Source of the DNA: Leucoraja erinacea | Taxonomy: Eukaryota | DNA: 64,000 nucleotides | Assembly: GCF_028641065.1 (NCBI RefSeq) | Contig: NC_073393.1 | Location: 16,244,001 to 16,308,000 of the forward strand | Direction: 5' to 3' | Shown here: positions 1 through 64,000 of the stretch, one piece after another | Layout of the letters: every line of letters starts with the position of its first letter | How positions within the stretch are numbered: the stretch's first letter is position 1 | Position numbers and translations under genes: made by a program | The notes under the pieces: model-generated | Told to the model about the DNA's origin: nothing | The model's database searches: none | What the model saw: only the letters and a program-made list of their open reading frames with translations

Positions 1-1312
1 AAACACGTTTTGTGGTAATGTACAGTGAGAAATCTCGACTTTCAGGGATATATTATGATTGGACTCTAAATGACCGATCCATACAATTTCGAGAATTGCT
101 GTGGATTCCCGTGCCCTGTGAAACGACCGCAAACAAAACTGAAGGCAGTTCTTGAATTCACGTTTCCAGCATAATTTGGGGAAGGCAAAAGCTAAAAACA
201 ATCTCAGATAATGAAAGCCATTTCTATCCACCTAATACCACGCACAATCCCTTTCAACAAATCTTTACATAATCGCACAGGGTTATCGCCATTATCTTGA
301 AATTCATCCCATGGCGAAGCTTATTCGAGAAGGTATGGTTTAGCAATATGACCCAGAATTTCCCAGTTACTCAATGCTATAATCCGCATTGCCCTGTATT
401 TCAGTGTCAGACAAAACACGGCGTGTTAATGTATTATTTATGATGCCACAATCGGAATACCTCGGTTTATGATTATGGGGGTAGGAGTACATTCTGATAC
501 GATACTTCGCTAATTTGATCCATGGTTTAAAAGTTTTTATTTACAACACAGGTTTCGACAAAATACAAGAGATTATGAAACGGCAGAGAATGAAGTGGCC
601 GTTTAAAGTCCATTAGAGACAGACGGTGTTTACCCGGTTAGGATTCAGTTGGATTCCAACCCACGGCATTTGCCTTTTTCAAATCTGTCCCTCAATAACT
701 GGAAGTAAACGTAGACATTATACCCTAAAGTTGTAAGGGACCCTTACCTTTTGAAAAGTCAAGATGGAGAAAAACATAGATTTTCCATACATTAATATTA
801 CCACGGAGCAGACGCTTTAGGGGAGAAGTATTTTGGTAACACAGATCCATGGGACTGAGAAAGATCAGTGCTTGTCTTCAATGTGAATTCCGCAGCTTCG
901 TTGTTAATAGTCAGGATGGATTATATAAACCGGAAGAACAGTGCGGTGCTGCATGGTGGGATGGTTCACTCCCATGACTTAAATACCAGCGGATTATCAA
1001 TCTAGCTCGACGATCTATTGATTTTGTTTTAAGCGTTGTTTACACATTTGCATCGAAGAGTTTGCAAAATGCCAGAGAGATAGGAAATGCCAGAAAATTC
1101 ATCACTTTCATTCTGTCAATTAGCGATGCCAGCAAAATTCACGGAGCATCTATGTAGCCGTCTACATTTTGCCGAAATTCATTGCTTTGCCCGAATAAAA
1201 TGTAATTTCACATTATGTTTTATGTTCATTATAAAAAATATTAAACGATCAGAAATGGTAATAGAGTGAAGATTTTAACCATTGTGATTAATTAAATATC
1301 GTCCATTTCAAG

Positions 1313-1347
1313 GTAAATACAAAAGGATCGGTGGCCATGGAAAGTTG
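1313..1347 (+). CDS. Probable first cytoplasmic exon of a plus-strand paralogous IgSF receptor (GKYKRIGGHGKL)
   Basis: Acceptor ccatttcaag| and perfect donor |gtaagt. The exon is 35 nt, phase 1 to 0. It has the same phases, the same GTAAA start and the same L|gt end as gene 1 exon 14883-14840 (GKEKSFGEPNRHEQL). Confidence 0.45.
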
Positions 1348-2213
1348 GTAAGTGTATATATTAATTTCGGGAAGAGGCCTAAGCGGAAATATACATTGTT
1401 GTGTATTGAACGATCTGTCGCATCTGTCGAGTAGTGTATTGAAAAATATTAAAATCAGTATATGTGGCGTGAAGAGAAAATAAAATTGGGAAGATCATTC
1501 GACAAAAAACGCAGATGACAATTGGGTACCTTCGTCGAACCGTTAAGTTTAGAATCTGTGAATAGCTTTAAGATGCTGACAAGGTCAACACCAGAAGGCT
1601 TAACTACTGCGAATATTCTCGGTAGACCCCATAATATTTCTATAGGGTTAATTGTATGAATTACAAGCTAAACCTAACGTGCAATTCCAGAAATTCCTTT
1701 ATTCATTTCTTATATAATACTAGTTCCGTTGTCCATACACTATTCATTAAGTTATATCAGGTAGGGCTAACCCACCAGCTCATCATTAACAATGCATGTA
1801 ACACAATGCAGAACCGTAAAGTGCTGATATCGATGCCATTTTAAATCCTTCTGCAAATGCAATTTGCTATTTGTACTGCACGTCACTCCCTCGCCTTTTC
1901 TCCGAATAACAACTAAACTGATGAAGCGACGCAGCCTAGAAAATCTGAATAGTGCTCTTCCCAGAGGTGCTGACTGGTCTGATGAATTTTCTATTTTTAT
2001 GCAGTGGAAACATATCCAGGTTTCAGATTAGTTGCTCGGAAAGAAAACTTCAACTATCTGTAGTTCGTCGTTTTTTAAGGGATTAGGTTTGTTCAGACAT
2101 TGCCCATGTTTCGCCATCAACATTGTTCTCCTGTCTTTGAAATGTGCATTTTAAACAAACCAAAATGTAACAAAATAGATAGTTGTCGATATTTATAAGC
2201 GTTTCCTTTTCAG

Positions 2214-2306
2214 ATAAAACGCGTTGCTAATGACGACGGATTGAGCGCCACAGGAGAAATCCAAAACGAGCAAGAATATGCGCGGAGAGAAACGAGAATG
2301 GAATAA
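2214..2306 (+). CDS. Probable terminal cytoplasmic exon of the same plus-strand paralogue (IKRVANDDGLSATGEIQNEQEYARRETRME*)
   Basis: Strong acceptor gtttccttttcag|. Phase 0, open to TAA at 2304-2306. Aligns loosely to the gene 1 last exon (SSDELS...TG...EKAEYAEL). Confidence 0.4.
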   Translation: MKRVANDDGLSATGEIQNEQEYARRETRME

Positions 2307-3029
2307 TCAGTGGGCACGGTTTCCGATTCCTCGCTCGTCTTTGATTTATGGTGGAGACACATTAACAATACCGATCCTAATGGAAAAGAAAACAGAGCAA
2401 TCATCAACATGTCGGAGGAATGAAATTACAATTCACACATCAAACAGTGAAGCTCCTCGTCATCCCCAAATGCATGTCATTCTGTGCATCCAAGCAGAAA
2501 AATAGACCATTTTGTATTACGATATTCTGCCGCGCGGCTATACTCATTTTTAAATTATTCGGGGATTATGTGTCAACTTCTTAGTGTCTTGTAACTTAAT
2601 CTATCCGCAGCTTGTTACAACAGTGCAGATCTGCAGGTCAAATTTCAAATCTATAGGTTTATTGCGACACTATACTGGACGTTGCATAACAAACGTTGAT
2701 AAACAACACGCACATCTTTTAATGGTATCTGAAGGTTGAATCTAAGCGTTAATTTGCGGTTGCAATGTTTCTTAACTCCACTGTGACTTGAATCTTTAAG
2801 ACAGTCTAAAATGTTCCACTCGTTCTATTTTTTTTACTAATTTGCATAGATCTGTTCGAAACAAACATCAAACTGAAGCTGAGCGTATATATACACGTAA
2901 CGCATAAACCACGAGATACGTGCAAAAGTATATGTATATTTGTATGCGCTTCGCCATTTATTAAACTTTTTTTAAATGCGTCCACTTTAGCCTTCTTTCG
3001 CAATTCTCAGGTGTCGGTGCACATGCATC

Positions 3030-3480
3030 AAGGCAATTTGAGATAAACTGCAGCTGGTAAAGATGTCGAGCAAAACACCAAGTGCTAGAGGGACGTAGCG
3101 GGACATGAAACATCTGTGGAGAGAATGGCTGGACGTTGTTTCCGATCGGACCCTTCATCAGAGAGATGGAGAGTGGGGGGGGGGGGGGGGGGGGGGGGCA
3201 AAGGGGGGGGGGGGGGGGGGGTAGAGCAGGAAAAGAGAGTTGGAGGTGGGGCAAAGCCTGGGAAGTGATAGGTGGCTATTGGTGAGTGTGGGTGGAGGTT
3301 ATTGGCTAATAGATCTTGATAGTGACAGCAGCTAGCGTTGAAAATGAGATAAAAGTGTGTCAGGTAAGGAAAGAAGGAGGGTGGGGGGAAATGTAAAGGC
3401 AGAGGGTGGGATTATGGATGATAGGGGGATGGGGTAAGAGGAAGGAAATTCGACTGGGGCATGGGGTTGTGCGTACGCGT
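3030..3480 (-). mobile_element. Degenerate Penelope-like element terminal repeat with G-rich tract
   Basis: Same motif as 21735-22158 (gctggagtaactcagcggg...gacgtttcgggtcgagacccttcttcag), decayed. A partner fragment in the opposite orientation lies at ~4097-4205. Boundaries approximate. Confidence 0.55.
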
Positions 3481-4484
3481 TAAGGGAAGGACTATGGGTC
3501 TAGGGTAGTTGTTCCCAACGTGGGGCGTACGCCACACAGGGGGGCAATTTGATTTTTAACGGGGGCAATTGAGCGCGACTGAGGAAGTCTGGGTCCAAAT
3601 TTTCAATTTTTTTTTTTTAGGATGTTCCATCAGGTAAACATATGTAGTTTATGTTTCAGATGTTATTTTGAGAGCGCAAGGAATTGGTAGAAGGGTGTAC
3701 ATGAGAAAGAGATCTTGTAATTAGGTAACACATTAAATTGGACAATTCAACATTCATACAGTTGGATTGTAAGTCACCCATTGGGATATGTGCCGCTGTT
3801 CCATTTGCAAGTGGCCTCGCTCTGGTAACGGAGATGGTAAGGAGGGGGAGCGAAATTAGATCGCAACTGGGACCTCCAGCCGGCTTTGGCGAAACCATTA
3901 CCTACGCTTGGTCTCACCGATGTTAAAGAGGCCACATCTGGTACAACAAATGCAAAAGGCTTTCTCACCTGTAATGGCTGCTGAGTTCCTTGTTGCAAGT
4001 AATTGAGGAGTTGCAGTAACTCCAACAGTTGTCGGGGAAAGTGGTTTGAGAGGGGTGAGTTAGGTGGGAAGGAGTGAGTGACAAATGTCCCCATCCAAAA
4101 CGTCGCTATCTATCCCCTCCACTGATGCTAACTGCTTGCTGAGATACTCTAGCACTTTGCGTTTCGCTCAAGATTCCAGCAACCGCAGTTCCTTGGGTCT
4201 CCATCATTATTTGCTACCTGGATTAAGGTATATTTCGAGATGGTATTGAGAATACTCCAAAGATAACAATGAAAATATTAAAATACTTGTTTCTACCACT
4301 AACCGTTGCTTCTTGATATATCTGTAACCTTCCCTACACTCCACACTCTGGCTTCCCAAAACACAAATTAGTCGCCTTAAGCGATCAGTGGAACATTTAT
4401 CTGTGCTGGTTTCGGAACAAACATGTAATGAGGTTTGTTTTCAACGGCGTTTCGTTTAATTCATCCTATATTTCTCATCCACTC

Positions 4485-4705
4485 ACTGAACACTAGGGGC
4501 AATTTACAGAGGCCAACCTTCAAACCCGCGTGTTTTTCCGATGCGGTCATAAACCGGAGACATCGGAGGAACCCACACGTCACAGGGAGAACATGCAAAC
4601 TCCACACAGACAGCACCCAACTCCACACAGACAGCACCCGAGATCTGGATCGAACCCGAGTCTCTAACGCTGTGAGGAAGCAACTCCTCCAGCTACGCCA
4701 CTGGT
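4485..4705 (-). mobile_element. tRNA-derived SINE (V-SINE/HE1-like)
   Basis: Pol III box-B-like GGTTCGATCC on the minus strand plus the gggagaacatgcaaactccacacagacagcaccc core. Related copies at 24336-24562 and 55507-55695. Confidence 0.7.
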
Positions 4706-5144
4706 CAGCTATTTCAACATCTCCCTAAACGTACCAACTAATTTGTTGTTGAAAATGTCACTTTCAATTGCACATGTTCCAGTTCAGACGCATTAGATGT
4801 CAACATTGACTGATAGAACTTAAGCAAAAAAAGAACAGTTGAAGCGACAGAAAACGTATTGATGCTGGGAATGAAAACCTATGAATCGAGCTTCTGAATA
4901 TCGAGATCCCCGACCCTGCAGACTATTATTGCAGAATCACATTTAAATGAATCAATTTCCCAAATAAAAGTGAATCTCAGCTTTTGTCAGCAGAATGAAT
5001 TTGGTACAAACTACAGTATTATCTGTATAACGTTTTATATTCAACGCGACATGATAATCAAAATTATCCGCACTTGCCACATATTGCTCATATTTACATC
5101 AGAATGCAAAGGCTTATATTTCAGAGATTGTTAAAACGTTGTAG

Positions 5145-5560
5145 GTTCATGGGACTGCAGATGCTGGTTTACAAAGAGAGACTTGTGGTGCTTGAGTAAC
5201 TCAGTGGACCTGGGAGCATCTCTGCAGAATGTGGGTATGCGATGTTGCGGGTCGGGACCTATCTTCAGATTGATAGTAGCGGTGGTGATGCGGTGGAGCT
5301 GGAAGAAGGATTGGGGAGGCACGTGGTAGTTGGATACAGGTGAAGAGGGTGGGTGGTAATTGGCAGATGAATAGACAAATGCCACACATGAATAGAGAAA
5401 ATGTAGTGAGGTAAGGAGATAACACATATACTGACTCCTTCACCCGTATCCACATATCATTTGCCCGGTTTTGTCCTGTCCCCACCTTTCTTCAAGGTTT
5501 CTTCCCCGACTACTATCAGTCTGAAGAACGGTCCTGACCCAACCAGTTGCCTATCTATAT
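5145..5560. mobile_element. Two Penelope-like terminal fragments in opposite orientations
   Basis: ctgcagatgctgg...gcgggtcgggacctatcttcaga (minus) and cagtctgaagaacggtcctgaccc (plus). Confidence 0.55.
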
Positions 5561-5999
5561 GATGTGTTGTGGTTGCGAAGACGAAACAAAAGGATTCGAA
5601 ACGGCACTTTGTGTCGTGGTTCACATTGAATGGCTTCTGCACTTCTCTGCTCATATGACGTCAGTGCCCAGCCGCCAAGTGTGTAGTGCTTAAATTGTAT
5701 GCCACAACAACATTATTGCAAAATATTATAATACAACATATTTCCCAGCGATGATAAATCAGAGATATATTAATGTTTTAAAAAAAAATCACCATTCTCT
5801 CTGCTGCCCCTGCTGGAGGGAGGGGGAGGGATTATAAAACCAGGAAGTGGTGTGCCTCACTCAGTCTCTGCAAGATGGATGAAGCCAAGGGTCACGTCTC
5901 TCTGTCTGAATAACACTGAACAAATGTCTACACAGCTGTTAGTCCCCTTAATGTTGTTTGAAAATGAAAATATGGTTTGTTTGAAGTAAAAAGGCAATG

Positions 6000-7552
6000 C
6001 CTACAAATGGCTGTTTGGGTGCTTTGGCTTGAGGTTGAAAGGCTCTACTTGCTGCAAATGGTGGTTTGGGTGCTTTGGCTTGAACTTGGAAGGCACTACT
6101 TACTGCAAATGGTGGCGTGGGTGCTTTGGCTTTAAGTTGAAAGGCACTACTTACTGCAAATGGTGGCTTGGGTGCTTTGGCTTGAAGTTGAAAGGCACTA
6201 CTTACTGCAAATGGTGGCGTGGGTGCATTTGCTTGAAGTTGAAAGGCACTACTTACTGCAAATGTTGGCATGAAGTTGAAAGGCACTAACTACTTACTGC
6301 AAATTGTGGCTTGGGAGCGTTGGCTTGAATTTGAAAGGCACTACTTACTGCAAATGCTGGCCTGGGTGTTTTGGCTTGACGTTGAATGCTTTGGCTTGAA
6401 GTTGAAAGACTATTTACTGCAAATGGTAGCTTGGGTGCTTTGGCTTTAAGTTGAAAGGCACTACTTACTGCAAATGGTGGCTTGGGTGCTTTGACTTGAA
6501 GTTGAAAGGCACTACTTACTGCAAATGGTGGCTTGGATGCTTTTGCTTGGAGTTGAAAGGCACTACTTACTGCAAATGGTGGCTTGGGTGCTTTGGCTTG
6601 ACGTTGAAAGACTACTTACTGCAAATGGTGGCTTGGGTGCTTTGCTTGAAGTTGAAAGGGACTACTTACTGCAAATGGTGGCTTGGGTGAGTTGGCTTGA
6701 GTTGAAAGGCACTTCTTACTGCACACGGTGGCTTGGGTGCTTTGGCTTGAAGTTGAAAGGCACTACTTACTGCAAATGGTGGCATGAAGATGAAAGGCAC
6801 TATTCTCTCTGCTGCCCCTGCTGGAGGGAGGGGAGGGACTATAACACCAGGAAGTGGTGTGCCTCACTCAGTCTCTGCAAGATGGATGAAGCCAAGGGTC
6901 ACGTCTCTCTGAGCTCCGAATAACACTGAACCAATGTCTACACAGCTGTGAGTCCCCTTAATGTGGTTTGGAAATGAAAATATGGTTTGTTTGATGTGAA
7001 AAGGCACTGCCTGCAAATGGTGGCTTGGGAGCTTTGGCTTGAAGTTGAAAGGCACTGCTTACTGCAAATGGTGGCTTGGGTGCTTTGGCTTGAAGTTGAA
7101 AGGCACTACTTACTGCAAATGGTGGCTCGGCAGATTTGGCTTGAAGTTGAAAGGCACTACTTACTGCAAATGGTGGCTTGGGTGCTTTGACTTGATATTG
7201 AAAGGCACAACTTCCTGTAAATGGTGGCTTTGGTGCTTTGGCTTGAAGTTGAAAGGCACTATTTACTGCAAATGGCGGCTTGGGTGCTTTGGCTTGAAGT
7301 TGAAAGGCGTTACTTACTGCAAATGGTGGCTTGGGTGCTTTGGCTTGAAGTTGAAAGGCACTACTTACGGCAAATGGTGGCATGAAGTTGAAAGGCACTA
7401 CTTACTGCAAATGGTGATGGGTGCTTTGGCTTGAAGTTGAAAGGCAGTACTTACTGCAAATGGTGGCTTGGGTGCTTTGGCTTGAAGTTGAAAGGCACTA
7501 CTTACTGCAAATGGCGGCTTGGGTGCTTTGGCTTGAAGTTAAAAGGCACTAA
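6000..7552. repeat. 51-bp tandem minisatellite, two arrays
   Basis: Unit ttgaagttgaaaggcactacttactgcaaatggtggcttgggtgctttggc. It explains the 17-aa periodic ORFs (LKLKGTTYCKWWLGCFG). Confidence 0.95.
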
Positions 7553-7934
7553 TGCAAATGCACTTACTTCCAGTTTGCACTCTATATTGTTTTTTGATAA
7601 AAACGCTACCACTTATGTCTGTGAGTTTTGGCCATCTTACTCAGTCCCCCTTCGCTGAGCAGGTGCAGAGAATTCCCATCAATGAAAAATAAAAGTGTTA
7701 TTAGTGTTTAAAAAATGCTGAGAATCTCTCTCCTGTCAATCACGCCATGAAAGCCACACCTTTTCCGGTGGGAGGGGGAGGGGTTATAAAACCCAGAAGT
7801 GTGGGTGTGGCTCAGTCTCTGCATGATGGGGAGGGAGAGGTCACCACTCTGTCTGAGCTGTGAATCAACTGAACACATTGAATGTCTACTGAATTATGAA
7901 TTTGGTGTTTTGTGTGGCTTTATGGTGGTTTCAC

Positions 7935-8375
7935 CCTGCATGAAATGGTATGAAGCTGCATTTGAATTTGCTGGCTTTGCACCCTGCTTGAAATGCAATG
8001 AAACTGCACTTGAATTTGGTGGCCTTGCACCCTGCTTGAAGTGGAATTAAACTGCACTTGAATTTGGTGGTCTTGCACCCTCCTGAAAGTGGTATGAAAT
8101 GCACTTGAATTTGGTGGCCTTGATCCACTTGAAGTGGTATGAAACTGCACTTGAAATTGGTGGCCTTGCACCCTGCTTGAAGTTGTAGGAAACTGCACTT
8201 GAATTCGGTGGCCTTGCACCCGGCGTGAAGTGGTGGAAACTGCACTTGAATTTGGTGGTCTTGCACCCTACTAATAGTGGTAAGAAACTGCACTTGAATT
8301 TGGTGGCCTTGCACCCTGCTTGAAATGGTAGGAACATGGATTTTAATTTGGTGGCCTTGCAACCTGCTTGAAATG
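7935..8375. repeat. 48-bp tandem minisatellite
   Basis: Unit tgcacttgaatttggtggccttgcaccctgcttgaagtggtatgaaac, about 9 copies. Confidence 0.9.
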
Positions 8376-8601
8376 GAATTTCAAGGAATAGTCATGAGTC
8401 AACTGCCAGCCCACCAGCCGTGAGTGAGCTGCCGGCAGATCAGGCTTGAGGGACTGAGCTGCCACCCAAAGAACCCATACCAGCACTCCAGACCCCCCCC
8501 ATTGGCCACCAATATTGGAATTGGTGGAGAGATGGCATATTGCGTCGGGGGACCAGCCCTCCCGTGTGAACATGGGACCCAACGGGTCCCACTTAGTCTA
8601 G

Positions 8602-11195
8602 TATATATTGTAAATAGCTGGGGTGCCAGCACTGAGCCTTGCGGTACCTCACTAGTCACTGCCTGCCATTGTGAAAAGGACCCGTTTATTCCTACTCTTT
8701 GCTTCTTGTCTGCCAGCCAGTTCTCTATCCACATCAATACTGAACCCCCAATACTGTGTGCTTTAAGTTTGTATACTAATCTCTTATGTGGGACCTTGTC
8801 GAAAGCCTTCTGAAAGTCCAGATATAACACATCCACTGGTTCTCCCTTATCCACTCTACTAGTTACATCCTCGAAAAATTCTTTAAGATTCGTCAGACAT
8901 GCCTTACCTTTCATAAATCTATGCTGAATTTGTCCAATGATTTCACCACTTTCCAAATGTGCTGCTATCCCAACTTTAATAACTGACTCTAGCAGTTTCC
9001 CCACTACCGATGTTAGACTAACTGGTCTGTAATCCCTGTTTTTTCTCTCCCTCCCTTTTTAAAAAGTGGGATTGCATTAGCTACTCTCCAATCCTCAGGA
9101 ACTACTCCAGAATCTAAAGAGTTTTGAAAAATTATCACTAATTCATCCACTATTTCTGGGGCTACTTCCTTAAGTACTCTGGGATGGAGCCTATCTGGCC
9201 CTGGGGATTATCGGCCTTTAATCCATTCAATTTTCCTAACACCACTTCACGGCTAACCTGGATTTCACTCAGTTCCTCCATCTCATTTGACCCCCGGTCC
9301 CCTGCTATTTCCGGCAGATTATTTATGTCTTCCTTAGTGAAGATAGAACCAAAGTAGTCATTCAATTGGTCTGCCATGTCCTTGTTCCCCATGATCAATT
9401 TACCTGTTTCTGACTGCAAGGGACCTACATCATTTGTTTTAACTAATCTTTTTCTCTTCACATATCTATAAAAACTTTTGCAGTTTTTATGTTCCCTGTC
9501 AGTTTTCTTTCATAATCTACTTTCCCTTTCCTAATTAAGCCTTTTGTCCTCCTCTGCTGTACTCTGAATTTCTCCCAGTCCTCTGGTTGGCTGTTTTTTC
9601 TGGCTAATTTGTATGCTTCATCTTTTGTTTTGATACTATCCCTGATTTCCCTTGTTATCCATGGATGCACTACCTTCCCTGATTTATTATTTTGCCAAAC
9701 TGGGATGAACAATTGTTATAGTTCATCCATGCAGTCTTTAAATGCCTTCCATTGCATATCCACCGTCTACCCTTTAAGAATCAATTGCCAGTCTATCTTG
9801 GCCAATTCACGTCTCATACCCTCAAAGCTACCCTTCTTTAAGTTCAGAACCCTTGTTTCTGAATAGATTATGTCACTCTCCATCCTAATGAAGAACTCAA
9901 CCATATTATGGTCACTCTTGCCCAAGGGGCCTCGCACAACAAGACTGCTAACTAACCCTTCCTCATTACTTAATACCCAGTCTAGAATAGCCTGCTCTCT
10001 CGTTGGTTACTCTACATGTTGGTTTAGAAAACCATCCGCATACATTCCAAGAAATCCTCTTCCTCAGCCTCCCTGCCAAGTTGATTCACCCAATCTATAT
10101 GTAGATTGAAGTCACCCATTATAACTGTTTTACCTTTGTTGCACGCATTTCTAATTTCCTCTTTGATGCCATCCCTAACTCCACTACTACTGTTAGGTGG
10201 CCTGTACACAACTCCCACTAGCGTTTTCTGCCCCTTAGTGTTTCGCAGCTCTACTCATATCGATTCCACATCCTCCAAGCTAATGTCCTTCCTTTCTATT
10301 GCGTTAATCTCCTCGCTAACCAGCAATGCTACCCCACCTCCTTTTCCTTTCTGTCTATCCCTCCTGAATATTGAATATCCCTGGATGTTCAGCCCTCAGC
10401 CTTGGTCACTCTGGAGCCATGTCTCCGTGATCCCAACTATATCATAGTCATTAATAGCTATCTGCACATTCAACTCTTCCACCTGATTACGAATGCTCCT
10501 TGCATTGAGACACAAAGCCTTCAAGGGTTTTTACAACACCCTTACCCCTTATACAAATATGTTGAAAAGTGGCCCGTTTTGATTTTTGCCCTGGATTTGT
10601 CTGCCTGCCACATTTCACCTTGCTACCTATTGCTTCTACCCTCATTTCACACCCCTCTGTCTCTACGCTCACACATTTAAGAACCCCTTTCCCTTTAACT
10701 CCATCCTGGACTATCCCATTTGACACCCCACCCCCCTTATTCAGTTTAAAACCACCCGTGTAGCAGTGGCAAACCTGCCTGCCAGAATGCTGGTCCCCCA
10801 CCTATTAAGATGCATCTTTCCCTTTTGTACAGTTCCCCCTTAATGCAAAACAGACCCCAGTGATCTAAGAATCTAAATCCCTGCCTCGTGCACCAGTTCC
10901 TCAGCCACACGTTCAGGTCCAGTATCTCCCTGTTCCTGCTCTCGCCAGCACGAGGAACTGGAAGCAAACCGGAGATAACAACCTTGGTGGTCCTGCGTTT
11001 CAGCATTTTTCCAGCTCTCTAAAGTCACGCTGCACAATATGCATCCCCTTCTTTCCGATTTCGTTTGTTCCGACATGCAGTACCACTTCCGGCTGTTCAC
11101 CTTCGCACTTGAGGATTTTCTGCAATCTGTCCGTGACACCCTGGATCCTGGCACCAGGAAGGCAGCACACCTTCCTCGCATCCCGTCTGTTGCCC
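8602..11195 (-). mobile_element. CR1 LINE remnant (ORF1 esterase-like end, ORF2 APE endonuclease and partial RT), frameshifted
   Basis: ORF pieces VVISGLLPVPRA...WLRNWC, GVVYRPPNS...[20 protein letters not shown]...VPQGSVL. Confidence 0.95.
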
Positions 11196-11197
11196 GT

Positions 11198-11440
11198 TGA
11201 CTTCTCTAATTTCAGATAGCCCTTGCTTTCTCCTTCTTTCCCCGCCCCTTCCCTGTTCTCCTACTAGTCCTACTGCCTCCGCCTACTTTCTATCTTTATC
11301 CTGCCCCCCCCCCCCCATCCACCCCCCCCCCCCCCCCCCGCCATCAGTCTGAAGAGGGATCTCGATCCGAAACGTCACCCGTTCTTTCTCTCCATAGATG
11401 CTGCCTCACCCTGCCTTACTCCAGCATTTTGTGTCTATAC
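11198..11440 (+). mobile_element. Penelope-like terminal repeat
   Basis: Reverse-complement match to the terminus of the GIY-YIG-bearing copy at 21735-21990. Confidence 0.75.
11349..11376 (+). ncRNA. Minimal hammerhead ribozyme core in a Penelope terminus
   Basis: CTGAAGA-g-GGATC-tc-GATCC-GAAA-CGTC: conserved core, 5-bp stem II, palindromic ACGT stem III and a GUC cleavage triplet. Confidence 0.6.
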
Positions 11441-12269
11441 AATTCCCTCTAATGGGTGGCGTGGCAAGAACCCTTCATCCCATTGAAAATGAACCAAGAT
11501 TAGCATTTGAAAAGCCAAAACGATAAGAAAAGTTATTCTGACATGAAGTTATCTCGCCGTGTGAAGGAAATTTGAGGACAAAATACGCAAAAAGATGTAA
11601 ACAAAAACAAAATATATTTAGGGAAGCACTGGGGGCAATATATATAAATAGAACAATGAATATTTTCATGCAAGCATTTACATTTGTGTCCATAGCAGAC
11701 GGCAGCACGAAGCCTGAACTAGAATTATTTGTTGCGTGTGACGTTTAGGCTTTGTTATAAATACTTTTAAACGTGCATCTACTGAACTCACTGGTATTTA
11801 ACGCTACAATATGATTACCCTTTTGCAATGTCAGTGCTAAACCTGTGTATGGCAGATCTGTAGACTTTGAATGGACCACATCCTTCTCATAGGTAGAAAA
11901 ATGAGAGGACCTAAAAATGCAGGATTTAGTTGTAGTGGTCTAATCCACCAATTGGCGATAACCCATTCCATTGTAGGAGGTCAGAATTCATGAGCGCAAG
12001 TCATTCATTTGAATAAACACAGGCACAGATGAATAGGAAGGGTTTGGAGGTTATGGGGCAAACGCGTAAATGGAGATATATTAGATGGGGCATCATTGTT
12101 GATATCGGCGAGATGGATATCAGGACGTGCTTCCCTGCGGTATGGTTCTCTTTTTCTGTCAATGGAACGAAGTTGCAGTTCCACAGGTTAAAAATGAAGA
12201 CAAATCAACGATCTGCATAGTATAGTAAATCAGCGGGGCAGGCAGCATCTCTGGAGAGAACGAATGGGC

Positions 12270-12297
12270 GACGTTTCGGGTCGAGACCCTTCTTCAG
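12270..12297 (-). ncRNA. Minimal hammerhead ribozyme core in a Penelope fragment
   Basis: Minus strand reads CTGAAGA-a-GGGTC-tc-GACCC-GAAA-CGTC. Confidence 0.55.
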
Positions 12298-13246
12298 CGA
12301 ACTTTGTTTTTTTTTTAATGTATTTTAAGTATTTTATGTATTTTCATGTTTAGTTAAGTAGATATTGGGCGACTGCATGGCTATTAACGTAACACAGCCC
12401 GAGGGATTTGCATAATAGATTATGAAATTCACATTATGGTAACATATTTAAAACTGCTTCAATAAAAAGCCAAAATGACAACATTTCGGCAACACCCCGG
12501 ATATAACACTTCTCCATGTAAGATATTACAAAGTATATATTGAGGTGAAATACTAAAATAATGATTGTATTAAATATATTGGGCAGAGTCAACATGAAAG
12601 ACAACTTGGAATTTTAAAAAAGCACTTCTGGACAATATCTTTCTTGGTAGAATCGATAAACGGAAATCTGCTGATGTGTTGACTTTGGGCTGACGGTGGA
12701 CTTTCAATGTATTCCATTAAAGAGACTGTTAATTACAATTAGCACGGCCAGTATTTTGTTTATGAATCTGCAATGAGACAATGATTGGTTATCAGGCTGG
12801 AGTCAAATTTTGTGATGGAAGAGCATATTTCGGGGTTGGGGAAACGTGATGAATGGGTCCTGCACCGTTCCGTGCCGATGCCATTTTTTCGCAACGTACA
12901 TCATTGATTTGGATAAGGGGGTCAGGTGCAAGACATTTAAGATTACTAACAATAAATATTAAATTAGAAGGAATCATGGAATATGAGGGAATTGCAGATT
13001 TTGTATGGGATATAGAATAAGCAAGTATATGGAAGGCTAACAATATCGCGATGCACGTGAGCTCATCTACTTTGGATTAAAAATAGGAAGGTGGCATTTC
13101 AAAATGATGGATGGTTGAGAAAAGCATGTTGGGGTTCGGACCGGTCTATCGTCCCTATATGTAAATCACAAATAAGATAATATGCAAATTCAGTTGGTGA
13201 ATAAGAAGGGTCTGCTGGACGTTAATGCAAGGTGATTTATACACGG

Positions 13247-13412
13247 TACACAAAAATGCTGGAGAAACTCAGCGGGTGCCGCAGCATCTATGGAGCGAAG
13301 GAAATAGGCAACGTTTCGGCCCGAAATAGATGCTGCTGCACCCGCTGAGTTTCTCCAGCATTTTTGTGTACCTTCGGTTTTCCAGCATCTGCAGTTCCTT
13401 CTTAAACACAAA
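13247..13412. mobile_element. Short Penelope-derived hairpin insertion with 14-bp flanking direct repeat
   Basis: 46-bp inverted arms at 13245-13290 and 13327-13372 (1 mismatch). tgatttatacacgg occurs at 13233-13246 and 13413-13426. Confidence 0.75.
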
Positions 13413-13740
13413 TGATTTATACACGGCTTTATATCTGGTAAAGTGCGTTGAATTCTTATGTTTTCCTCCAAGGAAGATATACTTGCCTACAAGTAATTTA
13501 GTGAATATTCATTGGCGCACTGGGAGGGCAGGTTTATGTTATGACGTGAAATTAAACAGACAGGGCCGGTAGTCTCCGGAGTGTAAAATAATTAAAACTG
13601 ATCTCATTGAAATCTGCAGTGTTCTCTGGAGGGTGTCCATGGTGGAATTGAGTTAATACGTCCCACGAGTTTGATGCAATGAAAGAGATAGCACAGTTCA
13701 AAATTATGCAGGCAGTCATTCAAACAGAAATAGGAAGAAT

Positions 13741-13746
13741 TTTATT
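13741..13746 (-). terminator. Candidate AATAAA polyadenylation signal for gene 1
   Basis: tttatt on the plus strand, about 270 nt downstream of the gene 1 stop. Confidence 0.3.
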
Positions 13747-14016
13747 TTCATCAGGAAAACACTGAATTCACGGGAGTTACCGCATCATGATGAGTCATTT
13801 AATGCATCTAAAACAGAGGGCGGACGAGTTTTAGGTCTTAGAGCAATCAATGGATTTATATTTCTGTCGAAACTTGGCGTTGAAACAAAAGTAACGGTAT
13901 TGATTGGCCAAACGATAGTAAACAAATGACCTGTTCCTGTTTCTATTTCTTATGTTTCTCGGTTGATCTGACATAGCAAGAAAGTGTCTTCTGTGACCAC
14001 AGTTCTGCTGCTAACT

Positions 14017-14175
14017 TCATCTTGCTGTTGAATAGACAACCTCTGCTGCTCCGCTGTGTTTGTTTATCTGTAGCTCGGCATACTCTGCCTTTTCTGTGCA
14101 TTTTCTCACATTCCTCTTGCCAGTGAATGCTAAGTTCGCATACGACAGCTCGTCACTTGAATTCTCCCGCACTCT
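14017..14175 (-). CDS. Gene 1 terminal exon with ITIMs (RVRENSSDELSYANLAFTGKRNVRKCTEKAEYAELQINKHSGAAEVVYSTAR*)
   Basis: cttacag| acceptor, 52 codons to TGA. Canonical ITIM LSYANL plus AEYAEL and VVYSTA. Confidence 0.88.
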   Translation of the reverse strand, partial: RVRENSSDELSYANLAFTGKRNVRKCTEKAEYAELQINKHSGAAEVVYSTAR

Positions 14176-17100
14176 CTGTAAGCAGTTTTTTTAAACACAG
14201 TTAATTCATTGTTTTACTAGCTTTTGATATTGCTTCTCAAGTCGCATGTGAAACCGTCAGCCTTCACGTGCTTTGATTGTTATCTATTTTGCTAATCAAA
14301 CAGCCTCACCTGACCATACGAGGTTTGCACACCATCCCGTTTTCGTTTTGGAATGCAATTGGGTTTGCTCAAATGCGGTGGCGGCGATATAACCGGTCGC
14401 AGCTTCTGCTCCCTGCATCATTCGGAAAGAAAAGTTCTTATTATGTGACTCGACGCTTTCATGTCCTTCTGTCGCATTGTAAATGTTTTTTTCCCAAAAT
14501 AAAGATGAGGTGCATTCACGTATGCATTTATGTACATAAAATCGCCAAAATAAAACAGTGGCCGCCGAGTTGATGTTCAAAGGGGTAAATTGGGGGTACT
14601 ATGAATCAATGACTTTACAAGAACTGTGGCTTCAAAAGCCAAAATGTCTTTTTTCAAATACAATCAATAAAGCAACGTAATGGCAGTGTTTTACCGGTGT
14701 ACGTTTTAAGAATAAGCCATTGAAATGGCCAAGTGTGTTCGCTATATATAAATAAACGGTTCGAATATGATTGTCCGATCGCTTATTTTATAGCATTGTT
14801 CTCTGTAAATGTCATGCTGCAATAAAAACATAAACATACCAGCTGCTCGTGACGATTTGGTTCACCAAAACTTTTCTCTTTACCTGGAAAAAATAGTATA
14901 AAAAAGGCAGAATCATTTACTGAATTTCAGACAGTAATTACAAATCTACGTATACTCAGAATGAAGCCAGAAGTATTACTACGCTGCAGTAGTTCATCTA
15001 ACTGCCTCGTGGATTCGGCATCCTTGGTTCAATTGTGACGTTAGCAGCTTCCATTATGGAATCTTTTGATCGCATATGTTTACGCCGTTGCTCCAGATTC
15101 TGCCACATTGCAGCGAACACTGGTTAGGTCAAATGAACAGTCTCTTAACTCACAGTAGGCGATTGGCAGGAATAAATGACGGACATAATAGGTTACAAGG
15201 AAATACGTGGGAATTTGAGACGATAGAAGAAAACACCCTTCGGCCCACCTGCATCTCCAAACGTTACCCCTCACACCTAAATCTATACCCTCTTGTATTT
15301 GATATTTTATTCCCGGGAAAATCGTTCTGACAGTCTACCCTACCCATGCCTCTCCTAATTTCTATATGTTTGTATTTTCTTTATCCTGCTCATGGATTCG
15401 GACGATTTTGTGAACGTTGGGTGCTTGTGTTACTTGTACACTACTTTGTGCTGCCTGTAAGAGACAATCTATATTTTGAAAGTTTATAGCAGACCACGAA
15501 TCTCTGTTACCTAGCCATTGGTGACCTCACAGTGTCCTTGATTGGCCTTTCCCCATTGTGCACTCTCAATGGACTGGCTATTCGGGTATTAGTTCCGATT
15601 AAAGGCATTGACTGAACTGAGATGTTGCTGAAACAGTCACTATCGTTGACCCCAACGATTAATATTACAGTTCATTGTTATCGCTAGAACTTACCCTTAT
15701 TTTTCTGCTTGCGGCACCGCAACCAAATAACGATAATTAGCACTGAAATAAACAATCCACCCACCGCACAACCAGAAGCCACGACCGAAGGTAGTTTGCC
15801 GGCAGAACCTGTAGGGTTTGTAGGAATACATGTTATGGTGGTTGCCAGGTATTCTTCCCGAACGAGGGCGTGTGGGGCGGTTGGGGGTAGGGTGATGCTC
15901 AATGCTCGTGGTGAAAGTGAGACAGGATTGGCAACTCTACAGGAAGCACCGCAAATACAGGACAGCGTAAGATAACAAACTGTATACGAAGGACGACTTA
16001 CAATGTAAGTAAATGATGTCGCGTAAATGACGCGCAAATGACGCCCAAGTAGGACAAGCCCTAAGTCTTACAATATATACCCTGAAGTAATTAAAATATC
16101 GGACAAATTTGTTATGCTGAATTGATTTTCGAAACGAGCTGTGGGTTTAGGGACCTAAACGCTGCTGTATTGCGCGCCATTGATAGGCTGTGCGACTACA
16201 ATATGAGGGGATGGGTGTGAATCCTCCTAATTGAAGACATTCCCCCTATTCTGTCAATTTACTAAATGATACCGTGTCCGTTGGCGACGGTATTGACGCC
16301 TCAATTGAAGCCTCTCTTCTTTTAGAATTCCGTACTTGAATTTGTCACGGTGGCAGTGGGAGTGGATGCCGCACCGAGGAATTTCGGGAGCAGGGGTGGT
16401 TGGATTTTAGCGAAGGTGATCACGGCGAAGCAAAGGATTCGGCATCAGGATAAAAACCGAGGAAGCGTGAGGGAAAACCTAAGCGCCTGAAATCAGTTGT
16501 GCCGCCAAGTGTGGAATCAACGGTGCATTGGGAAACATTTTTGAAAGCAACATGAAAGAAACATCAACACTACCCAATAGAGAGGCAACATGTTTAAATT
16601 TGTTTTTCTATTTTGGAGGGCAAATAAGACATTTTCATTGAAAACGAATGTACAACGAATTGATAACAGGTTTGTTGCATCCGGTCGTTTTATTTTAAAT
16701 GAAAAAGAACTGCAACTTTCAATTGAACTAAGATGAATTTTCCTCGCGGCCTGGAACAAATAGAAATAGTAGTATATTTTTACGAACTGAACAGGGGATG
16801 GATTTGGTGGCATTGTACCTTGGTTACATTCGGAACCAGCGATGACAGCCTGGGCTGGAGTATTGAGGGAGACATGAGTTATTAAACAGGTATATTTGTT
16901 ATCGCTCTGAAATGGCGGCCTCGCGATCAAAGAGCTGGAAACCATATACAACCCTTCGGCGTTCTTCTTTGTTTCGATCTTTATTTCCGATGTTGTTTCG
17001 TTCCCATTTTTATACCAATTAAGCGTGAAATTCTCAGGATAGAATGCGGCTGTTTCACACACATGAATACAACTCGCGGCTGGATTATTTTCACGAGTCT

Positions 17101-17733
17101 TGGTGAAAATTTTCAGTGGAGTTGGAAGCGCTGCAGAACAGAACATGAACAAAATTAAATCACATTACGCCGTTGAAGGGTTGCTATTATTAACCTCGAG
17201 TGGGTTGTAATAATGACGCATTGGAAAATGTATTTGATATTACTTAGACTACGCGCTCATGCCTGGTCCAAATGGCTCTTTCAGGTCGGTGTTTCACGAG
17301 TCTTGCCGATTCAGTGATAATGACGCTTCATTCAAATATTTATGTATTAATCTTCTTAGAGTTTGAATAAATAATCTAATACAACTCGACATATGTTACC
17401 ACGATGGGATTCTCTGAGTTATTTACTCAAAGATAACGATGAGTTTTCTGCGCATCATTAATGATCAAATGAGAAAGCGAGTCGGTTTTGCAGAAGAAGC
17501 AGAGCAGGGGCACAGAAAATGGTGAGGAAAATATGTTGTTTTACCAACACATTACATCCTGCGAACTATATCAACTCTTTCAGGCGTACCTTCATAGGCG
17601 AGGACATACAATATAAATGGTAAACCTTAACTTTACCAAAAGCGTAAATCAACATTTAGAGTATTCGCGGCAGTTCTGGATTCAACATTGGACGAATGTT
17701 GTGATTGTCCCGTCATGGCTGTGTGGAGGGGGT

Positions 17734-17768
<35 letters not shown>

Positions 17769-20700
17769 TAACCTCACATTTATCCGCATTAAACTTCATC
17801 TGCCATGCATCTGCCCACTCCCACAACCTGTCCAAGTCACACTGCATTCTCATAGCATCCTCCTCATAGTTCACACTGCCACCCAGCTTTGTATCATCTG
17901 CAAATTTGCTAATGTTACATTGAACCCCTTCATCCAAATCATTGATGTATATTGTAAATAGCTGCGGTCCCAGCACCAAGCCTTGCGGTACCCCACTAGT
18001 CACTGCCTGCCATTCTGAAAGGGACCCGTTAATCCCTACTCTTTGTTTCCTGTCTGCCAACCAGTTCTCTATCCATGTCAGCACTCTACCCCCAATACCA
18101 TGTGCCCTAATTTTGCCTACTAATCTCCAATGTGGGATCTTATCAAATGCTTTCTGAAAGTCCAGGTACACTACGTCCACTGGCTCTCCCTTGTCCATTT
18201 TCCTACTTACATCTTCAAAAAATTCCAGAAGATTAGTCAAGCATGATTTCCCCTTGTAAATCCGTGCTCACTCGGACTGATCCTGTTGCTGCTATCCAAA
18301 TGTGCGGCTATCTCATCTTTTATAATTGACTCCAGCATCTTCCCCACCACCGATGTCAGGCTAACTGGCCTATAATTCCCCGTTTTCTCTCTCCCGCCTA
18401 TCTTGAAAAGTGGGATAACATTTGCTAACCTCCAATCCACAGGAACTGATCCTGAGTCTATAGAACATTGTAAAATTATCACCAATGTGTCCACGATATC
18501 TAGAGCCACTTCCGTAAGTACCCTGGGATGCCGACCATCAGGCCCTGGGGATTCACAGACATTATAATAGGCAACTCGTAGTAGATAAGGACCTAACGCT
18601 GGTAAATTGAATTTGAGTAGATGGAGAAATAGGTCGGATGGACTTGGAGGACCGGAAGGCTGTTCCTGTGCTGTGCAACTCTGAGACTCCAAGTAGCAAT
18701 GTGTTCAGACCGTGTTTATGATAAGAAACGTTTCCAAGTGAATGTTCTTGAGACATATATTTCCTTGTCTTCTGCTATTGTAATGTGAATAGGTGGTAGG
18801 ATTTGTGTTTTACTCTGGTAATATTTCGACACTATTTTTGTGACGAAGGTTAATTCCCGGGCTGGCGGGACAGTCATACGTTGAAAGAATGGAGTGGCTG
18901 GGCTTGTATACACTGAAATTTAGAAGGATGGGAGTGGATCTTATTGAAACATAGAAGACTATTAAGGGATTGGACATGTTAGAGGGAGGACACCTGGCCA
19001 GATGTTGGGGGAGTCCAGTACCAGGGGCCACATTTTAAGAATAAGGCGTAGGCCATTTAGAACGGAGATGAGGAAAACCTTTTTCACCCAGAGTTGTGAA
19101 TCTGTGGAATTCTCTGCCTCAGAAGACAGTAGAGGCGGATTTTCTGGATGCTTTCAAGCGAGTTAGATGCAGCTATTAAAGATAGCGGAGTCAAGGGATA
19201 TGGGGAGATGGCAGGTTGTGTATGATCAGCCATGATCACAGCGAATGGCGGTGCTAGCTCGAAGGGCCGAATGGCCTACTCCTGCACCTATTGTCTACTG
19301 TCTACTGACATTGCTTTATCATAATTTCCCAATACAATAAAAGATGTTTACCTACCTCTTTAAAATCCAACATACGGTAACTAAAAACGTTAGCATTTAT
19401 TGAGAGAGGACTGGAATGTTAAAAAAAAAACAGGGATGTAATGCTGAGGCTTCATAAGGCAATGGTCAGGCCGCGTTGGCGTATTGTAAACAATTTTGGG
19501 CCCCCATATCTGAGGAGGGATTTTCTAGCGTTGAAAATAGTTCAGATGAGATTTACGAGAATTATCCAGGGGGCGATTGGGTTAACGTATATTGAGCGAT
19601 TGGCGGATCTGGGCCGATGCAATCTGTAGTTTAGAAGTATATGGAGGGGACCTTATTGAAACTTACCAAATGGTGTAAGGACCCGGATAGAGTGGATGTG
19701 GACAGGGTGTTTCCAGGACTGGGAGAGTATAAGACCAGTGGGCACAGTCTCATAACAAAAGGACATTCGTTTGGAAAGGAGACACTGAGGAATTTATTTA
19801 GTCAGAGGGTGATGAAACGATGGAACTAATTACCTCAGATGGCCGTGGCGGCCAAGACTTCTATATTTTTAAACTGAGATTGACGGGTTTTTTAGTTTTA
19901 TGTGAAAGGTTATGAGTCGAAGACAGGAAAATTAGGTTAAAAGGGAAATATTGTTCAGCCATGATTGAATGGCCCAGTAGCCTCGATGGGTCGAATGGTC
20001 TTAGTCTGGTCCTATGATTTATGAACATGAATTTATGAACTTTGTATATTACGTTCCATTGCGCTTCACGTCAGAATTATAAAATTTAGGGAGATTAATT
20101 AGGTGATGCCAGAGTGAATTGGCCAAGGCCATTTAAAATATATGATCTGAGTAACATTCTCCAACTAAAGAAGTAGAACATGAGCAGAGGTTCACTTTCA
20201 GTTAATGCTGACAACACTGGAGCGATTGCATCCTGCTTTGGGCAAAACTGTACAATTCAACCGACTGCAACTCAATGAACATTCAAGGAAATATGTTCTT
20301 GGACTTATTGGATTTCCATAGGTTAAAGATCCATGGTGAACTTTGAAGGAATTTAAAAAACTATTAATTTGATTTTATAAAATCGGACATCGCGTTTCCA
20401 ATTTTGGCGAGATGAGTGAAGTGGAACGGAATTTCATAAAGGAGGATAGGCATGCGGAGGTTCAACCCTCTTGTTCGCAGAATGTAGATAGAGCGGTAGA
20501 TCAGATATACTGAACATAACATACACAAAAAGGCATTAAAGGACATCTTCACAGTGATTCGGTTTGCAAACCATTATATTCCATGATAAAAAACAATTAT
20601 TTTTCGCTTACCATATACTATTAGACGTGATCCGGTTGAATTTCTTGGAGCCATTCCTTTACGAATCACCGAACACTGATACACTCCAGAATCTTGAATC

Positions 20701-20932
20701 TTTGCATTCTTCAACTCAAAGTACCCGCTTGCTCGATCACTCACGCCAAAACGTTTCCTGCCGTCGGTACTTGCAAGTTGGTATTCATTCTCGCCCTGTT
20801 TCCACCATTTGACTCTTACCCGAGATTGGTCTTGAGAAATGGGGAATATGCAGTAGAATTTGGTGTTCCCTCCTTTGTGTAAAATCACTTCTTTGGGCAT
20901 TTGCTGTACGTTGTACGAAATCTGTTCCCCAC
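14017..20932 (-). CDS. Gene 1: inhibitory VJ-C1 IgSF receptor (SIRP/NKp30/VJC1-like), 5 coding exons found, leader not found, ~316 aa without leader
   Basis: Five exons with GT-AG boundaries join in frame (intron phases 1,1,1,0) into V-set domain, C1-set domain, uncharged TM and ITIM tail. Confidence 0.88.
14840..14883 (-). CDS. Gene 1 cytoplasmic exon 1 (GKEKSFGEPNRHEQL)
   Basis: ttttttccag| ... |gtatgt. 44 nt, phase 1 to 0, bridging the TM and last exons in frame. Confidence 0.8.
15695..15808 (-). CDS. Gene 1 transmembrane exon (GSAGKLPSVVASGCAVGGLFISVLIIVIWLRCRKQKNK)
   Basis: ccctacag| ... G|gtaag. Uncharged hydrophobic span with GxxxG, followed by a basic stop-transfer sequence. Confidence 0.88.
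16819..17130 (-). CDS. Gene 1 C1-set Ig exon, 312 nt
   Basis: ttctgcag|CG...CAA G|gtacaa. C1 hallmarks C-x4-FYP, W, Y-x-V-SS-L and YTC-x-I-T-H. Confidence 0.92.
17767..18552 (-). mobile_element. CR1 RT fragment in the gene 1 V-C1 intron (paralogous copy at ~37816-38601)
   Basis: ORFs [13 protein letters not shown]..., [21 protein letters not shown]. Confidence 0.9.
18850..20040 (+). mobile_element. Two CR1 3'-end fragments
   Basis: TRGH-type C-terminal motif and 3' UTR gggccgaatggcctactcctgcacctattgtctac. A second, older copy spans ~19385-20040. Confidence 0.8.
20612..20932 (-). CDS. Gene 1 V(J) exon, 321 nt
   Basis: cctaacag|GT...TAT G|gtaag. FYC, KWW, DSGVYQC and a J-like G strand [10 protein letters not shown]. 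Confidence 0.92.
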
Positions 20933-21734
20933 CTGTTAGGAAACACAGTCAAGGAAAGGTGATTATGTTGATGACGGCAAACGGACGGTAGAATAAAAAG
21001 GACGACCTTACATGTAGCTGCATTAAGGTGTAAACGTGTCGGAAATCATTTTATAAGCTAAAGCAGATGGAACAACGAACAAAGTCGTGCCTATGCAAAT
21101 ATTCCCAACGACTGCCAGTAAGTGAAATATCATACTGGTTTCCATTCCGGCCACCAGCTACAACTAGTTTGTCGGCAGAAAGCAGCGTTGGCAAGTGTAA
21201 AGTGAGGGCGTGGTTTACAGCCGATGAAGGATGATTCATATCCTGTAACCGAAGGTTGCAATTATCATTAGACTGGTTGGATTTCTAAAATCAAATCGGC
21301 CGCGCGTAGCAAAGTAGTGGAAATTATAATTTAAATTTTATTCTTCTTAGTGCTTTTACTCCTACTCTCGATCTTAAATTTAATTCTCGATCATATAAGA
21401 CATATAAATGATGACATAGAAAATTGGCAAGATTTCAAGCAGACATGCCCCATTTATGTCCACAATTAGTTCATTAATACCATTTTTTTTGCACCGTTTG
21501 GACTATCATCGATATTCAAAATCAATTTGCCAATAGTAAGTAGGATTTTTTTCGCAGACTGCATAAAATAAATGCCTGATACGCTGGTTGTTGACTCGAG
21601 CGTGTGCTCCATCGATCAGCATCTGCTTATGTGTCAGTCCGTGATCACATGTGTTCCATGTCGTGATTCAGTGGGCGGTTGGGTAGAGGCACTGGGACCG
21701 AGCGTTGATCAAACCGGATTCTCGTTGCATCGTG

Positions 21735-22158
21735 TAGGAAAGAACTGCAGATGCTGGGATAATTCGAAGATAGGCACAAGATGCTGGAGTAACTCAACGG
21801 GACAGGCAGCATCTCTGGAGAGGAGGGATGGGTGACGTTTCGGGTCGAGACCCTGCTTCAGACCGATGTCAGGGGAATGGGCGGGACAGAGATAGAATGT
21901 AGTCGGAGACAGTAAGACTGGTGGGAGAACTGGAAAGGGGAGGAGATGGAGAGAGGGGGAAAGAAAGGGCTATTTGAGGTTATAGAAGTATGAGGTGCTG
22001 TTCCTCAAATTTGCGCTGGGCCTCACTCTGACAATGGAGGAGGCCCAGGACAGAAAGGTCAGATTGGGAATGGGAGGGGCCGTTAAAGTGCTGAGCAACT
22101 GGGAGATCGGGTAGGTTAAGGCGGACTAAGCGGAGGTGTTCAGCGAAAGGATAGCCGA
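21735..22158 (-). mobile_element. Penelope-like retroelement 3' fragment (GIY-YIG C-terminus plus terminal repeat)
   Basis: Minus-strand translation FAEHLRLVRLNLPDLPVAQHFNGPSHSQSDLSVLGLLHCQSEAQRKFEEQHL. A hammerhead-like core at 21834-21861 carries a CTGAAGC variant. Confidence 0.8.
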
Positions 22159-23152
22159 AAGACTCATTGCATCCTTCAAGTTCACACAGCTCAGACCATC
22201 ATTCCCAGCCGTTAGAACAGCTTCGCTCCTCTAACGACCGACCAACGTAATCATCTAACGGCGGATTGAACAACGAGAATAAATAGTTTATGCATGCAAA
22301 ACATCGTTTATGGAAACAGTACGGATTGGTGGTTGTGCTCGTATAACTATTAACTGATCCGTTTCTAATGCGCGGTATTCATGACTTAAGCATAACTTTG
22401 AAAACTGTAAGAGTGAATTCCTAACAGTATCAAGTGCATAAGCCTAACATTCGTTCTGCTGATTACATATTATCTAATATGAAAATGATGATCAAGCATT
22501 TCGTCTGCTCGGTGTGAAATATATATGTGTTCTTTGGTTGTTCCACTACCTGGCAATTTCAGTTTTATTGGATTAGGGGAATGATATGGCAATTTTCTTT
22601 CACATTAATCTGTAATTGAAACACATGTTAAACTACGATTTTTATTTATCTCTTGATAAAGGTTGAACGATGTATTTCTGTGTCGTGAAGAGTTTGCGCA
22701 AAACGGAGCCAGAATTAAAAGAAAATATCACTTTTACTAACTTCACGCATCTGGAATAATGTTTATCAATAAAATATTCGACTCCGCATTCTCCCTTTTT
22801 TATTTTTTTTATTCTGAAGTTGATGTGAAGGAATATAGTCAGCCATAAGTTTCACGTTAGTTTATTGACACGTGTACCGAGGTACAATGAAAAGCTTTTG
22901 TTGCTTGTTATCCAGTTAGCGGAAAGACAATACATGACTACAACTGACCATTTCGTGTAGAGACAAATGTTACGGGAACAACGTTTAGTGCAAGGTCCCA
23001 GCAAAGTCCGAATCAACGATAGTCCGATCGTCACCAGTGATATGATGCAAAACAGTATCAAAGGCCTTTCTGCAGCCTTGTCCTTAGTTTGGAGATACAG
23101 CGTTCTTTGGCCCACCGAGTCCGCGCCGACCTACGACCGCACGACCGCACAT

Positions 23153-24335
23153 TCAGAAGGCTTTCGACAAAGTCCCACATGAGAGATTAGTATACAAACT
23201 TAAAGAACACGGTATTGGGGGTTCAGTATTGATGTGGATAGAGAACTGGTTGGCAAACAGGAAGCAAAGAGTAGGAGTGAACGGGTCCTTTTCACAATGC
23301 CAGGCAGTGACTAGTGGGGTACCGCAAGGCTCAGTTCTGGGACCCCAGCTATTTACGATATACATTAATGATTTGGACGAGGGAATTGAATGCAACATCT
23401 CCAAGTTTGCGGATGACACGAAGCTGGGGGGCAGTGTTAGCTGTGAGGAGGATGCTGGGAGGCTGCAAGGTGATTTGGATAGGCTGGGTGAGTGGGCAAA
23501 TGTTTGGCAGATGCAGTATAATGTGGATAAATGTGAGGTTATCCACTTTGGTGGCAAAAACAGGAAAACAGACTATTATCTAAATGGTAGCCGATTAGGA
23601 AAAGGGGAGATGCAACGAGACCTGGGTGTCATGGTACACCAGTCATTGAAAGTAGGCATACAGGTGCAGCAGGCAGTGAAGAAAGCGAATGGTATGTTAG
23701 CTTTCATAGCAAAAGGATTTGAGTATAGGAGCAGGGAGGATCTACTGCAGTTGTACAGGGTCTCGGGGAGACCACACCTGGAGTATTGCGTACAGTTTTG
23801 GTCTCCAAATCTGAGGAAGGACATTATTGCCATAGACGGAGTGCAGAGAAGGTTCACCAGACTGATTCCTGGGATGTCAGGACTGTCTTATGAAGAAAGA
23901 CTGGATAGACTCGGTTTATACTCGCTAGAATTTAGGAGATTGAGAGGGAATCTTATAGAAACTTACAAAATTCTTAAGGGGTTGGACAGGCTAGGTGCAG
24001 GAAGATTGTTCCCGATGTTGGGGACGTCCAGGACAAGGGGTCACAGTTTAAGGATAAGGGGGAAATCCTTAAAGACCGAGATGAGAAAAACATTGTTCAC
24101 ACAGAGAGTGGTGAATCTCTGAAACTCTCTGCCACAGAGGGTAGTTGAGGCAAGTTCATTGGCTATATTTAAGAGGGAGATGTGGCCCCTGTGGCTAAAA
24201 TGATCAGGGGGTATGGAGAGAAGGCAGGAACAGGATACTGAGTTGGATGATCAGCCATGATCATATTGAATGGCGGTGCAGGCTCGTAGGGCCGAATGGC
24301 CTACTCCTGCACCTATTTTCTATGTATCTATGTAT
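23153..24335 (+). mobile_element. CR1 LINE, 5'-truncated, RT C-terminal half plus 3' tail
   Basis: 297-aa ORF with [10 protein letters not shown] and FADDTKL. Tail ttctatgtatctatgt. Confidence 0.95.
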
Positions 24336-24562
24336 TAACACTATCCTGCACGTACTGGTGACACTTTTTACATTTATTCCAAGCCAATTAACTTTCAAAC
24401 CTCTACGTATTTGTTGTGTGAGAGGAAACCGAAGATCTTGGAGAAAATACACGCAGGTCAATGTGAGAACGTACAAACTGCGTGAAGCACCCGCGGTCAG
24501 GATCGAACCCAGGTCTCTGGCGCTGGAAGGCAGTAGCTCTATCGCTGAACCACCTTGCCGCC
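24336..24562 (-). mobile_element. tRNA-derived SINE
   Basis: ggatcgaacccaggtctctggcgctg, a box B on the minus strand. Homologous to 4485-4705. Confidence 0.7.
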
Positions 24563-24984
24563 CATGTACTTGGTTATTTCTTCAGGAAACTCAATCAAAT
24601 TTGTGGGACACAATCTCACATGTACCTGACCATGCTGGTTATGTCTACTCAACCCCCCTTTATTGAAATATGTCGATATTATATCTCAGAATCCTCTCCA
24701 GCAACTTGTCTACCATAGATGTTACCTCACAAATTTCTTATTCCGTCTATTAATGTCACATGTGGGAACGAAATCATGGATGCTTTTGTCAGACGCGCAA
24801 ACGTCCTAGTGATCTCAAACAATTCAAAAAAATTGTAGAAACTGTTATCCCACTATTTTAAAACAGAATAAGAGTGTGAAAACGAGTATTTGCAAGGCAG
24901 TTGCATTTGGGAAAAGCTGGAATATAATACTGATGGATTGTAATACAGTAGTTTCAACGCCTAATCAGGATTATTTCACGGAAT

Positions 24985-26812
24985 ATTCTGAATATTCAGG
25001 GTTATACGTCCTATAGAAAGGACAGGCAGATGGGAGGGGAAGGTGGGGTAGCTCTCTTGGTGAGGGATGAGATTTAGTCCCCTGCGAGGGGTGACATAGG
25101 GACTGATGATGTCGATTTGCTGTGGATAGGAGTTATCTACTGACCCCCAAACAGTAGCCTGGAGATAGATACGTGCAAGTTGCAGCAGGAGTTAAAATTG
25201 GCCACTGTGGTTATGGGAGATTTCAATATGCAGGCGGACTGGGAAAATCAGGTTGGTTCTGGATCCCAAGAAAGGGAGTTTGTAGAGTGCCTCCAAAATG
25301 GATTCTTAGAGCAGCTTGTACTGGAGCCTACCAGAGAGAAGGCAATTCTGGATTTAGTGTTGTTCAATGAACCAGATTTAATAAAGGACTTTAAGGTAAA
25401 GGAACCGCTAGGAGGCAGTGATCATAATATGATACGGTTTAATCTGCAATTTGAGAGGGAGAAGGTTAAATTAGAAGTGCCAGTGTTGCAGTTAAACAAT
25501 TGGGACTATGAAGGCATGAGAGAGGAGCTGTTCAAGGTCGACTGGGAAAGGGTCCTAGCAGGAATGACGGGAATGATAGGAATTTCTGGGCATAATCCAG
25601 AAGATGCAGGATCATTTCATTCCAAAGAGGAAGAAAGATTCTAAGGGGAGTAAGATGCAATCGTAGCTGACAAAGGAAGTTAGGGATGGAATAAAACTAA
25701 AGGAAAAGGTGTATAACATAGCAAAGAGTAGCAGGAAGCCAGAGAAATGGAACACGTTCAAAGGCCAACTGAAGGTAACAAAAAGGGCAAGACGGGGTAA
25801 AAGATGAAGTACGAGGGTAAACTGGCCAAGAATATAAAGAAGGATAGTAAAAGCTTAATTAGGTATGTTTAGATAAATAGATTAGTAAAGACAAATGTGG
25901 GTCCCTTAAAGGCTGAAACAGGTGAAATTATTATGGGGAACAAATAATAATTTGTTCCCCATAACAGAAGAGTTGAACAGGCACTTTAGTTCTGGCTTCA
26001 CTAAGATCCCACACAGGAGATGAGTGGGCAAAATTAGAGCTCATGGTATTGGGGGTAGGATATTGACATGGATAGAGAATTGGTTGGCAGACAGGAAACA
26101 AAGAGCAGGAATAAACAGGTCCCTGTCACATTAACAGGTAGTGGCGAGTGGAGTGCCGCAACTATTTACAATACATATTCATGATTTAGATGATGGGATT
26201 AAAAGTTACACTAGCAAATTTGCAGATGACACAAAGCTGGGCGGCAATGTGAACTGCGAAAAGGATGCTAGGAGGTTGCAGGGTGACTTTTGAGTGAGGT
26301 GGTAAAGGATTTATTCGAGTAAAGAGGTCATTCTGCAGTTGTACAGGGCACTGGTGAGACCACATCTGGAGTATTGTGTGCCAGTTTGTTCTCCTAATTT
26401 GAGGAATGACATCCTTGCTATTGAGGTAGGTTCACAAGGTTAATCCCTGGGATGGCGGGATTCATTTGTTGAAAGATTGGGAAGACTGGGCTTGTATTCG
26501 CTGGACTTTAGAAGGATGAGAGAGGACCTTATAGGAACGTATACAATTATAACAGGACTGGACAAGCTTGATGCAGGAAATATGTTCCCAATGTTGAGGG
26601 AGTCCAGAACCAGGGGCCACAGTCTAAGAATAAAGGAGAGGCCATTTAAAACTGAGATGAGAAAAACATTTTCACCCAGAGTTGTGTATTTGTGGAATTC
26701 TGTGCCACAGAAGGCACTAGAGGTCAATTCACTGGATGAATTTAAAACTTGAAGTGCCAAATGGCCTCCTCCTGCACCTACTTTCTATGTTTCTATATTT
26801 CTATGTTTCTAT
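24985..26812 (+). mobile_element. Internally deleted CR1 (paralogous copy at ~56120-57985)
   Basis: VVMGDFNM...LGGSDHN endonuclease motifs, RT C-terminus and (tttctatg)n tail. Confidence 0.9.
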
Positions 26813-27169
26813 GATCCTACGAAACAGAAGGAAAATCTTCGATTCTAGGCCTGTTCACATAAATCCAATTATTTCCTTTATTTTTGTACCACTTTTCCTT
26901 CCTGTGGTGATTAACTCCATTGCGATTCTCCCGTGATGTCCCACAGTGCAATTTTACAGGAAACAATTTACCTTCCAGTCAGGTCGTCCTTAGGCTCGAT
27001 GGGAAGTAGACATATATTCGTAGGGAGAACATGCATTCTCCACATGGTCAGCATCTGAATGTGAATTTGTGAAAGAAAATCATTTTGCCATTGAGAGTAT
27101 TATTCAGGGTGTACAGGGTGTATTTAGCTAATATTGGACACTGTTTATTTTAACTTCCATGTAGTGTTC

Positions 27170-27997
27170 AGAGCAAGCAAACAAGTTTATTTATATAGCA
27201 AATTTCAGCAACAAGGCAATTCAAAGTGCTTTACACAAAGCATTAAAGAGCAATCAAAGTAATTAAAAAAACTTTCATTAAAAAGAATCGAAAATAAAAA
27301 CAAGCTAAAATAAAATAAGACAAGTATAAAATACAAGAATAAAAGTTACAGCACAGTGTAAGAAATGAATAATTATTTTATTTAATCAAAGGCAATGTCA
27401 AACAGAAAAGACTTCAGCCCCGATTTCAAAGAATTGAGAGATGGTGCTGACCTGCATTTTTCTGGAAGTTTGTTCCATATATGTGGTGCATAAAAACTAA
27501 ACGCTGCTTCTCCAAGTATAGTTCTGACTCTGGGGACAGAAAGCAGCCTGTCCCTGATGATCTCAGAGGTCTGGATGGTTCATAATGCAGCAGAAGATCA
27601 GCAATGCATTTTGGCCCAGAACATTCAATGATTTATAAAGCAACAGTAATATTTTGAAATCAATTCTTTGACAGTAAAGACCTCAAAACTGGAGTGATGT
27701 GATCCACTTTCTTGGTCTTAGAGAGCAGTGTTCTGAATCAGCTGCAGCTGTCTAATCGATTTTCTGGGGAGACCTGTGAAGACAGCATTACGGTAGTCAA
27801 GTCTACTGAAGATAGATGCATGGACAAGATTTTCCAAATCCTGCTGAACCATTGGTCCTTTAACCCTTGATATATTCTTAAGGTTATAGTAGGCTGACTT
27901 TGTAATTGTCTTAACGTGGCTGTTGAAATTCAGGTCTGAGTCCATGACTACACCAAGAGTTCTGGCTTTGTCCGTGATTTATAACATTGCCGGTTGA
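27170..27997 (-). mobile_element. L2-like LINE 3' remnant
   Basis: DSDLNFNSHV...KSAYYNLKNISR...LVHA.IFSRLDY motif. A longer copy lies at 58345-59990. Confidence 0.75.
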
Positions 27998-30842
27998 AGC
28001 CGCCATTCAATATGATCATGGCTGATCATCCAACTCAGTATCCCGTACCTGCCTTCTCTCCATACCCCCTGATCCCCTTAGCCACAAGGGCCACATCTAA
28101 CTCCCTCTTAAATATAGCCAATGAACTGGCCTCAACTACCCTCTGTGGCAGAGAGTTCCAGAGATTCACCACTCTCTGTGTGAAAAAAGTTCTTCTCATC
28201 TCGGTTTTAAAGGATTTCCCCTTTATCCTTAAGCTGTGACCCCTTGTCCTGGACTTCCTAACATCGGGAACAATCTTCCTGCATCTAGCCTGTCCAACCC
28301 CTTAAGAATTTTATAAGTTTCTATAAGATCCCCTCTCAATCTTCTAAATTCCAGAGAGTATAAACCAAGTCTATCCAGTCTTTCTTCATAAGACAGTCCT
28401 GACATCCCAGGAATCAGTCTGGTGAACCGTCTCTGCACTCCCTCTATGGCAATAATGTCCTTCCTCAGATTTGGAGACCAAAACTGTACGCAATACTCCA
28501 GGTGTGGTCTCACCAAGACCCTGTACAACTGCAGTAGAACCTCTCTGCTCCTATACTCAAATCCTTTTGCAATGAAAGCTAACATACCATTCGCTTTCTT
28601 TACTGCCTGCTGCACCTGCATGCCTACCTTCAATGACTGGTGTACCATGACACCCAGGTCTCGCTGCATCTCCCCCTTTCCCAATCGGCCACCATTTAGA
28701 TAATAGTCTGCTTTCCCGTTTTTGCCACCAAAATGGATAACCTCACATTTATCCACATTATACTGCATCTGCCAAACATTTGCCCACTCACCCAGCCTAT
28801 CCAAGTCACCCTGCAGTCTCCTAGCATCCTCCTCACAGCTAACACTGCCCCCCCAGCTTAGTGTCATCTGCAAACTTGGAGATATTGCCTTCAATTCCCT
28901 CATCCAGATCATTAATATATATCGTAAATAGCTGGGGTCCCAGTACTGAGCCTTGGGGTACCCCACTAGTCACTGCCTGCCATTGTGAAAAGGACCCGTT
29001 TACTCCTACTCTTTGCTTCCTGTTTGCCAGCCAGTTCTCTATCCACATCAATACTGAACCCCCAATGCCTTGTGCTTTAAGTTTGTATACTAATCTCTTA
29101 TGTGGGACCTTGTCGAAAGCCTTCTGGAAGTCCAGATACACCACATCCACTGGTTCTCCCCTATCCACGCTACTAGTTACATCCTCGACAAATTCTATAA
29201 GATTCATCAGACATGATTTACCTTTCGTAAATCCATGCTGACTTTGTCCTTCGTAATAAGGTGGATGAGTTGAATGTTTCGTAATAAGGTGGATGAGTTG
29301 AATGTGCAGATAGCTATTAATGACTATGATATAGTTGGGATCAGGGAGACATGGCTTCAGGGTGACCAAGGCTGGGAGCTGAACATCCAGGGATATTCAA
29401 TATTCAGGAGGGGTAGACAGAAAGGAAAAGGAGGTGGGGTAGCGTTACTGATTAGAGAGGGGATTAATGCAATGGAAAGGAAGGACATTAGTTTGGAGGA
29501 TGTGGAATCAGTATGGGTAGAGCTGCGAAACACTAAGGGGCAGAAAACGCTGGTGGGTGTTGTGTACAGGCCACCTAGCAGTAGTAGTGAAGTTGGAGAT
29601 GGTATCAAACAGGAAATTAGAAATGCGTGCGACAAAGGCAAAACGGTTATAATGGGTGACTTCAATCTACATATAGATTGGGTGAATCAAATTGGCAGGG
29701 GTGCTGAGGAAGAGGATTTCTTGGAATGTATGCGGGATAGTTATCTAAATCAACATGTAGAGGAACCAACGAGAGAGCAGGCTATTTTAGACTGGGTATT
29801 GAGTAATGAGGAAGGGTTAGTTAGCAATCTTGTTGTACGTGCCCCCTTGGGCAAGAGTGACCATAATATGGTTGAGTTCTTCATTAGGATGGAGAGTGAC
29901 ATTGTTAATTCAGAAACAATGGTTCTGAACTTAAAGAAAGGTAACTTTGAGAGTATGAGACGTGAATTGGCCAAGATTGACTGGCAATTAATTCTAAAAG
30001 GGTTGACGGTGGATATGCAATGGAAGACATTTAAAGACTGCATGGATGAACTACAAAAATTGTTCATCCCAGTTTGGCAAAAGAATAAATCAGGGAAGGT
30101 AGTACATCCATGGATAACAAGGGAAATCAGGGATAGTATCAAAGCGAAGGATGATGCGTACAAATTAGCCAGAAAAAGCAGCATACCGGAGGACTGGGAG
30201 AAATTCAAAGACCACCAGAGGAGGACAAAGGGCTTAATTAGGAAAGGAAAAATAGATTATGAAAGAAAACTGGCAGGGAACATAAAAACTGACTGCAAAA
30301 GTTTTTATAGATATGTGAAAAGAAAGAGATTAGTTAAAACAAGTGTAGGTCCCTTGCAGTCAGAAACAGGTGAGTTGATCATGGGGAACAAGGATATGGC
30401 GGACCAATTGAATAACTACTTTGGTTCCGTCTTCACTAAGGAAGCCATAAATAATTTGCCGGAAATAGCAGGGGACCGCGGGTCAAAGGAGTTGGAGGAA
30501 TTGAGTGAAATCCAGGTTAGCCGGGAAGTGGTGTTGGGTAAATTGAATGGATTAAAGGCCGATAAATCCCCAGGGCCAGATAGGCTGCATCCCAGAGTAC
30601 TTAAGGAAGTAGCTCCAGAAATAGTGGATGCATTAGTAATAATCTTTCAAAACTCTTTAGATTCTGGAGTAGTTTCTGAAGATTGGCGGGTAGCAAACAT
30701 AACCCCACTTTTTAAGAAGGGAGAGAGAGAGAAAATGGGGAATTACAGACCAGTTAGTCTAACATCGGTAGTGGGGAAACTGCTAGAGTCAGTTATTAAA
30801 GATGGGATAGCAGCACATTTGGAAAGTGGTGAAATCATTGGA
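27998..30842. mobile_element. Young CR1 with 5' inversion: 5' part on plus (29250-30842), 3' part on minus (29249-27998)
   Basis: The plus ORF ends at ...ESGEIIG and the minus ORF resumes GQSQHGF. Over 500 codons are uninterrupted. The element is absent from the paralogous block. Confidence 0.9.
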
Positions 30843-31007
30843 CTTCGAAATCTTAGTGTACACGTGTCCACGTGTATTCCAGACAGGAACAACACATTAT
30901 GCATTAATGTATCTGAATTAAATAAGAATAATGTAGGAAAGTGGCACTGATTATTCGGGATTATGCTGGTTGCCAGAGCAGTGAACCCAACCAAATGATC
31001 TACTGTC

Positions 31008-31345
31008 AGGAAACATGTTCCCGATGTTGGAGGAGTCCAGAACCAGGGGCCACAGTTTAAGAATAAGGAGTAAGCCATTTAGAATGGAGACGAGGAAACA
31101 CTTTTTCTCCCAGAGAGTGGTGAGCCTGTGGAATTCTCTGCCTCAGAGGGCGGTGGAGGCAGGTTCTCTGGATGCTTTCAAGAGAGAGCTAGATAGGGCT
31201 CTTAAGAATAGCGGAGTCAGGGGATATGGGAAGAAGGCAGGAACGGGGTACTGATTGGGGATGATTAGCCATGATCACATTGAATGGCGGTGCTGGCTCG
31301 AAGGGCCGAATGGCCTACTCCTGCACCTATTGTCTATTGTCTACT
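31008..31345 (+). mobile_element. CR1 3' end (copy at ~60202-60540)
   Basis: FPMLEESRTRGHSLRI...WNSLP and (ctattgt)n tail. Confidence 0.9.
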
Positions 31346-32316
31346 TTTACTGTGTTGAAAATGGTGGAGCTGGAGTCCAATGAATACTGGAGCAAGACAT
31401 TCTAGCGAATTTCATGGAAAAGCCTTTTAGAAGTACCGGCAGGTTTGTTTTTCATACTGGCAAGGGTGTTTTTATTCCAGGTAAATGTATTAATTTGATC
31501 GTTGCATTCTGGTTGGGCGGAAATGGGATATCCGGGAATTTCATGACACGGATTCAAATTATTGTGCGGCAGCGGTTTTCTCGTTAATTAACTATATTTT
31601 CGCTATTTTCCTACAATGATTAGGTTCCTGAAAGTGCTTGAAAACTAATGATCCTACCTTGACAGCAGAACACTGTGGACAACAATGGTCGTAGTATAAA
31701 TGCGTTAAAAAAAATATTCTGCCAGAATAGATTTCAAAAGAAATTGATCAAACTCTCGACAAAATGTTGTGATGGTTGTTGTGAAAAATTAAGTGTCTAT
31801 AGTCTTTGGTATGCTGAAAACTGTCTGTATTTAGGTCAGAATGAAATGAGACAGAACAATATAGGGCCTAAATCCCTCGCCTCATAGTTTTTCTTTCGGA
31901 AATAACAAATACATTGAAAATGACCATGCGATCAGACGTAACCATAAAACGTCTATTTTAGTTATGTAACGGATAATAATAATGTAATTCAAAGTATTTG
32001 GAAAGTTACTTTATCAGTTTAACACAACACATATTACAAAATATGCATTAATTTTCATAGCAAGGCATCAATATTTAATCATTAATCCCACAAGTAACTC
32101 ACAATCAATAATGTAGACGTGAGTACGTCGACCGGTACTGAACATATTATTTTTCCAGAATTTCAGTGCCTATATCTAATTCGTCTGTCGGATGAAATGC
32201 AAATTATGAATGTTTAAGTTTTGTAGGCTACTGTGTAGGCACATCTTACAATTACAATAATCTTGGGTAACCATACAGTATTCGCTGGAAGGCTGGGGCT
32301 TCAATGGTGGCCAGGT

Positions 32317-32392
32317 TCATTGGGTGGCGCTTGGTTGATCCTGCTTGAGGTTTCCAACACTCTCTATTTGATGGCTTTTTCTTACATGGACC
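32317..32392 (-). CDS. Gene 2 terminal exon ([24 protein letters not shown])
   Basis: Long polypyrimidine acceptor ttttctccaccctctcttgtttgtgcag|. A phase-2 join to the TM exon gives 24 codons then TGA. Identical in copy 3. Confidence 0.65.
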
Positions 32393-33577
32393 CTGCACAA
32401 ACAAGAGAGGGTGGAGAAAACCTTGCTAACTATCGGCACAATTTAATTATGCAAACATTTGTTCTATAGAAGATAGTTTAAGGATACTTTCTCAGGCGGA
32501 TTAAATATATTCAACAGTTATAAATAACATCACATTTATAAATGGGTACAATTTCAGTAAAGACAAAAGTTTACTTTTATCCCATTTACTCCAAAGGGAT
32601 TGAAAACCATAAGTATTTTAAGTTTAAAAAAGAGTGAGTGGACTCATCGCATGAAGTAAAATTTGTAGAGACTGAAGTTATCATTTTTCATTGCTGGTTG
32701 AAAACCCGGATTGAGAGGGAGCAAGAGGGGGGGGGGGGGGGGGGGGATCGGGGTCTGGCTGAACCTGAATTTCTTTCAAGTTTTATTTTATTTATGCCGT
32801 TTTTTTATCTCTGCATTTTAGGTGTAAATGCAATTGAGGAACATAGAAACAATTGATAAGGATTTTGCATGTAATTTTGCACTATTTTCGCCTATTCTTC
32901 GGGAAATAATTTCAAATTGAAAGTGAAAAGACCGCGGATATTCGCATCTTCTCCTGGAAAATATGCATCTTGGAATGACTTGCCTGTTTCATCAGTCTGG
33001 ATGCAGACTTTAGAGAAACATGAAACTTTACTCTTTGCATTTGATAAAATATCTGCGCTTCAACACTCTTCAATATTGAATATTACCGGCGAAGAATGAT
33101 TGAAGACAAAAGTTGCACGAGAGGGAGCGTGATCGTACCGGCTCTTGGATTCCTTGCCAGCTCATTGGCTTTAACCAGAATAAACAACTTGAGCATTCAC
33201 CGATGCTTATAGTTAATGTACTTGCAACCAGTTCCTCTTACTGTCAACGCTGTGTATAATTCTTCATGCTAAGTTGCCAAGAATATATTGGCATTTCAAA
33301 GAATTTACATCACAGTCCAAGTCCTTCAGATTTAAATTATAATTATATTTATGATCCTCTGCGCCATACACAAACTTTCGCAAATATCTTTCCTAATTCC
33401 ATGAAATATTGTACAAACATATTTTTTCCATATATAACGTACCTTTTATCAAACAGCAACTGACAGTGCGTTCCAATAACGGCACCAATCAGGATCAGGA
33501 GCACCAGAAAGCCCAGAGCAGGTCTAATGTGGAAGGCGTAAGCATTACCTGCAGAAATAATAGGAGCAAATTAATTC

Positions 33578-33617
<40 letters not shown>

Positions 33618-36600
33618 TTGGTGAAATTTGTGCTAATTATTTCTGAGTATAGAAACGATGTCTGCTTGGGAATGCATTCTGCGGAGATTATTCTTCGCCG
33701 GAGTGAACGGGGAGATTCATAGAGAAGGGCGGAATAGCGGAATAAATGTGTGCGTGCCGGGATGGGGGAAGGGCACAGGAAAGAAATACGGGGAAGGGAG
33801 AGTGTTACATAATTGGAAAACTGGTGAATTTAATGTTCCCACCATTGCTTATAATATTGATAGCTAAATTCGATATCTAAATTAACAATCACCAGATGCA
33901 CTTGTAAATCCATATATTTCATGGTTAAATGTAAAGGGAAAGTATACGGTTAATGGCCCTTTACAATATTGATCCGCAGAGGAATGTTGAGGTCGTGATC
34001 AATAGCTTCCTGAAAGTGACAACACCAGTAGAAAGAGTGGTAAAGAAGGCGTGTGGCGTGTTTGCCTTCATTGGCCGCGGCATTGAACCGTCAGGGAGTC
34101 ATGATACGGCTCCCTGGCGCTTTAGCTAGAAAGCATTTGTAATAATACGTGCAGTTATTGCCGCCTCATTACAGGAAGGATGTGAAGAAGTTTACAAAAG
34201 GTTGCCTGAATTAAGGGGCATTTGCTGCAAGGGGGGATTGAACAAACATGTGGAAGATTGAAGGGAGACCTGATAGAAGTATACACAATTATGAGAGACA
34301 TAGATAGTGTAGCCAGTCAGAATCTTTTTGCAAGGATAGCAATATCAAAGAATAGGGGCATAGTATTAAGTTGACAGGGGCAACGATTATAGGAGACTAC
34401 ACCAGGCCCGTTCCCCAAGGCAAAATCCCGCCACTGACCCATATCCCCCAACTGCGCAGGAGTGGCTGAGGGGTTCCCGTTGTGACGCCAGGGATCCCCG
34501 TTATGACTCGATTCATGGCAACCCTCCCCCAACTGCGCCTCGCCATCCCTCATCCTACCCCGCCCTATCCTCCTCTATTCCCCCTCTTGCCCCAGCATTC
34601 CCTCCTCCTCCTCCTCTACATCCTTCCTCTTCTTTCCCCTCCTCCTCCCCTCCCCACTCCCTCCATCACCTCTCCCTCCCACTCCTTTCCCCTACCCACA
34701 GCCACTCCCTCCCTCCATAACCCCTCTCCCCTTCCTAGCCCCCTTCTCTCCCTGAATCCTCCTAATTGAAGACATTCCCCCTATTCTGTCAATTTACTAA
34801 ATGATACCGTGTCCGTTGGCGACGGTATTGACGCCTCAATTGAAGCCTCTCTTCTTTTAGAATTCCGTACTTGAATTTGTCACGGTGGCAGTGGGAGTGG
34901 ATGCCGCACCGAGGAATTTCGGGAGCAGGGGAGGTTGGATTTTAGCGAAGGTGATCACGGCGAAGCAAAGGATTCGGCATCAGGATAAAAACCGAGGAAG
35001 CGTGAGTGAAAACCTAAGCGCCTGAAATCAGTTGTGCCGCCAAGTGTGGAATCAACGGTGCGCAAAATTGGGAAACATTTTTGAAAGCAACATGAAAGAA
35101 ACATCAACACTACCCAGTAGAGAGGCAACATGTTTAAATTTGTTTTTCTATTTTGGAGGGCAAATAAGACATTTTCATTTTAAACGAATGTACAACGAAT
35201 TGATAACAGGTTTGTTGCATCCGGTCGTTTTATTTTAAATGAAAAAGAACTGCAACTTTCAATTGAACTAAGGTGAATTTTCCTCGCGGCCTGGAACAAA
35301 TAGAAATAGTCGTTTATTTTTACGAACTGAACAGGGGATGGATTTGGTGGCATTGTACCTTGGTTACATTCGCAACCAGCGATGACAGCCTGGGCTGAAG
35401 TATTGAGGGAGACATGAGTTATTAAACAGGTATATTTGTTATCGCTCTGAAATGGCGGCCTCGCGATCAAAGAGCTGGAAACCATATACAATCCTTCGTC
35501 GTTCTTCTTTGTTTCGATCTTTATTTCCGATGTTGTTTCGTTCCCATTTTTATACCAATTAAGCGTGAAATTCTCGGGATAGAATGCGGCTGTTTCACAC
35601 ACATGAATACAACTCGCGGCTGGATTCTTTTCACGAGTCTTGGTGAAAAATTTCAGTGGAGTTGGAACTGCTGCGGAACAGAACATGAACAAAATTAAAT
35701 CACATTACGCAGTTGAAGGGTTGCTATTATTAACCTCGAGTGCGTTGTAATAATGACGCATTGGAAAATGTATTTGATATTACTTAGACTACGTGCTCAT
35801 GCCTGGTCCAAATGGCTCTTTCAGGTCGGTGTTTCACGAGTCTTGCCGATTCAGCGATAATGTAGGTTTATCTTCTAAGAGTTTGAATAATAAATCAAAT
35901 ACAACTCGACATATGTTACCACGATGGGATTCTCTGAGTTTTTTACTCAAAGATAACGACGAGTATTCTGGGGGCGAGTACTCAAGTCCTGTGCTACGCA
36001 GCTAGCTCCAGTGCTCACTACATTATCCAACCTCTCCCTGGACAAGTCCGTGGTCCCTGCCTGCTTCAAAAAATCCAACATTGTACCGGTACCAAAAAAT
36101 GCCTCCCCAGCCTGTCTGAATGACTACCGTCCGGTGGCCCTTACCTCGGTAGTCATGAAATGCTTTGAGAGGCTGGTGAAGAAACACATCTGCGCCTTCC
36201 TCCCTCGGAACATGGACCCGTTACAGTTCGCATACCGTCCGAACAGGTCCACTGACGATGCGGTCTCCCAGGTCTTGCACACCGCTCTCTCCCATCTAGC
36301 CAGAAGGGGGGCTACGTGAGGATGCTGTTCATAGACTACAGTTCAGCCTTCAACACGATAGTCCCCACCAGACTGGCTGGGAAGCTAATGGAATTGGGGC
36401 TCAACACCTCCCTGTGTGCCTGGGGCCTGGACTTTCTCACCGCCAGGCCCCAGGTAGTCAAGATGGGAGGGAATACATCGAAGTCCCTCACCCTGAGCAC
36501 AGGATCACCCCAGGGTTGCGTCCTCAGCCCCCTATTGTACTCCCTGTACACACATGACTGTGTGGCTAGGTTCAGCTCCAACTCAATAATTAAGTTTGCT

Positions 36601-37746
36601 GATGACACTGTGGTGGTGGGCCTGATCTCAGACAACGACGAGAAGGCCTACCGGGAGGAGGTGGCTGGTCTAGCACTCTGGTGCCAGGATAACAGCCTCC
36701 TCTTGAACATCAAAAAAACGAAAGAGCTGATCATGGACTTTAGGAGGGCACATCATCCGAGGACGTACACTCCATTGAGGATAAATGGGGATCCTGTGGA
36801 TAGGGTGAACTGTTTTAAATATCTGGGAGTCCACATCTCCGAGAATATATGACATGGGCATCACACGCATCAGCACTCGTGTGTAAGGCAAGGCAGCGCC
36901 TTTACCACCTCAGGCAATTGAGGAAATTCAGAGTGTCTCCGAGGATCCTCCAGTGCTTCTACGCAGCGGCGGTGGAAAGCATCTTGTCCGGGAACATTAC
37001 CATCTGGTTTGGGAATTGCTCTGCCAAGGACAAGAAGGCTCTGCAGAGAGTAGTGCGTTCAGCCGAACGCACTATGGGAACTTCACTTGCCCCCCTGCAG
37101 GAACTGTACATCAGGAGGTGCAACTCCAGAGCCAACAATATCATGAGAGACCCCTTCCACCCCTGCAACGGACTGTTCCAGCTGCTATGGTCAGGCAAAC
37201 GCCTCCGTTGCCATGCGGTGAGAACAGAGAGGTTGAGAAGGAGTTTCTTCCCAGAGGCCATTCGGTCTGTAAACGCCTATCTCACCAGGGACTAACTCTA
37301 CAGAACGTTTTTCTTTCCATTATTTATTATGTAAAAGAATATGTGTTATGATTGTGTTTATAGTTTGTTTGGTTGTTGTCTTTTGCATAAAAGTCCACGA
37401 GCATTGCCACTTTCATTTCACTGCACATCTCGTATGTGTATGTGACAAAGAAACTTGACTTGACTTGACTTTAATGATCAAGTGAGAAAGCAAGTCGGTT
37501 TTGCAGAAGAAGCAGAGCAGGGGCACAGAAAATGGTGAGGAAAATATGTTGTTTTACCAACACATTACATCCTGCGAACTATATCAACTCTTTCAGGCGT
37601 ACCTTCATAGGCGAGAATATACAATATAAATGGTAGTATCTTATGTAAGAACTTTACCAAACGCGTAAATCAACATTTAGAGTATTCGCAGCAGTTCTGG
37701 ATTCAACATTGGACGAATGTTGTGATTGTCCCATCATGGTTGACCT

Positions 37747-37817
<71 letters not shown>

Positions 37818-40225
37818 TAACCTCAACCTCACATTTATCCGCGGATTAAAACTTAATCTGCCATGCATCTGCCCACTCCCACAACCTGTCCAAGTCACAT
37901 TGCATTCTCATAGCATCCTCCTCATAGTTCACACTGCCACCCAGCTTTGTGTCATCTGCAAATTTGCTAATGTTACTTTTAATCCCTTCATCCAAGTCAT
38001 TGATGTATATTGTAAATGGCTGTGGTACCAGCACCAAGCCTTGCGGTACCCCACTAGTCACTGCCTGCCATTCTGAAAGGGACCCGTTAATCCCTACTCT
38101 AAGTTTCCTGTCTGCCATCCACTTCTCTATCCATATCAGCACTCTACCCCCAATACCATGTGCCCTAATTTTGCCCACTAATCTCCAATGTGAGATCTTA
38201 TCAAATGCTTTCTGAAAGTCCAGGTACACTACATCCACTGGCTCTCCCTTGTCCATTTTCCTACTTATATCTTCAAAAAATTCCAGAAGATTAGTTAAGC
38301 ATGATTTCCTCTTGTAAATCCATGCTCACTCGGACTGATCCTGTTATCGATATGTCCGGCTACCTCATCTTTTATATTTGACTCCAGCATCTTCCCCACC
38401 ACCGATGTCAGGCTAACTGGTCTATAATTCCCCGTTTTCTCTCTCCCGCCTATCTTGAAAAGTGGGATAACATTTGCTAACCTCCAATCCACAGGAACTG
38501 ATCCTGAGTCTATAGAACATTGTAAAATTATCACCAATGTGTCCACGATTTCTAGAGCCACTTCCGTAAGTACCCTGGGATGCCAACCATCAGGCCCTGG
38601 GGATTCACAGACATTATAATAGGCAACTCGTAGTCGATAAGGACCTAACGCTGGTAAATTGAATTGGAGTAGATGGAGAAATAGCTCGGATGGACTTGGA
38701 GGACCGGAAGGCTGTTCCTGTGCTGTGCAACTCTGAGACTCCAAGTAGCAATGTGTTCAGACCGTGTTTATGATAAGAAACGTTTCCAAGTGAATGTTCT
38801 TGAGACATATATTTCCTTGTCTTCTGCTATTGTAATGTGAATAGGTGGTAGGATTTGTGTTTTACTCTGGTAATATTTCGACACTAATTTTGTGACGAAG
38901 GTTAATTCCCGGGCTGGCGGGACAGTCATATGTTGAAAGAATGGAGTGGCTGGGCTTGTATACACTTAAATTTAGAAGGATGTGAGTGGATCTTATTGAA
39001 ACATAGAAGACTATTAAGGGATTGGACATGTTAGAGGGAGGAAACCTGTCCCGATGTTGGGGGAGTCCAGTACCAGGGGCCACATTTTAAGAATAAGGCG
39101 TAGGCCATTTAGAACGGAGATGAGGAAAATCTTTTTCACCCAGAGTTGTGAATCTGTGGAATTCTCTGCCTCAGAAGACAGTGGAGGCCGATTTTCTGGA
39201 TGCTTTCAAGCGACAGTTAGATGCAGCTATTAAAGATAGCGGAGTCAAGGGATATGGGGAGATGGCAGGTTGTGTATGATCAGCCATGATCACAGCGAAT
39301 GGCGGTGCTAGATCGAAGGGCCGAATGGCCTACTCCTGCACCTATTGTCTACTGTCTACTGACATTGCTTTATCATAATCTCCCAATACAATAACAGATG
39401 TTTACCTACCTCTTTAAAATCCAACATACGGTAACTAAAAACGTTAGCATTTATTGAGAGAGGATTGGAATATTAAAAAAAAAAGCAGGGATGTAATGCT
39501 TCATAAGGCAATGGTCAGACAGCGTTGGAGTATTGTAGACACGTAACCAGTGTTGACGAGAAGAGCGAAGATGGTCAAACATTGTGTGAATTGAGAAACG
39601 CAGCGTGGAGCTTCAACCTTTCTGTTACACGCAGAGATTTGATACAATAATAATACATATTTATTAAACATAATATCGACAAAAGTATAAAAATATATCT
39701 TCACAGTGAATGGGTTTTACCGCATGTTCTATTTGATATATATTACATTATGTTTCACCCCTCAATTATTTTCGGTTACCATTCCATTCCACCCTTATGT
39801 TCATCATAATATACACACAACGTATTAAAGGACATGGTGAATCGGTATTCCCACCTATTATATTCCATAATAAATACCTCCTTCTCCAATTATTTTTCGC
39901 TTACCATATACTATTAGACGTGATCCGGTTGAATTTCTTGGAACCATTCCTTTACGCGTCACCGAACACAGATACACTCCAGAATCTTGGATCGTTGCAT
40001 TCTTTAACTCAAAGTACCCGCTTGCTCGATCACTCACGCCAAAACGTTTCCTGCCGTCGGTACTTGTAAGTTGGTATTCACTCTCGCCCTGTTTCCACCA
40101 TTTGACTCTTACCCGAGATTGGTCTTGAGAAATGGGGAATATGCAGTAGAATTTGGTGTTCCCTCCTTTGTGTAAAATCACTTCTTTAGGCATTTGCTGT
40201 ACGTTGTACGAAATCTGTTCCCCGC
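32317..40225 (-). CDS. Gene 2: activating-type VJ-C1 IgSF receptor (Arg in TM, short Tyr-free tail), leader not found
   Basis: Four exons join in frame (intron phases 1,1,2). The V and C1 exons each differ from gene 1 by 6 aa, while the TM and tail exons are unrelated to gene 1. Confidence 0.82.
33443..33548 (-). CDS. Gene 2 TM exon ([36 protein letters not shown])
   Basis: ttatttctgcag| ... AAAAG|gtacgt. 106 nt, phase 1 to 2. Hydrophobic span with Arg at its N-terminal edge. Confidence 0.85.
33580..33616. repeat. (TG)n microsatellite in the intron just 5' of the activating TM exon acceptor (copy at ~62769-62804)
   Basis: Direct sequence. Confidence 0.95.
35359..35670 (-). CDS. Gene 2 C1 exon, 312 nt
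   Basis: ttccgcag|CAG... (NAGNAG acceptor) to CAA G|gtacaa. 6 aa differences from gene 1. Confidence 0.92.
35971..37470 (+). mobile_element. Rex1/Babar-clade LINE, 5'-truncated, in the gene 2 intron only
   Basis: [47 protein letters not shown], and a (cttga)n tail. Empty site at 17450/17458 in gene 1. Confidence 0.85.
39905..40225 (-). CDS. Gene 2 V(J) exon, 321 nt
   Basis: Same splice sites as the gene 1 V exon. 11 nt and 6 aa differences by manual alignment. Confidence 0.92.
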
Positions 40226-40691
40226 CTGTTAGGAAACACAGTCAAGGAAAGGTAATTCAGCTGACGGCGGCATACGGACGATAGACCTTACAATTAGTTT
40301 ATAAATAAGCACATGGAATAATGAACAAAGCTGTACCTATGTAAATATTCCTACCGACGATCAACAAGTTAAATATTATTCCGATTTCCATTCCGGCCAA
40401 CAGCTACAACTAATTTGTCCACAGAAAGCTGCTTTGGCAACTGTTAAGTGAGGGCGTGGTTTACATTCTATGAAGTATGATTCACATCCTGTAATAGGGG
40501 TTGCAAGTATCATTTGATCCCTTGGATTCGCTAATGTCTTCTAGAATCAAATCGGCCGCAGATAGCAGAGTGGTGAAAATTATAATTAAAAGGGTATTCT
40601 TCTTATTACGTCCTATCAGGGCGTGGTTTACATTATATGAAGGATGATTTATATCTTGTAACCGAGGGTTGCAAGAATCATTTGATCCGTT

Positions 40692-40781
40692 GGGGAATAT
40701 GCAGTAGGTATTGTTCACCCCCTTTGGATAAATCCACTTCTTCGGGCAGTTGCATTACGTTGAACGAAATCTGTTCAACAA
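40692..40781 (-). pseudogene. Truncated, frameshifted relic of another V exon 5' end
   Basis: Translates VEQISFNVMQLPEEVDLSKG/(fs)NNTYCIFP versus [30 protein letters not shown]. It keeps an AG acceptor and a homologous upstream intron. Confidence 0.8.
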
Positions 40782-42249
40782 CTCTTGCAAAACACTGTCA
40801 AGAAAAAGCAATGCTGTTAAATAAAAAACCGGCGTTTAGATGGTAGGTTAAAACATACAGTCTCGAGGACGAATTGCATTTAGCTCTACCAAGTTGAAAG
40901 CTAGCCAGAACTTTGTTTACAAATGAAGGCAGGTGGAAAATTGAACAACGCTTTACCCAGGAGAATGTTCCCAACGACAGGAGAAACATTACACTGGCTA
41001 GTGTTCTGATCAATATATTCAACTAAGTAGTCTGCAGAAATTCGCGTTTGCAACTGTTAAGTAATGACGTGTTGTATGGACATTGTACGAATGTTGATTC
41101 AAATCCGATAACTGAAAGTCCCATGGATAAAACGTATGCTAATGTCTATTACGTTCAGATCAGCCGCGGAAATTACACTGGAAGAAATTCTAATTTAGTT
41201 TTTAATTTTCTTACTATTGTCTTTACAACTTTGAAACTTTATATTTTTGGGGGGGTAATCGGAACGTGTGTTTGATGGTTCAGCATCAATGAGAAGGAGC
41301 ACTTTTACGTTGAAGCAATAAATGTGTGGAACATTGCAGGAAAAACCCCCACAAAATACGGAATGGTCGTTGTGCATGTACACTTTTAAGGGATCAGCTT
41401 CTAATAAGTACTATCGCATGATAAAAATCCTTGTATTGAACTACTTAAGTATCTATTCACATACGTGTAACGGATATATAAGAATAACATCTATTGAGGA
41501 CATATTTCCTAATATGTGAACATAGATAAATAATTTCATCAGCTTGGGATAAAATATTACATTCTCGTAGCTTGATCAGTCTCGAGTAATTTCCATTTTA
41601 TTGGTTTTGGTTATTTGGTCATTTGATATATTTCTATGACTTTAATTTGTAATTAATACGCATGCCGATTAAGAGTTATTTGTTTCCTTGTTTATAAAAG
41701 ATGGCCGATGAACGGGATCTCGTGAGCAATCCGTGTATGCCACAGTGAGAATAAAACCAGCATGTTGCCCGTTATTGTCCAAAAATGCATCAGCAATAAA
41801 GTTTTATAGTAAACTATTCGACGCAGACCGCTTACTTTGTCATTCAGATGTTGAAGCTGATCTGCAGGGATAGTTGATATTTATTAATCTATGCATTGTT
41901 CAACTTGTTTTTAATGAATTGTGAATATACTCCCATCAATATATTACGGTGACAAGAGAGCAGGAGATCATGCGACCATGTGTGGTAGTTAATATTTCCC
42001 AAGACACAATTTTGAGGAAATAAAGAAAGCATTCAGATTTTTGAAATCTAAAATGGAAACAAAATGACCCAAATATGCGTCATGTCAAGTCGCATCTAAC
42101 TTGGCCTATTCCACAGCCAACGGTGGACTATTGTGAGTGCCAAATTTCCTTGATTATTGTTGCTTTCAGCATCTCTTCCATAGATTTGCCCTATGTACCG
42201 TCTTTTTCTCTCATTCGCCTTTCCTGCTGCACTCCATGGAATAGAGACA

Positions 42250-45070
42250 TAGCCTACTCAACCTCTCCTTATAGCTCACACCCTCTAGTCCTGGCAACAT
42301 CCTGGTAAATCTTTTCTGGACCATTTCAAGCTTGACAATATCTTTCCACCTTTTTGACCACCTTATCTACTGCGACTCAACCTTCAATGAACCATGCACT
42401 TGTACTCCTAGATCCCTCTGCTCCACAACACTACCCAGAGGCCTACCATTTACTGTGTAGGTCCTGCCCTTGTTCCCAGTCCCAAAATGCAACACCTCAC
42501 ACTTCTCTGTGTTAAATTCCATTAACCATTTCTCCACCCACCTGGCCAATCAGTCCAGATCCTGCTGCAATCTTTCACACTCATCTTCATTATCTGCAAA
42601 AACACTAACTTCTGTATCATCAGCAAACTTGTTAATATTGCCCTGTATGTTCTCATCCAAATCATTGATGTAGAGTACAAACAGTAACGGGCCCAGCACC
42701 AATCCCTGCGGCACACCACAAGTCACAGTCCTCCAGTCCAAGAAGCAACCTTTCACCATCGCCCTCTGCTTCGGTCCATGGAGCCAATTTCCTATCCATC
42801 CACCTATGTCTCCTTGTATCCCCTGTGATCTAACCTTCCAGAGCAGCTACCATGCGGAACCTTGCCGAACGCTTTACTGAAATCCATGTACACATCTACA
42901 GATCTGCCCTCATTTATCTTTTTGGTCACTTCTTCAAAAAAATCAATCTGATTTGTGAGACACGACCTCCCACGTACAAAACCATGCTGACTATCCCTAA
43001 TCAAACCTTGCCCATCCAAATTCCTGTATAACCTCTTCCTCAGAATACTCTCTAATAACTTTCCAACTACAGATGTTAAGCTCACCGGCTTATAGTTCCC
43101 AGCATTTTACCCTGCAGCCCTTCTTGGAAAGAAGCACAATATTTTCCACCCTCCAGTCTTCCGGCACCTCTCCTGTATTTAAGGACGACTCGTCGATTTT
43201 AACGAGAGCTCCCACAATTTTTGTCTCAAGTTTCCCGCAATGTCCTCAGATATATCTGATCAGGCCCTGGAGATTTGTCTACCTTCATACATGACAGAAA
43301 CTTCAGTACTTCTTAGACAGTAACACTGACTGCTCTCAAGGCACTTCCATTGACTGCCCCAAGTTCCTCCGTCCTATTGTCTTTCTCCGAGGTAAATACA
43401 GAGGAGAAATACTCATTGATGACCTTGCCCATCTCCCGTGGCTCCACACAGTGGTGACCGCTTTGATTCCTGAGAAGTCCCATTCTCTTTCTAGTTACTC
43501 CTTTCCCCCTTACGTATTTATAAAATCTTTTGGGATTGTCCTTAATGCTACCCGCCAAAGCTATCTCCTGGCTCCTTTTTGCCCTTCTGATATCCTTTTT
43601 CAATTTACTCCTTACTTACCGGAACTCCTCCAGGAATGCACTTGTTCCAACTGCCAATACCTGCCCCATGCACCCTTCATGTTTTTGGCCAACGTCTCAA
43701 TTTCCGTCATCAGCCAGGCTTCCTTACCTTTGCCTGCTTTGCCCTTCACTCTAACGGGGACATATATATCCTGAGTTTTTTGTCAGCACACATTTAAAAC
43801 ACACATTTTAAAAACATGTTCCTTTCCCCTCAAATATCCAGCTCCAGTCAACTTGAGCGAGACCTTCTCTCATACCCTCAAAGCTGGCATTACCCCAGTT
43901 GAGCATTTTAACACGTGGATCCGCTCCATGGACCCTATCCATAACTATCTTTAATTAGCGATGGTACAAAACTTACCTTCAGCGGCGCTGCAGTTCTGCC
44001 ACTGGCAGTGTGCGCGACTTTGGCACCTTTGAGGGGGGGATTAAAATGTCGTTTTCTCCTGCCTGTCGGAGGTGAACTTCCTCGGGCTGCCAGCTGCTGC
44101 AGAACAATCGACTGGACTTCCATTCTCTATATGTTTTTTTTTTAAATCGAGGGACAATTTAATCGCTGGATTAAAATAAAAAGCTACTTCTAATGCCGTC
44201 AACGCCTACAACGTGACGGATCTCAAGTAGGGGACAAAACACTGGGTAAGTTGTTTATTTTACATATAAACTTGCTTCTTGGGGTGACTTCAATCAAAAT
44301 TTCCTTGGCAAAAATGTGGTTTTTGCCCCATACGAACTGATAGTGTTTTTCCTGCCAATATGGGGTTCAAATTCACCATGATCGCAACGTTCCAATCGAT
44401 CGCGTTCCACAAAAACCCACTCGATTTAAATGCCCATTAATTTACGGGAATTAAACATTAAATTCCTTCCATTTGGCCTATAAATTCATGACAATGAGAT
44501 TTTAAAATTATGTTATATTATGAATTCTTGTGTGAATGTTATTTGGACACTTAGGCTATTTAAAAATGTTAATCTTTTCTTAAGAAATGGATAGATGTTT
44601 AGATCTAGTAATTGAATTTTGTAATTAGCTACAATTAGGTAACAAACTAATTATATACCTTAATTTCAGGTCATCCAAGTAAGATTGTTTCATATTTGTC
44701 TCAGAATGTTTCAATCTAGAATAACTGAAAATTTAATTCAGTTCTCTTAATTTTTTTAAAAGTTATGGGCTTTTGACTGTCCTCGATCACAGCTTTTGAG
44801 TTAAGTCAATGGAAAAGCAATAGGGAGCAAGATGCTAATTTCAGAGTATGAAAATGGCCATAACTTTTTTAATACTGAAGATATGAAAGTGAGGTGTCAA
44901 ATTAAACTTCTTTTTATGCTTTATCTGATGGGATAAATTGCAGATTTGATTTTTTAAATCTCAAAATTTTGTAACATTGCTACTTTAACCTAATCGAACT
45001 GTGGTCACTGATCCCAAGTGGCTCCTCCACAAACACGTCATTAACTTGCCCTTCCCAATTTCCCAACAAT
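42250..45070 (-). mobile_element. CR1 (second subfamily) remnant interrupted by a DNA transposon
   Basis: [28 protein letters not shown]. The endonuclease motif LGISDHSSIRLK resumes at 44983. Confidence 0.85.
43956..44982. mobile_element. Non-autonomous TIR DNA transposon (possibly hAT-like)
   Basis: TIRs tagcgatggtacaaaa / ttttgtaacattgcta (14/16 match). Flanking ctttaat / ctttaac. It splits a CR1. Confidence 0.7.
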
Positions 45071-45399
45071 ATCATAAATACCATAATGCATGGAGATAAA
45101 TTAACAGAAGAAATATTGAAACACAAATAAATATAAGAGAAAAGGAATGTAAGCGATACAGACAACTGAAGTCCTTTAAGGTATTAATATTATTCACATC
45201 TAAGATACGAGATCAAATAATTTTGTTTATATAATCTATCTACCCTATTTTTCTGTCAAGTAGTAAACTTTGGTCCAATATGTTAAATCAATTTGCAAGG
45301 AACAGAACATGAACTGACCATTTCAGATCCACTTCCAAGCAATAAGAAAGACGTTAATTCGCAATTTGGTGAAGTCCTTCTACAGAGTTCCCGCTTTCT

Positions 45400-47170
45400 C
45401 TACACTATATGCCCCCCCATTTATCTTCATATCATCTGAAAACTTGGCCACAAAGTCTTCAATTCCCTAATCCAAATCATTGATATACAACGTGAAGAGT
45501 AACGGCCCCAGCACCGACCTCGATGGGACACTGCTAGTCACTGGCAGCAAAATCCCCCTTTATTGCCACTCTCTGCCTCCCATCATCCAGCCAACTTGCT
45601 ATCCACGCTTGTATCTTCCCTCTGATACCATGGTTATCCAATCTTCTTTAACAGCCTCACGTGTGGCACCTTATCAAAGGCCTTCCGAAAATCCAGGTTA
45701 ACAACATCCACTGACTCTCCTTTGTCGATCCTGCGATTTATTTACTCAAAGAATTCCAAAAGGCTCGTCAGACAAGATCTCCCTTTCACAAAACCATGCT
45801 CACTTCATCCTATTTTATTGTGTGTTTCTAAGTACTCAGAAATCTTATCCTTTATATTGGACTCCAAAATCTTACCATACGCTGAAGTCAGGCTATAGTT
45901 TTCATTCTTCTTCTTTGTTCACTTCTTGGACAGTGGAGTAATATTCACAATTTTCCAATCATCTGGAACCACTCCTGACTAGGGTGATGCTTGAATGATC
46001 ACTACCAGAAACATAGAAAATAGGTGCAGGAGGAAGCCATTCGGCCCTTCGAGCCAGCACCACCATTCATTGCGATCATGGCTGATCGGCCCCAATCAAT
46101 AACCCGTGCCTGCCTTCTCTCCTTATCCACTAGCCCTCTATCTAACTCTCTCTTAAATCCATCAAGTGATTTGGCCTCCACTGCCCTCTGTGGCAGGGAA
46201 TTCCACAAATTCACAACTTTCTGGGTGAAAAAGTTTTTTCTCACCTCAGTCTTAAATGGCCTCCCCTTTATTTTAAGTCTGTGGCCCCTGGTTCTGGACT
46301 TGCCCAACATTGGGAACATTTTTTCTAGCTTGTCCACAATTGCCTCCACATTTTTAAAGCCAACTTGTTCAGAAGCCTGAGGTGCAGTCCAGGTGACTTA
46401 GCAAACTTCAGACCTTTCAGCTTCCCAAGCACCTTCTCCTTAAAGCCCTGTCCCACGGTATGAGTTCATTCCAAGAGTTCTCCCGAGTTTTGCCCCGATT
46501 CGAACTCGGATATTTACGGTATTGGCCACTCGTCGGTACTCGGGGCTGTCGTGGACATGTTTTCAACATTTTTCCGCCAAGCGATGTCCCCGAGCTCCGA
46601 CATACCCGCTAGGTTCATTCTCCGTGCTTACCACGAGTTTGATTTTTTTTTAAAACTCGGGAGAGCTCTTGGAATGAACTCGTACCGTGGGTCAGGGCTT
46701 TTAGTAATAACCATTCCGCTAACTTCCACCCCTGACTCTCTTGAATTTCCGGCATGCTGCTGGTGTCTTCCACCGTGAAAACTGATGAAAAAAAAAAGTA
46801 TTTAATTCATCTGCCATTTCTTTATTCCTCATTATCACCTCTCCAGCATAATTTTCCAGAGGTCCAATATCCACTCTTGCCTCCTTGTGACACTTCATAG
46901 ATCTGAATAATCTTTTACTGTTCTCTTTTATATTACTGGCTGGCTTACTTTTATATTTCAACTTTTCTCCCCTTATTGTATTTTTAGTTACCTGCTGTTG
47001 TTTTTGAAAAGGTTCTCAATCCTCTACCTTCCCACTAATCTTTGTAATGTTTTCTGCCTTCACTTGTTTAGCTTTATGCTGTCTTTGACTTCCCTTGTCA
47101 GTCACAGTCGCCTCATTCTCCCTTCAGAATCTTCCTTCCTCTTTGAAATGAAAAGGTCCTGTATCTTCCG
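45400..47170 (-). mobile_element. Decayed CR1 fragments with a nested CR1 3' end (~46010-46335)
   Basis: RT and endonuclease-region motifs, plus MFPMLGKSRTRGH...WNSLP. Confidence 0.75.
46443..46700. mobile_element. PIF/Harbinger-type MITE
   Basis: ~48-bp TIRs aagccctgtcccacggtatgagttcattccaagag... and a TTA target duplication on both sides. Confidence 0.8.
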
Positions 47171-49161
47171 AATTGACTTGGGAAAATTGTAAATTGTCTC
47201 TAGTGTGTGTTGTATATTGTGCAGGGATTGCATGGACTCGAGGGGCCTAAGGGCCTGTTTCCGCATTGAATCTCTAAACTAAACCTTGTAAAACAAAAAC
47301 AGATGAGCGTCAGCTGAGCAATTTAAAGAACTTCATCAATGAACTGATTGCCAATTAATGACAGCATCAGTTATACATTCCAAACAGATTGCTGGATGAG
47401 TGGTGTCCAACTATGCCTCTTACTTTCAAGTTGTCGAAGATGTTTCAATTCTACATAGAACTCTGGCTGGAAAATAAGACCAAAAATGAACAGCTTACAC
47501 TGGGTGGCGCTATAGTTCACTTCCTCGTGCGACCGGTTTATGTCTTCCAAGTTGCGTTGGAAATGAGTTTCCTAATACCAACAAAAAAGAGAACAAAAAT
47601 CTAAACAATAAGTTGGTAAAAGAACATCTCCACAGAGCATTTAACTTGACATGTGCTCTAACCTGATGTCAAATATAAATATTTTTTAAACTGCTGCTTT
47701 TACAAATCTGAAATAAAAGCACGACATTCTGGAACTATTCATGAAAAGAATGAAAAGATGCCAGTCAAATATGTTAATTCCGTCTCTCTCTCTCCACAGA
47801 TTCCGCTGAATATCCCCAGCACAATATATTTTGGTTCCTGATGCCAGCCTTCCAGAACACAGATTTTGAGGACGAGGTTCTCCCAGGTTGTGAAGGTTGT
47901 AAGGCTTTTCCCTAGTCTTGAACATACACTGGATTTGATTAGGTAATTCAAATTCTCACCAATGGGAGCACCACAACATGTTAATGGAATAGTTGGACAT
48001 TGTACTTTCAATGTAGCAAGTGTCACTTTCAGTCTTGGCCTGACACACTGATGCCTGAATTTTGGCCTGATTGCTCCAGTGATATATAAGAACCTTCATT
48101 GACATACAATGAAGCACAAATCTTATTCAACTTCTTTTTGCGTATGGCCTAAAGTTGTAGGACAACTTGTTCTATTTGTTCTTATTTGATTGTGCACGCC
48201 AGGTTGATTACATTTGTTGAAACAGGGCGGACCACGTGAATGTTGCAATCATTTTGCACTGTAACAACTGTTGCTTGCAAGATGACAATAAAGGTTGATT
48301 GATTGATTGATCTAAAGCCTTGTACAATCTCCCTCCGTTCTGCAAGGTTTGCCAAGTCAGGGACATAACTTTCTTTGATGTCACTGGTGACTTTTTCCCC
48401 CCTTGATTGCCCCGGAGTTCACATTTACCAGGGCTCTTTCATGCCCTAAACAAATATTGCCTTAATGTCAAGAATACTCATGCTGATCTCTGTAATTCCT
48501 TTCTTTTTCAACCAGGCCATGGTAAGATCTGGAGCTGAGCAATCCTGGTGATAGTCAAATTGGGAGCAGGTTATAGGGGAGTAAATGCAGCTTGATAGCA
48601 GTGTGGCTGTCACCTTCCATCACTTTGCTGATGATTGATGATAGACTGATGAGGTGGTAATTAACGGGATTGTAGTTATCGTGCTTTTTAGTTGTTGCAG
48701 GGAGACCTGATTGAAGTATATAAAATAATGCGAGGCAAAGTTAGGCAGGCAGAATCTTTCTCCCATGATGGAAATATCAAATGCTAGAGGGCACAACTTT
48801 ATGGTGAGAGGTTCAAGTTTAAAGTAGATCTGCGGGCGAGTTTTTTTATTCAGAGGGGGATGAGTGCCTGGAACATGCTGCCCGGGGTGGGGTGGGAGAT
48901 CGCAACCTTCACGTGGTCCACCCTGTTTCGACGAATGCAATCAACCTGGCGTGCACAAACAGAAGATCAAACAGAACAAGTTGTCTAAGGAGAAGCTGCT
49001 CGGGCGGTGGTAGTGGAGGCAGATGTGATGGTGGCATTTAATAAACTTTTGGATAGGCATATGGATATGTAAGGAATGGAATAATATGAATTATGTGCAG
49101 GCAGCTAAGAATTGATCTTGGCATCATGTTTTGTACAAGGGCCTGTACCTTTACTGTACTA

Positions 49162-51856
49162 CAATGCCGTCCATAATGTTTGGGACAAAGACCCATCATT
49201 TATTTATTGCCTCTGTACTCCACAATTTGAGATTTGTAATAGAAAAAAATCACATGTGGTTAAAGTGCACAGTCAGATTTTAATAAAGTCATTTTCATAC
49301 ATTTTGGTTTCACCATGTAGAAATTACAACAGTGTTTATACCAGGCGCATGCCGTCAGGGTCAGCAAGGGAGGCACTGCCTACCCGGAATAAAATTATAA
49401 AAAGGTAATTATTAAATATAAATAGTTAAGATTTCCAATTCATTTACTAAATTCAATATCTATTATTAAATGGTTATTATTTTCATAATCGATCTTAGGC
49501 AAATTGAAGACTGTGCAAATCATGTACAAAGCAAAGAATAATTTCTTCCAAGAAATATACAAAAATTTATTTATGGGAAAGACAGGGTGGGTATAATTTG
49601 AGAGGGGAACATAATTAAAAAAAACTCAATGTCAGAACAACTCTTAAAAGTATGTGCATAGCAATCTGTGGTGTGAATTTGTGGAATGGTCTGGAACAGG
49701 AGATAAAACTTAGCACAAGCATAATTCAGTTTAAAAAGATGTACAAAAACACTTGTTTAAAAGGATATTGGGATGAGGATAGGTGATTGTGAGTTGGATA
49801 TTTGTTATACTAATTGTATTGGGAAGGGTGATTATAGAGTGATGGGTTGTATATATGACTAAGATACTGTACAGTATATGAGGGTTTTTTATTTTCTTCT
49901 TTTTTCCTTTTTTGTATGGCTTTGTAAATATTTGATTAGTGTTTAAATGTAAATAATTTGGTGTACATATAGTGGCTGGTGTACATATGGTGTGCATAAA
50001 TTTGTATAAGATAATTACAAGCAGTTGAATAAGGGGTGGGAATTAAAAAGCTTTGGCTTCCTCCTGCTTTTCAGACACATATGATTTCATTTATTTATAG
50101 ATATTGTTTATGACACTTTATAAATATGTTTTTGTTTTTTGTATGCTGTTTCACACTTGCTTTTTATTCATTTATTCTGTTCGATAAAGGCAGCTGAAAT
50201 TCTGCCTTTGCACTATGGACTGCACGCAAGGTGCTGTGCATGCCCACAGGAGAAGAGACCAATCTGCACATGCGCAGTTTTTAAGATTTTTTAAAAGTTG
50301 ACTGACTGCCTGCAGGACAGATTTGTGCATGCGCGCTTTTTACGATTTTTCTACGTATGTGCGATTGTCACGATTTTCTGCACATGCGCAGATTTTTAGG
50401 ATTTTTAAAAGTCAACTGACTGCCTATTGCCTATCTGAGTAATTACTCACGGCATGTGCCTGGATTATACATAGTCCCCCCATTTCAGGGCACCATAATG
50501 TTTGGGACATATGGCTTCACAGATGTTTGTAATTGCTCGGATGCAGGTATTAGAGAGCACTCAGCACCTAGTCTTTCCTCCAGTCTTTCCAAGACTTTTG
50601 GAAACATTTAATGCTGTTTACCAACATGAGGATCAAAGTTGTGCCAATGGAAGTCAAGGAAGCCATTATGAGAGAAACACGAATAAAACTTCCCAAAATC
50701 AACTGTCTGGAGCATCTTTAAGAAGAAAGAGAGCACTGGTGAGCTTACCAATTGCAAAGGGACTGGAAGGCCAAGGAAGGCCTCCACAGCTGATGACAGA
50801 GGAATTCTCTCTATAATAAAGAAAAAAATCCAAACACCAGTCCGACAGATCAGAAACACTCTTCAAGAGTCAGGTGTGAATTTGTCAATGACCACTGTCC
50901 ACAGAAGACTTCATGAACAGAGATAAAGAGGCTATACTACAAGATGCAAACCACTGGTTAGCCGCTAAATTTTAGGATGGCCAGGGTACAGATTGCCAAG
51001 AAGTACTTTAAAGAGCAACCACAGTTCTGGAAAAAGGTCTTGTGGACAGATGAGACAAAGATTAACTTATATCAGAGTGCTGGCAAGTGCAAAGTATGGA
51101 GGAGGGAAGGAACTGCCCAAGATCCAAAGAATACCACCTCATCTGTGAAGCATGGTGGTGGGGGTGTTATGGCCTGGGCATGTATGGCTGCTGAAAGTAC
51201 TGGGTCACTTATCTTCATTGATGATACAACTGCTGATGGTAGTAGCATAATGAATTCTGAAATGTATGACACATCCTATCTGCTCCAGTTCAAACAAATG
51301 CCTCAAAACTCATTGGCCAATGGTTCATTCTACAGCAAGACAATGATCCCAAACATACTGCTAAAGCAACAAAGGAGTTTTTCAAAGCTAAGAAATGGTC
51401 AATTCTTGAGTGGCCAAGTCAATCATCCGATCTGAACCTAATTGAGCATGCCTTTTATATGCTGAAGAGAAACCTGAAGGGGATTTGCCCCATAAGCTAA
51501 AGATGGCTGCAATACAGGCCTGGCCAGAGAAGACACCCAGCAACTGGTGATGTCCATGAATCACAGACTTCAAGCAGTCATTGCATGTAATGGATATGCA
51601 CCAAAATACTAAACATGACTACTTTCATTTACATGACATTGCTGTGTCCCAAACATCATGGTACACTGAAATTGGAAGACAATGTATAAACGCTACATTG
51701 TGAAACCAAATTGTATAGAAATGGCCTTTATTAAAATCTGACAATGTGCACTTTAAGCACATGTAATTTTTTTTCTATTACAAATCTCAAATTGTGGAGT
51801 ACAGATGCAAATAAATAAATGATGGGTCTTTGTCCCAAACATTGTGGAGGGCACTG
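49162..51856 (+). mobile_element. Tc1/mariner transposon, IR/DR type, decayed transposase (~50625-51612)
   Basis: TA-flanked long TIRs. WKKVLWTDETK, SVKHGGGGVMAW, and frameshifted QDNDPKH and WPSQSSDLN. Confidence 0.92.
49342..50462. mobile_element. hAT-type non-autonomous element nested in the Tc1 left TIR, containing a LINE 3' fragment
   Basis: TIR caggcgcatgccgt / acggcatgtgcctg. 8-bp TSD gtttatac / gattatac. Confidence 0.75.
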
Positions 51857-53199
51857 TATATTCTATGTTTTATAACATACCTGAACAACATTCCAGGTAC
51901 ATCCTATTCTTGTAACTGGTACTGCTTGGCCACAATGGTGGCTGAGTCTGGAGTGCAATCTTTCAGCAATATAGCTAGGGTGTTGCCTGGTCCATACTAT
52001 TTGCTTTATGGAATATTACTCAGCCATTCTGGAATTCTATGGTTAGTGCGAATCATGCTGGTCGTAAACAACCTCCTGTAAAGGCAAAGACATCAGCAAG
52101 AAGCCAAACTAAATGCTACTAAACATCAGCTGTCGATAAGAATAGCTTGGCTGATAAGGCCATTCTATCCACATCCTACACACTGACTTCAGAGATGGCT
52201 ACACTCGTGTCAAGACCTAAGCGTCCGGTAGAATTTCCACATCAATGATTCATGCTAAATGGCCACACATTTGCAATTGTGCAAAAGAACATTTAAATTT
52301 AACTTTGCGGTGCTAAATACATGCTGCTATACAATCCAATTTCATGGTAACAGGTTACCTAAAAGTCACAGGCAGCAATCAGCTGCTACATGTGCACATT
52401 AGCACCAGTGGCCGAGAATGTATCTCCAAAAGAAAGAGATTTAAATAGAAAAGATAAGGGAAATGACAAGTTCAAAAACATAAGCCAAGCTGCATATAGA
52501 AAGCAAAGGGAACAAGGGAAGCTGGACACAAAATGTTTGAATAACTCAGCAGGTCAGGTAGCATCTCTGGGGAAAAAGAATATGGGACTTTGCAGGTCGA
52601 AACCTTTCTTCAGACATCTCGACCCAAAATGGGGGGGGGGGGGTGTGGAAGGCTGGTTGAAGTTAATGCCATTGATCTTACATAGTGAAACTTCAAAGGT
52701 CCACTGTACGCTTGCTCAGAAATTCCGATGGTTCAGCATCAGCTCACCTGTTACCTGTGTTCCCTTTGAACTCACCGGGACCTTATTTTCATACCCCTTT
52801 TAAACTCAGTGTTCACTGAAAAAATGATTATACTACCCTGTAACATCCAAAGAAAAGTCCGTTAAAGTAAGTTTCAAGACATTTATTAAAAGTGTATTAT
52901 TAAATGCAAATGCATTTAATATCAATTAATACTATTAAGAGTAATATAAATATTAAGTACATTATCAAGAGTAGAGCTAATAGAACGTGATGTTTCAATC
53001 CCTGTATTAAGTCGTCACTCTTGATATTGGCAGTGGGATTGGAGTAGTGAAAGCTAGGGTAGGTACGTCATCGGGGTCATCAGGTGGGCACCCTCCTTCT
53101 TTGATGTGTCATTGATAGGCCCACAACGTCTCCAGAGAGCTCAACGGTGATACCTGGAGTCCAGGTACAACCCCCCTCAGTTCCATACCCTCCTGTCTT

Positions 53200-55330
53200 C
53201 ATTTTCCAGCCCAGTTGGTGTCTTTCCTTTTTAATGCAAAGCTAATTTCTGCTTTTTTTCTGCTGAATTTGATAATAACTTGATTGCTTGTTGGAGGGAG
53301 CGACCCCTCACCCCCATTTTCTTCAATAGACTGGTCGTAGATGCAGCAACGAATCCCCTGCATCCCGTGCAGGGAAATTTTTCATCTTCCATCCATTCTG
53401 GGCAGCTTCAGTCGCCAATTCAGAGTATTTGGTCTTTTTTCCTCTCATAAGCTTCTTCAACACCATCTTCCCATGGAACTGTCAATTCCACAACGTATGC
53501 CAGCTTGGCTGTTGTAGACCACAGGACCATGTCTGGCCCGGAGTGTTGTAGCCACAATGTCTGGGGGAAACACAAGCTTTTTTTCCAAGTCTACGTCCAT
53601 TTTCCAATCCTGAGCAGGCTGCAGAATGTTTGCATCTTTTGATGTTATCTGGTGCTCTGGAGATTGGCCTGCTGGTACAATGTTGTGAAGTGTACATGTC
53701 CTTCCGATGTTTGTGGTGAAATATTTGTGGTTATTTGCATCTGTTCAAGATTGAAGCCAGCTGTCTGAGAACATGGTTGTGCCGCCTAGTGTAACGCCTT
53801 TGGGCGAGGCTCATAGTGCATCCTGTTAAAATGTGCCTCAGCAGGTGCTTGGCAAAGAGAGAAAACGGGGTCTTCTCCGAACCACTGCTTCAGGTTCTGG
53901 GGCGATGGGAGAACATCATAAGTGGCTCAGATGACAAAACTTAGCCGAGATCCCTCCATCCGCCAGATGTTAAGCCAGCTGAGTTTCCTCTTTTCCAAGC
54001 TCTCCCAGTTTGTCCTGCTTGGCCATTGAGATGGTCTTGGCGTGTTGCTCTGTCTCCTCCCGTCTTCTCACCTCCTCCACCATGAGCCGTCTCTTCTGCA
54101 CTGATGTTGCCTTGTGCCATTGAGGAGCTTTTGGGACGAGCCCGAGCCCGGCTCGCCCGTGTTGGACTTGGCCAACCACATCCCTGAAATGAAGCGCAGA
54201 TTTAGCACTCTGAACGGCTAAGATGGGGTCCACTTCCTCCCCATTGTCATGTGGGGGGCCGCTGTTTGAATTACAGTATCTTCAGATTCAGTGAGGTTCA
54301 TGACCAACCTTGCTTTAGTGCATTTGAACTCTTCCACAAGACCTGCAATGCGTAATTCCAATTTGCCACTCACATACAGTCCGACAGGACTTAAGCATCA
54401 TGGAAGTCCAAGCCACTGCTTCATATGTGTGCTGATAATTCTTTCCAGCTTTTCCACTTTGCTGATGGGGATTTCATACACAGTTAAAGGCCACATGAAT
54501 CTTGGTAGTATGCCAAACTGGAAGCACCACAGCTTGAGTTTTCCTGGTAGCAAGGTCTTGTTGATGTGAGCTATATGCGTGATGGTATCCTTTTTGAGTT
54601 GTTCAAACTGCTCGGTGTTCTTGAGCTTTGCATCATGCCATTGGCCCAAGCTCTTCACTGGCATATCTGAAACAGTTGGAACAGGTATTCCGTCAATATG
54701 AAATCTTTGATCCTTGACTTGACCTTTGACAATGGAGATGCTTCTGCACTTGCTGGGTTTGAGCTTCATCCTTCCCCATGTGATGTTTTGATGATGTTTT
54801 TCCAGAAGTCTCTTGGTGCAGGGGACAGTTGTCGTTAGTGTTGTTATATCATCCATATAGGCTCGTATAGGTGGTAACCGCTGACCACACTGTCACCTTT
54901 TTCATCCCACAACCCATTTTGATGCTCTGATAATGAGCTCCACTGCTGTAGTGAAGGTCAATGGGGAGATGGTGCAGCCCGCCATGATGCCTACTTCCAG
55001 TGGTTGCCAAGCTGTGGCAAAGTCTGATGTTGTGAGACAAAATTGCAGATCCTGGAAGTAGTTTTTCTACCAGATTTGTTATTGTTGTAGGCACCTTTCA
55101 GAATTCAAAAGCAGTCCACAGTAGCGAATGAAGAACTGATCCATAGGCATTGGCCAGGTCGAGGAACATGACATGCAGATTATTTTGTTCTTTCTTAGCT
55201 GTCTAGATTTGATGTCATATGACGCTGGTATGCTCAAGGCATCCTGAGAAGCCTGCTATGCCAGCCTTTTGGATTGACGTATCAATTGAAAATAGTTTGT
55301 GTCAGGACACTTTGTAGTCTGACGCTTAAC
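53200..55330 (-). mobile_element. HERO/NeSL-like non-LTR retrotransposon remnant (RT plus restriction-like endonuclease)
   Basis: YMDDITTLT, LKPSKCRSISI, WPLTVYE, HILTGC..YTRRHNHVL, PDMVLWS, ELTVPWED. Confidence 0.85.
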
Positions 55331-55406
55331 AACATGACAACCATTATCTTGCCTTTCTTGTTAAAGAAGGTTTAATTGCCCAAAACTGTTCGATGGTTGG
55401 GGGATC

Positions 55407-55506
55407 NNNNNNNNNNNNNNNNNNNNNNNNNNNNNNNNNNNNNNNNNNNNNNNNNNNNNNNNNNNNNNNNNNNNNNNNNNNNNNNNNNNNNNNNNNNNNN
55501 NNNNNN
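55407..55506. other. Scaffold gap (100 N, size probably arbitrary)
   Basis: Run of exactly 100 N, immediately preceded by GATC. Confidence 0.99.
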
Positions 55507-58500
55507 TTTTATCCAAGCCAATTAACTTTCAACCTCTACGTATTTTGTTGTGTGAGAGGAAACCGAAGATCTTGGAGAAAATACACGCAGGTCAAGGTGA
55601 GAACGTACAAACTGTGTGAAGCACCCGCGGTCAGGATCGAACCCAGGTCTCTGGCGCTGGAAGGCAGTAGCTCTACCGCTGAACCACCTTGCCGCCCATG
55701 TACTTGGTTATTTCTTCAGGAAACTCAATCAAATTTGTGGGACACAATCTCACATGTACCTGACCATGCTGGTTATGTCTACTCAGTCCCCCTTTATTCA
55801 AATATGTCGATATTATATTACAGAATCCTCTCCAGCAACTTGTCTACCATAGATGTTACCTCACAAATTTCTTATTCCGTCTATTAATGTCACATGTGGG
55901 AACGAAATCATGGATGCTTTTGTCAGACGCGCAAACGTCCTATTGATCTCAAACAATTCTAAAACATTGTAGAAACTGTTATCCCACTATTTTAAAACAG
56001 AATAAGATTGAGAAAACGAGTATTTGCAAGGCAGTTGCATTTGGGAAAAGCTGGAATATAATACTGATGGATTGTAATACAGTAGTTTGAACGCCTAATC
56101 AAGATTATTTCACGGAATATTCTGAATATTCAGGGTTATACGTCCTATAGAAAGGACAGGCAGGTGGGACGGGAAGGTGGGGTAGCTCTCTTGGTGAGGG
56201 ATGGAATTCAGTCCCCTGCGAGGGGTGACATAGGGACTGATGATGTCGATTTGCTGTGGATAGAATTGAGCAATTGATACTGATAGGAATTAGCTACTGG
56301 CCCCCAAACAGTAGCCTGGAGATAGATACGTGCAAGTTGCAGCAGGAGTTAAAATTTGCATGTAACAAAGGTAATGCCACTGTGGTTATGGGAGATTTCA
56401 ATATGCAGGCGGACTGGGAAAATCAGGTTGGTTCTGGATCCCAAGAAAGGGAGTTTGTAGAGTGCCTCCAAAATGGATTATTAGAGCAACTTGTACTGGA
56501 GCCTACCAGAGAGAAGGCAATTCTGGATTTAGTGTTGTTCAATGAACCAGATTTAATAAAGGACCTTAAGGTAAAGGAACCGCTAGGAGGCAGTGATCAT
56601 AATATGATACAGTTTAATCTGCAATTTGGGAGGGCGAAGGTTAAATTAGAAGTGCCAGTGTTGCAGTTAAACAATTGGGACTATGAAGGCATGAGAGAGG
56701 AGCTGTTCAAGGTCGACTGGGAAAGGATCCTAGCAGGAATGACGGGAATGATAGGAATTTCTGGGCATAATCCAGAAGATGCAGGATCATTTCATTCCAA
56801 AGAGGAAGAAAGATTCTAAGGGAAGTAAGATGCAACCGTAGCTGACAAAGGAAGTTAGGGATGGAATAAAACTAAAGGAAAAGGTGTATAACATAGCAAA
56901 GAGTAGCAGGAAGCCAGAGAAATGGAACACGTTCAAAGGACAACTGAAGGTAACAAAAAGGGCAAGACGGGGTAAAAGATGAAGTACGAGGGTAAACTGG
57001 CCAAGAATATAAAGAAGGATAGTAAAAGCTTAATTAGGTATGTTTAGATAAATAGATTAGTAAAGACAAATGTGGGTCCCTTAAAGGCAGAAACAGGTGA
57101 AATTATTATGGGGAACAAATAATAATTTGTTCCCCATAACAGAAGAGTTGAACAGGCACTTTAGTTCTGGCTTCACTAAGATCCCACACAGGAGATGAGT
57201 GGGCAAAATTAGAGCTCATGGTATTGGGGGTAGGATATTGACATGGATAGAGAATTGGTTGGCAGACAGGAAACAAAGAGCAGGAATAAACAGGTCCCTG
57301 TCACATTAACAGGTAGTGGCGAGTGGAGTGCCGCAACTATTTACAATACATATTCATGATTTAGATGATGGGATTAAAAGTTACACTAGCAAATTTGCAG
57401 ATGACACAAAGCTGGGCGGCAATGTGAACTGCGAAAAGGATGCTAGGAGGTTGCAGGGTGACTTTTGAGTGAGGTGGTAAAGGATTTATTCGAGTAAAGA
57501 GGTCATTCTGCAGTTGTACAGGGCACTGGTGAGACCACATCTGGAGTATTGTGTGCCAGTTTGTTCTCCTAATTTGAGGAACGACATCCTTGCTATTGAG
57601 GTAGGTTCACAAGGTTAATCCCTGGGATGGCGGAACTCAGTTGTTGAAAGATTGGAAAGACTGGGCTTGTATTCGCTGGAATTTAGAAGGATGAGAGAGG
57701 ATCTTATAGGAACGTATACAATTATAACAGGACTGGACAAGCTTGATGCAGGAAATATGTTCCCAATGTTGAGGGAGTCCAGAACCAGGGGCCACAGTCT
57801 AAGAATAAAGGAGAGGCCATTTAAAACTGAGATGAGAAAAACGTTTTCACCCGGAGTTGTGTATTTGTGGAATTCTCTGCCACAGAAGGCACTAGAGGTC
57901 AATTCACTGGATGAATTTAAAACTTGAAGTGCCAAATGGCCTCCTCCTGCACCTACTTTCTATGTCTCTATATTTCTATGTTTCTATGATCCTACGAAAC
58001 AGAAGGAAAATCTTCGATTCTAGGCCTGTTCACATAAATCCAATTATTTCCTTTATTTTTGTACCTCTTTTCCTTCCTGTGGTAATTAACTCCATTGCGA
58101 TTCTCCCGTGATGTCCCACAGTGCAATTTTACAGGAAACAATTTACCTTCCAGTCAGGTCATGCTTAGGCTCGATGGGAAGTAGACATATATTCGTAGGG
58201 AGAACATGCATTCTCCACATGGTCAGCATCTGAATGTGAATTTGTGAAAGAAAATCATTTTGCCATTGAGAGTATTATTCAGGGTGTACAGGGTGTATTC
58301 AGCTAATATTGGACACTGTTTATTCTAACTTCCATGTAGTGTTCAGAGCAAGCAAACAAATGTATTTATCTAGCAAATTTCAGCAACAAGGCAATTCAAA
58401 GTGCTTTACACAAAGCATTAAAGAGCAATCAAAGTAATTAAAAAAACATTCATTAAAAAGAATAGAAAATAAAAACAAGCTAAAATAAAATAAGACAAGT

Positions 58501-61495
58501 ATAAAATACAAGAATAAAAGTTACAGCGCAGTGTAAGAAATGAATAATTATTTTATTTAATCAAAGGCAATGTCAAACAGAAAAGACTTCAGCCCCGATT
58601 TCAAAGAATTGAGAGATGGTGCTGACCTGCATTTTTCTGGAAGTTTGTTCCATATATGTGGTGCATAAAAACTAAACGCTGCTTCTCCAAGTATAGTTCT
58701 GACTCTGGGGACAGAAAGCAGCCTGTCCCTGATGATCTCAGAGGTCTGGATGGTTCATAATGCAGCAGAAGATCAGCAATGCATTTTGGCCCAGAACATT
58801 CAATGATTTATAAAGCAACAGTAATATTTTGAAATCAATTCTTTGACAGTAAAGACCTCAAAACTGGAGTGATGTGATCCACTTTCTTGGTCTTAGAGAG
58901 GACTCGAGCAGCAGCATTCTGAATCAGCTGCAGCTATCTGATCGATTTTCTGGGGAGATCTGTGAAGACAGCATTACGGTAGTCAAGTCTACTGAAGATA
59001 GATGCATGGACAAGATTTTCCAAATCCTGCTGAACCATTGGTCCTTTAACCCTTGATATATTCTTAAGGTTATAGTAGGCTGACTTTGTAATTGTTTTAA
59101 CGTGGCTGTTGAAATTCAGGTCTGAGTCCATGACTACACCAAGAGTTCTGGCTTTGTCCGTGATTTATAACATTGCCGGTTGAAGCTGCACTGACTTTTA
59201 ATCGATCCTCTTTGGCTTAAACTACCTCAGTTTTGGCACAGCCAATCTTTGATTTGTTCGATGCACCTACTCAGTATTTGTATTGGACCATAGTCCCCCT
59301 GGTGATATAGTTATCTAAATGTTTGCGTCGTATGCATAATTATGGTAACTTATTTTGTTGTTTTCCATAATCTGAATCAGTGGGAGCATGTAGATGTTAA
59401 TCAGAAGGGGCCCCAGAATGGAGCCCTGGGGAACTCCACACGTCATGTTTGTCCACTCTGATGTGTAATTACCTAGAGACACAAAGTAGTCCCTGTTCTT
59501 TAAGTAGGATTAAAACCAGTTAAGTTCTGTACCAGAAAGTCCAACCCAGTTTTCCAATCGGTCTAGTTAATATGGTGTGGTCGACCGTGTCAAATGTGGC
59601 ACTGCGATCCAGTAATACTAAGACTGAAATTTTGCCACTGTCTGTATATAAGTGTATGTCATTAAAGACCTTACCATGAGCAGTCTCAGTGCTGTGGTGC
59701 AGTTGAAAATCTGACTGAAAGACATCAAAGTAGTTGTTTAGGGACAAGAAGTTGTTAAGCTGTTGAAAAACAGCTTTTTCAATGAGTTTATTAAAAAGGG
59801 AAGGTTTGATATGGGCCTGCATTTGCACATTAGTGAGTGTTTAGATTGTCCTTTTTTTAAGAGTGGCTTGATGACTGCAGTTTTCATGGCCCTTGGGAAG
59901 GCACCTGAGAGAAGGGACGTGTTTATGTATTTGTAGAAGATCTGAGGCCAAATAATTTGAAACATTTTTGTAAAAGACTGTTGGAGAGAAGCGGAATAAA
60001 AGATCAATAATATTGGGAATTCTATGTTCATGTGGACTTCGAAATCTTAGTGTACACGTGTCCACGTGTATTTCAGACAGGAACAACACGTTATGCATTA
60101 ATGTATCTGAATTAAATAAGAATAATGCAGGAAAGTGGCACTGATTATTCGGGATTATGCTGGTTGCCAGAGCAGTGAACCCAACCAAATGATCTACTGT
60201 CAGGAAACATGTTCCCGATGTTGGGGGAGTCCAGAACCAGGGGCCACAGTTTAAGAATAAGGAGTAAGCCATTTAGAACGGAGACGAAGAAACACTTTTT
60301 CTCCCAGAGAGTGGTGAGTCTGTGGAATTCTCTGCCTCAGAGGGCGGTGGAGGCAGATTCTCTGGATGCTTTCAAGAGAGAGCTAGATAGGGCTCTTAAA
60401 AATAGCGGAGTCAGGGGATATGGGGAGAAGGCAGGAACGGGGTAGTGATTGGGCATGATTAGCCATGATCACATTGAATGGCGGTGCTGGCTAGAAGGGC
60501 CGAATGGCCTACTCCTGCACCTATTGTCTATTGTCTACTTTTACTGTGTTGAAAATGGTGCAGTCCAATGAACACTGGAGCAAGACATTCTAGCGAATTT
60601 CATGGAAAAGCCTTTTAGAAGTACCGGCAGGTTTGTTTTTCATACTGTCAAGGGTGTTTTTATACCAGGTAAATGTATTAATTTGATCGTTGCATTCTGG
60701 TTGGGCGGAAATGGGATATCCGGGAATTTCATGACGCGGATTCAAATTATTGTGTGGCAGCGGTTTTCTCGTTAATTAACTATATTTTCGCTATTTTCCT
60801 ACAATGATTAGGTTCCTGAAAGTGCTTGAAAACTAATGATCCTACCTTGACAGCAGAACACTGTGGACAACAATGGTCGTAGTATAAATGCGTTAAAAAA
60901 TATTCTGCCAGAATAGATTTCAAAGGAAATTGATCAAACTCTCGACAAAATGTTGTGATGGTTGTTGTGAAAAATTAAGTGTCTATAGTCTTTGGTATGC
61001 TGAAAACTGTCTGTATTTAGGTCAGAATGAAATGAGACAGAACAATATAGGGCCTAAATCCCTCGCCTCATAGTTTTTCTTTCGGAAATAACAAATACAT
61101 TGAAAATTACCATGCGATCAGAACTAACCATAAAACGTCTATTTTAGTTATGTAACGGATAATAATAACGTAATTCAAAGTGTTTGGAAAGTTACTTTAT
61201 CAGTTAAACACAACACATATTACAAAATATGTATTAAATTTCATAGCAAGGCGTCAATATTTAATCATTAATCCCACAAGTAACTCACAATCAATAATGT
61301 AGACGTGAGTACGTCGACCGGTACTGAACATATTATTTTTCCAGAATTTCAGTGCCTATATCTAATTCGTCTGAAATTCAAATTATGAATGTTTAAGTTT
61401 TGTAGGCTACTGTGTAGGCACATCTTACAATTACAATAATCTTGGGTAACCATACAGTATTCGCTGGAAGGCTGGGGCTTCAATGGTGGCCAGGT

Positions 61496-61571
61496 TCATT
61501 GGGTGGCGCTTGGTTGATCCTGCTTGAGGTTTCCAACACTCTCTATTTGATGGCTTTTTCTTACATGGACC
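61496..61571 (-). CDS. Gene 3 terminal exon (identical to gene 2)
   Basis: Identical 76 nt and acceptor. Confidence 0.6.
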
Positions 61572-62632
61572 CTGCACAAACAAGAGAGGGTGGAGAAAAC
61601 CTTGCTAACTATCGGTACAATTTAATTATGCAAACATTTGTTCTATAGAAGATAGTTTAAGGATATTTTCTCAGGCGGATAAAATATATTCAACAGTTAT
61701 AAATAACATCACATTTATAAATGGGTACAATTTCAGTAAAGACAAAAGTTTACTTTTATCCCATTTACTCCAAAGGGATTGAAAACCATAAGTATTTTAA
61801 GTTTAAAAAAGAGTGAGTGGACTCATTGCATGAAGTAAAATTTGTAGAGACTGAAGTCATCATTTTTCATTGCTGGTTGAAAACCCGGATTGAGAGGGAG
61901 CAAGAGTGGGGGGGGGGGGGGGGGGGGGGGGGGATCTGGGTCTGGCTGAACCTGAATTTCTTTCAAGTTTTAGTTTATTTATGCTGTTTTTTTTTTTTCT
62001 CTGCATTTTAGGTGTAAATGCAATTGAGGAACATAGAAACAATTGATAAGGATTTTGCAGGTAACTTTACACTATTTTCGCCTATTCTTCGGGAAATAAT
62101 TTCAAATTAAAAGTGAAAAGACGACGGATATTCGCATCTTCTCCTGGAAAATATGCATCTTGGCATGACTTGCGTGTTTCATCAGTCTGGATGCAGACTT
62201 TAGAGAAACATGAAACTTTACTATTTGCATTTGACAAAATATCTGCGCTTCAACACTCTTCAATATTGAATATTACCGGCGAAGAATGATTGAAGACAAA
62301 AGTTGCACGAGAGGGAGCGTGATCTTACCGGCTCTTGGATTCCTTGTCAGCTCATTGGATTTAACCAGAATAAACAACTTGAGCAATCACTGATGCTTAT
62401 AGTTAATTTACTTGCAACCAGTTCCTCTTACTGTCAACGCTGTGTATAATTCTTCATGCTAAGTTGCCAAGAATATATTGGCATTTCAAAGAATTTACAT
62501 CACAGTCCAAGTCCTTCAGATTTAAATTATAATTATATTTATGATCCTCTGCGCCATACACAAACTTTCGCAAATATCTTTCCTAATTCCATGAAATATT
62601 GTACAAACATATTTTTTCCATATATAACGTAC

Positions 62633-62738
62633 CTTTTATAAAACAGCAACTGACAGTGCGTCCCAATAACGGCACCAATCAGGATCAGGAGCACCAGGAA
62701 GCCCAGAGCATGTCTAATGTGGAAGGCGAAAGCATTAA
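62633..62738 (-). CDS. Gene 3 activating-type TM exon ([36 protein letters not shown]); ectodomain exons would lie beyond the window
   Basis: Same splice sites and phases as 33443-33548. The Arg is retained. 6 nt and 4 aa differences. Confidence 0.8.
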
Positions 62739-62772
62739 CTGCAGAAATAATAGGAGCAAATTAATTCCTGTG

Positions 62773-62804
<32 letters not shown>

Positions 62805-64000
62805 ATTGGTGAAATTTGTGCTAATTATTTCTGAGTATAGAAACGATGTCTGCTTGGGAATCCATTCTGCGGAGATTATTCTTCACCGGAGTGAACGGGG
62901 AGATTCACAATCGAGCTTCGAATAATTAGCAGGTGTGGACAATGAAATAGTTGCTTTGCTCAACCCAATGCAGGACGGTATATGCAACTTCCCTTATGGT
63001 CTTTCCTCAGGGAAAGTCACAGGTGGTTCGAGTTTTTCAGTGCAAAGCAGTGAATGGCCAGAAATAGTGACAATCACCGAATACCATTTGCTCAACGGTG
63101 CGCTTGTTCAAATGAGAATGCTGGTGAATCAATGTGGAAGTCGGCACGCCGTTGTAGAACTAGGATGCCTGTCAAGCCACACACATGCAAACAAAAACAA
63201 CGTAGATATAAGGAACCGCATAAACGGGTCTTGAGAATAACACAAATGCTGGAGTAACACAACAGGCCAGCCGGCATCTACGGAAAGATGGATAGGTGAC
63301 TATTTGAGTCCTTCTTCAAATGTGTTGTAGTAGAGGGAGAAAGCTGGAAAAGACCTAAGTGGATACAGGTGAAGGGGGTTGGATTAGAAGCCGGTGGTGG
63401 AGAAAGGCTGGAACTACAAAGCAAATAAAAGGCTGACAGTTAAAGATAGGACAGGAATGAAATTTAAGGCCAGATGGGGGGAATATAGACATTAGGGCGG
63501 GGGGGGGGGGGGGGGGGGGAGAGAGAGAGAAGGGCGGAATAGCGGAATAAATGTGTGCGTACCGGGATGGGGGAAGGACACAGGAAAGAAATACGGGGAA
63601 GGGAGAGTGTTACATAATTGGAAAACTGGTGAATTTAATGTTCCCACCATTGCTTATAATATTGATAGCTAAATTCGATATCTAAATTAACAATCACCAG
63701 ATGCAATTGTAAATCCATATATTTCATGGTTAAATGTAAAGGGAAAGTATACGGTTAATTGCCCTTTACAATATTGATCCGCAGAGGAATGTTGAGGTCG
63801 TGATCAATAGCTTCCTGAAAGTGACAACACCAGTAGAAAGAGTGGTAAAGAAGGCGTGTGGCGTGTTTGCCTTCATTGGTCGCGGCATTGAACCGTACGG
63901 GAGTCATGATACGGCTCCCTGGCGCTTTAGCTAGAAAGCATTTGTAATAATACGTGCAGTTATTGCCGCCTCATTACAGGAAGGATGTGAAGAAGTTTAC

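Follow-up and report, generated by a model that had tools for sequence, protein, structure and literature searches.

Two tandem genes of Leucoraja erinacea that share almost the same ectodomain, and that differ in their membrane and tail exons, raise the question of whether they form a paired inhibitory/activating receptor system and, if so, to which family of receptors such a system would belong. The genes lie 19 kb apart on the minus strand of the window (the whole 64,000-nt stretch of contig NC_073393.1 that was analyzed), and no other host gene occurs within it. Judged from its sequence, the locus is supported as carrying the signature of paired inhibitory/activating receptors that a preliminary description had put forward, with linked and near-identical ectodomains joined in one gene to an uncharged transmembrane (TM) segment and an ITIM tail and in the other to a basic TM segment and a short tail devoid of tyrosine.

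Both genes were read directly as a single frame open across all pieces, and the exon coordinates and junctions proposed for them in the preliminary description all stand, AG/GT-flanked and in frame. The leader exon of gene 1 (21091-21145), likewise read directly, encodes METSMIFHLLAVVGNICI plus 1 nt (phase 1) and has a GC rather than a GT donor; its peptide is similar to the leaders of the stingray relatives P0028 and P0003. It is followed by a V-set exon (20612-20932; Pfam V-set E 9e-8) of 106 residues, which form a compact V domain with a J-like end and have family matches of up to 60% identity, a C1-set exon (16819-17130; Pfam C1-set E 1.3e-10) and a TM exon (15695-15808) with an uncharged core (..ASGCAVGGLFISVLIIVIWL) and then RCRKQKNK. 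The TM exon is 57.5% identical to Mobula P0180 over 40 residues (E 1e-8). Cytoplasmic exon 4 (14840-14883; KEKSFGEPNRHEQL) aligns with GKEKCFTEVNRRE of Hemitrygon P0183, and the last exon (14017-14175; stop 14019-14017) is 60% identical to the ITIM tail of the same stingray protein over 53 residues (E 3e-16). Three tyrosines occur in this tail, within LSYANL, AEYAEL and VVYSTA, and one of the three is a canonical ITIM, LSYANL fitting (S/I/V/L)xYxx(I/V/L) and the other two sites falling outside the canon. At these second and third sites the stingray tail reads TEYAEL and VVYSKV, such that a T and a V of the stingray are both A in gene 1 and the two motifs are weakened, and the window genes also lack a tail exon that is present in the ITIM forms of stingrays. 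The neutral TM segment and ITIM tail attributed to gene 1 are thus borne out by a TM segment without charged residues, a canonical LSYANL and exons homologous to stingray proteins.

Gene 2 has the same order of exons at its 5′ end, with a leader (40337-40391; MEIGIIFNLLIVGRNIYI plus 1 nt, GT donor), a V-set exon (39905-40225; Pfam V-set E 6e-8) and a C1-set exon (35359-35670; Pfam C1-set E 1.4e-10). Its TM exon (33443-33548; acceptor ..tttctgcag, donor AAG/gtacgt) and last coding exon (32317-32392; stop 32319-32317) are of another type, and downstream of the latter are an ATTAAA at 32079 and an AATAAA at 31476. An Arg precedes a hydrophobic core of 17 residues, and the tail of 33 residues has no tyrosine. 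The Arg and the tyrosine-free tail of about 30 residues are therefore present as previously described, but the Arg occupies the outer border of the core rather than mid-membrane, and it could conceivably be located outside the membrane. It nevertheless aligns with the Arg of a profile made from 10 Arg-TM segments of other species (E 5e-6). The short tail itself had no counterpart in any relative compared. A second copy of both exons belongs to a partial third gene on the same strand, the V and C1 exons of which would lie beyond the window end. The copied TM exon (62633-62738; profile E 1.6e-6) departs from that of gene 2 at 6 nt, by which 4 amino acids are altered; the Arg and the splice sites on either side are retained. 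The copied short-tail exon (61496-61571) has exactly the gene 2 sequence. An assembly gap lies next to this third copy, which could therefore be an artificial duplication of the assembly.

The profile of TM segments, built from the Arg-TM segments of ten relatives (other species only) and scanned against all six frames of the window (2121 peptides), picked exactly three TM exons, those of gene 1 (E 5e-6), gene 2 and the copy at 62.7 kb, at E 1.6e-6 to 5.4e-6, with the next best peptide at 0.77. The membrane and tail exons of genes 1 and 2 had been called unrelated; this is accurate for their DNA and for the tails, but both TM exons match one family profile. At the level of sequence, homology to relatives supports both the tail exons of gene 1 and the Arg-TM exon of gene 2.

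The likeness of the ectodomains, also noted earlier, amounts to 12 differences in 209 residues (6/106 in the V exon and 6/103 in the C1 exon), including a K to T change in the V exon of gene 2 relative to gene 1 that adds an extra NAT sequon. It extends to the DNA as a block of ~95-97% identity that spans 16218-20992 in gene 1 (V exon, an intron in which both genes carry a LINE RT fragment, C1 exon and a further 600 bp) and 34753-40285 in gene 2, where a 1.5 kb retroelement insertion of its own occupies 35970-37471. DNA similarity extends for 600 bp past the C1 exon on its 3′ side and then ends, which leaves the TM and tail exons outside the block, and no similarity could be detected between the 3′ flanks of the two genes. 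The 5′ flanks are ~80% identical. Such flanks, together with unalignable 3′ ends, would make genes 1 and 2 old paralogues in which the V-to-C1 block was recently made alike by gene conversion or unequal exchange, and a block made alike in this way would allow both forms to see the same putative ligand. The pN/pS between the ectodomains is ~0.5 for V and ~0.8 for C1 and, based on 18 changes, shows a divergence under what looks like weak constraint. Upstream of gene 2 (40674-40776, minus strand) lies a remnant of the start of a V exon, truncated and with its frame broken.

The domains of both genes match the V-set and C1-set models of Pfam above the curated cut-offs, and the C1 exons carry the hallmarks AFYPENF and YTCLITH (FYP and YxCxVxH type). 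When the C1 exon was compared to solved structures, the best match was UrIg2 C1 (2.7e-15), followed by IgM (7e-15), SIRP-alpha (3.8e-13) and SIRP-gamma (6.7e-13). The preliminary description had viewed the ectodomain as a VJ-C1 unit of antigen-receptor type, and this holds with respect to the germline-joined V exon, the split leader in phase 1 and the single C1-set domain. The J-like motif is degenerate. The family consensus is NGTGSxLxV and the window reads NSTGSRLIV, such that the first Gly is Ser and the motif is kept only in part. An AF2 model of the V exon (pLDDT 87) predicts a compact V domain without clear C′ and C″ strands, for which the best Foldseek matches were V-NAR, CD79b, NKp30 and TCR V-alpha (E ~2e-8, TM 0.70-0.77). 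V-NAR and CD79b also ranked high with the V profile. These four resemble the window V domain in fold, but sequence identity is just 16-24%, and since many V domains score close together, the matches reflect a short V-type fold and not kinship.

Relatives of the two genes occur throughout the Chondrichthyes, in sharks, rays and a chimaera, and are 52-62% identical to the window genes in V and ~55% in C1, with the same types of TM and tail exons. The annotated gene models of these relatives include both ITIM-tailed forms (P0183 of Hemitrygon, P0174 and P0180 of Mobula) and short-tailed forms with Arg or Lys in the TM segment (Arg in P0003 of Hypanus, P0181 and P0081 of Scyliorhinus and P0182 of Mustelus). 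Members from the same species sit on one chromosome, opposite tails are found on near-identical V domains elsewhere too (e.g., P0018/P0019 and P0153/P0174), and at least 10 switches between inhibitory and activating forms can be placed on the V-domain tree. One relative, P0018, has two C1 domains. The suggestion that automated annotation could miss the pairing does not apply to other species, where NCBI has gene models for both forms, named SIRP-alpha-like, SIRP-beta-like (SIRP-beta-1-like) or tapasin-related-like. No published description of this V-C1 family was found in the literature, and the databases carry automatic "SIRP-like" labels only. The paired reading is supported by the recurrence of both forms among chondrichthyan relatives.

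Several known systems share parts of this organization. The KIR, LILR, PILR, CD300, CEACAM1/3 and teleost NITR/NILT families are alike in having linked genes with near-identical ectodomains, an ITIM tail opposed to a charged TM segment with a short tail, repeated switches from inhibitory to activating forms and homogenization of the ectodomain. The ectodomains of these families are C2/I-set or V-only and they belong to other lineages; apart from SIRP, none of these paired IgSF families is known to have a membrane-proximal C1-set domain. Teleost NITR have a V (plus I) ectodomain without C1 and are confined to bony fish, and identity with them is ruled out by the C1-set domain of the window genes and by relatives that are all chondrichthyan. 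Another comparable group is the elasmobranch VJ-C1 genes UrIg and UrIg2, which do not rearrange (PMC12227049; PDB 9dmx). Like them, the window genes belong to cartilaginous fish and combine a germline-joined V exon with a split leader and C1-type sequence. UrIg2 consists of VJ with nine or more C domains and is described as a single gene in each species that has no inhibitory/activating forms (PMC12227049). The window family differs from UrIg/UrIg2 in having one C1 followed by a TM segment, a multigene cluster and ITIM as opposed to Arg-TM forms; the single C1 and the multigene cluster rule out identity with UrIg/UrIg2, which are single-copy in each species and have at least three C domains after VJ.

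Whether the genes are simply SIRP orthologues of cartilaginous fish, with SIRP-alpha as the inhibitory and SIRP-beta as the activating form, is a matter of classification only and would be compatible with the paired reading; we regard it as possible but doubtful. In both cases the protein begins with a V domain that bears a J-like strand and continues into the C1-set region, and an ITIM form is paired with a short-tailed form with a basic TM segment; the tail pattern xTYAxLxL ... TEYAExQ may also be reminiscent of the SIRP-alpha tail. Many relatives are named SIRP-alpha-like or SIRP-beta-1-like by NCBI, the C1 exon matches SIRP-alpha and SIRP-gamma at ~5e-13, and the family profile is colinear with SIRP-alpha (2wng) over V and C1 at E 8e-32. 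However, UrIg2 (1e-36 with the same profile) and Ig heavy chains score equal or better, and no SIRP V domain is found in the best 60 PDB matches of either the V exon or the 14-sequence V profile. SIRP has two C1 domains (V-C1-C1), whereas a single C1 exon stands between V and TM in the window genes. SIRP-beta has its basic residue, a Lys, in mid-TM, and the window genes have theirs, an Arg, at the outer border of the TM segment. Membership would further predict binding of CD47 or surfactant proteins and conserved synteny with the SIRP locus. All of the single-V-match relatives looked up (29/29) are chondrichthyan, the V matches include no bony-vertebrate SIRP, and the window family is detected only in cartilaginous fish. 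With a V domain unlike that of SIRP and one C1 domain instead of two, membership in the SIRP family proper is unproven.

Two further alternatives concern the activating-type genes. Genes 2 and 3 might be silent or decaying chimeric duplicates, formed when a duplicated gene 1 ectodomain block was placed next to 3′ exons belonging to an old activating gene; no product would then be made and the pairing would be only apparent. Zero RNA reads fell on any exon, C1 included, in four RNA runs (each sampled at ~5-25%, of unspecified tissue, none recorded as containing the stretch), the pN/pS values are near 0.5-0.8, 4 non-synonymous and 2 synonymous changes separate the TM exon copies, and the V-exon relic nearby implies that the cluster sheds broken pieces; as the duplicates are young, open frames prove little. 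Nonetheless, all five exons of gene 2 are open with canonical splice sites, the leader donor included, the Arg and both splice sites persist in both TM copies, and the same architecture recurs in the NCBI models of many relatives. Reads for gene 1 are missing too, which indicates that the RNA runs do not sample the expressing tissue, and overall we consider silent duplicates unlikely. Less probable still is that the short-tailed Arg form acts without an adaptor as a non-signaling decoy that sequesters, or competes for, the gene 1 ligand or a pathogen mimic of it. This would suit an Arg at the membrane edge and is analogous to decoy roles discussed for other fast-evolving paired families such as CEACAM, but the position of the Arg is conserved in the short-tailed members of distant species, which fits an intramembrane protein-protein contact better than chance.

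The locus is thus probably a real paired-receptor locus of a known general type within a chondrichthyan multigene family, with genes 1 and 2 as old paralogues homogenized recently from V to C1. The members of this family would be type I membrane receptors in which a split leader is followed by a compact V domain ending in a J-like strand, a single C1 domain, and then the TM segment and cytoplasmic tail. Gene 1 would represent the inhibitory form, the phosphorylated ITIM tyrosine of which would recruit SH2 phosphatases. Gene 2 and the partial gene 3 would be of the activating type, with a conserved Arg at the outer TM end and a short tail without signaling motifs, and their signaling would depend entirely on an ITAM-bearing adaptor of the FcR-gamma, CD3-zeta or DAP12 type that has an acidic residue in its TM segment. 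For the pair as a whole, we infer splicing in vivo, expression, coupling to such an adaptor and a ligand. More tentatively, and in our judgment with less than an even chance, the family may not be SIRP at all but an independent system specific to the Chondrichthyes, in which a compact, V-NAR-like and germline-joined V domain is combined with one C1 domain on the UrIg/Ig/TCR plan, and in which clusters of inhibitory and activating forms have their ectodomains kept alike by conversion. If so, the oldest jawed vertebrates would here provide, for the first time, a candidate polymorphic family of NK or myeloid type for self/pathogen sensing, and the family would be a non-rearranging cousin of the antigen receptors.

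The two minus-strand genes are the ITIM-tailed gene 1 and the short-tailed gene 2, which carries an arginine in its transmembrane (TM) segment; exon anatomy and comparison with relatives, rather than transcripts, lend good support to their prediction as paired inhibitory and activating receptors, and the locus is a fresh variant within a well-known kind of receptor system. The preliminary description had proposed such a pairing, a reading that is sustained by the exon anatomy and the relatives. Its exon coordinates were borne out to the single base by the ORF list and direct reading, both for the V (20932–20612), C1 (17130–16819), TM (15808–15695), 44 nt fourth (14883–14840) and last (14175–14017) exons of gene 1 and for the V (40225–39905), C1 (35670–35359), 106 nt TM (33548–33443) and last (from 32392, stop at 32319–32317) exons of gene 2. 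These exons have AG and GT borders on direct reading, and a single open frame runs through each gene; frame continuity was checked on strung-together exon pieces, and database and fold searches were run per exon. Direct reading also added a minus-strand leader exon of 55 nt, ending in phase 1, to gene 1 (21145–21091) and to gene 2 (40391–40337), and a split leader ending in phase 1 is typical of V genes. The donor of the gene 2 leader is GT and that of the gene 1 leader is GC (AG/GCACGA, 21089–21091), which may be usable as part of a rare GC-AG intron, or else the first splice of gene 1 may be impaired. The sole match of the C1 ORF in a word-indexed protein search was P0001, a genomic ORF from a Logan contig of the same species, and thus the searched protein database holds no annotated model of gene 1 or gene 2.

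Homology argues that the signalling exons of gene 1 are real. The last exon aligns with the tail of the Hemitrygon ITIM form P0183 (60% identity over 53 residues, E 3e-16), the TM exon with the Mobula ITIM form P0180 (57.5% identity over 40 residues, E 1e-8), and exon 4 is likewise alignable to a stingray relative; one tail exon of the P0183/P0180-type stingray proteins is missing from gene 1. The ITIM tail previously ascribed to gene 1 is homologous to the stingray tail and contains a single canonical ITIM, LSYANL; its second and third tyrosine motifs are non-canonical and weakened (AEYAEL versus stingray TEYAEL, and VVYSTA versus VVYSKV).

For the gene 2 TM exon, simple BLAST was not decisive. 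An initial TM profile of five shark R..DH segments placed the two Arg-TM exons at E 0.015–0.046 and was judged insufficient because a chance plus-strand peptide scored better. The replacement profile, composed of ten Arg-bearing TM segments from annotated relatives in other species, was scanned against the 2121 stop-to-stop peptides in the six frames of the window and returned exactly three matches: the TM exon of gene 2 (E 5.4e-6), the TM exon of gene 1 (E 5.2e-6) and a peptide at 62760–62542 (E 1.6e-6), with the next best match in the window at E 0.77. The profile arginine aligned with the arginine of the gene 2 TM exon and with that of the TM exon at 62.7 kb. Based on these matches and this alignment, the gene 2 exon is therefore a true Arg-type TM exon of the family, in keeping with the arginine reported for it earlier. 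The TM exons of the two genes had also been described as unrelated; both match one family profile, and they are instead distant homologues. At the position of the arginine, gene 1 and the ITIM-type relatives have a glycine within xGCAxGG. The gene 2 tail found no match among family members in a blastp-short search.

The V and C1 exons are near-identical between the two genes, as had been claimed, with differences at 6 of 106 residues (10 of 318 nt) in V and 6 of 103 residues (8 of 309 nt) in C1. In V the pN/pS is ~0.5 and in C1 it is ~0.8, each value being based on very few changes. DNA identity is ~95% along the block from ~20990 to 16218 in gene 1 and from 40285 to 34753 in gene 2, which includes a LINE reverse-transcriptase fragment common to the V–C1 introns of both genes; a 1.5 kb retroelement at 35970–37471 is private to gene 2. 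The 3′ edge of the block is abrupt and lies 600 bp past the C1 exon, and 5′ of the block there is a step down to ~80% identity across the leader exon and upstream DNA. These edges and steps in identity therefore point to older paralogues in which the segment from V to C1 was recently made alike through conversion or unequal exchange. P0001 and the C1 ORF of gene 1 share 99% identity, and at two positions, REKN and KINYYF, P0001 shows the gene 2 state (regions compared, 16520–17152 and 35180–35692); it is an allele or further copy of mosaic composition, as would be expected with ongoing conversion.

Both domain assignments exceed the curated Pfam cut-offs, with V-set E values for the first exon of 9e-8 (gene 1) and 6e-8 (gene 2) and C1-set E values for the second exon of 1.3e-10 and 1.4e-10, and the C1 exon contains the C1 hallmarks AFYPENF and YTCLITH. 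With 59 residues separating its two cysteines, the V exon is short; its AF2 model has a pLDDT of 87 without clear C′/C″ strands, and the best structural matches of that model are shark V-NAR, CD79b, NKp30 and TCR V-alpha at 16–24% identity. The last V strand ([10 protein letters not shown]) has a J-like G.G..L.V motif, with the family consensus NGTGSxLxV, in which the first glycine is replaced by serine in the window genes (NSTGS versus NGTGS in the family). This J-like motif (20630–20638 and 39923–39931; family alignments A1 and A2) doubles as an N-glycosylation sequon, and it can be speculated that a glycan at the bulge of the V G-strand would hinder V–V pairing of the Ig/TCR type. At the membrane-proximal end of C1, gene 1 has one cysteine (AGSECNQ, 16826–16837) and gene 2 has two (AGCECNQ, 35366–35377). 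These residues, which are not present in the stingray relatives, could form interchain disulfides.

The best solved-structure matches of the C1 exon were UrIg2 (2.7e-15), IgM (7e-15) and SIRP-alpha/SIRP-gamma (~5e-13), and a full-length family profile matched an IgA heavy chain as well as UrIg2 (1e-36) and SIRP-alpha (8e-32), with the latter alignment colinear across V plus C1. From their sequence, the window genes are predicted to share the inhibitory/activating mode of SIRP-alpha and SIRP-beta. Two defining features of SIRP were tested, and neither a SIRP-type V nor two C1 domains were found, so the genes cannot yet be counted as members of the SIRP family; searches with the V exon and the V profile retrieved I-set domains, V-NAR, TCR V-alpha and CD79b, and no SIRP V among the best 60 PDB matches. 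A word-indexed search that took a chimaera relative's tail as query matched only family members and is uninformative on the SIRP-alpha tail. UrIg and UrIg2, which have a VJ domain and many C domains (PMC12227049), are different genes from the window pair.

With the V exon as query, a full HMMER scan recovered 177 proteins at E ≤1e-3, including 59 at E ≤1e-10, and 29 of the 30 clusters looked up are from cartilaginous fish. The Vipera cluster, with several matching stretches, was rejected as belonging to another family. Combined with a word-indexed search using the Hypanus Arg-TM form P0003, which gave further relatives and none close to the window genes, the scan places the family in Hypanus, Hemitrygon, Mobula (two species), Narcine, Pristis, Leucoraja, Scyliorhinus, Mustelus, Carcharodon, Heterodontus, Chiloscyllium (two species), Stegostoma, Heptranchias and Callorhinchus. 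Members from one species share one chromosome or scaffold, and their automatic NCBI names include SIRP-alpha-like, SIRP-beta-1-like, tapasin-related-like, NCR3LG1-like, Ig lambda-like and MHC class II beta-like. The relatives have two main types of C-terminus, an ITIM-rich tail behind an uncharged xGCAxGG TM and a short tail preceded by an Arg- or Lys-bearing TM. Gene 1 and gene 2 are sisters (support 99) in the V-domain tree, within a well-supported clade of members from sharks and rays that holds both C-terminal types. This tree, built by a quick method from 106 columns and with many weak forks, requires at least 10 switches between the ITIM and Arg/Lys types, and other near-identical V pairs also have opposite tails. 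No published description of this V-C1 family was found in a literature search of incomplete coverage.

Additional copies are present at the same locus. The partial gene 3 has a minus-strand TM exon at 62738–62633, which differs from that of gene 2 by 6 nt and 4 residues and keeps the arginine and both splice sites, and a minus-strand short-tail exon at 61571–61496 that is identical to the tail exon of gene 2. Both exons sit in a segment (55508–64000) that is a ~97% identical repeat of 24373–34195, and the V and C1 exons of gene 3 would fall past the window end. For this third gene of the Arg-TM type, a genuine tandem duplication and an assembly duplicate of the haplotype of gene 2 are both possible, the latter because the repeat starts directly after an N run (55407–55506). 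Just upstream of gene 2, the truncated and frame-broken start of a V exon (40776–40674, minus strand) is a dead partial duplicate; together with leader-like DNA upstream of it, up to ~41119, it is 65–83% similar to the 5′ end of gene 1.

No other host genes occur in the window, and the remainder consists of remnants of retroelements and transposons, together with two minisatellites, with periods of 51 nt (~26 copies, 6004–7551) and 48 nt (~9 copies, 7932–8376), each producing long spurious ORFs on both strands. LINE-type fragments occur at 8399–10500, 17713–18692, 23150–24330, 28000–30950, 36011–37295, 37846–38744, 42800–43600 and 56256–57935, and in those tested Pfam recognises endonuclease and reverse-transcriptase domains (E 1e-9 to 3e-22). 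The candidate ORF at 50977–51435 was judged by eye to resemble a Tc1/mariner-type transposase fragment. Among the RNA runs listed, none is recorded as containing this stretch. Four species-labelled RNA runs, each sampled at 5–25% and providing no verdict on splicing or expression, contributed zero reads to the exons within 31500–35900, and this includes the gene 2 C1 exon, which is able to catch reads from gene 1 too. The only places to attract reads in that interval were a G-run (32715–32753) and a dispersed repeat (34264–34733), and these reads originate elsewhere in the genome because they continue into unlike sequence.

The germline receptors that steer NK-like or myeloid cells in cartilaginous fish are, to our knowledge, poorly known, and we are aware only of NKp30 and the skate MDIR genes. 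This clustered, fast-switching V-C1 family, in which sharks, rays and a chimaera have both ITIM and Arg-TM members, therefore offers a concrete set of genes for testing a role in NK-like or myeloid cells. Present automatic names obscure what is one coherent family. Reasoning over the origin of the antigen receptors draws on few non-rearranging VJ-C1 genes (UrIg, UrIg2 and SIRP), to which the family contributes a relative that is multigene and membrane-bound.

What the first reader, a model, noticed from the sequence alone, without database searches (positions are those of the whole stretch)
32317..33548. Activating module: TM arginine in an FcR-gamma-coupling-like context
Seen: [16 protein letters not shown] (gene 2) and [16 protein letters not shown] (copy 3) keep Arg at the N-terminal edge of the TM although neighbouring residues vary. 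Established: an Arg at this position is how LILRA, OSCAR, GPVI, FcaRI and NKp46 pair with FcR-gamma or CD3-zeta, whereas SIRPb and KIR-S use a central Lys for DAP12. Inference: a V-C1 ectodomain wired to FcR-gamma or zeta would be an unusual combination.
Basis: partly seen in the sequence, partly recalled or inferred. Interest (0 to 1): 0.7.

Follow-up and report, generated by a model that had tools for sequence, protein, structure and literature searches.

The report
Skate immune receptor's likely on-switch anchor
This skate DNA encodes the membrane anchor and short tail of an antibody-like cell-surface receptor whose membrane arginine likely couples it to an activating signalling chain, making it the likely 'on' partner of a near-identical neighbouring 'off' receptor in a shark-and-ray family where this pairing recurs eight times in this one genome.

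Summary
Both quoted peptides are real. 32317-33548 holds the TM and tail exons of a leader-VJ-C1-TM gene (gene 2, minus strand). The conclusion holds on other evidence. Gene 2's ectodomain is 94% identical to gene 1's, which has an uncharged TM and an ITIM tail. In 28 skate paralogues, 0 of 11 Arg-TM genes keep an intact ITIM-type tail against 13 of 17 uncharged ones. They form 8 well-supported on/off groups. The Arg arose repeatedly and sits 16-21 residues before the cytosolic stop, like the Asp (16) of FcR-gamma and CD3-zeta, both found in this genome. Gene 2's TM exon is unrelated to gene 1's, lacks the LRC NxxR motif and resembles an older shark Arg cassette. Copy 3 is a gene-1/gene-2 chimera. 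Adaptor binding and expression are untested, and hydropathy cannot place this Arg inside the bilayer. This is a known mechanism in a family I did not find described, though four key papers were unreadable. The scan noted this family earlier, on copy 3 and in other genomes.

The parts
33443..33548 (-). Gene 2 TM exon (phase 1 to phase 2); Arg codon AGA at 33523-33525
32317..32392 (-). Gene 2 last coding exon: 24-aa tail without Tyr, then TGA
35359..35670 (-). Gene 2 C1-set Ig exon (a second possible donor lies 9 nt upstream)
39905..40225 (-). Gene 2 single-exon V domain with J-like end (STGSRLIV)
40337..40391 (-). Gene 2 leader exon (predicted)
34753..34753 (.). Point in the C1-TM intron where homology of gene 2 to gene 1 (16218) ends; the 3' TM/tail cassette is unrelated to gene 1's
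62633..62738 (-). Copy 3 TM exon, Arg codon 62713-62715; its V and C1 lie right of the window (C17:16312889, 16309128)
61496..61571 (-). Copy 3 tail exon, identical in protein to gene 2's
14017..21145 (-). Gene 1, inhibitory twin: leader 21145-21091 (GC donor), V 20932-20612, C1 17130-16819, uncharged TM 15808-15695, tail 14883-14840 and 14175-14017 with LSYANL (ITIM), AEYAEL, VVYSTA
55407..55506 (.). Assembly gap between gene 2 and copy 3; sequence on both sides is a 93-97.5% repeat, possibly two haplotypes

Best explanation
Gene 2 is an intact five-exon gene model for a non-rearranging VJ-C1 surface receptor with a membrane arginine and a tyrosine-free tail, and it likely acts as the activating partner of the adjacent ITIM-bearing gene 1 by binding an FcR-gamma (or CD3-zeta) dimer through that arginine. 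Shown: gene structure; 94% ectodomain identity to gene 1; Arg and loss of an ITIM tail go together across the cluster; both adaptors' TM exons with their Asp are in the genome. Inferred: the Arg sits in the outer third of the helix and pairs with the adaptor's Asp pair; ligand clustering then triggers ITAM-Syk/ZAP70 signalling; the activating form counters something (likely a pathogen decoy) that engages the inhibitory twin. The family makes 'on' genes in two ways: by point mutation of the inhibitory TM exon plus decay of the ITIM exons (shown at nucleotide level for 6 of 8 groups, weak for a seventh), or, as here, by joining the ectodomain to a separate TM/tail cassette that is likely an old shark-and-ray Arg cassette.
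For: Gene 1 versus gene 2 V+C1: 94.3% over 210 aa. Intact Tyr-motif tail exons in 0 of 11 Arg genes and 13 of 17 uncharged genes, Fisher p 6.7e-5; after merging duplicates 0 of 8 and 10 of 14, p 0.0017. Independent pairs on starred branches: 8; trait goes the same way in 7.4 on average and never the other way; sign test median p 0.016. Arg genes as one clade rejected, p-AU 4e-31. Three Arg genes still carry decayed tail exons: B04 with three Tyr replaced, B07 with Tyr to His plus a stop, B09 with Tyr lost. Arg arises at different codons: CTG/CGG, GGA/AGA, TGT/CGT, GGT/CGA. Arg lies 16-21 residues before the first cytosolic charged or His residue (19 in gene 2), where uncharged paralogues have 21-31 charge-free residues or no charge in the exon. 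The Asp of skate FcR-gamma and CD3-zeta lies 16 before (identities). Public relatives: long tail (>60 aa) in 1 of 17 Arg and 31 of 41 uncharged proteins, p 9e-7; 1 of 59 has a Lys instead. FcR-gamma partners use an Arg in the N-terminal TM segment, DAP12 partners a central Lys, and flanking sequence matters little in most cases (PMC1440944, passages). A profile of 11 shark R/Q-x16-[DE][HY] TMs aligns gene 2 with the Arg in register; 0 of 2000 order shuffles score as high.
Against: For gene 2 itself the Arg is at the very edge: if the helix runs to Phe (CQLLF) the Arg is 25-26 residues from the cytosolic charge and could be a luminal flank. It is followed by Pro in gene 2. Uncharged ITIM relatives have Lys or Arg at 21-23, close to my cut-off of 21. 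The cassette match is modest: 14.8 bits against 11.8 for the inhibitory profile, and uncharged gene A01 scores 15.1 on it. I chose the 11 cassette members by eye, and gene 2 lacks their acidic residue. FcaRI with a poly-Leu TM kept only about 11% assembly (PMC1440944), so an Arg alone is not sufficient for FcR-gamma. No spliced reads or exon coverage beyond about one read in 8 RNA runs of unknown tissue. ITIM status rests on tblastn hits and partly automated gene models; 4 of 17 uncharged genes and 10 of 41 uncharged public models lack a long tail, and 4 of 17 public Arg models contain an ITIM-like hexamer.
Confidence: 0.72

Rival explanations
1. The Arg is a luminal flanking residue and gene 2 is a non-signalling decoy or adhesion receptor (SIRP-gamma-like) that competes with gene 1 for ligand.
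For: Hydropathy tie and a possible longer helix ending at Phe. No NxxR and no acidic C-end in gene 2. Some family members have an uncharged TM or Gln at the Arg position and a short tail (P0059, P0178).
Against: Loss of the ITIM tail coincides with an intramembrane Arg in all 8 skate groups. The likely homologous shark cassette has Arg 17 residues before its cytosolic boundary in 9 of 11 members.
Confidence: 0.13
2. It is activating but uses another adaptor (DAP10, DAP12 or a CD3-like chain).
For: NKG2D-DAP10 and Ly49-DAP12 use Arg (PMC1440944). Adaptor rules are untested in cartilaginous fish.
Against: Those Arg cases are type II proteins; type I DAP12 partners use a central Lys. The position matches the FcR-gamma/zeta Asp. 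The DAP10 family search found 0 matches among 19 candidates (not proof of absence). DAP12 was not searched.
Confidence: 0.07
3. Gene 2 is a recent non-functional duplicate, and copies 3 and 4 are assembly artefacts.
For: No RNA coverage of its exons in 8 runs. Large near-identical blocks flank both gaps in the region. Gene 2's leader has Arg where copy 4 has Gly.
Against: All five exons are open with GT/AG sites; copies 3 and 4 keep open V, C1, TM and tail exons with GT/AG sites. pN is below pS in 9 of 12 V and C1 pairwise comparisons, on small counts. Gene 1 was not covered either, judged by its 95%-identical C1, so the runs are probably from the wrong tissues. Haplotype duplication would cut the copy number, not remove gene 2.
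Confidence: 0.08

Closest known systems
SIRP family (SIRP-alpha inhibitory, SIRP-beta activating)
   Same: Clustered paired receptors with homologous ectodomains and ITIM versus adaptor-coupled members (PMC3716694, Background section). V plus C1-set domains; SIRP-alpha and -gamma are among the top PDB hits of the C1 domain. NCBI names many relatives SIRP-like.
   Different: Two Ig domains, not three. Activating members have an N-terminal Arg; SIRP-beta signals through DAP12. No SEP-domain gene (NSFL1C type, recalled as the SIRP neighbour) on C17. CD47 binding untested.
NKp30 / NCR3
   Same: [quoted passage not shown]
   Different: NKp30 has one V domain and no C1, and no inhibitory twin in mammals (recalled). 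No NKp30 chain among the 12 PDB hits of the V domain. MHC class I and II hits lie on small scaffolds, not C17.
LRC-type FcR-gamma partners (LILRA, OSCAR, GPVI, FcaRI, NKp46) and Xenopus XFL TM1
   Same: Arg near the N-terminal end of the TM. A dedicated activating TM exon reused behind different ectodomains. Shark cassette relatives end in an acidic residue, as LRC TMs do (PMC6557307, PMC2413239, passages).
   Different: No NxxR in gene 2 or in 9 of 9 Arg-cassette relatives; no DYT start; V-C1 ectodomain instead of LRC-type domains.
Non-rearranging VJ-C1 genes (PRARP, UrIg/UrIg2) and TCR-alpha
   Same: Single-exon VJ followed by C1; UrIg2 is the top PDB hit of the C1 domain and TCR-alpha chains are among the V hits. 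TCR-alpha is V-C1 with a TM Arg that binds zeta-zeta (recalled).
   Different: UrIg2 has nine C domains (PMC12227049, passages). No rearranging segments here. PRARP details are recalled only; no sequence comparison was possible.
KIR and Ly49 mode of paired-receptor evolution
   Same: Activating forms derived repeatedly from inhibitory ones by a TM basic residue and tail loss (PMC1440944, PMC6557307, passages).
   Different: Here the gain is Arg in FcR-gamma register, at several different codons, alongside a separate cassette.

Membership tests
Paired activating/inhibitory Ig receptors | Different genes in one cluster | tested here: met
   18 V-C1 gene copies at C17:15.92-16.33 Mb (some probably haplotype duplicates) and 11 at 19.89-20.10 Mb
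Paired activating/inhibitory Ig receptors | Highly similar ectodomains | tested here: met
   86-98% V+C1 identity within the 8 groups; gene 1 versus gene 2 94.3%
Paired activating/inhibitory Ig receptors | ITIM tail in one member, charged TM and short tail in the other | tested here: met
   (sequence features only)
Paired activating/inhibitory Ig receptors | Opposite signalling shown in cells | not testable with these tools
   needs experiments
FcR-gamma/CD3-zeta-coupled receptors | [quoted passage not shown] | tested here: inconclusive
   Edge position in gene 2 (hydropathy tie); in register with relatives whose Arg is 16-20 from the cytosolic stop
FcR-gamma/CD3-zeta-coupled receptors | Adaptor genes with TM Asp present | tested here: met
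   TM exons at C24:19504147 (best hit FcR-gamma) and C13:4210633 (best hit CD3-zeta); ITAM exons not recovered
FcR-gamma/CD3-zeta-coupled receptors | Physical association with the adaptor | not testable with these tools
   needs co-precipitation
LRC NxxR-type TM | NxxR motif | tested here: not met
   Gene 2 reads FHIR; 0 of 9 Arg-cassette relatives have N at -3
LRC NxxR-type TM | Acidic residue at the C-end of the TM | tested here: inconclusive
   Absent at that place in gene 2 (GTH); present in the shark relatives, which were chosen by it
SIRP | Three Ig domains | tested here: not met
   One V and one C1 exon per gene
SIRP | Activating member of DAP12 type (central Lys) | tested here: not met
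   11 of 11 charged skate TMs have an N-terminal Arg; 1 Lys in 59 public relatives
SIRP | Synteny with NSFL1C (recalled) | tested here: not met
   SEP-domain hits on C4 and C21 only; flanks found are a GST-like exon and a septin exon
SIRP | CD47 binding of the inhibitory member | not testable with these tools
   none
NKp30/NCR3 | Single VJ domain, no C1 | tested here: not met
   C1 exon present; some public relatives do lack C1
NKp30/NCR3 | MHC linkage | tested here: inconclusive
   MHC I and II matches lie on small unplaced scaffolds
PRARP / other VJC1 genes | Orthology by tree and synteny | not tested
   No reference sequences; Fu 2019 seen only as a title, Ohta 2019 not held

The most novel reading that the evidence does not exclude
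Cartilaginous fish carry a large, so far undescribed innate receptor system built from antigen-receptor-like, non-rearranging VJ-C1 chains. Its activating arm signals through FcR-gamma/CD3-zeta, as TCR-alpha does, and is remade continually, both by fresh Arg mutations and by swapping ectodomains onto an Arg cassette older than the shark-ray split. Copy 3 would be such an off-to-on swap caught in the act. The system would be the shark counterpart of KIR/LILR/SIRP and a living model for how a pre-RAG V-C1 receptor became wired to zeta-family adaptors.
Probability: 0.35. Interest if true: 0.75.

Novelty: new variant of a known kind. Interest (0 to 1): 0.5.

Why it matters
How sharks and rays balance 'self, do not attack' against activation in innate cells is poorly known. 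This family gives matched on/off pairs, named adaptor candidates in the same genome and natural single-codon switches, so adaptor choice and paired-receptor evolution can be tested in the oldest jawed-vertebrate lineage. The TM-Arg mechanism itself is textbook.

Tried and rejected
Complex prediction of the gene 2 TM exon with two FcR-gamma TM chains gave no answer (score 0.05, mark 0.34); not used as evidence. No RNA holder was listed for the stretch. Eight RNA runs of unknown tissue, 1-32% of each read, showed only repeat-derived coverage and no splice joints. The word-indexed search with the V domain for longer proteins found nothing. The TM exon had no PDB hit at E<=10 and no Pfam hit. The ITAM family search rang nowhere and is uninformative; my ITAM regex in the adaptor loci found no convincing exon. 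The first TM profile test had 1 of 11 cassette and 4 of 28 inhibitory segments mis-cut and was redone. Rejected: that gene A14's 'VRPA' and gene 2's 'IRPA' share an origin (z -0.3; A14 derives from its own twin A13, z 6.3). Rejected: that gene 2's TM is a point mutant of gene 1's (z 1.3, different 3' splice phase). Rejected: a long 5' extension of gene 1's TM exon used (poor acceptor). No signal of positive selection among the four copies on small counts. Left out of counts: B11, the C17:13.62 Mb singleton and a V pseudogene (tails not examined); the uncharged first TM exon of A03 and the second of A09; 15 public isoform, duplicate or same-species records were on the exclusion list, and models without a TM were skipped; P0140 was skipped in the tree. 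No paper describing this family was found in ten full-text searches. Kinlein 2021, Ohta 2019 (32), Flajnik 2012 (37) and Flajnik 2023 (18) are not held and may describe it. The one supplementary file held for PMC3964593 had no hit even for NKp30, so its immune notes were probably not seen.

Full report
What is there. The window is G000:C17:16244001-16308000. The organism is a skate: protein P0017, which NCBI labels Leucoraja erinacea, matches the V and TM exons of cluster gene B09. The finding spans the last two coding exons of a minus-strand gene: TM exon 33548-33443 and tail exon 32392-32317. With leader 40391-40337, V 40225-39905 and C1 35670-35359 they give an open 289-aa model with GT/AG sites throughout. 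Pfam confirms V-set and C1-set. The V is one exon ending in a J-like strand. The tail after the TM has no tyrosine. Both quoted peptides are present.

Gene 2 and copy 3 differ at 6 of 106 nt and 3 of 34 aa in the TM exon, inside a 2,897-bp block of 96.8% identity. Keeping one residue is the expected outcome. A fourth copy lies just right of the window, and these three are the only matches of the exon in the genome search. An N gap separates gene 2 from copies 3 and 4, and about 39 kb left of the gap is repeated right of it at 93-97.5%; a second gap further left is flanked by a repeat of about 110 kb. I read these as likely uncollapsed haplotypes (inference; read depth not available). So the copies are not independent witnesses.

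An inhibitory twin. Gene 1 (21145-14017) has V+C1 94.3% identical to gene 2, an uncharged TM and a tail with LSYANL, AEYAEL and VVYSTA. Homology between genes 1 and 2 stops at 16218/34753 in the C1-TM intron. Their TM exons are not detectably related (z 1.3 against shuffles) and end in different splice phases. Copy 3 is a chimera: 7.8 kb covering 5' flank, leader, V and C1 is 96.7% identical to gene 1, and its TM/tail block is 96.8% identical to gene 2. This is the layout that unequal crossing-over between an off and an on gene would leave (inference).

The cluster as the real test. I fetched 534 kb and 250 kb around two clusters on C17 and 30 kb around a singleton (with the window). They hold 18 and 11 V-C1 gene copies; 28 were scored. 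[quoted passage not shown] Intact Tyr-motif tail exons follow 0 of 11 and 13 of 17 (p 6.7e-5; merged duplicates 0 of 8 and 10 of 14, p 0.0017). Two of the 13 (A01, A05) have Pro at -2 and so are not canonical ITIMs. The ectodomain tree puts Arg genes into 8 separate starred groups, each with an uncharged relative at 86-98% identity. One clade of Arg genes is rejected (p-AU 4e-31), and the independent-pairs sign test gives median p 0.016. One group (A03/A07) may be allelic. In six groups the Arg exon is a clear homologue of its twin's uncharged exon (z 6-24), in a seventh weakly (z 2.7), with different codons changed. Three Arg genes retain decayed tail exons with lost tyrosines or a stop. Public relatives come from chimaera, sharks and rays and carry automatic names (SIRP-like, tapasin-related, NCR3LG1-like). 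Of 59 counted, 17 have the Arg, 41 are uncharged and 1 has a Lys; long tails occur in 1 of 17 and 31 of 41. These are gene models and some are truncated.

Origin of gene 2's TM. Eleven shark proteins share a TM ending in [DE][HY] with Arg (9) or Gln (2) 17 residues earlier. They sit on several branches of the ectodomain tree, as a reusable cassette would. Gene 2 aligns to their profile with [11 protein letters not shown] in register and the Arg on the Arg column; 0 of 2000 shuffles reach its score. But the margin over the inhibitory profile is only 3 bits, an uncharged gene scores as high on the cassette profile, gene 2 lacks the acidic end, and I picked the members by eye. Homology is likely, not shown. 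Neither gene 2 nor the nine Arg relatives have the NxxR motif that defines LILRA, NCR1, GPVI, FcaR and OSCAR TMs (PMC6557307 and PMC4536121, passages).

Which adaptor. The genome has two zeta-family TM exons with the Asp; their best PDB hits are FcR-gamma (C24) and CD3-zeta (C13). In both, the Asp is 16 residues before the first cytosolic basic residue. The skate Arg residues are 16-21 before it, 19 in gene 2 if His is the boundary. Feng et al. (PMC1440944, passages) report that FcR-gamma partners use an Arg in the N-terminal segment (position 3 in FcaRI) and type I DAP12 partners a central Lys. For gene 2 the hydropathy windows with and without the Arg tie, so membrane embedding rests on the family pattern. 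A DAP10 search found nothing; DAP12 was not searched. Association is not shown. Expression is not shown either: eight RNA runs of unknown tissue did not cover the exons.

Comparison. It works like SIRP, LILR and KIR pairs. It fails SIRP membership on domain number and activating residue (PMC3716694, abstract and Background) and on a recalled synteny marker. It fails NKp30 on the C1 domain, while sharing the VJ domain and Arg (PMC6514059, passages). MHC linkage is undecided. Relation to PRARP and other VJ-C1 genes named in PMC10751288, PMC12227049 and PMC11599192 (passages) could not be tested. V-C1 plus a zeta-binding Arg has a precedent in TCR-alpha (recalled). Ten searches of the held library found no description of this family, but four relevant papers are not held and one supplement was probably not seen (see Tried and rejected). 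Earlier unreviewed notes of this scan describe the same family on copy 3 and in other genomes; I use them as leads only.

Verdict. The peptides are real, the two-copy argument is void, and the activating reading is well supported by paralogue comparison (0.72). Mechanism known; family apparently little described. New variant of a known kind, interest 0.5.

Noticed in passing
window 62633-62738 and G000:C17:16308531-16316262: Copy 3 is a chimera: gene 1's promoter region, leader, V and C1 joined to gene 2's Arg TM and tail, i.e. a likely off-to-on conversion by unequal crossing-over.
   Followed up: partly
window 21091 and G000:C17:16313362: The leader exon of gene 1 and copy 3 ends at a GC donor (GCACGA) where gene 2 and copy 4 have GT; splicing of the inhibitory gene may be weak.
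   Followed up: no
G000:C17:15957818-15959227: Gene A03 has two TM exons in tandem, uncharged then Arg, and no ITIM exons; its counterpart A07, possibly an allele, has one uncharged TM and ITIMs.
   Followed up: partly
G000:C17:15874001-16125114 and 16260218-16345805: Both assembly gaps in the cluster are flanked by long 92-99% repeats, probably uncollapsed haplotypes that inflate gene counts.
   Followed up: partly
window 35359-35380: Gene 2's C1 exon ends in GCECNQ with two free Cys near the membrane (one, GSECNQ, in gene 1 and copy 4); disulfide-linked dimers are possible. An extra Cys also precedes the C1 B-strand Cys.
   Followed up: no
G000:C17:16181154-16196042 and 13622976-13633691: Two family members have an uncharged TM and, for the first, a Lys-rich tail without Tyr motifs that is conserved in other species (P0020, P0068); function unclear.
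   Followed up: no
G000:C17:16362642, 16405194, 20119859: Flanking exons: GST-like (Pfam below cut-off), one that I recall as EEPD1-like (no Pfam hit) and a septin; useful for later synteny work.
   Followed up: partly
window 40717-40776: A 20-codon remnant of a second V exon start lies upstream of the leader in gene 2 and copy 4.
   Followed up: no
window 5790-8380: Tandem repeat arrays of roughly 50-bp units with long open frames on both strands.
   Followed up: no
window 49100-51900 and several introns: Transposase-like remnant near 50600-51430 and many LINE reverse-transcriptase fragments (class recalled from the translations).
   Followed up: no
P0059, P0178: Two shark cassette-type TMs have Gln at the Arg position; polar-residue coupling or loss of function.
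   Followed up: no
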